Assembly (NCBI RefSeq): GCF_001194135.2
Contig: NC_068994.1
Coordinates: 35,442,520-35,506,519, forward strand
DNA length: 64,000 nucleotides
Direction: 5' to 3'
Origin: Octopus bimaculoides
Taxonomy: Eukaryota
Shown here piece after piece: positions 1 through 64,000 of the stretch. The notes beneath the pieces are model-generated. The model searched no databases and was not told where the DNA came from. It was given only the letters and a program-made list of their open reading frames with translations. The stretch's first letter is position 1. Every line of letters begins with the position of its first letter. Both the position numbers and the translations under genes were made by a program.

Positions 1-242
1 CAATAATATATATATTTCCATGCTGGGATGGGATGGAAAAGTATTTGCCTCAAAACCTTCAAAAACTCACCCAACCAATGGTCATATATNNNNNNNNNNN
101 NNNNNNNNNNNNNNNNNNNNNNNNNNNNNNNNNNNNNNNNNNNNNNNNNNNNNNNNNNNNNNNNNNNNNNNNNNNNNNNNNNNNNNNNNNNNNNNNNNNN
201 NNNNNNNNNNNNNNNNNNNNNNNNNNNNNNNNNNNNNNNNNN

Positions 243-277
<35 letters not shown>

Positions 278-279
278 TA

Positions 280-1080
280 CAGGGTGTGAGGGGTAATTTG
301 TTGTCATTTTATATTTTTAATTTTGCGAATGCACATTGTTTGTTTTTGATTTTGTCCATTACATAGTATAATAGGGACAGTTGGGTACCCTCTGTGAAAA
401 AAAGAGCACTATGACACATTTCACTCTGCCAGAAATTTGGAAACGACATGCTATACTACTTGGCATTTGCACTAGAAGCTACAATATGAACATTTCAGAG
501 TGTTTGGGTGTCAATCTGTAGACAATAAAATCTGAGGACATGTACTGAAAGTGAAAAAAAATTAAACATACAGACAACATCATGGTGTTTGGAATGATGC
601 TGACATTATACCTCCATTCATCTTCCCAAACAGCCCCACGCTCAAGTACCTGGAGGAGGTAGTGCTGCTCTGCGTCAAGAGAGTGGCTGATGGAAGACCT
701 TATGTCTGGCAACAAGACTCTGCACCATGCCACACAAGCAGAAAGGCCCAGCCCAGTCATAGCTGTCAGACAATTTCTGCGACCACATCATCCCTAACAT
801 CTGGCCACATAACTCTTCAGACTGCAACCCCCTTGATTATTATGTATTGGGCACAGTTGAGCGAGAGACCAACAAACTCCTTGTAACACCAAAGATGAAC
901 TGAAGGCAAGGATTATGGTAGCATTCATCAACTTAAACAAGGAGATCGTCCAGTTGCAGGAGATTTCAAAGTCATCTGGAGACCAATGGTTGATGCCAAT
1001 GGCGATTTTATTGAATAAATTTAGTCTTTAGTATTTCATGATATTTTTATGTAATTTTGATAAATATATCTGTTAAAATG
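280..1080 (+). mobile_element. Internally deleted Tc1/mariner maT (DD37D) transposon remnant
   Basis: Begins TA|CAGGGTGT. ATG at 411 starts an HTH-like N-terminus. Frameshifted catalytic region QQDSAPCH...WPHNSSDCNPLDYY with 37 residues between the last two Asp after removing a 5-nt duplication; ends ANGDFIE*. The right TIR probably lies in the gap at 1081. Confidence 0.85.
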
Positions 1081-1180
1081 NNNNNNNNNNNNNNNNNNNN
1101 NNNNNNNNNNNNNNNNNNNNNNNNNNNNNNNNNNNNNNNNNNNNNNNNNNNNNNNNNNNNNNNNNNNNNNNNNNNNNNNN

Positions 1181-1228
<48 letters not shown>

Positions 1229-1693
1229 TGCTAGCCTCCCCATATCTGTATATGAAGTCTTTGTAGCTGTGTGTGTATATATGTGTATATACATACACAT
1301 ATAAACACATGTTTGTATGTGTCCATATATAGATGTATGTATGCATATATCTATATCTATCTATCCATTTATCTATCTATCTATCTATCGATATATATAT
1401 ATATATACATGTACACACACTCACACACTGCAACATTGTGGCAATACAGAAGACTTACTTTCTGACTTTTACTCATGTGCAGTGAATATGATAAGTCAGC
1501 GTTTTGCAGTGACTGCGATTATTGCTTACACTGAGTTGTTTTGAATAGCATTAAATATTTACAATCAGCTGAACTTGGCAGTTTGATATTCAACTGTTTT
1601 AACAGATTCAATGCAATGCCATGCCAATCACATCAGTTACTAGTCCTGTACCATATTGGCTTATCAGTTGGTCATTTCAAAGACATATATGTG

Positions 1694-1768
<75 letters not shown>

Positions 1769-2774
1769 GTTTATATATATGTATATATAAGATATAATAT
1801 GATATTATATAATTCAATCTAATCTAATGTTATCTATCTACCTATCTATCTAATTGTCTGTCTGTTTGTCTATTTGTCCATCTTTTTGTATATATAAATA
1901 CATATATATGAATACATGTACATATGTATGTATGTGCATATGTATGTATGTAAGCACTTACATATGTATGTACATACTTATGTACATACATACATACATA
2001 GATAGATTGATACAGACAGACAGAGAGAAAGGAGAAAGCTGATTTGAATACTACAGATCCAATCCATCACTGGAACTGTAAAAGTCTGTAAAACTTTCCA
2101 GAAGCTTATCATTTAAGTATATATGAGCATTTCTAGATATGCAAGTATATGCATGAGAAGACATACATAAAACAATACATACAAATCTGCCCATATGCAT
2201 ACATATAGAAGTACCCTGTTGATGTTAAAATTCAAATGAAGGAGCATTAGTTCTTGGTTAGAAACTGGTTCTTTCTCTATTGGCAAGAAATCCTGAAATA
2301 AAACTGCATAATGACACACAGACACACACACACACATACACACATGCATACATGCACACACATAAAGCGTGACACTTTTTTGTTAACTCCAAAGCTTGTT
2401 TATTTCAAAAACGTAAACTTAAATAATACAATAAATAATCATGCAACTAACCCCACACCCTAAAATTAGTAGCCTTCTGCCAAAATACAATATAATTGTT
2501 ATTACTATTATTTTAAAACAATTTATTGTGATATTATTATCAGGTTTGTAGGTGTGGCACAGTTGGTAACACACTGAGCAATAATTAATTTTGTTGATTT
2601 AAGACTTAGTTCAAATCTTGCAAGTTAGCTTCAACATTTCATTTTATTTCACTAGGAAATATTTACTATATTCAGTTCAATAGACTACAGCTGCTTCAAC
2701 ATATCATCTGTGTATATCTGTGTAGATACAAATTATTTTATACACTAGAAATTTATATAGGATCAAGGCATTAC

Positions 2775-2810
2775 CTGCTGACTGGGATACACCAAAACCC
2801 AAGTAGCATG
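2775..2810 (-). other. Candidate 36-nt micro-exon of the protocadherin
   Basis: ttgttgtttctactcag acceptor and CAG|gtaatg donor enclose exactly 36 nt, 268 nt downstream of the exon-3 donor. Open in all three frames. No homology support. Confidence 0.35.
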
Positions 2811-3078
2811 CTGAGTAGAAACAACAACAGGCTGTTTTACTTTGTATATAGGATTAATATAGACTTTTTATGGTAACTTTTTTGTCATGTCAAAAGCACA
2901 AAATATATAAGTTATACATAAACATTTTGCTGATTGCTTGTGTGGCATACAAATTGCATGTATGGCTTGCTTGAGTGGCATGCTGGTACTTCTCAATAAC
3001 ATCAAAAATGAAATCAATCACATAACACGACATAAAAAACAGAAACATTCATTAAGAAAGCTTAAAAACAAACTTCAC

Positions 3079-3331
3079 CTTGGGTACAGCTGGTAATGGT
3101 TTTGCATAAGAGGTAAAGCTGTTCCTCATTGGTAGATTCCATGGTTGTGATGGACTGGCACTGCTAATTCTTAAGGATTTTAGATCAATAACATCATTAG
3201 ATGGAGCATTCTGAGTCACATTGGGTTGGTAAAAACATCTGGTACTGGTATCTTTAAGGTTTGAGAGTGTCTGTGGTAATATTGCATCGCTGCCTAGGCC
3301 CTTTAATTGTTCAGGCTGACTAGTTTTAACT

Positions 3332-3332
<1 letters not shown>
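3079..3332 (-). CDS. Pcdh: Protocadherin third coding exon (254 nt; ends ...QPWNLPMRNSFTSYAKPLPAVPK)
   Basis: Acceptor ttattcag before 3332; 84 open codons after the phase-1 split Gly; donor AAG|gtgaag at 3079/3078, or read-through to TAA at 3054-3052. No ATG-initiated ORF in this frame reaches 60 aa, so it is absent from the ORF track. The C-terminal motif resembles octopus protocadherin tails (recall). Confidence 0.82.
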
Positions 3333-3377
<45 letters not shown>

Positions 3378-4500
3378 AACAACAACAACAACAACAATAA
3401 TAATAATAATGATAATGATAATAATAATAATAATCAAAATCATAATAATAATAACAATAGTTTCAAATTTTAGCTCAGAGCCAGCAGTTTTGAGTGGAGA
3501 GTAAGTCAATTACATCAAACCTAGTGCTCGAGTGGTACTTATTTTATTGACCCCCCCCCCCATAAAAAAAAAAGATGAATGGTAAAGTTGACCTTGGCAG
3601 AATTGAAGTCAGAATGTAAAGCTTGCTAACAATTCTGCCAGATCACTGCTTTAATAATGATAATATTAACAATAAGTCTTTCCTCTTTGGGCACAAGGCC
3701 TGAAATTTTGTAGAGAGGTGCTAGCCAATTACATCGATCCCTGTACTAAACTGGTACTAACCCCAAAAGTATGAAAGGCAATGTGAACCTCTGTGACATT
3801 TGAATTCAGAATGTCGAGCTGTAAGATAAGCTACTAAGCCTTTTGTCTGATATGGTAATGAGTTTGCCATCTTTTTACTTGCCAGAAGGGTAAGAAATGA
3901 TGGAACATTACAAGTACAAATTGCGAAAAAAAGGAAGATGGTAAAAAAATGTGTAAAACATAAATGACATGAGTATGTTCCAATAGTAATAATAATAATA
4001 ATAATAATAATGGTATTAATTTCATTGAATACAAGGGTAGCAAAGTCACAGTATTACAATACAAGGCAAGAAATAATAATAACTGTAGTAATAATAGTAA
4101 TAAAATGATGATAATAGTAATAAAATGATAATAATAATAATAATAATAATGTTGGTGATGCAAAAGATGATAACAATAACAGTGTAGTAAAAGCGACAAA
4201 CAATAACAATAACAACAGAAAGTACAACAAAAAAGAATAAATACTGCATTAAAAGCAATGACTTGCAAACAGTCATTATCAAACAGAGATAACAAGTTCT
4301 ACATTAATTACTTTTCCACATTTTACTATCATACTGTATGTAAATCTTATCTCCTGAAAACAACCGGATGTTGTTAATGACAAAAAAGTGATGACGATAA
4401 TAGATTGCAATGATGATGATGATGACAAGATGATGATGGCAATGACAGTGAATGACCTCTTTTAAGGCAGCTCAACATTTGGTTGAAATGCATATTTTAA

Positions 4501-4719
4501 CCCTTTAACATGCAGATTTCTTTATCAAATGTAATGCTTATGTATTTACATTATTTTGAATTACTCATGCATTGTCTTAAAGCTTTGAGATTTCAATGAT
4601 GTGCTTCTTAACTTTCGGAATGACATTGTAGGGGAGGTGGAGGAGGCAAGATCTAGCTAGTTTGAACTTAAAATAAGAAGAATATTTGGGCTGGTATGAC
4701 CAGTCTAAATGCTAAAGGA
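4501..4719. mobile_element. piggyBac-like MITE (about 220 bp); other copies at about 27995-28224, 33828-34015 and 45181-45400
   Basis: TTAA on both sides; termini CCCTTTAACAT...ATGCTAAAGGA (AAAGGG|TTAA in the 45.4-kb copy); the four copies share the internal sequence in both orientations. Confidence 0.7.
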
Positions 4720-5820
4720 TTAATGAACTGATCCTTGAATATACAATAGATACACAAACATGAATTCTTGAGTCAAATGGAAGATGAAAAATAATATGAT
4801 CCTTTAATCTCACCAATGGTGAGGTTAAAAATTTCAATATAAGCCAACAAGGAAGTTTTTACATCAATCATGGGCAACCAGTTTTGAGTAGTAGTTCACA
4901 TGAGACATGGCTCATCATCAGGCATGAGGCCCTGATAATTTTTCATTGGCATGCTATTCAGAAAGTCTCACAGGTTACAGTTTGCCCATGACTGTTATAC
5001 ATGTTTACTCAACCTGCTAGTCTAGCATTAACAGCTAAACCTCTCTCTCATGAAACTCTGTTTTGAAATGGGTACAACAACATAGTACTATATATCATTT
5101 ATCTTTTACCTGTTTCAGTCATTGGGGTGTGGTCATTCTGAGGCACCACCTTGAAGGGTTTTGTCAAACCAATTGACCCTCTTATTTATGTTTTTGTAAA
5201 GTTTGTTACTTATTCTATTATTCTCTTTAGCCAAACTGCTAAGTTTTGGAGGTGTAAACAAGTTAACACCAGCTGTCAAGTGGTGTCGTTGGACAAACAT
5301 ACACACATATACTCACAAAAAATATACGTGCACACACACACACACACAAAACCTTCCACAGTTTCCGTTTACCAAATTTACTCAGAAGGCATTGGTCAAA
5401 CCAAAGCTGTAGTAGGAGATGTTCCACTGAGGTCAACACTAGCAACAAAAATACAAGTAGGAGAAGATTTTAGTAGTCTGACATTTTGGAGGTGGGCAGC
5501 AGGAGTGGATGGGTTGCTCAAGCAAAATAGAATGCCTAAGAAACATTGAAATACCTCTAACCAAAGATCCACAAATGTATTATGCATTTATGTATGCATG
5601 TGTATGTGTGTTTATTACATATATATACTTGTATTTCATGTTACTCTAATATATATGTGTACATGTTTATATAGCAATCAGACATAAAGTCACAGGTGAC
5701 CTGGAGCTAAACAACACCACCAAATCAGAACTGCAAATGTGAAATAAAAGGGTTGCATGGGTGGATGTGGGGGGAGTGCCCGACAGAAATTTGAAAATAA
5801 AAAATTTAAAAGGACTCCCT

Positions 5821-6218
5821 CTCTTTTACTTGTTTCAGTCATTTGACTGTGGCCATGCTGGAGCACCGCCTTTAGTTGAGCAAATCGACCCCAGGACTTA
5901 TTCTTTGCAAGCCTAGTACTTATTTTATCGGTCTGTTTTGCCAAACCACTAAGTTACGGGGACGTAAACACATCAGCATCGGTTGTCAAGCGATGTGGAG
6001 GGGGGCAAACACAGACACACAAACATACACACACACATACATATATGTATATATATACATATATACGATGGGCTTCTTTCAGTTTCCCTCTACCAAATCC
6101 ACTCACAAGGCTTTGGTCGGCCCGAGGCTATAGTAGAAGACACTTGCCCAAGGTGCCATGCAGTGGGACTGAACCCGGAACCATGTGGTTGGTAAGCAAG
6201 CTACTTACCACACAGCCA
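5821..6218 (-). mobile_element. tRNA-derived SINE family A (CORE-like ccttgggcaagt, internal TA/CA tract), best-preserved copy
   Basis: Minus strand starts TGGCTGTGTGG (A box) and GGTTCAGTCC (B box). Near-identical copy at 32281-32664; degenerate copies at about 5100-5420, 10390-10640, 11780-11950, 13180-13555, 25100-25255, 28285-28640, 28990-29200, 33065-33535, 40890-41345, 45780-45915, 50975-51365, 54190-54340 and 55640-55800. Confidence 0.9.
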
Positions 6219-8434
6219 AAGCATGAAACATTTAGTGAAGACTGTTGACAATCAGGGGAATAATAAAAACTCTTTCTACTATAGACACAAAGCCTGAAAC
6301 TTGTGGGAAGAGTCTAGTTGATTGTATTAACTCTAGTGCTTAGCTAGTATTTATTTTATTAGCTCTGGAAGGATAAAAGGCTAAGTTGACTTTGGTGGTA
6401 TTTGAACTCAGAACATTTAGCCAGAAGAAATGTTAAGCATTTTGTCTAGCATGTTAATAATTCTGCCAGCTCATTGCCTTAATCACAATGATAATGATCC
6501 TTTTTACTGGAAGCTCAAGGCCTCAAATTTTGGGGAAGGAATTAAGTTGATTACATTAACCCAGTGCATAACTGGTGCTCATTGAATTGACCCTGAAAAG
6601 GGGGAAAAGCAAGATTGACCCCAGCGGAATTTGAACTCAGGATGTAGCAGCAGATGAAATACCACTAAGCATTTTGCCTGGCATGCTAACGATAGTACCA
6701 GCTCACCACCTTAATAATAATAATAATCATAATAATAATAATGGTTTCAAATTTTAGCACAAGGCTACTAGTTTTTCAGGGAAAGTATAAGTCAATTACA
6801 TTGACCCCAATATTTGACTGGTACTTATTTTATCATCCCCAAAAGTACGAAAAGCAAAGAAGGACCTCAATGAAATTTGATCTCAGATTGTAAAGCATAA
6901 GGCCAACTATTTCAAAGCATTTTGTTCCAATGTAATAACTAAACTTCAGTTGAATTCTTTGTGAAGTGATATGTCTACTGAGTGGTGCTGCCCAAATCAC
7001 TAACATTTCAAAGGAATAATTGGAAAATGTCTAAAAATTGGAGAAAGTCGATAAATGGTGGGGCGGGGTTGGGTGGGGTGGGAAGGGAGTTTGCAAATCA
7101 TGGGATGTTGTTTCTTGGCATTGTCTTCACCATCCATCACTGTCATCATTGTTATCATCATCTTCATCATCATTATCAGCATCATCACTAGCATTACTGT
7201 AGACCTTTGTTATCAGTTGAGTAGGTCTACAATGCAACATTTTTCTACTTGCTTCAACCAGTGTCATCTTGACCAAAACTAGATCCCCTTCCCTGTGCTT
7301 TCCTCCAAAGCGTCTTGCTGCTCATATCTTTACACTTCATACACCCAGTAACTCTTTACCTGGTAATCTTAGCCATTTACATTAAATAATCAAATTATTA
7401 GCAGTTGTACCACCTAATCTTATCAGCCAACGTCTGATTCAGAGTCATTTGTTTCTAAGATTTACTCATGCCCAGTCTTTATCATAAATGGATGTATCAT
7501 ATTCAATAGGACTTAACCAAATCATTCAACTGTCTCATGCTCAACCATTTTCACTAATTAATATAGGACATGAAGCTGAATTTAATTAACTCGTATATCT
7601 TTCAGTTGCAGATCATAAGCATTCATTGCTTTCTCTGCTACACAGGGCATTCTAGTAGTAGTTTTGTCCTGAGCCCTAAGGTGCATCAGGAGAGTTATCT
7701 GGTTTCCATGGTATATAAGTAACCAAGATCACAACATTCCCCTTGAATAGGATGCTGGTCTTTCATCAGGTTACTCATTTCAAACTGAGTGAACTGATGC
7801 AATGTAAAATGAACTGTTTTGCTCAAGAACACAACACACTGGAATTGAAACCATGATCTAACAATCATTATTGCAACACCCTGACAACGAGGCCATGTAC
7901 TTTACAACCATGTGGTTTTGGGTTCAGTACATTGCTTAGAATTTTGGCCACATGTCTTCTACTATAGCTTCTGACAAAAAATGTGGAAAGCATATAATAT
8001 AAGTGTGTGTGTGTGTAAATGTAGATATTACATAGCTTTACTTAACACCAGCTGAACTAAACAGTGATGTTGACCTTTTTTGTTGATGTGCTTTCAAAAA
8101 CCTATGGAATAAAAAATCCATTACTTGAAAAAGAAGTAAAGATTTTACAGCATCCAGCTGTAAAAATCCTGTGTCAAATAAGTCCATGTTCAATCTATGC
8201 TAGCATGGAAAAATGAACAAACAAACAGGACTGCATTTGAGAAGAGTAAAACTTTTATTGCTGTCATAAGTAACAATGTTCTCAACTACCGATGATACTA
8301 AATATCAATTTCTGACTAAAAACAAGATCAGGAATTCTGACAGAGGGGTACAGATCTTTATATCAACTCTGGTAATTTTTTGGTATTTATTTTATTAGAA
8401 CTTGACCACACCAAGATTTTAAATCCTGAATATA

Positions 8435-8652
8435 CGAGGGGGTGCTGAAAAGTTCCTGGAATTAAAGGTATTGCGAAAGGCCTGGTTGGAAATCTAACCT
8501 CCCAAGTTCTTTTACAGGGCCTGAGAAAATTGTAGAACTGCTGCAATAAGTGTGTGAATCTGAGAGGGGAATATGTTGAATAAAATCATAATTAACTAAT
8601 ATTCCTGTATTTTCTTTTACTCAAAGCCAGGAACTTTTCAGCATCCTTCTTG
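8435..8652 (+). mobile_element. Mariner deletion derivative (MITE)
   Basis: TA on both flanks; TIR CGAGGGGGTGCTGAAAAGTTCCTGG / CCAGGAACTTTTCAGCATCCTTCTTG; internal GLRKL*NCCNKCVNLRGEYVE* is a mariner transposase C-terminus. Confidence 0.85.
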
Positions 8653-9496
8653 TAAAGGAACATAACTAAATACTGTCAGGAATTTTGTCTGTCATTACTA
8701 CCAATCCTGCCATCCAGAACCCCTAAACTAAATTAATTTTTTTTAACTGAAGCACACAGTCACAAAATTCAGTGTGAAGCAGCAGTTAAAGGCAATTATT
8801 TTAAAGATTGTTACATTCAATAGTAGTAGTAGAACCAATAGAAAAAAAAATTGCAATTAGTATTATATTAATACTGCAGAAGAACTGGTCATTATGAAAA
8901 ATAAGTATAAGACATACAATCTAATAAATGAAAGTATTAAAAAACCTAAATTAAGAGCCAGTGACCCTACAAAAATACATTAAAAAAACCCCCAAAATTC
9001 CCAGCAAAATAACTGAAACAAAGCAGGGAAAATTTAACAAAGCAAGGACAATTTAAGAAAGTGGAAACAATTTAAGCTGGAGTGGGGTAACATCAACAAA
9101 AGCAACACTGCACACACCTGAGGCATATGGAGATGATCCTGGTGATGCAATGAAGAACTCGCATCTATGAATAATAATACAACAATAATGATGACAATAA
9201 CAATAACAACAATGATAATAATACTGATAATGGTAATAATGATAAGAGTGATATTGATAATAGGCATTTTTAAAACATTAAATATAATAATTATAATGAT
9301 AATTTCATTTCTATTCAAGAACTTTACTTTTAAGAAATTCTTTTCTTAATTTGTTTTGGCACTAGGACAATACTTTGTCAATCAATTTGTCAATGACATT
9401 AATCAGTTTGTTACCAGGTCAATTCCTCATCAATATCCAAGTTGTAATGTCTCCAGATTATTTCATTCTGGTATTACTTTAAATACATAAATTTTA

Positions 9497-9683
9497 GAAA
9501 GTTAAAGAAGTGATTTTTAAATTCTCAAACGCAGGATAACGCTAATAATATAGCCTGAACAGGATAAGCTACCCCTATTTTGCAGAAAAAAGTGTTGGTG
9601 GCCAGGGGTAGCTTATCCTGTTCAGGCTATATTATTAGCGTTATCCTGCGTTTGAGAATTAAAAAATCACTTCTTTAACTTTC
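9497..9683. repeat. 80-bp inverted repeat (79/80 identical) with a 27-bp spacer
   Basis: Arms 9497-9576 and 9604-9683, read directly from the sequence. Confidence 0.95.
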
Positions 9684-10544
9684 CAAGACATTTCAACGGT
9701 TCTAAAAGCAAACTTCGTTTGTTTGTTTACGTTTATCGGAATTTGAATTTAACATAAAGTTTAGTTTTAATGATTTCCCCCCCCCCCCAATATATTAATA
9801 TGTCAATGTTATTTACATAACCATCTATAACTAGTGCTGGTGACACAAAGAAAAAGCATGCTGTGAAGTGGTTGGTATTATGAAGGGCATCCAGCTGGAG
9901 AAATCATACCAAAGCAGACACTGGCACATGATGCAGCCCTTGGGCCCACCATATTCTGTCAAACACTATCCAACCCATGCCAGCGTGGAATGTGGACATT
10001 TTGATGAGTGCAGTAGAATTGAGAAACTAAAATAATGAAGGAATTATACAAAAATAGGGATGTCATCTTAATCCATTCTTTGTTTTATTTTTTTTAACAC
10101 TTTTTTCAGTTTTTTGTTATTCCTCACATATTAACATAAAGAAGAGAAATCTGTATTTCTTAACATCTGTTCACTACCTCGTTCATGCCTCATTTACAAA
10201 CTTGTTGCTATAGTGACTGGCATAGTGATGAAGAACTGACAAGGCATTGAAGTGACTCAGTGACAATTTGACAAACAGATTGACATGGTAATTATTTAAT
10301 TATTTGATGGACAACAAATTGATTGGTAAAGAAGAGGTCAATGATGAATTGACAACATTTCATTGATTTCTTCGCCATATATGTGATTAATGAGTTTGCA
10401 ACCTTATGGTTTCAAGTTCAGTCCCACTGCATGGTATCATAGGCATGGGTCTTCTACTATAGTCTTAGACCAACCACAGTCTTGTGAATGGATTTGGTAG
10501 ATGGTGACTGAAAGAAGTGCATTGTGTATATGTATGTGTGTATA

Positions 10545-10627
<83 letters not shown>

Positions 10628-11719
10628 ACACACATACATATGTACATTCACACATGTGTGCATATATGTGTGTGTGTTTGTTGTGAAGGTATGTAGCTTT
10701 GTGGTTAGAGTTCTTGGCTCACAATTATAAAGTTGTGAGTTTGATACCTAGTGGCGTATTGAGTCCTTTAGCCAGATACTTTAATTCACATTTCTCCTGC
10801 CCCACTCAGCTGGCAAAAATGGGTTGTACCTGTAATTCAAAGGTCTAACCTTGTCACATTCTGTGCCTTGCTGAATCTCTTTGAGAACTACATGGGCTGG
10901 AACAATGTAAAATAAAGCATGTCTGTAGAGTGCTCAGCCATGTGTATGTTATTAATTTCTTGAATAGGTTGATCCAATGATCCGATCAACTGAAACACCC
11001 ATCAGAACCAATGAAGTGGCAGTGTGTGTTTGTGTTTTCTTGTCTTGGCATCACGTGATAGTTGTAAATGAGTGTCACTATCATATAAGCAGCATCATTC
11101 GTTTCCAGTATTCTTTGAAAACATATTTGGCCAAGGGGAAATATTACATTGCTTGTAAACAGGTGAGAGCTGGTGACAGCAAGGGCATCTAGCCACAGAA
11201 AATCTGCTCCAGCAAACTCCGTCCAGCTCATGCAAGCATGGAAAAGTGGACATTAAAACATTGATGATGATAATGATGATGAGGATGACTGCTACTTATT
11301 GCTTTCATTGATTGCAATGGAGTGAATAACAACATTTCCCTTAGCAAGATTTAAACTAAAAAGTACAAGAAACTTAATTAGATACGTTATGCAACACTTA
11401 TGAATGAAACATTCTCCCACCTCACCACACCAACTTTCACTTTAATCATGAGCAGCATGCAACTAGAACCTTTGCAATTGCTTCAAATGGTCTTGGTGGC
11501 ATTGATCAGGGCAACAGATTTAGCTTACTATTTAAGAGTGCAATAATCACTTTGGTTGGTTTCAACACAGATTTTGTCTGTCTAATTTCACTAGAGGCTT
11601 TTGTTAACTCACAGCTATGATAAAAGATAATTTCTGAAGTTGTTGCATTGTCATGTTGTACCTGAAGCTATAGGAATAGCTGTGTTATTGAGAAGTTTGC
11701 TGTGGGAGAGACAAACACG

Positions 11720-11769
<50 letters not shown>

Positions 11770-14150
11770 TGCACTCACACACATATACATGACAGGCTTC
11801 CTCAGCTTCTGTTTACCAAATTAACTCGTAAGGCATTATTAGTTGGCCTGGTGCCATAGTAGAAGTCTTTTGCCTAAGGTACTGCACACTAGGACTGAAC
11901 TTGAAACCATGCCATTGCAAAACTATGCTTCTTCACATCACAGCTATGACTGATCTTATTTTCATGAAATAAACACTTTAACCCACCAACCACGCTTGTG
12001 CTCATATTTAAAATGTGTACACTCTAAAACATTGTCTTGCTGTCTTCTACACACTTTTGAATAGTTCTGAGGATTTACAAATAAATAGAAACATCAGTAA
12101 ACAATGGTGATGATCCAGTCTTTAGCCTAGTTTATGAACGTACTAATTTATTTATTAATCCGGATTTTAGAGAATTACCTACATACATTCATGTGTTTTA
12201 GTTTTAAGACATAGGTACAGTTAAGTTTATTTATATGATTTTACAGGGAACCTGATTTTTAACAATGTCAGTTTTTTTTTATTTTTTATTTTTTACTTTT
12301 TATTTAAAACCTGTGGTGTGTCACTCCTGGGTGACATGTATCATAAGTTCAACATTACTTCCTTAGAGCAAAAAAAAAAAAAAATGTTACTTCCTTAGGC
12401 CCTTACCTCCATAAAAAAAATGACACGATACTAATATACAATAGCAGCATACTTATATACATGCATATGTACAAGGTCACATATAAAAACAGATATATAT
12501 GGACAGACATAGATAAACAAATAGATAGATAGATAGATAGATAGACAGGCAGACAGGTGGAGAGAGAGAAAGAGGGAGAGAGAAAGACAGATAAATCAAT
12601 TAATATAAAGATAGAGATGGATGGATGGATGGCGAGACAGATAAACAGATAGATAAATAGATATAAAGATGTAAATAGATAGATAGACAGTGAAACAGAT
12701 ACAGTTTGGTAGACAGATATATAAATAGCTAGAAAGATAGACAGAGAGACTGACAGGATTGGTTGTATCTCACTAGTGTAAAATGCAATTAAGTGAAAGA
12801 AAGTGCCCAATACTGTTTTTAGAGTAGAATAATATTTATTCAAAGCTGAGATTGTATGAGCCACTACATATAGTTTCTTGTTTGCAATCCTGAAGCATTC
12901 TGACACTTGTTAATTAAATCTGTTTAGGTCATGCTGAAGGCAACTTGGTGGGAATTACTGGCTCCATACTTGGACATATGTAAACAAGGGTAATATATTT
13001 ATAAAAATTATACTATAAAAATGTATAATAATTTATCTATAATGATTCATAAAAATTAATCTATAAAAATTTATAATAATCTCTAACAATTTATTACAAT
13101 TAATCTATAAAGATTTATTGCAATTAACCAATAAAAATCTATAACAATTTACAAAAACTTAAACATTTATTGGCACAGGTATTGCTGTGTAGTTAATGAG
13201 CTTGCTTTCTAATCACTTGGTTTTGGGTTCAGTTTCACTGTGTAGCACTTCAGGCATCTTCTACTAAATCTATAGGCCAACCAATGCCTAATGAGTGAAT
13301 TTGATCAGTGGAAACTGTAGAAGCCCATAATATATATATATATATTTGTGTGTGTATGTCTCTTTGTGTCTGTGTTTGAACCCTACTCAACCAGAGTTGG
13401 TTTGTTTATATCCACATATCTGTGCAGCATTAGACACAAAATATTGATGGAGTACTTACCAGACTTAAAAATAAGTACTGGGGTCAATTTGCTTTATAAA
13501 ACCATTCAAGATAGTATTCCAGAATGGCCACAGTCCAATGACTGAAACAAGTAGTATATAAAAAATTTAATATCTCTCCAGTCATCATTTACTAGGCTGT
13601 TATTGACCGTGTTGATGCCTAGGTTCACCACAGACTTTAACTGAACTTTCCTTAGAAATTTTCCGTCAGTCATTGTGCAAGTACTTTTCTGTAAAAGGTC
13701 GTTTTATTCACTGCAGTTGCTTTATAGAAATTTTTATAATTTGTTGTAAATGTTGATAGATTAATTTTTATAACTTTTCATATTTGTTTACATATTATTA
13801 CATGTCCATATAAGGAAGTGAGCTGGAGAAATTATTAGCATACCAGTCAAAACGCTTAGTGGCATTTTGTCTGTTTACATTTTGAGTTCAAACTCCACCA
13901 AGGTCAATTTTGCTTTTCATCCTTTCGGGGTCAATGAAATAAATACCAGTTGAGCACCGGGGTCAATGTAATTAACTATCCTCCACCCCAATAGTATTCT
14001 GGTATAATGTCTATTGTTGCAAAGGAGTACATCTCCATATATGGAACAAGCAATTGCTGCCAATTTGTTTTCAGTGTGACTAGGACCATTTGAATTGATG
14101 TGTATATAAAAAAGTTTCATTTACTATAGACTCAGTTGGGCACATGTATA

Positions 14151-14640
14151 CAGTGGTGGGCAAAAGTAGACGTACAGTGTTGCATATGAGTGGAATGTTC
14201 TTTTCATTACTGTGCTTCTTTTTTTTTTTTTCTAGGATAAGAATTCTAAGATTCTACATTCGTTTTAACTAATTCTTTCTATAGTAAAGTAACTATTCCT
14301 AAGTTATTATATGGCTGGAAATTTGACCAACGATGAATGAAAGTGGATTAGCAAGAAGTACAAGAAAACATAGATTACAGAAATGGACTGAAGAATTTCA
14401 AAGACTAGCTCCATCAAAATTAACAATCTAAGAATATATGCCAAATTTGAGCAGACTATGTCCATCTGCAATGCACAGGAAAATCGTCAACCAGTCAGTT
14501 TTACTAATGAGAAAATGAAATGCTTGTGGCTCAAGCATTCACTCAAAGTCCCAAGAAGTATAAAAAAAAAAAGAAGAGTGCTTTCAATGAACTAGACATC
14601 TTCCACAGATCCTTTAGATGACTTATGAATCACTTAGGTA
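14151..14640 (+). mobile_element. 5' part of a Tc1/mariner element with DUF4817-like HTH N-terminus (pseudogenised)
   Basis: TA|CAGTGGTGGGCAAAAGTAG terminus; ATG at 14311: MAGNLTNDE*KWISKKY...SKLTI...KFEQT...MLVAQAFTQSPKK, with frameshifts and stops. Confidence 0.7.
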
Positions 14641-15856
14641 AAAAATAAATAGAGAAATGAAAAGAATATTCCACTCATATTAAGCAGCTGTATACCTACT
14701 TTTGCCCATTCCTATATATGTATGTCTTTACATATGTATGACTCTGTGTAGATAGATGGATAGGCAAAGAGATAAATAGATAGATAGGTAGAGAAAATCT
14801 CGATTGATGGCTGGGTGCATAGGTAGCCACACACACACACACACTTATACGTATGTAACATGCTGACAAACAGACACATTTTTATCTGTCTGTTAACAAT
14901 GATATACAAAACCACATAAGCCAGGATACACAATTAGGCAATGGTTATTGACAGAAAATACAGACAAAAATATGACAGGTTAAACATTTGTACAAAAAAC
15001 ATCTGAGACATTTAAAGTTAGACAATGAAAACTATGATGTTTTTAATCTAAGATGTCATCCATAATATTTCTGATTAGATATTATAATAAATGATATAAA
15101 ATACATTAAAATCTAGTAATTTAGAGTGATATGAAATATAGAATTTATTATTATTACTATTATTATTATTATTATTATTAGGAAAGATGAAAAACGGTGT
15201 AAATTCAAAAATGACAAAAAAAATAAAGAACAAATAGGAAAGTTTCAGAGTGAGTATTTATCTTAATTTGTCATCCAGCTTCACCTTATGATCATATCTA
15301 TTAAAGTACACTCTCAACATGAAGAACATCTTAGTTCTTCCATAATTTTTTTTTATGTATACATATATATTTTTGGTGTGGGATGAAGAAGTTTGGGAAG
15401 TTACTTGAATTTTTTTTGCAATGGAATTAACATTCATCCTATCCAGTGTCTGTATGTAAGGGAGAAGGTGTGTTTCCCATGAAACCAGAGATAAGCGCCA
15501 TTCATGTGGATTTTTATGGTTTAGAAAAAAGATCAGCTAGCTTTATATATAAATAAATAGAGACACATTGAACTAAGAGTTAAGACGTAAAATTTATTCT
15601 TGTTCAGTAATTCAATAATTTTTTTTCTTTTACTTTTATGTGTTGTTGGTGATAGTGGAGATAGGTATTGTAGCCAAAAGAAGAAATCATCATCATCATC
15701 ATTATTATTTAAAATCATTATAAAACTAAATACAGTAATTTATTAATAATTGTAATGATGATGACAATGATAATGATGACAGTGGTGGTGGTGGTCGTCA
15801 TTGTCATCATAATGATGATGGAATAGTAATAGATTAACTTTTTATCATCATCATCA

Positions 15857-15900
<44 letters not shown>

Positions 15901-15901
15901 T

Positions 15902-16116
15902 AGGTGGTAAGCTGGCAGAACCATTAACGTGCTAGAGGAAATGCTTGGTGATATTTCGCCTATCACTACATTCTGAGTTCAAATTTTGCCAAAGACAACT
16001 TTGCCTTTTATCCTTTCAGGGTCAATAAAAATAAGTACCAGTTGAAAACTGGGGTTGATGTAATTGACTCATCCCCTCCCCTGAATTTGCTGCCCTTGTG
16101 GCAAAAATTTGAAACC
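15902..16116 (+). mobile_element. SINE family B (core ggtcgactttgcctttcatcc...aagtaccag, Deu/Nin-domain-like)
   Basis: ctggcagaa head, gagttcaaat B-box-like motif, conserved core, AAT/TTA tail. Plus copies at about 13815-13990, 16360-16520, 22600-22700, 28700-28915, 35025-35230, 40735-40865 and 58838-59040. Domain name from recall. Confidence 0.8.
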
Positions 16117-16149
16117 ATCATTATTATTATTTTTATTACTGTCTGTCTG

Positions 16150-16330
16150 GCTCTCGTGCCGGTGGCACATAAAAGCAGCCACTACACTCTCGGAGCAGTT
16201 GGCATTATGAAGGGCATCTAGCTGTAGAAACTCTGCCAGATCAGATTGGAGCCTGGTGCAGCCATCTGGTTCACCAGTCCTCAGTCAAATCGTCCAACCC
16301 ATGCTAGCATGGAAGGCAGACATTAAACGC
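16150..16330 (+). mobile_element. SINE family C 3' part (ttggc..aggaagggcatc core, Meta-domain-like, ends aaacgatgatgat)
   Basis: Same sequence at about 8080-8215, 9840-10005, 11120-11280, 19130-19240, 27370-27560, 59757-59962, 60740-60850, and on the minus strand at 48843-48945. Domain name from recall. Confidence 0.75.
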
Positions 16331-17309
16331 TGATTATTATTATTATCATTTTTAAGGCTGTGGGCTGGCAGAATCATTAGCATGCTACCAGCTTTTCATC
16401 CACTGCTGGGGGTCAACTTTGCCTGTCATTCTTTTGGGATCAATAAAATAAGTACCAGTCAAATTGAATCAATGTAATTAACTAGCCTCTTCTTCAAAGA
16501 TTTCAGGCCTGTATTAGAAAGGATTATCATTATTATCTACTGTCACTTTTTTTAACCTTTGTATGCTATGCATATATCCCTTCTTTTTCAAGGTATACCG
16601 TGTATACTTAATTCTTTTCTTTTTTACCCTTTTTTTTTACCATTTCATTATATGCAAACCCCTACACTTTGTCTTTGTATTGTCCCCCTCATCCTTCACC
16701 CTTGTGGAAAACAAATGAAATCATTATTATTATTATTATTATTATTATCATTATTATTATTAGTAGTAGTAGTCATTGTTAATAATAATAATAATACTGA
16801 TGATGATGACAATGAGGAAATTAATAAGAGTCAGTGTAATAAAATAGACTACAATAATACCATAATGCTAAGCTTTGTTACTATCAAACTACTGGATTCT
16901 GGTTTGAAATAATATTCCCTCCATTAGGTCTTCTTGATAAGATAAAATGTTTTGCTGAGATGAAAATACAAACATAAAGAAGAAAAAAAAAATCTTGTAT
17001 TCCTTAGATCTTTCAAACATAAGTATTTCACTCTAAAAATATCATACTGTGTGCTGCAATTATTTTAGACTTCCAACATGTTTAGCTGACCTTCACTAAC
17101 CAGGTTTGACTCAACCAGCAAATAATCTACGGGGGAGCTTCTAATTCTGTTTCTCAAATAAAAATGTAGCCTATAGGGATAGAGAATTCCCCTTTTTACT
17201 TCAACCAATTTTAATAGTGCCTTGTTTGTACATAGTTCAAAGATTCCATCAGAGCAAAACCATTTGAATGCATTGCATGCCACAGATAGGTTGTAATCTT
17301 TGAACTTAC

Positions 17310-17460
17310 CAGCTAGTGTTTCATAAAGCCCGTTGTTTCCACCTTCACTGTTAATGCTAGGACCACAGTCATCTGAACGAGATGATATTGTTGAAGATTC
17401 ATTCAGATGTTTTTCTTTTTTACCTGCACCAGATGTCACAGCAGTGTCTTGAAAGCACAT
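17310..17460 (-). CDS. Pcdh: Protocadherin second coding exon (151 nt; cytoplasmic MCFQDTAVTSGAG...SEGGNNGLYETLA)
   Basis: Acceptor tttttttcatag directly precedes 17460; donor CTG|gtaagt at 17310/17309. Phase 0 entry matches the upstream donor and phase 1 exit matches the next exon. Ser-rich SSTISSRSDDCGPSINSEG plus YETL resembles protocadherin tail motifs (recall). Confidence 0.85.
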
Positions 17461-19262
17461 CTATGAAAAAAAATATACAAGATAACGACAATAATCAAAT
17501 GTAGAGAATTAATTAATTTTTTCTCTCTCTTCTAGACACAATGTAGATTTGTGAGGGGAAGTTGGAAAAATCCAATCTACTATTGAATTTTAATGGAATT
17601 TGTCACTGCTTGACTAATAACAAGGTTCTTTACTCTATTAATTTTTTTGAAGCATGATAAAGCTGATTGAGTCAACCAAGTATTGTAAGATGTCCTTAGT
17701 TGAATTTTCAAATATTTTATTACGAGACCCTGTTCACTTTATATCATTCTAGACACAAACTTAAGACTTGCCTGTAGTTTTCACAAGCCATGCACAATAT
17801 CAATAAATAAATTGAGAAACTTTGCGATTAAATGTACATAGCAAAATCATTTCAGGCCTTGCCCTAAAATAACTTTGATGTTGTAACCCCAAGAGCAAGG
17901 CAAGAAATAATTTCATATATAGATATTGTTAATTGGTTCATCTGCTCTGTGGAGTGTTTCATAGCTTGGTGATTAATATTAGCAATGAGCACAAAGGTCA
18001 GTGAGTTCACAGGAAGAATAGATTACTTATGAAATGCCCAACAGCATTTAAACACATTCAGATACATCTTTCCAAGTTCAAAATTTTGCCAGGTTCAACC
18101 TTTGTCTTTCATCCCTCTGGCATTAATAAAATAAATATCAAGTACATTCTGTGACTAGAATTGATTGACTATATCTCTTTTAACTTTATGACAATGTAAG
18201 AAATCTATATTGAAGCAGAGTACAGAGAGCTGTTAGTTGGAAGATATCACAGAACATATGAATAGATATGATAAAGTATTAAATTAAATCTATCATTTTG
18301 AGTTCAAATTCCACTGAGAGTTGACTTTGTATTACATCAGTTCAGACATTGACATATGAAAAGCCAGCAAAATACTGAGGTTAATTTTATCAATTACAAT
18401 AACCTTTTTCTGCATAAAAATATTGATTTGTTTGCCCAAGGGAGAAATTAATATGGTATGGTGAGTAAATTAATCTATTGGTGTTTACATTGCATATGGA
18501 CGCAGGCCTGGTTGAACTTTTAAATGACATAATGTGATGTTTGTATATATTGAAATATATAGATTTAATTGTATTTGTAGCATACACCCGATATGTAGGC
18601 ATACCTTCCTCTAATAAATAGATTTGACTCACACAGACACACAGAGACTCACACATACCTCAAAGACCTAAATTCAGTTATAAAAAATATTTATGCTAAA
18701 CATTATCAGTTACATTTGGACATCTTTTTATAAAATAAATACCATATGTTACAATGAGAACACTTTATTAATAAATCCTCCTCATCATCGTCATCATCAT
18801 CCTCATTTTCATCATCATTGTCATCTTCGTCATCATGGTCACTGTCTTCAATATCACTGATAACTATGATGTCAGCAGCAGCAATGGCATCATCAGCATC
18901 CTCGTCATCATCATCATCACTACTTTATAAGTGAATTTTGTAGACAGACACAATATAAAGTCCATCATATGTGTGTGTGTATGTGTGTCCTTGTATGTGT
19001 GTCTGTATATGTGCCTGTATGTATAAATGCATGATTGTGTTTGCACATATTGTTAATAGTTTACTTGGTGCTGCTGAAATTTCTAGTTGGTACTATGACT
19101 TCTTCCACTACACTTTTAAAAAATACTCTACCTGATAAAGCAGGTAAGGTTTGATCACAGGAGAAGCATCTTGGTTGTAAAAATCCTGCCTCAAAACTCC
19201 TCTCCAATTCATGACAGCATGGAAAAATAGATGCTAAATGAATGACCAAATAAATATTGTCT

Positions 19263-19308
<46 letters not shown>

Positions 19309-19569
19309 CTCTCTATATATATATACTAAAAGGTCTAGTCTATTTTGTGTTGGTATGGTGGGCTGTGTGCCTCAGTGGTCCTGAGAGTTATGTCAGTGGA
19401 GCACAAGCTCCTCCTTGTATAGTATCACATGTTGACCCCATTCTTAGATATTTGTCATATATATATATATATATATATATATTAAGGAATAAAAAAATTA
19501 TTTTAACTTTACAGGCAAAAATCGGTATATTATTACACCGGGTTTCATAATATATAATATATATGTATA

Positions 19570-21621
19570 TTACTAATTTAGAGACGAACCACCACTCTAC
19601 AACTCAGTCAACTCAGAACCCATCCAAATCCATGCTGTGAGGCATATACCATCTTAATATACCTAAGATTTAAATCTAAAAATTTTAATTAAATAATATA
19701 TTACATAAATAAATCATAGAAATATTAATTTTAAAAAATTTAAAAGTTAAAATTATAAATTGGACAGTAAAAATTACCATGATAATATACAGTATTGAAG
19801 TATAGATTTAAAAGTTAGTGCTAGTATATAGACTACGCGCGTTTCATTGCTGGAATAGGACTATATAAAATCATAAGCATATTCTATCAGAGTTCATTAG
19901 AACGGGGAAATACTAAAATAATAACGAAAATATCGAAAAAGAAAAACCTACCTAAAATAAAAAGTTTATTGAAGATTAATAAAATACTAAAATACTTAAA
20001 ACTCACAGATTTACACAGAATAATAACTATACCAAATACGAAAGTTATGTATTACTTAAAAAATGTTATGAAACAGTGTAAAAGACTGCTCATGTTATCG
20101 ATGAATACTTAAGGTAAAGGTAGTTATATGTTCCAATTTGTATAATATTGTGATGATTAAAGTGTATTCTAAAGCTAATTTGTTGTATCTTACGCTACTG
20201 ATCATAACTATAAGTTGGTAACTAATCCTAGGTTTAAATAAATAAGTTAGTTATCTAAACTTATTATATAAGTAATTTAATTTATGTCTGCATTTAATAT
20301 TACGTTCATCGTGGGAGTTATTTTTTATTAGATAATAATATCTCTTTGAATTCGTTAGTACATAATAAGCAGAATTTATTCCCTATCCTATATGATTTAA
20401 CCTTGCAAACTATTTCCCATTTTAACTCGTATCCTATTCTTTTTTATTTAAGTTTCCAAATGGATTTACTAAGGCCCATAGAGTTCATTAAATTTCTATT
20501 CTTAAAAGAATTCATATGTTGCGCCACCCGGGATTTAATTTTATTGCAAGTCGATCCAATGTAGGTAGTATTTTGTGTTATCATTTTCACTACAGTCATG
20601 ATCCTTCAACATCACTATTTTAGTAATTATAATACGTATTTAGCTCTGGTAATGGACACCATGTTTATCACCTGACTTTTCAGTATTAATGTTCATAGCA
20701 TTATTTACGTAATGTAGAATTTTCGTATGTATATAGTTATTACTCTGCGTTAATTTGCAAGTTTAAGTATTTTTCTAATTTTAATCCTCAAGAATCTTTT
20801 TATTTTAGGTAGATTTTATTTTTCGATATTTTCGTTATTATTTTAGAAATTATAATACGCATGTACTTCTGGGTAATAGACGTCATATTTATCACGTGAC
20901 CTTTTAGTATAAATTCTATAACAGCCATTTTGATTCAGTCCACAGTTACTCACCGGCAGGTAAGTCATGTTTTCTTATTTTAATTTTAATTTTATAAACA
21001 GTATTGACATCCATCTTTTAGTAACTTCATACACTAACACGTTTTTTTACTATTATCTACTTATTCCATAATGTTTTAACCTTGTTTACTATAATACTCT
21101 TTTTCAATATTTTTAGATTGTAACTCTTAATAATTATATTAATAACCGTTAATGTAGGGATCAGTTTACAGATTTTGTCTCTTTGTATATATATATTTAT
21201 TTCTCATGTTTATGTTTATTCCTTGAATGATTTTAGGTATTTTCTTAGAGATTTGAGCTGAAGAGTGACTGATTTTGGGAGTAAAATCATTTCCCCGTTC
21301 TAATGAACTCTGATAGAATTTGCTTATGATTTTATATAGTCCTATTTCAGCAATGAAATGCACGGAGTCTATATACTAGCACTAACGGTTTACATCTATA
21401 CTTCTATAGTGTATATTATCGTGGTAATTTTTACTGTCCAATTTATAATTTTAACTTTTAAATTTTTTAAAATTAATATTTCTATGATTTATTTATGTAA
21501 TATATTATTTAATTAAAATTTTTAGATTTAAATCTTAGGTATATTAAGATGGTATATGCCTCACAACATGGATTTGGACGGGTTCTGAGTTGTAGAGTGG
21601 TGGTTCATCTCTAAATTAGTA

Positions 21622-21622
<1 letters not shown>
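19570..21622. mobile_element. About 2.05-kb foldback-type element with about 340-bp terminal inverted repeats, in TA microsatellite
   Basis: 19570-19911 is the reverse complement of 21289-21622; a second arm pair at about 19913-20072 / 20690-20848; no ORF with recognisable homology. Confidence 0.8.
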
Positions 21623-21662
<40 letters not shown>

Positions 21663-21688
21663 TATATATATATATATATATATATAAG

Positions 21689-21723
<35 letters not shown>

Positions 21724-22701
21724 TATTTGTTTTTAGGTTTAATTATAATAAAAACAATTTTGCATTTAATCTGAGGGGTGACTCTATACTTTTGATGAGT
21801 ACTAAATTAATTATTCTTAAACAAAAGAATATTTTTGACAGTGATGTCGAAGTTGTTTCAGCCTATTGAGCATGTGTGTGTGATGCCTTGATCTTGTATA
21901 AAAGCCTGTCTCAGATGCATTTCTGATCAACCTATGCAGGCATGATAAAATGGATGTCAAATGAACAAATAAAGCTCTTAGAAAAAGATGTCAGTTGCAA
22001 CACCTGTTTTTCTCATTCTCATATGTTGAAGTCTGGAGGAATTAATCCTAGCAGTGATTGACAGAAATGATTATGAAAACTTCAGCAATTGGTTCTATTC
22101 ATTGAAATTGCATGGGATAAATAAAATATTGATTACTTGGTGAAATACCATTATGACATACTCGGATATTTTTAAAAAGTTGTCTACGAAAGCAAAATCT
22201 TTTTTTAAAATTTTATAAAAAAGATAAAAGAAAATGAATGTAAAGAAACCAACCATAATAATAAGCACCAAATTAAGTTAGCTGGTGAATAACAGAATAC
22301 ATTGAGATAGATAGTAGAGATAGGATTTAAAATAACTACAAATATTGTTGCAGTACATATTTTTATTGACAGGATTCTTTGGTTGTCCCAGAGTGGTACT
22401 CTACCAGTTTTGGGAAATTTTATTTTCAATTTTCTTGTTAATTCGTATTGTTGTGTTTTTTGCACATGTATATTTAAATCTATATGTAAATCTCCTTTGC
22501 TCTTTGTCTTTGTTTTGTCCTGAAAAATTTTTTTTTTTCATTGCTCTTGAGGCCATTAAAAAATATACCATTATAATTGAGTAAGAGAGCAGCACACACC
22601 TTTTAGGGTCAATAAAATATGTACCGGTTGAACATTGGAGTTGATGTAACTAACTTGCCCTCTCCCCTATCTTGCTGGCCTTGTGACAAAATTTGAAACT
22701 A

Positions 22702-24015
22702 TAATTATTATTATTTTCATATACACTCAAAAGATTAGACTGTTGGAGAAGAAAAGAATCCTAACATTGGGCTACAACAAGTAGCCTTAGATGCCAAGAA
22801 CCTTCCTAAGTATCCTAGCTATCCCTAATATCACTGTTTTCTGGAGTTGTACTAAACTGGGTTTTATGCTTATTTCCTCTATCCATTCATTCAGATCTTT
22901 AGGGATAGTTCCCAATGCACCTAGAACTACTGGGATACATTTTACTCGAATTTTCCACAGTCTCTATAATTCAATAGCTAGGTCCTGGTACTTTGCTATT
23001 TCTTCATCATTTGGGACTATAAAGTCAATTATCTGGCACTTTCTATTCTCTTTTTCTACGACTACCAAATCAGGCCTTCTAGCTTCTATTACTCTGTCAG
23101 TCTGACAGAGTAATAGAACTTTCCTTTCAGCAACCATAACCATCTCTCACTACTACTATTTGCTGCAACTATCTTTGAGAATCTACCATGCAACTCCTTC
23201 TCCTACCAGTCAGATAATTTCTGTTCTCTTTTCTAGATTTTAACTTTGTTGAGGGTTCCTATGTCTTGCTGTGACTTTAGCAGCTTTTAATGAACTTTCT
23301 TCACTTGTACCTACTTCGGAGTTTATATCTATTCTAGCTAACTCCATGCAGTCTTTTATTGATATTAACCCTCTTCTGCCTTCCTTTCTAGGTAGGTATA
23401 ATCTTGCTAGTCCTCCATTTATATTGAATTCCTTCCTAGTTCTTTAGTCTAGCTTTGCTAATTCAGTTTTTGTCCAATCTACAAAAGCTGCTGAGTATCT
23501 AAGTAATGATACTCCCCAAGTATTTACAGCCTTCACTAGATTTGGACCATTTAGCTTTGACTTCATTAGTTTCCTCACCCTTCTAATGTACTCCTTCTAA
23601 ATTTTTGTTTTCATTTCTGTTGTTAGTATCTTGTCAGATTCTAATACTCCTAGATACTTATAACTCTCTCCTCCTTTCAATGATTTTAATGTCTGGCCAT
23701 CTGGTAACTGAATGCCTTCATTGTTGACTACCTGTCCCCTTCTCATGACTAATATTGCACACTTATCTATGCCAAATTCCATGCCTATATCTTTGCTAAA
23801 GAGTCTTACTGTCTCTATTAAAAGATCTATCTCTTTTTCATTCTTCCTAAAAAGCTTCAGATCATTCATGTAGAGCAAATGGTTTGTTTTTCCTTACTAT
23901 TTATTAATTGATGCCCTATCTTTGCCTTCCTTAATACTAAACTGAGGGTGATCAAACATAAGACAAATATTAAAAGGGACAGCGAGTCTCCCTGGAAAAT
24001 CCCACTTTTGGCATT
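22702..24015 (-). mobile_element. 5'-truncated R4/Dong-clade non-LTR retrotransposon (RT C-terminal half plus REL endonuclease), degenerate
   Basis: GIFQGDSLS, YMNDLKLF, DIGMEFGIDKCAIL, YKYLGV; then RRPDLVV...IIDFIVP...KYQDLAIEL (restriction-like endonuclease); stop at 22787-22789; (AAT)n tail. Confidence 0.9.
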
Positions 24016-24049
24016 TATTATTATTAACATTGTTGTTATTATCATTATT

Positions 24050-24460
24050 GAGAGAGCAGTGTATGCCATCAAAGTGAGACTGTACAAATATATGAAGCCC
24101 AATATACCCATCAGGACTATCTGTCTGATAAGGGTACACCAGGCACATGCATCACAGCCATATGTGCACAACATGGTGATCTCATATTAAGATAAACAGT
24201 GCATGTCCTTGTGGGTGGGACCCAATTAGAATTATCTTTGGGTTGAGGAGCCCATCCTATTCAAAAGACACCTGAAGAAGGGTTGTTTAAGGATGATGAA
24301 TGAAACAATCATGTTTCCAGGGGTGAATTATTCAAACACCCAAAGAATCTTTCTCAATGCATGGCTATGATGCTCCGTCACTACTCCTGCTCATGATCAG
24401 AGATGCACATATTGTCAGCCACTAAGGGACATGCTCAAGTGGTTAAGGTCAAGCAAATTT
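24050..24460. mobile_element. Unclassified octopus interspersed repeat
   Basis: GC-richer block (gataagggtacaccaggcacatgcatcac...gatcagagatgcacatattgtcagccactaagggacatgctc) recalled as a common octopus repeat; single copy here. Confidence 0.45.
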
Positions 24461-27400
24461 GTGGAATTGAGCAGAATATTTGATATAACAATATTTCTGC
24501 GTCAGCAATTAAGTGCTGAATCTGTCTGAAATGTAATGGAAAGTAGGTCAGTTTCAAAACATTGATGTCCAGGTCACAAAAGCAAAGTTTGAAGGGAATA
24601 GTAGTGATTTCCTTCGATTCTGGATAGAAGCAAATAAAAAATAACACTTACTTATGAAAGACAAAAAAAATAAAAATTTTGTTACACAATGTTAGTTCTC
24701 TGCACCACCAAATGCAGTTCTGTATGTTCTTCTTTCTTTTAACAAGATGTAACCTCAACAGAATTTCTGTTCATGGTTGAGGACATTTCTCTCTTTGTGT
24801 GCCATTAATTCTCCAGAGAAGAGCAGTGGCAGCAGAAGCATTGTTGCTGTCATCGTTATCATCACCACCATTTACTTTTCCATGCTTGCATGAGTTGGAA
24901 CTACTTTCTATAGCCAGATGCCTTCCTGTTCTCAACTCATGCCTGCTTAAAACAAAGGTGATATTTCCCCATAGCTGGACATATTTTGATGGCAGACTGG
25001 AAACAAGGAATTCCACTTGCATGATGACAATGCTCATTTATAATTATTCCATGATGTCAAGAAAAGGAAACGTCAGCATGCACGCATGTGTGCACACACA
25101 CATACACATACACACTACTTCCAATTCAACTCCCAAGCTTTGGTTAGTCTGAAGCTATTGTGGAAGACACTTGTCAAAGATACCACAAATTGTGACTGAA
25201 CTCAAAACCCTGTGGTCAGAAAGGGTATTTCTTAACCATATAGCCATGCCTGTGACTAAAAGCATAAACATTACAATTTCCTATCTTTGAAATACAGGGA
25301 CTTAATCATCTAGTCAAAAAGTATTTTGCACCTTGAAACAATGATTATGAATGATTTCTGACATTGATGTATGATTATAACTTATCCACGAGTGAGTAGA
25401 CCCTGGCTTTAGTTAACCCACAGTTTGACTGAAATCTGCATGTCCCAATGAGGGAACTTATACATAACTACTTGGCCTGCTAGAAATCATACTCACTTAA
25501 ATTATTTCCTACTGTCTTAGAAAAGACACATTGGATAATAGTATCCTAACTTTCCTGCAGATAGGCACAGTTGTAGCTTTGTGGTAAGAAGTATGATTCT
25601 CAACTTATATGGTCCCTGGTTCTGTCCCACTGCATGGAATTACTTCTTTCTTTAATGCACATGGAAGATCTGAAAGAAATACCACTGAGCATATTGTCCA
25701 ATGCACTAACAATTCTGCTAACTTGCATGAACAATTACAAATAATAATAATACTTATTCAATTCCTGTGATCCTGAAATTATGAAAAAGACAAAGTTGGT
25801 AGGAATTGGATGCCAAACTAAATGGGGACAGCACTTTATTAATTCTTACATCCTGCTAAAATTGGTAAGAAAATAATGGCTGCCTTTGTTAAAGGAAGAA
25901 AAAAGAAAAAGATTCATAGTTATTAACAATATGTAATCATAAACTGAAATATATTTTCTCAGAAAAAAAACTATTTACATTGGTATTTTTTCATATTCAT
26001 ACTATTGAGGACGCTGCCCCCTAACCCTCCCAGGAATGAGTGGGTAAAGATGAGATGAGAGATATTCCTACTGTAAATTAAAGGTCTGCTTTCACCTAGT
26101 GTGATTTGATGACTTATTTTTGATACCAGCTAGTTGGAGCTATTTCTCTGCAATTACTTCAATATTGTTCTTGGAAAAGAATGAATAGTGCAACACCTGA
26201 TTTTCTCAGCCTCATATATTGAAGTTTTAGAGGAATTAATCCTAAGAGTGACAGAAAGGATTACGAAAACTCCAGCAATTGGCTCTATTCATCGCAACTG
26301 CATGTGATAAATAAAATATTGATTACTTGGTGAAATACCATTATGACATATACTGATAGTTTTAAAAAGATGTCCCTCAAAGCAAAATCTTTCAACAAAT
26401 TTTCAAAAAGTGAATAAAATAATGAACATTGATTTAAGTATGTTGGTGGGTGACAGAATAAATTATTTGAGACAGACAGTAGAGTGGAATTTAAAAGAAA
26501 ATTTAAAAAGCATGAATGCTATTAGTGAGGAACACATTTATTTAAAAATATGGTAAAAATGAGAGTATATTGCATGGAAATTTTTTATGGTATCCTGAAA
26601 ATTGTCAAGTTATCCCTCAAACCATTTTTGCATTTAATTCTAATAAAAGCTCTGTGATTCTAATCTACTTTTTTATATATGTTTTTTACATCCATGGCTT
26701 CATTTTAATTTTATTTTTTTTTTTGTGTTAAGACCATCCTCATTTAAATATATTCCAACACAGTTCATTATGCCAGCTCAGTTTGGTGTAATCTGTGGCA
26801 ACGAACTTTTGTTGCTTCTAATCCAACCATACCTTCCAGGATCAGAGAAAGAGTGAGATGTACTTTTCTTTAATGGTGTTGGCATTAGTCTCTTCAAAAA
26901 TATGGCAAGTGCATTAAAGCAAGAAGTAATCCCCTTTCTCCACACTCAATTCATGATGCAACTCTCAATTCCAAGTTGAAGTTAATTTATATCTCTTGTA
27001 CTATTGATGGCTCTTGGGTAACATATTAGCATCAGTTCATTTCATTATATTCTTCTATAACATTTTTCTCTCTTTCTGCTGAAGTAAGATATTTATATAT
27101 TATATTGCAAGTAAAAGAAAATGTGGATGCCATGAGTTTCAGCACAGGCAATCCATTGACTCAAATAAAAACACACTGTAAGAAATTTATATTATATCAT
27201 AAGTGGGATAGAATATGAACACTACAAGTCCACGACGCAGGTAGCCCATCAAGGAGAGTGATAACTTAAATAAAAACTGATATAGAGTAAGGGGAATTCA
27301 TTAGTCCTGATGCTACTTCTCTCATGCTGGTGGTACAGTAAAATATGCATAGTCCATGCTGTAAATAGATTAGTGATAAGAAGGGTAGTCAGCTGTAAAA

Positions 27401-27570
27401 CCAAAATGTATCACAATATAAAAGACAGGCAGTATTTTGGTTATTGTTGTTGTTCCTGTATGTGTCAGATTATGAAGAACCACAATATGTAATGAGATGC
27501 TAAGACTTGTCCAACCCATTCCACTGTGGAGTAAAAACACAGAAATAAAACCAAAACATGTCAAATAATC

Positions 27571-27792
27571 TTTTCTTTTCTACTCTAGGCAAAAAGCCTG
27601 AAATTTTTGGAGAGGTGGCCAGACAATTAGATCAACCCCAGTACCCAGTACACAACTGGTACTTAATTTATCGATCCTGAAAGGATGAAAGGCAAAGTCA
27701 AAGGCAGAATTTGAACTCAGAATGTAAAGACAAATGAAATACCACTAAGCATTTCGCTCAGCATGTTAACATTTCTTCCAGCTCACTGCCTT
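27571..27792 (-). mobile_element. SINE family B, reverse-orientation copy
   Basis: Reverse complement of 15902-16116. Other minus copies at about 3470-3650, 3680-3860, 6280-6480, 6520-6710 and 6740-6930. Confidence 0.8.
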
Positions 27793-29844
27793 CAAAACAT
27801 GTAAAATAATGATATTAATGATGATGATGACAATGGCAACAATGACAGCGATGATGATGACAATAATGGCTTCTGCACTGTTTCTTCTTACCAAATTTCA
27901 TACATGAGGTATTGATCAACCTGAGGTTATGGTTAAAGCCACTAACTCAAAATGCCACACATTGATATCCAACCCCAAGAAACCTATGACTATAGTTTTT
28001 TAGCATTTAAACCAGCCATATCTGACTGAAATATTCTTCCTGTTTCATGTTCAAACTGTCCAGATCCAGCCTCTCATACCTACCCTACAATGTCATTCTA
28101 AAAATAAACTATCAGATCATAAGAATTTTGAAGCTACAACACAATGCGTGGTTAATTCATAACAATGTGAATAAATATGCCTTACCTTTGACAGAATAGA
28201 ATAATCTAAATACTAAAAGGCTAAACTATGTGATTCAAGATTCTTAAATTCACATTAAATCTTCTTACCCTATATATCTTTCTTTTTTTATCTTTTTACT
28301 TGTTTCAGTCACTGGATTGCAGCCATGCTGGGATACTGTCTTGAAGCGTTTAGTTGAGCAAATTGAACCCAGAACTTATTTTTCTTTTCAGGTCTTGTAC
28401 TTACACTACCGAACGACTAAGTTACAGGGGGCAAACAAAACAACACAAACATGTAAACATGCAGATATATTTATATATATAATGGGCTTCCACACAGTTT
28501 CCATCTACCAGATTCAGTCACAAGATATTGATTGATCCAGAGTTACAGAAGAAGACACTTGGTCAACATGTCACATGGTGGGACTGAACCTGAAATCATG
28601 TAGTTGCAATCAAGCTTCTTAACTACACAGCTATGCCTTGTAGAAATCTGTATCATTCTACATACAGAAGAAATAATCAGTATTAACCCCCAAAATAAGA
28701 TGGTGAATAGACAGAACTATTAGCAAGCCAGCAAAACGATTAGCAGCATTTCGTCCTTTACATCCTGAGTTCAAATTCTGCCAATGTTGACTTTGCTTTC
28801 ATCATTTTGAAGTCAATAAAATAAAAACCAGCTGAGCACTAGGGTCGATGTAATCGACTTATCTTCTCCCCACCCCCAGACTACTAGCCTTGTGCCCAAA
28901 TTAGAAATCAATATTAATCCCTAAAATGGAGCTGTACTCATAACAAGACAGCTATCTATTTTTGGCACCTTATTCATATTTACTTATCTATTCATCTTTT
29001 ATATTTAACTTGTTACACTCATTGGACTGTAGCTATGCTTAGGCATCACCTTGAAGAGTTTAGCTGAAGAAATTGACACCAGAACTTATTCTATTGGTCT
29101 TTTTTGCCAAACCGCTAGTGTTATGGGAATGTAAACACCAACACCAGTTGTCAAGTGGTGGATGGGAAAAATACAATGAAGTGCACACACACACACACGC
29201 ACGTATGTATGTATATATGTATATATNNNNNNNNNNNNNNNNNNNNNNNNNNNNNNNNNNNNNNNNNNNNNNNNNNNNNNNNNNNNNNNNNNNNNNNNNN
29301 NNNNNNNNNNNNNNNNNNNNNNNNNNNNNNNNNNNNNNNNNNNNNNNNNNNNNNNNNNNNNNNNNNNNNNNNNNNNNNNNNNNNNNNNNNNNNNNNNNNN
29401 NNNNNNNNNNNNNNNNNNNNNNNNNNNNNNNNNNNNNNNNNNNNNNNNNNNNNNNNNNNNNNNNNNNNNNNNNNNNNNNNNNNNNNNNNNNNNNNNNNNN
29501 NNNNNNNNNNNNNNNNNNNNNNNNNNNNNNNNNNNNNNNNNNNNNNNNNNNNNNNNNNNNNNNNNNNNNNNNNNNNNNNNNNNNNNNNNNNNNNNNNNNN
29601 NNNNNNNNNNNNNNNNNNNNNNNNNNNNNNNNNNNNNNNNNNNNNNNNNNNNNNNNNNNNNNNNNNNNNNNNNNNNNNNNNNNNNNNNNNNNNNNNNNNN
29701 NNNNNNNNNNNNNNNNNNNNNNNNNNNNNNNNNNNNNNNNNNNNNNNNNNNNNNNNNNNNNNNNNNNNNNNNNNNNNNNNNNNNNNNNNNNNNNNNNNNN
29801 NNNNNNNNNNNNNNNNNNNNNNNNNNNNNNNNNNNNNNNNNNNN

Positions 29845-29886
<42 letters not shown>

Positions 29887-31149
29887 ACACACATGTTTAT
29901 GTAAATATACATATGTATATACTTGGATATATATATGCATACACATATGTATATGTAGGTAAATATAGATATATGCATACACACACAGATATATATACAC
30001 TCACACACATACATATACATCCTGTCTTTTTTTTTTACTGATATTGTATATTTAGGATTACATAATCTAATGTGTCCTTTCTCTTAAACAGCAGTATAAT
30101 TTAGAGGGAAATTAGTTGCTATTTCTAACAAGGCAAATAACCATCAAATTAAGGGCCCAGTGTTAGCTTGAATAGGTATCAGTAATATATTCAATCAACT
30201 ATAATAATTGCTCTTTAAAAAGTTGAAAGAAAGCCAAAAAAAAAAAAAAGAAAGTATTGGCTTTGTAATAATTGTTTTGAAAGATATCAATTTTATTCCC
30301 TAAAACAATATTTTGTTCCTGACATAGCTTTAAGTGGTGAAACTAAAGTGGTGACAGCAGGTCTTTTAATACAATTTTTATTTCAATTTTCATTCTTCAA
30401 TTTAAAATTTTTTTTCTTCTTTTTTTTTACCATTTCAAATTTAAATCAGTCAAAAAGAAAGACTGAAATGCAAAAAAATGAAAATTTTAAGTAAAAGGAG
30501 AAATAACAAAATGAAACAGTGAAAAAATATATACATTACACAAATTGATTATTATTATTATTATTATTATTATTGTTGTTGTTGTTGTTGTCGTCATTAT
30601 TATTATCATTATTATTAAGGATTTGGTTGTTCAGGACACTGAAGAAAACTGTTAACATTTGGCCTGCTATAAATGGATATTGCTATCTTCCAAATCTCAA
30701 CATTTTTAATGCTTGTGAAAGAAACAAAACAAAGCAATAAATATATAAAGTATAAGATAAAGAAATAAAATTTTTTAGAAAAATAAAAGAATGAAAAAAT
30801 GGAATATGGTGTCAATTTCTTCCCCAAAAAGTGTCGCCACTTTTATGGAAATTGCACACACAACTGAAAAATGAAATCACCTGTCTGCTGCAGCTGTTAA
30901 GAGCGAGCATTTTTTGAAAGATAAAGATAGGAATACATTAGCTGGTAATTATTAAGTGGAGGCAAAATGCAAAACAGTAACACCATGGCACATTGTTGTT
31001 GTTTTTATTTTTATTATTAGCATTATTAATAATAATGATAATAATAATAATAACAGTGATTAGGCCTTAGGGGTCTGTATATGCAATACAGAATGTATTA
31101 TACAAAAACAGTTACAAAGTGGGTGAGGATGTACACATACATATTTTAA

Positions 31150-32200
31150 ATGGGAGGATGGGTGTAGGGAATGTGATACACTATATCAAATCTGGTTAAA
31201 AATGTGGCAAATGAGATGTTTTCACATAAGGGCAGCCTATCCCATATAAAGGGTAAGGAGCTACCACACTTCAGTAGGATTAAGACATCTTTGTGATTCT
31301 GACCATCTCCTGCTCTGATCACCTTCTGTGAACTGACTCCTCCAAATTTATCTGTGAGCATCTTAAAGTTTAGGAAACTGTGAAGTCTCTCGTAACCCCT
31401 GAGAACTGGTTCATTTGTCATATGTAGACTTGCTGTGTTAATTTTACCAACAGCCTCTCAATTTTATGTTTTCTCTGTAAAAATCAACAAAATATTCCAC
31501 ACTTTCTCTTGTGCTGATTCAGCATTTATGTTAGATTTTTGGTGTTGATTCTGACTATCCCCTGCAGTTTTCCGCCACAACAATGTAGTAGAACACTGCT
31601 GCTTGCAGCCTCTGATCACTCCTCTGCTGAAAGAGAAAACTACTTAGCTTTTCAGTGTCCTATCACAGTAGTAGCCCTGGATGCTGATGATACTGAGGAT
31701 GAGGCAGTGTCATTTCCTTCCACTTGAGCTATACTTGGAACTGCAATTAGCAGTGCTTTATAAACGGCAATATCAGCATCCATGGCCTTCATCTCTTAGG
31801 ATTGCTGTTTTTACTGTTGTCTGCTGCTCTTGTTCTTTTTTCTTCTTTAGGACAGAAGACCCTTTACTCTCACACATATAAAAACTGTACCTTTAGCCCA
31901 GCCCCAACAGCCTAATTAACATGTCCTTCACTCAATGGGATGGAGATCCAGGATTATTTTATGGTCTTCTGTGGTCATCAGGACCTGGATTATAATACTG
32001 ACCCCCATCTTACCATATATCATTCTTGGCCACCCCCGTATCATCACCTGACTATATCACAAAGCTAATGACCAGCATGATTCAATGTCATTACCAGGAT
32101 ATCTAGCTGTGACCTTTGTATTTCTTACCCCCAATTAGTCACCAGTTCACACTATCTCCTTGCTTCAGCTCTGATTTGAAAAACTAAGTGTGTACTTCCA
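31150..32200 (-). mobile_element. Highly degenerate Ty3/Gypsy-like gag-protease fragment
   Basis: Frameshifted CCHC-like knuckle (GCWG...KG...YMC) at about 31868-31915, followed by a protease-like T..VLRGY segment. Many stops. Confidence 0.4.
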
Positions 32201-32280
32201 TATACCATGCCCATTGACTAGAGTTCACTCATCAGCCAGAGCTTCCTCTTCTCGTTCAAAAGTATTCTTTCTTTCTTTCT

Positions 32281-32481
32281 TTCTTTTATTTGTTTCAGTC
32301 ATTTGACTGTGGCTATGCTGGAGCACCACCTTTAGTCGACCAAATCGACCCCAGGACTTATTCTTTGTAAGCCTAGTACTTATTCTATTGGTCTCTCTTG
32401 CCAAACCACTAAGTGACGGGGATGTAAACACACCAGCATTGGTTGTCAAGCGATGTTGTGGGGACAAACACAGACACATAA

Positions 32482-32517
<36 letters not shown>

Positions 32518-32664
32518 GGCTTCTTTCAGTTTCCATCTACCAAATCCACTCACAAGGCTTTTGTCGGCCCGAGGCTATAGTAGAAGACATTTTCCCAAGG
32601 TGCCACACAGTGGGACTGAACCCAGAACCATGTGGTTGGTAAGCAAGCTACTTACCATACAGCC
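32281..32664 (-). mobile_element. SINE family A, well-preserved copy
   Basis: Colinear with 5821-6218 over its whole length, with high identity. Confidence 0.9.
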
Positions 32665-35435
32665 TTCCTTTTTAAATATGTCATCTTTCACTTTGCTTTT
32701 ACTGATTAATATTTTGAATAAGGAAGTCTTCCTTGCTCCTTTCTTTTCTCCCTGGAACTAACATCAACAAACAGTTTCTTTTGGTTTGCAATATTTGCAA
32801 AAGATGAGCTACTGTTGTTGTTAGTAATGATTTTGTTAGTATCACGTATGTCTCAGTTTTTGTTTGCAGCTATGCTATTAGTATGTTTCTTTCTGTTTGT
32901 TTGTTTTTTTTTGTCACTTTTTCCATCTATCTTTAAATCCATTTATGTGATTTTTAAAAAACTCTGGAGCATATTCACTGTTTCCATCTTTGTGGTTAGC
33001 TCATCATTCCACTACACCAGAGTGGGGTTCCACAAATAAATAAACCAAAATGGATGTTCACAAAAAGCATGGTTGTGTGGTAAAGATGTTGGTCCCCAAC
33101 TACATAGTTCTGAGTTCAATCTTACTGCATAGCATCTAGAGCATCTTCTACTATAGCCCTACTTACTAACCAAAGCCTTGTGGGCAGATTTGCTTGATGG
33201 AAACTGAAAGAAGCCCGTCGTGTGTGTGTGTGTGAGCATGTATACCTATATATATATATTATATATAGATGTATTTATAGATATATATCAGTATATATAT
33301 ATATATATATAAGTATATGTATTTATCTATATGCTTGTGTTGTGTATATGCTCACCACCACCACTTGGCAACTGCTATTGGTTTGTTTATGTCCCTATTA
33401 CCTAGCAGCTCAACAAAAGAAATCAATAGAATAAGTAATTGACTTCTAAAAACTTCTGCTGTTGAGTTGTTTGACTAAAGCCTTTATAGCATGCCCCAGC
33501 TTGGCTGCAGTTCAAAGACTGAAAGAAGTAAAGGATAAAAAATAGAATAAAGTCTAAGACAATCCTTGGTTTTCTATTTCAGAGTAATGGGAAAGATGCT
33601 GAAATGTTTCAAAGTTCTTTATGGTAAAATAATTTTTTTTCATTTTCCCTCTGGAAGAAAATGTCTTCTAAATAAAACTCTGTGAAACATGACCATTTAC
33701 AGCAAACAACAACAATGAATATGATAATGACAATGTTGATGATTATAATGATGATGATAATTATAATAACAGAAATCATTTTTAACATTTTTGAAATTGA
33801 AAATTACCTGCAACTATCAAATATTAACTCTTAAGCATTCAGATTACTCTGCCAAATGTAATGCAAAGCATATTTATTCAATTTGTTTTTAATCAATCCG
33901 GCATTATCCCAAAGCTTCAAGATTTCAGTGATGTGAATGCTTATTTTTAGAATGACATTATAGGGTATGTGTGAGAAGTTAGATCTGGCCATAAAGTAAA
34001 AGTATAATATGCAGGCCTGATGTAGTTGGTGCAAATGCTGCAGGGTCGAACGTGTGTTTTATTTAGCACACTGGCTGAAGCATCAGTTTGAATATTCATA
34101 CTGCAATTATTCATGATAGACAGGGAAAAATGGGACTCTGCAAGCTGTATATGGTAATTAGTTTAATCATGAGCTCCAATAAAGGTAGTTATACCTTTCC
34201 TTTCTTGTCCGCCATGTCAGGAATTATAATAAAGAAACATTTTCGTAATGTTTCTCATATTCTCATAAAAGAAGGGTAATAAAAGTCCATTCTGATGCAG
34301 GCATAATGGCTAAGTCTCTCTTTTGAGGATACCTTCCTCTCTTCTTCTTAAGACCCTAGAAGGAAACATATGTGCTGCCTTTTTATTCTGCCTATCTATC
34401 CATCCATCCACCCAGTTTTTCTGCCCACTCTGTCTGGGAAGGTTGTGCAGGTAAAGTCCTTAGGTATCTTCTTCAAAGGTCCTACCAGAAGCAAAATATC
34501 ATTGCACTTTACTATTTCCCAAGCATGACCAACTGAAATTGGATATTATCCACCTGTCTCCTTCTTGGTTTAACCTGGGGGTTAATTGTTTTAGGTGCCT
34601 CTATGATTGAGAGCAATAACAGGCACCTTCTCTGCCTCACTCTCAATTCATTGGAACATCCAGGATGTGACAACTGATGTGTGTGCGAGAGAGAGAGAGA
34701 GAGAGAGTTGCTCCAGCATCTTGGCTGGTATTCATTACAGATGGAGCAATATCTAATAAAGCACCTTCCTCAAGAACAACATGCTGCTTTGTCCAAGAAC
34801 TGAGCCCACAAATACCCTAATTATTAGGCCATATGCCTTTGTAAAAAGATGTACCTGATGCTTAAAAATAATGGAAAAAAAAAGAACACAAAGAAAGCAT
34901 TACTGGTTATAACAGAAACTTCAAATAACTTGAATATTCGTTTTGACAAGCAGATGCCAAAACTACATAGTTGCTTCTTTTGTTTTGTTTTTGCTTTATA
35001 TGATTATTATTGTTAAAGTTGTGGGCTGGGAAAACTGTTTGCACACTGGAAAAAATGCTTAGTAGCATTTTGTCTGTCTTTATATTCTGAACTCAGACTT
35101 CACTGAGGTCAACTTTGTCTTTCTTCCTTTTTGGGTTAATAAAATAAGTTCCAGTCTGGGACTGATGTAATCGATTTCCTCCACTCAAAAAAAAACTGCT
35201 GGCCCTGTCTGCACTAAAATTTGAAATCATTATTATTATTATTATTATTATTATTGTGTTTTGTCAGGTTTAATTTGTACAAGCTGCACCCAAATATCAG
35301 TCTGAGTTGTCAATGGAAAACAAATTTTTTTGCATCTAAAGATGCATTCAGGTGACATGCCATGCAATTGAAAAATTAATATTGGTGTGTTATAAAACTT
35401 AAAAAGAAACGAATTCCTTCATAATAATAATAATA

Positions 35436-35468
<33 letters not shown>

Positions 35469-35527
35469 ATTATTATTATTATTATTTATGAAGATTGACA
35501 TAACTCTGCATGAGCATGAAGGCAAAA

Positions 35528-35675
35528 TACACAATAAGAAGAGTACGATACAATTTGTAATAAGTAAAGATTGACTCTGTTTATCGGATTGAACAATATT
35601 TCAACATTCAACATTCACTTCAATAAGCTGATTCAGTCTCTTTTACAAATTGTATCATATTCTTCTTATTGTGTA
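35528..35675. repeat. 33-bp inverted repeat just inside intron 1
   Basis: 35528-35560 and 35643-35675 are reverse complements with 2 mismatches. Confidence 0.9.
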
Positions 35676-35738
35676 AGGATAATAATAAATATGATTATTA
35701 TTATTATTATTTTTAAGAATGTCTTTAAAGATAAATAC

Positions 35739-38156
35739 CTGATAAGTTCCTTGACCTATGTCTGGATGTTGTTGCTGCTGCTGCTGCTGCTGTTGATGCC
35801 GTAAAGATGAACTTTTCCAGGTATTATCTGAATGAGGGTCCCTCCTTAAGACAGTTGCAGGGTGAATTCCTGGATGTGTCACCATTATGACTTGTCCGTC
35901 ATTTTGTGGTGTCATTTGTTGACACATATATTCAGACTCTCCTCTATCACCTATAAATTTACTGCTTTGGTCTATTCCATCGGTATATAGAATATCTCTG
36001 TTATGATTTCTTCTTACAATGCATACAGTCACTGAAACTACAATGGCAACAGAAACTATCACAGCTGCTACTACTATAATAATCATCAAGTTAATATGTA
36101 TTCTATTATCTGACTCTGTGTCTTCAGAGATGTACATTCTGGCTGTTGTATTGCTAACAGTTAGTGTCAAGAAGAGTGTAGTTGTTGCTGATAGAACTGG
36201 AGTACCACTGTCTTTGACAGCTAATTCTAAATTATATGGTCCAGCATCATTTTGGTAAACTGTCCGAGAGAAAGATAAAACTCCTGTATAAGGGTTAACC
36301 TTAAATAATTGTTTGTCATTACCTCCATGTATTTCATACCTAAGGAAGGAATTAACATGACTGTCTCTATCAGAGGCTCTTAATGTTGTGATGTCACTCT
36401 TACTCTGTGGATGGTAATGGACATCTAGATTGAATGGGTTAACACTGGGAAACGTAAAATACGGTGCATTGTCATTTTTATCCATAACTTCAACAACAAC
36501 AACTGCTGTACTGTTGAGTGAAGGTATACCATTGTCTTTGACTAAAACTTTGAAATTAAAAACTTCTTGCTGTTCCCTGTCCAGTGGCTGAGTTGTTGAA
36601 ATGAATCCAAAGTCAGATATTTCAAATGGAAGAAGGAGACCTTTGCTGTGACCAATCAAAGAGTAAGTCAACTGACCTCCAAGCCCTAAATCAGGGTCTG
36701 TTGCATTAATATAGCCCACAGGGAAATTGGGTTCTTCATTTTCATAAGTAAGAAATTTGAATGTATCTTTGGTGAAATGTGGTTGTACATCATTGACATC
36801 AAGCACTTGAATTGAGAACTCTCTAACAGTTTTCAAAGGTGGTGATCCATGATCCTCACAAGTAACAACCAAATCAACATGGTTGCTCTTCTCTTTGTCA
36901 ATTTGTTTCATTACAACCACTTTGTACTTCTTTAGACCCAAACTCTTGAGCTGAAATCTATTATTATTGAGGTCGCAGCTAACATTTCCATTTTCTCCAA
37001 TGTCATTATCTGTGATTTTCATGAAAGCAATAAAGCTGCCTATTTTAACACCTTCAGAAATTGCGACTTTGTTTTCAGCTGATTTTGAAATAAAGTTCAA
37101 GTCAATAACTGGAGCATTATTTTGGTTGTTGTTTATATAAACCAACACCACTGCTGTTGAACTCGAAGGTGGATTTCCACCATCGGTAGCTTTCACGAAT
37201 AGCTTAAACATATTTTTAGAACCTGATGTGGTGTCTTTTTTTATATAAATATCGCCTGTTTCTTTGTCCAGTCTAAAGAAAGTTCTTGCTAAAGCTGATG
37301 TTTTGGAACTGAACAAATATGAGATTTTTCCATTGTCACCTGAATCAAGATCAGTAGCTGACAAAGTAATAATTGGTCTAGACTTATCAAAACCATTATT
37401 AACAGAAACATTATAGAGATTTTGACTAAATACTGGTAAGTTATCATTGACATCTGTAATTGCAATATTAATTTCTAAAAATCCTTGTTTTGTAGGAAAT
37501 CCTTCATCTCTGGCAATAATTTGTTCCTTGTAATGTTCATTTGTTTCCCGATTTAACTTCTCTTGTAAAATTAACTCCAGACTATCTGTGCCATCAACCT
37601 TCTTAGAAACAGATAAGATAAATGGATCATTTAGATTTTTTTTTAAGTGGTAAGATATTTTTGAATTTAAAACACCTACATCTTTGTCAATGGCATTAGG
37701 AATAAACTTTGCTGTTCCTTTCCCATCAGTTTCAGAGAATTGTAAATTGATTTGTTTCTCAGGAAACTCAGGTTGATTGTCATTAACATCTTCTATGATT
37801 ATTTTTATTTCAAGAATTTTTACAAAGGACTCTTTATTACGGACTGCAACATCCACCATCTGGAAGCACTCTGTGTTATATTTACAGAGTGCTTCAGCAT
37901 CCAATGTTTTGGTTGTGTAAAGTTTCCCAGACTCTGATACATTGAACCGTTGTGAACTAGTTGTTGCATCTTGCTGGAGTGTGCTAAACCAAATAAGATT
38001 CTTCTCCTGGAATGGTACAATACCCAGGGTTTGTGTATCTACTGCAATGTTTCCAACAAATGTTCCAGGGATCTGATCTTCTTCTATATGATAAATATGG
38101 TCAATGCCAAATGATCTATCCACAAGCGACAGGAACAACCATACAACCACCAGCAT
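35739..38156 (-). CDS. Pcdh: Protocadherin (cephalopod-type), large coding exon: signal peptide, 6 cadherin EC repeats, TM helix, proximal cytoplasmic tail (806 codons)
   Basis: 833-aa ORF. Hydrophobic N-terminus; EC1 CX5C motif (C-KYNTE-C); linkers EDVNDNQPEF, TDVNDNLPVF, LDVNDVQPHF, MDKNDNAPYF; DXD motifs (DKDVG, DLDSG, DPDLG, DRDSH); LDRE/LNRE; TM about 36016-36099. Donor CAG|gtattt at 35739/35738 (phase 0); the last 27 aa of the ORF run into a TAA microsatellite (intron). Acceptor tttttttcag at 38201-38210 gives a 44-nt 5'UTR. Family-level symbol only; paralog not identifiable. Confidence 0.97.
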
Positions 38157-39496
38157 TTTTCTCTTTTCAAATTACTGTTAGGTAAGCTGATACAGAAACT
38201 CTGAAAAAAAATTAAAAATAAAAGATTACAAACTGAATAAAAACTGTCACAATTTTTAGAATGACTACAACAACAACAAAAATATTCCATTTCAAATTCA
38301 GATTTCTTATCCCACTAAATATGAAGAAATGATTACTTCTCTTATAATAGATGTAACCATTAGGGAAATCACAAGTGTCTACCAAAAATATTTCTTAAAA
38401 ATAAGAGGACCAGTGTACTTTGAATAAAGGCTTTTGCAATATTAATATTTTGCACTGAGTTACTGAGACACCCTTATTACTCATACCACATAATAAATAC
38501 AATGAATCATTGACTAGTTCATTTGATATATGTGACCAAGAGTGCTAGTTCACTGATTGCTATATAAAATATTAATAAGAATATAGTCTTCTGCTGGGTT
38601 ACCTCTTAACTAACTATAGCTTACAATGGAAAATAGGTTAAAGTTACAGTTACAATTTGGTTCGAAAGTGTTATTGATGGTTAGTCTCAGGTCAACCATG
38701 ACAGCAGCCAGTGCAGTTATAAAAGGCCATTCTAAACATGACAATACTCAATTTCACCTGAACTAAGGTACCTTGGATAACATTATCCAATGTTTCCTAG
38801 TATAAGATGGTAGAGGAGGTGTAGTTTGAGGGAAATTCAGCAAATGATTTCTAGCAAATTGCATGACCACCAAGGCAACTCCTCACTGGCTTTAATGTGA
38901 CTCCCTCATAGACTGGAGAGGTCCAGCTGGTGGGTATTGATGTGTACTGCACCAATCTACTTGTTTTATCTCCATGACTATGGGGAACTACTTCCAATAA
39001 AATTTTGTGTCTGGTTCCACTAATTATAATCTTTTTCTTTCTATTTTGTATGTAATGTTGTGAAAGAAACAAAGAATGGATGAAAAAGACTCTATTTAAA
39101 AGCTAAAATTATATTTAGCTTCGCACACACACACAAACGCACACAGACATACACAAATAATGAACAAACGTAAATAAGTAAAGAAAGAAAAATAAGAAAG
39201 AAAAGTAGAAGAGAAATAAACAAAGAAGAAAAATAAGTGAAAAAAGAATGAGAGAGAGAGAGTGAGAGAAGGAAGGATTGCTTCTTGAAAAGTAGAGAAT
39301 AACTGCTTCTTGTTATAAGGCAAGAAGAGTTTTGGAAATGTTGTTGCTGATACAGTTTCTTTAATGATAGTGTCACAGACTGAGAATCACAAACAGCAAA
39401 AAGAACAAAAAAAGCCCAAAACTTTGAACAAAGAGCAAATTGGCTTTGGTCACGTAACAGTTTTATAGAGATACACACACAAACATACACACACAG

Positions 39497-39529
<33 letters not shown>

Positions 39530-39790
39530 CACACACACATCTATATATGTGTATGTCTGTTTATCTATATATCTATCTACTTTTCTCTCTCTTTCTTTCT
39601 TTCTATCTATCTATCTTTCTGTCTGTCTATCTATCTATGCACACACACACACACACACACATATACATATACATGCTCAGAAAGAGAAAAATAGAGAGAT
39701 AACATGAATTGCTCTAATATTGGAAAAGAATACTTTGTGGTATTTCTTCTGGCTCTTTACATCCTGGGTTCAAATCCCATCAAGGTCAAC

Positions 39791-40270
39791 TTTTGCCTTT
39801 CATCCTTTCAGGGTTGATAAAATAAAGTATCACTCAAGTACTGAGATAGATTTAATATTTAGATAAAGCATTCTAACTGTGAGTAGAATTGTAACTGAAG
39901 ATTAAGACTTTGCCTTTCATCTTCCTGGATTTGATGAAATTAAGTAGCAGTCAAGTACTGGGACAAATTTATAATTCCTTTAAAGCATCTGATATATTAA
40001 CAGAATTATAACAGAAGACTAGAACTAACTTCCACTTTCACCTTCCTGGTGTTCATAAAATGAAATACCAGTCAAATACAGGGTTAGCTTTAATATTTCT
40101 TCGAAGAATCTTAGAAGTGAAAAGAATTATTATAGAAGACTAAAACTAACTTTGTCTTTCACTCTCTCAGCGTTCATAAAATAAAGTACCAATCAAATAC
40201 AAGGGTAGATTTAATATTTCTTTAAAGCATCCTAGATGTGAATAGAATTATTATAGAAAGCTAAGGTTAA
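39791..40270 (+). repeat. Tandem array of four 117-121-bp units containing the SINE-B core
   Basis: Units start at about 39792, 39909, 40030 and 40151; each is tttgcctttcatc...ataaaataaagtacc...agaattattatagaag. Confidence 0.85.
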
Positions 40271-40720
40271 TATTGACTTACATTTTTCCAGAGCTGATAA
40301 ATTATACTACTAGTTAAGTACTGAGATTGATTGGTGGTCTGCTGGTGCAAATCAGTCAACATTGTTGTCTGTATTTTAGGTAAAGCTATAGCTTTATAAG
40401 ATCTGTTCAGAGTTACCTCTCTTAGGTATTTCTGATTGATAAAAGCCAAGGATCTAGTAACATTGATGTCTAGGAATCATGATAGATAGCGACACTGAAC
40501 AGATATGGTGATTTTACACCTTTTTACCATTTGAGAAAATTTTCTCTAGGGTAACTGCAGTGAATTTGCTTTTTAGCAGTTGAAATATGTCAGAAACATA
40601 TTTTAACTAACCTAAACTTTGCATATATTCCTATAAAACATTTTAGATGTAAACAGGATTATCTGGAAAATTGTACTCTTCACTGCCTTAATCCATCTTG
40701 CTGCTTGTCACCCAATAATA
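40270..40720 (-). mobile_element. Degenerate CR1/L2-like LINE RT C-terminal fragment
   Basis: RSLAFINQKY...YKAIALPKIQ resembles the LYKSLVRPKLEY region; heavily decayed. Confidence 0.3.
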
Positions 40721-42042
40721 TTACATACATCTTAAATTCCACCAAGGTCGACTTTGCCTTTTATACATTCTATGTTGATAAAATAAGTACTAGTTGAGCA
40801 CTGGGGTTGATTTAACTTATCCCCTCCTGGAAAGAGGTGGCCTTGTGCCAAAACTTGGAATCAATATTACATGTCAGATCATGAATTTCAAACAATAGAC
40901 TATACATTTGTAATTTCATGGCCTCAAGTTCAGACCCATTGTGTGGCATTTTGTGCAAGCATCTTCTATTATAACACCAAACCGATAGATACTTTGTGGG
41001 TGAAATTGGTTGATGGAAGCTGCACAGAAGCCTGTTTCATATGCATATATATATATGTATGTATTTGCATGTGTGTGTGTGTATATATATATATGTGTGT
41101 GTGTGTATGTAGGCATGTATGTATACATTTGTGTGTGTGTGAGTGCGTATGCTTTATGTTTGTCTCACATACCTTGACTATTGATGTTTGTTTGTTTACA
41201 ACCCTGTAACTTGGAATTTCAGCAAATTTAACTAAAGAGTAAGTACCAGACTTAAAATAAGTGCACATTGATTTGATTGACTAAACCATTCAGAATTGTG
41301 CACCAGCATGGCTATAGTCCAGTAACAGAAACAAATAAAGGAACAAAAGAATCCATCACATTTCTAAGAGTCACCAGATCCTTATCATTAGTTCTTAGGT
41401 TTTGCTGTCACATGTTAGCTGTGTTCTTTGACATAAATCATGCAATGATGTGCAATTTTATACAGAGGATTAATCTCCATATTATCAACATAGGGAGGAG
41501 TTATTTAAGCTTCCATTCTTCTATTCGTTGTAAGTTTTAATCTTTAATTCATCTATCATTACTGGCTTATCCCCCACCAGCCGTGGTGATTTAGTTGGCA
41601 AAGATTTAAAGAAAGAAAATATTTCATTACTTCTGAATATACTTCGCAGCAGGATATAGGTCTATATGTACATATATATATATATATATGTATATGTATG
41701 TATGTATGCATGTATATGCATATGTATACACACACACTTATAGATAGACAGATAGATAAATATGTGTGTGTGTATATAATTGAATATTTATAATTGCATG
41801 CGTATAATTATATATATGTATGTACATCTATACACATATATATATGTGTGTGTGTATGCATGTATGTATATATGCATACATACACGTGTGCATATGTGTA
41901 CATATAGACACCTGCATAAACACAATATATATATATGAGTATATGCGTTTGTGTGTATGTGTGTATATATGCATATGTATATATGCAAGTGTGTGTGTGT
42001 ACATGTGTGTATGTGTGTGTGTGCGCAATTATATGTATATAT

Positions 42043-42117
<75 letters not shown>

Positions 42118-43447
42118 TATGTATATATAAACTCATATAGAAATATACATATATATGTACACATGCATGTAAGTATGTCTATAATCTTTATGAAGGATAG
42201 TGCCAGATTAATGTTGGGTGCATTCAGTGCTGTGGAAATATGTGTGTCTTCACATTATCTAAAATATTTTCATATGTTTCAACATATTTCTTATGTAGTA
42301 TTGGTTTCACATAGAGACAACATGCTCATGTGGATAAAACTCAAGACTCATTGTCATAGGAATTGAGAGTTCAAATATGCTACTGGTGTCATTGTTGTGT
42401 GTTTGTAGAATAAACTTTTTAACTCAATGTCCTTTTGTTTGCTTAACCGTCAACATTAGGGAGAAGGCATTCACATTTTTATGGGGAAAGCAAAGAAATA
42501 GCCTCTACTTAGTTGCTTGATACAAAACTCCTTTGTATCACAACCTTTTATCTTTACAAATGAAGAACACATTTAATAATGTAGTCCTAGATACTTTCTG
42601 TCAGCAAAAAGATAAAAAGAAAAAATGGTCTGATCTGAATGCATTTGACCGTAGGTCTTCTCTATCAGGGGTGAATGGGTTAAATCACTACAACAACCGC
42701 ATCTTTGAAGCCATGAAGGAGCTCTACATAGTTGCTCAACCAGTTAAATCTCTTTCAGTTTATATCCTTTCATTTTAAATAAAAGGACACATTAGATAAT
42801 GATAATGTTATTCTAGACAAATCCCTAAATTGACAGAGGGTGGTCATAACTGGAAATTGTTTGAGCAAAAGTTTGCTACATGAGGGTTGGCCTAAGGTTA
42901 AAGAAGAACAGCCAAACACCAGAAAGGGGAAAAGAGAGAGGGGGAGAGAGAAACAGGCAAACAAACAGGCAAACATATTGATTGTTGGGTGGGTGAAGAG
43001 GTGAATGTGGAGCAAGATTAGTAAATTGGTAAGTTGGTTCATGGGGTGCTGTATAGATAGATAAATAGATAGATTTTATTCTAATTAAATGTTGACCTTA
43101 ATGATTTAAAGGTTTCTCTGCCAATACTTTCAATTAAAGATTTTCTTTCAGATTTCTTAACAAGCTATTTTACATACTGTGAATACTTCTTTGTTTTTAT
43201 TCCAAAATAAAGTAAAAACTTAAATCAAAACTTTTAGTTTTTTTTTTTTTTTAAATAAAAGCAACCAAAATATACTTATTTTATGCTATATAAAATTAAA
43301 ATTGAAAACAAACATGTTAGCATGTCAAGCAAAATGCTAAGCATCATTCCTTCCTGCTTTTTACACTCTGAGATCAAATTCTGCCATGGTCAACTTTGCT
43401 GTTCGTCCCTTCATGGTTGGCAAAATAAGTACCAGATGAGGACAACA

Positions 43448-44058
43448 TTTTTGACAAAATTTCGTATTTTAAAAGTTATTTCGTGTTAAAGTTGTCGTAT
43501 TTGGGTAATTTTAACCAATCAACGACGTGTATTCAGTTGAAGAAAGTTATTGCTATTTGCAATAGTAATCAAAGAGCAACAACTTCCGGGTCATCTCTAC
43601 TAAATGTCACCATTCTGTTCTATTTTATTTTTGTTTACTGCCTGTGTTGCATATTACATGCCTTTTTTTCTTTGGTTCTAGTGTCGAAGTAACCAGTAAA
43701 CATTGAAGAATCAACACCAAGTAGGAAGAAATATTTACATATATTTATTCATTTGCCCAACATGTAGTTAGAGATACAGCAGTAATTGTAGTGGCAGTGA
43801 CAACAAGTTCGCTCACTGGTTGGTAGCGGATAGTGTAGAAGTGGCTGTCTGCCAGTAGAGAGGGAAAGAGTAAGGAGTGCATGGTGCTGACTACAAAGGA
43901 AGAAAAGTGGTATGACTCAGGAGTTGTTGCTTTTCGATTACTATCGTAAACAACAGTTGCCTTCTTCAACTGAATACACGTTGTTGATTGGTTAAAATTA
44001 CCCAAATGTGACAACTTTAACATGAAATAACTTCTAAAATACAAAATTTTGTTAAAAA
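43448..44058. mobile_element. 611-bp MITE with 147-bp terminal inverted repeats
   Basis: Arms 43448-43594 and 43912-44058; the ORF track shows the same peptide (LGNFNQSTTCIQLKK) on both strands. No clear TSD. Confidence 0.85.
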
Positions 44059-45509
44059 CATTGAAAGTAAACCATGCTCAGTGTGAGAAATTACACCAGT
44101 ATACGAAGTTTTAAACTATTTAGTTAAAAATAAGATAATTAAAAAATCTGTGAGCGAAAAATGAACATATCCCTTAGTACCAAGTCATACTAAGTTGTGA
44201 GTGATGGCTATGCATTTTTTTTCATTTCTCTTTTATTCTTTTATAAGATGGTTGAATATAAATGATTTGAGAGAGATTAGCTACTATGTCTAACAGATTA
44301 TGCAATCATGTATAAACTCCCTAGTGTTATATGATGGTATGCCATTTGATCAAGTAGAGGTCGATATTTTGTGCTTGGCGCCTCCTTTGGAAAGGAAACA
44401 ACCCTTTATTTGTATTACTTTATGTTAACATTAAAATTGTAAAAGAAAACAATAAGTTTTTAATTATAAAAAACTAAATAGATCAATAAATAAATAAATA
44501 AATAAATAAAGGTGTGGGGGGAGAACATTCCAGAAGTAAAGGAAACTGAGGAATTTGTTTAAATAATTTTGATGGAAGGATGGGTAACATGTAAGAAAGA
44601 ATATGGATTCTAATTATTTTTTTAGGGATTTTTCTTTTTTTTTTATGTGTTTATGCTTACTGAAGAACATTAAAGAATGGGAATAAACACAGAAGAGTTG
44701 GATCATGATATTCCATGAAATTAACTAGAAGTTAACATTGTGATTGACGCTTTCTTCAAAAATGAGAAAAAACAATATTTGTTTTGTTTTATGTTAGACA
44801 TGAATTTTAAATTAAACAAACAAATAAATAATAAATATAAAATAAAGGGTATATTGCTAAAGTTAAAAGAATTATCCTAAGAAATAATCTGGAGTAAAGG
44901 AAGAGGAGTTTATCAGTTTCGATAAATTTTAATATCGGGGTGGATAAGATGCAAGGGATAGATTTTAATATCTTTTATCTTTTACTTGCTTAAGTCACTG
45001 GACTGCAGCCATGGGCACTAGGGTTATACATATATGATGTAGTCATACTGTTGGTGGTAGTGTAGGTGTTGGTAGTAGAGGTGATGTTTAAACAAGGTTA
45101 CACACACAAGCACACACAAATAGACATACACTGCCTTGAGGGATTTAGTTGAACATATTGATCTCACTATATAACTTATAGCTTTTAGCATTCAAATTAC
45201 TCTGTCAAATGTAACAGTTATTTATTCACATTGTTTTGAATTAATCATGCATTATCTTGTAGCTAAGAGATTTCAATGATGTGATTGCTTATTTTCAGAA
45301 TGACCTTGTTAGGTAGGTGGGAGAAGTTGAATCTGGGTGGTTTGAACATAAAACAAGTAGAATATTTTGGATGGATATGGCCAGTTTGCATGCTAAAGGG
45401 TTAAAGTCAGCTACTTATTCTATTGGTTTCTTTATCAAACTGTTAAGCTTCAAGGACATAAATGAACCAACAATAGTTGTCATGCAGTGGACAGGGGCTA
45501 TACATATAT

Positions 45510-45554
<45 letters not shown>

Positions 45555-45558
45555 CATA

Positions 45559-45774
45559 CAAAGTCCTCCAAAAAAAGGTATATGTGCCTCGGGAAAGGAA
45601 AAAAATCTGTATAAATATTTAACATGTGTAAGTACCTCTATAAATATAAATATCTCCTTCAATGTTTTAGCAAATTGCTATAACACTGAATAGATTGCGA
45701 TAATACTGAATTAAAATATTTATACAGATTTTTCCTTTCCTGAAGTGTGTATACATATTTTTTGGCAGACTCTG
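45559..45774. mobile_element. Tc1/pogo-like MITE with about 65-bp TIRs
   Basis: caaagtcctccaaaaaaagg...ggaaaggaaaaaaatctgtataaatattt is mirrored by aaatatttatacagatttttcctttcc...ttttttggcagactctg; TA on the left flank. Confidence 0.7.
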
Positions 45775-46404
45775 TGTATATATGGGTTTCCTGACAGTTT
45801 CCATCTACAAAATTTACTCATAAGGCATTAGTAGGCTCAGAGCTATAGTAGAAGATACTGACCAAAGTGTTACACTGTAGGATTGAATGCCAAACCACAT
45901 GGCTGCTAAGTGAGCTTTCAGTTAGTTGAGATTGCTTAGTTTATCTTTGTTAATGTTTCACCATCTTAATATATTCTACTTTTTTTTCCTTTATAACAAC
46001 CAATCTGATATAGTCTCCAGTTCTTTGGTTCTTTGATGCAAAAATCACCTGTTTTATTGTACCTTCTATCACACTATTTTCCAGAACATTTAGTTAAATC
46101 ATATTTCAGACTTCAATTTATTGTACCAATTAATGAAAAATAAAGTTACATCTATGCATCATACTTAATGTATACACACTGTTTATAGATCAGTCACTGC
46201 AGTACTTATTCCGAGAAGAGATGTTGTCTCAGAATGAATACTGCAGTATTCATTGTGATACACAGAGTTCTATTTTAATCAAATGCTCCTTTAATTCTGA
46301 ATTCCAGAAAAAGTTAGATATTTTACAAAAGCTTTCCAAATTCTTAATTTTTCTCAAAACTAGCTGAAATGTATGCAGCACATTTCATTTAAAAATATAT
46401 CAAA

Positions 46405-46560
46405 GGCATGTGGCTTAGTGGTTAGGATGTTGCACTCACTATCACCAGATTGTGGTTTCAATTTGCAGCCCAGCTGTGCTATTGTGTTCTTGAGCAAAAC
46501 ACTTCATTTCATATCACTCCAGTCCATTCAGCCATAAATGGGTAACCATGTGATGGATTG
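46405..46560 (+). mobile_element. tRNA-derived SINE family D (ttgagcaaaacact core)
   Basis: tggcttagtggttagg A-box head and gtgttcttgagcaaaacacttc core. Related copies at about 7660-7860 (-), 10690-10960 (+) and 54370-54635 (-). Confidence 0.65.
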
Positions 46561-47044
46561 GCATACAAGAGTGAGATAGTGACTCAGGAAAATCTCAAAT
46601 GCAGGTCATATGAGCCATGTTTTGTATTCAGTAATTGAAAGTATGAAGAGTACAATCTGTACTATGAATCCTGACTGGTTAGGACTGGTTGTTCAACCAT
46701 GTCGAAGGATGGCTGAATGAAAGAGTGAATGAAAAAATATAGCCATGTAAGGGTTAAAGGCAATAAACTTGTCAAATATAAACTGAATATTTAAACCTTA
46801 CTACATCCCCCACCATCAAAAACAAGAAAACCCTGAAAATACAACAAAAATAATGTAAACAAACAAATAAAATCATTCATTAAATGATCAATAATTAAAC
46901 AGATTTTCCAGTCTACTGTTTCAAGCTGCTCTTTCGTTGTTGTTTTCAGTTACTATATTCCTCCTCTGTAACATACATCTAATTATCTATCTATTTCTAC
47001 TTACATGTACATCTATCTATCTATCTATCTAGCTAGCTAGCTAG

Positions 47045-47078
<34 letters not shown>

Positions 47079-48600
47079 GTGTGAGTGTATTTGCATGTGT
47101 GTGTGTGTGTGTGTGTCTGTATGTGTTGTGCATGTGTTTTTATTGCAGGAGTCAATGCCGCTTCCTTGTAATGCTTTGGTTATCTCCTGAAATCACTAAT
47201 ATATATATATATACTTACATACACACATGCATACAAGCATACATACACTCACAAACACACACATGTGCATATATTTATACACACTCAAATATACACACCT
47301 GCATGCGTGCGCACACACACACATACACATGTGCATGCATGTATGCACATGCACACACACACGCATATATATATATTGCTTATCTAAATGATCAATCTCT
47401 TGGTTTTTCAACCTACAAAACCATAATTTTAAACAGCTGGAGCATTTAAATAGATAAATAAATATACAGAAGCTTTACATTTGCTTTATGCATTATTTGT
47501 TGAATGCTGCCTTGAAAGTTGTCTTTGTTTTACTCCCATTAAATGTATCTATCATCATCACCACCACCACCATTACCATCACAGGGAGCAGGGGAGCAGG
47601 AGTGTAAAACTACTGCGTTGATCTCTTAGAGAGATTTTAAAACTAGCATTTTTCCTTATATATGTGTATATCATTTACACACGGTAGTGTATAAATAATA
47701 TTCTTAAGGTCAACATTTACTCACTTGTGACTACTTCTAGGCTTTGTCACTAACTTAGTTTTTAATCAAATTAGATGATGTTTACATTTTTAGATTGGTC
47801 ACTTTCTAAGCTACATTTTCAGCTACAAAATTTGAAAATTTTTTTGGTAGAAAAGAACTTTCAGTAAAACATGTGAGGTCAAAAATGGGAGAGTAATGCC
47901 TGACATCGACTTTGAGACCGTTTCTTTTTTTTTTTTAAGAAATCTATATTTTATTTTAGTTTATATGATAGACCTCAGCATGAGGAATTTATCCATGTTA
48001 CTTATATGCAAAAATATTCAGTAGAAAGAAAGTACTGAGATAAAAACCAGCAAAGAAGAAAGATTTACACCTGAAATTGACTTTGACTCCAAACATTATT
48101 CTTATTTCAAAAGAAAAGTATGTTTAAATCCAACTTTTCTGATAGATCTCCACTAAAGGAATCCGATGGTGCCAATTATATATAAAAAAAAAAAAATTAA
48201 AAAAAATTTTAATAAAAAGCTACTGGGGCCAAATGTGCAGAAAAAAGTGGTAACGCCTAAATGAAATTCAAAATTCAAAATTTTTTTTTACCTCATATAA
48301 TAGAACTAATCCAGTGTTGTGATGCTAAACTTTTCAAAAAATATCATTCATACATGCTTGCGTCTGAATGATGTTCTTAAAGTCAACATTTACACACTCA
48401 CGACAAATAATCAACAACCTTGCATGTCCTACAACACATATAGAGGCACTTGCATACACATATACATAAACACTTGCATACATATATACACACAAACACT
48501 CGCATAAACATATACATACACATACACACACACACAAAACATGCATCCACAAACTCTCTCTCTCACACACACACATAATATGATATGATATATGTATATA

Positions 48601-48827
48601 TTGGATTGTCCGGAAAGTTTGTGCCAATTTTTAAAGGAAAGAAAAAGGTCAATAAATACTTGCCATTACTTTTTAATCAACCAAATATGAACCATTTTGT
48701 TGCACAAGGCGTCTCCATCTTTCCTTTAACTTGAAAATACCCTCTTCCCAGAATTGAGGTGGTTTCATGGCAAATAAGTCAAAAGGTAAGCTACAATAAA
48801 TCGGCACGAACTTTCCGGACAACCCAA
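48601..48827 (-). mobile_element. Mariner deletion derivative (227 bp)
   Basis: TA flanks; TIR TTGGGTTGTCCGGAAAGTTCGTGCCGATTT; minus strand encodes MKPPQFWEEGIFKLKERWRRLVQQNGSYLVD* (mariner C-terminus). Confidence 0.9.
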
Positions 48828-48943
48828 TATATATATATATATATCATCATCATCATCGTTTAACGTCCGCTTTCCATGCTAGCATGGGTTGGACGATTTG
48901 ACTGAGGACTGGTGAAACCGGATGGCAACACCAGGCTCCAGTC

Positions 48944-48986
<43 letters not shown>

Positions 48987-50119
48987 GAATATTTATATGT
49001 ATGTGTTTATATATATCTATATATATGTATATATATGAATAATATAAATATATACACACATACAGATATATATATGCATATATATCAATACACACACACA
49101 CATTCATGCATGTGTTTGGCTTTCCTTGATATGAAGCTTTGTCTGTTCCTTGCTATTTTATGTGACATTTGAGGTTGTTAATGATTTGTATAATGGGAAA
49201 AAATGTAAACATTTGGAACTTTAATATTGTTGCAATTATTGTGGGACACTGACAAGGTGGAGTGCATGATTGCATAACATGTCTACAAGTGTTGTGTAAT
49301 TCTTTCACCATTTTGCTGAAATACATGTATGTTCTATAAAGCATTGATTATCATACTGGCTTTCAGTAGATTATATATATGTATATATATATATATATAT
49401 AATGAATAACCAGCATTAATATATCCAGGCAGGTGCTGTTCAAGAACTCTAGTATAATTGAAGTTGTGACTAACTGTATTGAATGGTAAGGAATATCCTA
49501 GCACCGTTTGAGGTAAACAATCTCAATGTCTTTTATCTGATGGGTAAATCCTGAGTTTGTTTCATTGGATTGTAAACAGTTTACTGTGTGTATATCCAAG
49601 AAAATTCAAATAAATAAGATGAATTATATATCTACATGGTTTTTATTATTGCAGTCACTTATACAGCATATTTAATTTAAACCTCTGTCTGACATGTTTC
49701 TGCTGCATGGATATCTCGCAATGTGGTTTTCATGTACATCCTCTTTGTTCATCTACATCTAGATTTCATTCGTGTTAAAACTGTGTCCATGTAGTTTTAT
49801 TCAAAGTGTTGCCATTAGCCATATCAGATTTCTTGCTACTTCCTCTTATTCTTTGCACTCAACACTAATCATCCTCTACAAAAATGTAAGACTCTCTAAA
49901 CCATTATACTCGAATTCACTTCAATCTTTCACTGTGACAATTTGAAACTAGTATTATGAAAATGTTCTGTAGCAATATAACAAGTGAAAATAACTAGGAG
50001 AAAATTGACTGAGAAGAGTTTATATAAGAGGAAGGGCTAATTATAAGGGAATCAGATATTAGTGCATGAATAATGTATTGGACATGTGGTAATGTGAATG
50101 ACGAATGTAGTGATGTGGT

Positions 50120-50215
50120 GTGGTACTGTAGAAGTGTGGTACTATAGAAATGTGGTACTATAGAAATGTGGTATTATAGAAATGTGGTACTATAGAAATG
50201 TGGTTTCTATAGAAA
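50120..50215 (+). repeat. Minisatellite, 6 x 16 bp (gtggtactatagaaat)
   Basis: Direct reading. Confidence 0.9.
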
Positions 50216-51489
50216 GGTGCAAAGTTGCAATGTTGCAGGGATGTTGTGATGCTTGTGATATGGTTGTGTAATGCTTTTATTTCTAATCTACTTTCTCACA
50301 ATATTCAATCAAGAAAGTAGAGCTGCTTAGGTACAAAATTCCAGTCTGCATTTTTAGGTTTATTCAATTATTGAAGGATGATGGGGTGTATGTGGTGGGG
50401 TGGGGGTGGAGGGGAAGAGAGTTGTTGAAGTGTAATAATAATAATGATAATATTAATACTGATGATGATGATGATTCAACAACAACAATGATGAAGACAA
50501 AAGCAACATCAACAGCAATGATGATTTTTTTCATTTTTATTGCAATGACTTTTTTTCTTTAATGACGATGATGATGATAACAATGAAGGTGGTGGTGGTG
50601 GTGGTAGTCGTCGTGGTTATGGTGATGATGATGATGAAGATGACGATGAAAAGAAAAACTAGGAGTATTTGTTGTTTAATATAGGATTTATGAACAAAAC
50701 AACTTAAAACAGTGAACAAAAATGTATGTGTGTATCCACGTATATGTGTAAGTGTGTGTGGGGGGAATTGCCAGGGAGTGTGGCAGTTGTGAGTTAATCA
50801 AGTTAATGTGTTTATAAATAAGTTTTAATTAGACAAAACCATTGTGCTTCAGCACAATGGTTTGGTTGGTAAATGCAAGGAAAGTCTTGGTCAGCATAGA
50901 GATTGTACCATATACAGAAAACATAATGGTTTATTGTTTTTCTCAGCATTTTTGTGTTTAACTTTCTATTTTTTATCTTATATTTCTTTCAATTATAAGA
51001 CTGTGGCCATGCTGGAGCACAACCTCGAAGAATTCTTTAGTCAAATGAATCAACTGCAGTACGTATTACTTCGTCTTTTAAGCTTGATATTTTTTCTGTT
51101 GGCCTGTTTTACCGAACCACTATGTTAAGGGTACATCAAAATACCAACACCAGTTGTCAAGCAGTGATGGGAGGGGACAAACACAGACATAAAGACACAC
51201 ACACATATATATTTGACAGGATTCTTTCAATTTTTATCTACCAAATTCACTCAGAAGGCTTTGGTTGGCCTGAAGACAGTAGAAAACGCCTGTCCAAGGT
51301 GCCATGCAGTGGAATTGAACCTGGAACCATGTGGTTGGGAAGCAAACTTCTTACCATACAACCACATTTATCTTATTTTTCTTAAAATCTTTTCTAAAAA
51401 TATATCAACTTGGTTTTCTTAATTTAGCATATAGTTCCTTTGGTTCCACAAAGCATTCACTATATTTCCCTACTTCCTCTATTCCATCT

Positions 51490-51910
51490 TGACCAGGGGC
51501 TCTGTAGTTGGTTGCTCGACATGCACCAATAGCAGTCAAATCTTTCTTTAATCATATGGAGCTTAATGTCTCCATAAAAGACACGTTGAATAATACAATC
51601 CTAACATATGTGAGAAAGATGGGATGGTCACGGTTGGAATGCTTTTTGTCATAGATCTGCAACAACTAAACAACAACTACTACTAAATAACTATAAGGCA
51701 GCATGGGATCCTTTATATAGTAAATGAACTGCTAAAAATAGCAGTCAAATTACCCTCTACTTTCTTAAAAATAAAAAGGGTGATACAAATTCCGTATTGT
51801 AGTCCTGGATACACTATTTGTCTAGAATGGTGGGGTGGTGATGATCGTAGCTGTAATGTCTTTCATCTTTGGTCTACTCGCTAAGAGATGACCTTGGGCT
51901 AAACAACAAC
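51490..51910. repeat. Two tandem copies of an unclassified about 190-bp dispersed repeat (aatagcagtcaaat...gctaaacaacaac)
   Basis: Related fragments at about 4990-5090, 25390-25560, 38700-38810, 42600-42700, 53480-53620 and 54100-54190. Confidence 0.55.
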
Positions 51911-52370
51911 AATAACAACAGCAACTGCTAGATAGCCAAAATATCTATAATCTTCGATATAAAGGAAGTTGATAATTGATGAATTCCAAAAGGCTCGGGA
52001 TGGTATCTTTTACACCATCTCACATACGCAATATTTTTCTTTTGTTCCTGTGTATGCATGTGCTTGTGTATTTGTGTGTGTGTGTGTGTGTGCACGTGCA
52101 TATGAGTGTTTGTATATTTTGTTTCTTGAGTTCATTTTGCTTTTTTTTTTTTTTGTGTTTTGTTTCTGCTTTGATTTTTACTATTTTTTCACACGAAAGT
52201 AGTTAATGATTTAATGGATTTTTTCCCCCCCCAACACCATATATGTTTGTGTGTGTGTGTCTGTATGCATGTATGTAAATATATATGCATACATGTACAC
52301 ACACATATACATATGTACATACACATTTATAGATGCATGTATATATATGTATGCGTGTAAGTATACATAT

Positions 52371-52421
<51 letters not shown>

Positions 52422-64000: not shown

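Follow-up and report, generated by a model that had tools for sequence, protein, structure and literature searches.

An open reading frame of 833 aa lies on the minus strand (38156..35655) of a 64,000-nucleotide stretch of Octopus bimaculoides DNA, hereafter the window. Does it encode a complete protein or only the first coding exon of a larger protocadherin gene, and in the latter case, do the downstream tail exons serve this gene alone? The initial annotation proposed a hidden multi-exon protocadherin of more than 35 kb and left open whether its tail exons are shared. Our analysis indicates that this minus-strand gene very likely belongs to the octopod protocadherin expansion as an ordinary and previously annotated member. 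The window matches O. bimaculoides CM046614.1 at 100% identity.

From the open reading frame and the sequence, the large ectodomain and transmembrane exon was placed at 35739..38200 (minus strand), with a candidate upstream boundary at 38200. Its coding part (38156-35739, 806 codons) runs uninterrupted for 2418 nt from the ATG at 38156 to a donor (CAG/gtattt) after 35739, which is thus in phase 0. The 806-aa product matches exactly the N-termini of UniProt A0A0L8FRT3 and RefSeq XP_052829017.1. It comprises a signal peptide, six cadherin repeats and a transmembrane helix, followed by a cytoplasmic juxtamembrane segment of about 90 aa. Pfam detected Cadherin (PF00028, E = 2e-66) in 5 stretches and Cadherin_2 (PF08266) at residues 22-105, giving the six or more tandem repeats that define a protocadherin, and five inter-repeat motifs of the DxNDN type can be recognised. 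Beyond EC6 comes a hydrophobic stretch, INLMIIIVVAAVIVSVAIVVSVTVCIV, as in a single-pass membrane protein. Past residue ~650, no Pfam family was matched at E ≤ 0.001, including the catenin-binding cadherin cytoplasmic domain. The whole ectodomain is contained in one large exon (2418 nt of coding sequence), and protocadherin ectodomains are encoded in this way according to Wu and Maniatis (2000), as cited in PMC7339444. Knowledge of the family suggests that the protein would act in homophilic adhesion.

Downstream of this exon, both of the splice junctions proposed initially (35739 to 17460 and 17310 to 3332, minus strand) are present with the expected phases. Intron 1 (17461..35738) has a nominal length of 18,278 nt, assembly gap included, and leads to coding exon 2 (17310..17460, 151 nt), which has an acceptor ttttcatag/ATG, a phase 1 donor GCTG/gtaagt and the peptide MCFQDTAV...GLYETLA(G). 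According to the junction coordinates, a second intron of 13,977 nt separates it from coding exon 3 (3079..3332, 254 nt; acceptor attcag/GA, donor AAG/gtgaag, phase 0), which holds the conserved tail motif NDVIDLKS...WNLPMRNSFTSYAKPLPAVPK. In silico splicing of exons 1-3 gives exactly 941 codons up to 3079, in agreement with the approximate length first put forward, and 949 aa result if translation of exon 3 continues past 3079 as far as the stop at 3054-3052. The 949-aa product is identical, residue for residue, to A0A0L8FRT3, and its first 941 aa are identical to RefSeq XP_052829017.1 ("protocadherin beta-3 isoform X2", 945 aa), of which they are the coding portion inside the window. Neither the sequence nor the exon junctions differ from the annotated gene. 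The multi-exon protocadherin reading was thus right, but the structure was not hidden, as UniProt and RefSeq already carry the same gene model for three species (O. bimaculoides, O. sinensis and O. vulgaris). Its extent had been understated: the RefSeq coding range is about 93 kb and includes a fourth coding exon.

The annotations of O. sinensis (XP_036365111.1, 97% identity) and O. vulgaris (CAI9732394.1) include orthologues with this tail, and the 970-aa orthologue of Argonauta hians has it as well (84% identity, 100% coverage). These were recovered at full length with the full-length query, whereas a word-index search with the tail alone gave only six short matches. Exon 2 was found by tblastn in both O. 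sinensis and Argonauta, and exon order is kept in both, the Argonauta gene being compact at 12.9 kb. When the DNA of three species was aligned, similarity to A. hians set in exactly at both acceptors and broke off exactly at the 3079 donor; in the introns outside the exon-2 flank, blastn aligned Argonauta only at dispersed repeats. Since the boundaries of conservation are the splice sites and the product equals the database proteins, the junctions are beyond chance. From the RefSeq models and this conservation, we infer that they are used in RNA.

These data also bear on whether exons 2-3 could form a separate transcript, with the protocadherin ending in or just past the 833-aa frame. Reading through the 35739 donor does continue in frame to produce that frame, and databases hold tail-only predictions of 80-217 aa. 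However, the 27 codons past the donor are low-complexity sequence (VFIFKDILKNNNNNNHIYYYPYTIRRI), while homologous tails form the C-terminus of full-length protocadherins in four species, and many paralogues show the same arrangement. All the exons stand in the same order within 12.9 kb in Argonauta, and even the 217-aa Argonauta paralogue model (P0006) joins juxtamembrane-like, exon-2-like and exon-3-like sequence. A separate transcript is therefore highly improbable. In the multi-exon model that we retain, one large exon would encode everything from the signal peptide through the six cadherin repeats and the membrane helix to the beginning of the cytoplasmic domain, and two small exons, 18.3 kb and then another 14.0 kb downstream, would encode the remaining, lineage-restricted tail. 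From the conserved 3079 donor, splicing would continue, beyond the window, to a terminal coding exon that is very short.

Intron 1 contains an assembly gap of 618 N (29227..29844) flanked by TA/TG/CT microsatellites, which persists as a run of N in the chromosome-level assembly. As the gap lies wholly within the intron, the reading frame cannot be affected. The intron is collinear with intron 1 of the gap-free O. sinensis orthologue, including the gap flanks (window positions 29958 and 29216 correspond to positions 20299 and 21260 of L002). Between these flanks, O. sinensis has 961 nt made of microsatellite and a SINE-like repeat, in which no cadherin similarity was found. No cadherin-like coding sequence occurs in the readable part of the intron either, as first noticed, nor is there other cadherin or tail coding sequence anywhere in the window.

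We then considered whether exons 2-3 are constant exons into which ectodomain exons located upstream, outside the window, would splice, as in vertebrate Pcdh-alpha and Pcdh-gamma, where a variable exon is joined to three constant exons (PMC7811963). The large ectodomain exon followed by small cytoplasmic exons does resemble variable and constant exons, and the genes are arranged head to tail along one chromosome. Yet the 25.8 kb upstream of the ectodomain exon inside the window hold no further cadherin coding sequence, and the next protocadherin ectodomain frame lies downstream, not upstream, about 58 kb beyond exon 3 on the same strand. The equivalents of exons 2-3 in eight O. bimaculoides paralogues are only 28-51% identical, not identical as shared exons would be. 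Paralogues occupy the same strand of this chromosome at 32.6, 34.3 and 35.4 Mb. Two paralogues (P0014 and P0053) each possess an exon 2, an exon 3 and a terminal exon, located in their respective loci downstream of the ectodomain exon and repeating the four-coding-exon layout. Consistently, Albertin et al. (2022, PMC9068888) state that in cephalopods multiple first exons are not joined to common final exons, and the literature on octopus protocadherins describes multi-exonic genes and full gene duplication; the content of Albertin et al. (2015) is taken here as reported in PMC6339937 and PMC9068888. The constant-exon system, which had been left open, can thus be answered in the negative, its probability being close to nil. 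Sequence comparison instead supports tail exons that are private to the window gene, as they had appeared at first. This gene shares with P0014 and P0053 a multi-exonic layout with its own tail exons, is identical to the annotated A0A0L8FRT3 and stands in a chromosomal tandem array, as expected for the octopod expansion. Family diversity would come from duplication of whole genes rather than from many ectodomain exons sharing constant exons.

The likeness to vertebrate clustered protocadherins, suggested initially, holds for the exon plan. Both have one big exon that covers the signal peptide, the six EC repeats, the transmembrane helix and a juxtamembrane cytoplasmic piece; the distal tail is encoded in small downstream exons, and related genes form tandem head-to-tail arrays. 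In contrast, the octopus tail exons are gene-private and diverged (28-51%), without a shared constant domain. The octopus tail also lacks detectable relatives outside a few octopod-type matches: an exhaustive phmmer search with the tail returned only 14 proteins, mostly short tail-only fragments, some of them octopod. The octopod and vertebrate expansions are described as independent and convergent (PMC9068888).

A further possible difference concerns the upstream end of the ectodomain exon. Vertebrate variable exons are promoter-proximal first exons, whereas the octopus exon appears to have an acceptor before its ATG. This strong candidate (tttttttcag/A, at 38201/38200) lies 44 nt upstream of the ATG, and the exon is probably internal, beginning at 38200. 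Strong acceptors, made up of a polypyrimidine tract and CAG, precede the ATG by 3-83 nt in the four distinct Octopus ectodomain exons examined and in two O. sinensis orthologues; among these candidates, only the acceptor of the next gene is used in a database model. No comparable acceptor is visible in Argonauta, and Octopus and Argonauta do not align upstream of the ATG.

With its alternatively spliced tails, the layout resembles that of the non-clustered delta-protocadherins at least as much as that of the clustered ones. In vertebrate delta-protocadherins (Pcdh1, 7, 8, 11X and others), tails vary by alternative splicing (PMC7339444), and the octopus gene likewise stands alone, combines a large ectodomain exon with a few small cytoplasmic exons of its own, and has long and short tails. 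Unlike in delta-protocadherins, the short octopus isoforms come from a frameshift after which exon 3 is read in a second frame. The motifs CM1, CM2 and CM3 were not found in the octopus tail, as judged by Pfam, which matched no family in the cytoplasmic part, and the literature reports them as absent from octopus protocadherins. We also looked at a WIRS-type motif. The WIRS-type consensus is hydrophobic-x-T/S-F-x-x, and the candidate at RNSFTSY was rejected because an arginine occupies the hydrophobic position.

The two database models differ at the C-terminus: read-through yields the 949-aa form, splicing the 945-aa form. XP_052829017 uses the 3079 donor and then adds four codons (IKSQ followed by a stop) from a fourth coding exon at L001 102942-102956, about 58 kb (57.9) past 3079 and about 54.8 kb beyond the window start. 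The start of this third intron occupies 1..3078 (minus strand) and runs off the window. A six-frame search did not find IKSQ followed by a stop on the minus strand of the window; a match on the plus strand (8950-8964) was dismissed as chance. The terminal exon falls on the leader of the ectodomain exon of the next protocadherin and abuts the ATG of that gene, and given this overlap the 945-aa model could be a read-through or conjoined artefact. On this reading, the true C-terminus would be that of the unspliced 949-aa form, which stops at 3052, and the pairing of the 3079 donor with an IKSQ exon would be an annotation artefact produced by read-through into the next gene. The 949-aa model is indeed the original genome annotation, AATAAA signals lie 400-650 nt downstream, and the paralogue P0003 has PKLPYA and a stop contiguous with its exon 3, in a Logan contig whose upstream part is intron-like. 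Against it, similarity to Argonauta ceases exactly at AAG/GT and is absent across the eight read-through codons, while the donor (AAG/gtaagc) is kept and used in the Argonauta model. Three of these eight codons differ in amino acid between O. bimaculoides and O. sinensis, in proteins 97% identical overall, and in the paralogues P0014 and P0053, too, the same PK is followed by a splice to a small terminal exon. We consider the unspliced end unlikely and prefer splicing at 3079, with the read-through (3052..3078, minus strand, VKFVFKLS and a stop) of the older model probably intronic, as judged from the sequence. No counterpart of the Argonauta fourth exon (KEFYLKKNGNNVLSS and a stop) was found in the Octopus loci.

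Annotated isoforms of the O. bimaculoides gene include X3 (881 aa) and X5 (815 aa), and the splicing variation would alter the tail only. Inclusion of exon 2 followed by exon 3 would give the long tail with the WNLPMRNSFTSYAKPLP motif, while skipping exon 2 or including a 47-nt cassette would shift exon 3 to another frame and give short tails ending in ELKLVSLNN. Exon 2 is absent from the 815-aa isoform. We located the cassette (9118..9164, minus strand; tcatag/AT...CAG/gtgtgtg) through the isoform peptide; it encodes (D)ASSSLHHQDHLHMPQ and moves exon 3 to the ELKLVSLNN frame, resulting in the 881-aa isoform. Argonauta has the cassette at the same length and with both splice sites conserved. 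Bases 3332-3303 of exon 3 are also read in this second frame in the short isoform models.

Directly after the exon-2 donor, blastn and folding revealed a conserved intronic block (17225..17309, minus strand) with about 86% identity to Argonauta over about 80 nt. It contains GCAUG and is predicted to form a hairpin with a 12-bp stem (AGUUCAAAGAUU/AAUCUUUGAACU), with z = -2.3 in Octopus and -2.9 in Argonauta; a consensus fold was also obtained. Only this 85-nt hairpin stands out; the whole of exon 2 with its flank (256 nt) folds no better than shuffles (z = -0.99). No compensatory changes were seen in the hairpin because both arms are nearly invariant. Regulation may involve this predicted hairpin, masking the region just past the exon-2 5' splice site, and the frameshifting cassette that makes the start of exon 3 dual-coding. 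That tail choice is actively regulated and that, jointly, the 3079 donor splices into the leader of the next protocadherin's ectodomain exon is a speculative and rather improbable combination. In the literature consulted on octopus protocadherins, we found no description of regulation by the hairpin or cassette, or of conjoined splicing.

The exon structure and the private tails were already known, and nothing is added to the public annotation. An unaided reading of the raw sequence nevertheless recovered the correct three-exon model across introns of 18 kb and 14 kb. The question of private or constant tail exons, already answered in the literature, is answered here again: they are private. 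If the 3079 donor does splice into the neighbour's leader, conjoined transcripts would couple adjacent protocadherin genes, unlike vertebrate promoter choice. The conserved hairpin at the splice site, the start of exon 3 with its two reading frames and the terminal exon shared with the leader of the next gene would bear on how octopus neurons may vary the signalling tails of their protocadherins.

Direct reading of the minus strand showed that the 833-aa ORF (38156..35655) contains the first coding exon of a three-exon protocadherin. Its donor (CAG/gtattt, after base 35739) lies 2418 nt from the ATG and is therefore in phase 0. Exon 2 (151 nt) runs from an acceptor at 17460 (ttttcatag/ATG) to a phase-1 donor after 17310 (GCTG/gtaagt), and exon 3 from an acceptor at 3332 (attcag/GA) to AAG/gtgaag after 3079. 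The four junctions proposed in the initial annotation were all found with the expected coordinates and phases, the introns measure 18,278 and 13,977 nt as announced, and the predicted product of about 941 aa is exactly 941 codons, ending at 3079. According to Pfam, the protein carries six cadherin repeats (Cadherin_2 at 22–105 and five Cadherin stretches), with no match in the tail, the cytoplasmic part encoded by exons 2 and 3. It displays each of the protocadherin features that we checked.

The gene and its exon structure are already known. Reading through the 3079 donor gives a 949-aa product (stop at 3054–3052) that matches the Octopus bimaculoides entry A0A0L8FRT3 in UniProt at every residue. 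RefSeq XP_052829017.1 (945 aa, “protocadherin beta-3 isoform X2”) has the same first 941 aa and continues with IKSQ. Annotated orthologues sharing this tail occur in O. sinensis (97% identity), O. vulgaris, and Argonauta hians (84%, full coverage). The structure, initially described as hidden, has thus been publicly annotated since the 2015 genome. Over the 48 kb that it shares with L001, our locus from the chromosome-level assembly GCA_001194135.2 (CM046614.1), the window is 100% identical to that assembly, N-gaps included (window position x is 48157-x in L001). Beyond the database models, tblastn recovered all three exons, with their order preserved, from O. sinensis and from a compact 12.9-kb Argonauta gene. 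In three-species DNA alignments, the similarity to Argonauta sets in precisely at the acceptors of exons 2 and 3 and breaks off precisely at the 3079 donor, which Argonauta retains as AAG/gtaagc. This exon order and these conservation boundaries argue that the exons are real. The initial observation is confirmed and its interpretation supported, with corrections.

The two database models differ in their C-terminus. The read-through extension shows 3 amino-acid differences in 8 codons between two Octopus species, compared to 97% identity overall, and does not align with Argonauta; these comparisons favour a spliced C-terminus over the 949-aa end. In the O. bimaculoides paralogues P0014 and P0053, the same “PK” is likewise followed by a splice to a small terminal exon. 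In RefSeq, the coding range reaches about 93 kb (L001 10001–102956) and finishes with a terminal exon (ttttcag/ATAAAATCTCAATAA, L001 102942–102956) about 57.9 kb downstream of 3079 and about 54.8 kb outside the start of the window; this IKSQ-stop exon is absent from the window. It is also the leader of the ectodomain exon of the next protocadherin, with which it shares its acceptor (L001 102942–102982; O. sinensis locus L002 104497–104538), and the ATG of that gene follows the IKSQ stop by 23–24 nt in O. bimaculoides and O. sinensis alike. As the terminal exons of P0014 and P0053 are, in contrast, stand-alone, the 945-aa model may reflect read-through or conjoined transcription, or else an annotation artefact.

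We then considered whether the tail exons are shared with other ectodomain exons. No other cadherin or tail coding was found on either strand of the window, 25.8 kb of which lie upstream of the ectodomain exon. The equivalents of exons 2 and 3 in eight O. bimaculoides paralogues are only 28–51% identical to one another; if they formed a shared constant domain, no differences would be expected. For two paralogues located on this chromosome and strand, a separate exon 2, exon 3, and terminal exon follow the ectodomain exon of each gene. Finally, cephalopods are described as lacking multiple first exons spliced to shared final exons (Albertin et al., 2022; PMC9068888), and Styfhals et al. (2019; PMC6339937) cite a head-to-tail arrangement of 168 multi-exonic PCDH genes. 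These four lines of evidence point to tail exons private to each gene, as the initial annotation had supposed for this one.

Searched exhaustively with phmmer in a set of 1.84 billion representatives, the 135-aa tail matched just 14 proteins, most of them short fragments consisting of the tail alone and some of them named as octopod; the tail thus looks lineage-restricted. The end of exon 2 (17310–17330, minus) encodes LYETLAG where most paralogues have YEE[IL]P, which we take to resemble a pYEEI-type SH2 ligand.

An assembly gap of 618 N (29227–29844), still present in the newer assembly, lies between TA/TG/CT microsatellites inside intron 1, so no reading frame crosses it. The orthologous O. 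sinensis locus has no N runs and collinear flanks, separated by 961 nt of microsatellite and a SINE-like element. In the O. sinensis introns as a whole, tblastn revealed no cadherin-like coding. Five more gaps occur at 90–242, 1081–1180, 54880–54889, 56371–57124, and 59143–59701, at least three of the five flanked by TA/TG/CA microsatellites; the first two, in intron 3, persist in the chromosome-level assembly. Interspersed repeats at 24024–24452 and 50971–51366 are 77–81% identical to L001 110641–111057 and 50489–50881, and short repeat families near 6066–6178 and 32517–32609 have several copies also in the Argonauta locus.

The locus resembles vertebrate clustered Pcdhs (PMC7811963) in having one large ectodomain exon followed by small tail exons, as proposed, and in its tandem arrangement, but it lacks the shared constant exons that define them. 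The non-clustered delta-protocadherins (PMC7339444) are similar in architecture and in having tail-length isoforms, though their CM motifs are reported to be absent from octopus protocadherins and Pfam finds nothing in the tail of this one. In the four distinct Octopus ectodomain exons examined, as in two O. sinensis orthologues, a strong acceptor made up of a polypyrimidine tract and CAG sits 3–83 nt upstream of the ATG (window 38201–38225, minus; L001 102915–102941; and, in two further Octopus loci, L004 ~2895–2917 and L005 ~2975–2997). These exons are therefore probably internal, preceded by 5′ UTR exons, rather than promoter-proximal first exons.

Two shorter RefSeq isoforms, X5 (815 aa) and X3 (881 aa), both terminate in ELKLVSLNN. 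X5 joins exon 1 straight to exon 3, read in phase 0, while X3 reaches the same frameshift through a 47-nt cassette exon (9164–9118, minus; tcatag/AT...CAG/gtgtgtg), which Argonauta keeps with its length and both splice sites (L003 ~18884–18930). The acceptor polypyrimidine tracts of exon 3 and of the cassette exon (3333–3450 and 9165–9230, minus) consist of long (ATT)n/(GTT)n microsatellites; ahead of exon 3, the equivalent position in Argonauta is occupied by a CT-rich tract. Over its initial 30 nt (3303–3332, minus), exon 3 encodes GVKTSQPEQLK in the long isoform and ELKLVSLNN-stop in the short isoforms. Octopus and Argonauta differ there by three substitutions, each of them synonymous in the short frame and non-synonymous for the long tail, which hints, with the weak statistics of three sites only, that the short C-terminus is under selection.

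About 85 nt after the exon-2 donor (17309–17225, minus; Argonauta L003 17250–17330) are conserved with Argonauta about as well as exon 2 itself, with blastn giving ~86% identity over ~80 nt and no alignment of the surrounding intron. This block includes a conserved GCAUG and a predicted hairpin with a 12-bp stem from intron +5 (z = -2.3 in Octopus, -2.9 in Argonauta). It could be a structure regulating the splice site or a binding platform. A 3-nt indel aside, its in-frame translation, GKFKDYNLSVACNAFKWFCSDGIFEL, is a conserved peptide too; the block may thus be an alternative coding extension instead. Such side observations are the only parts of this analysis that may be worth studying at the RNA level.
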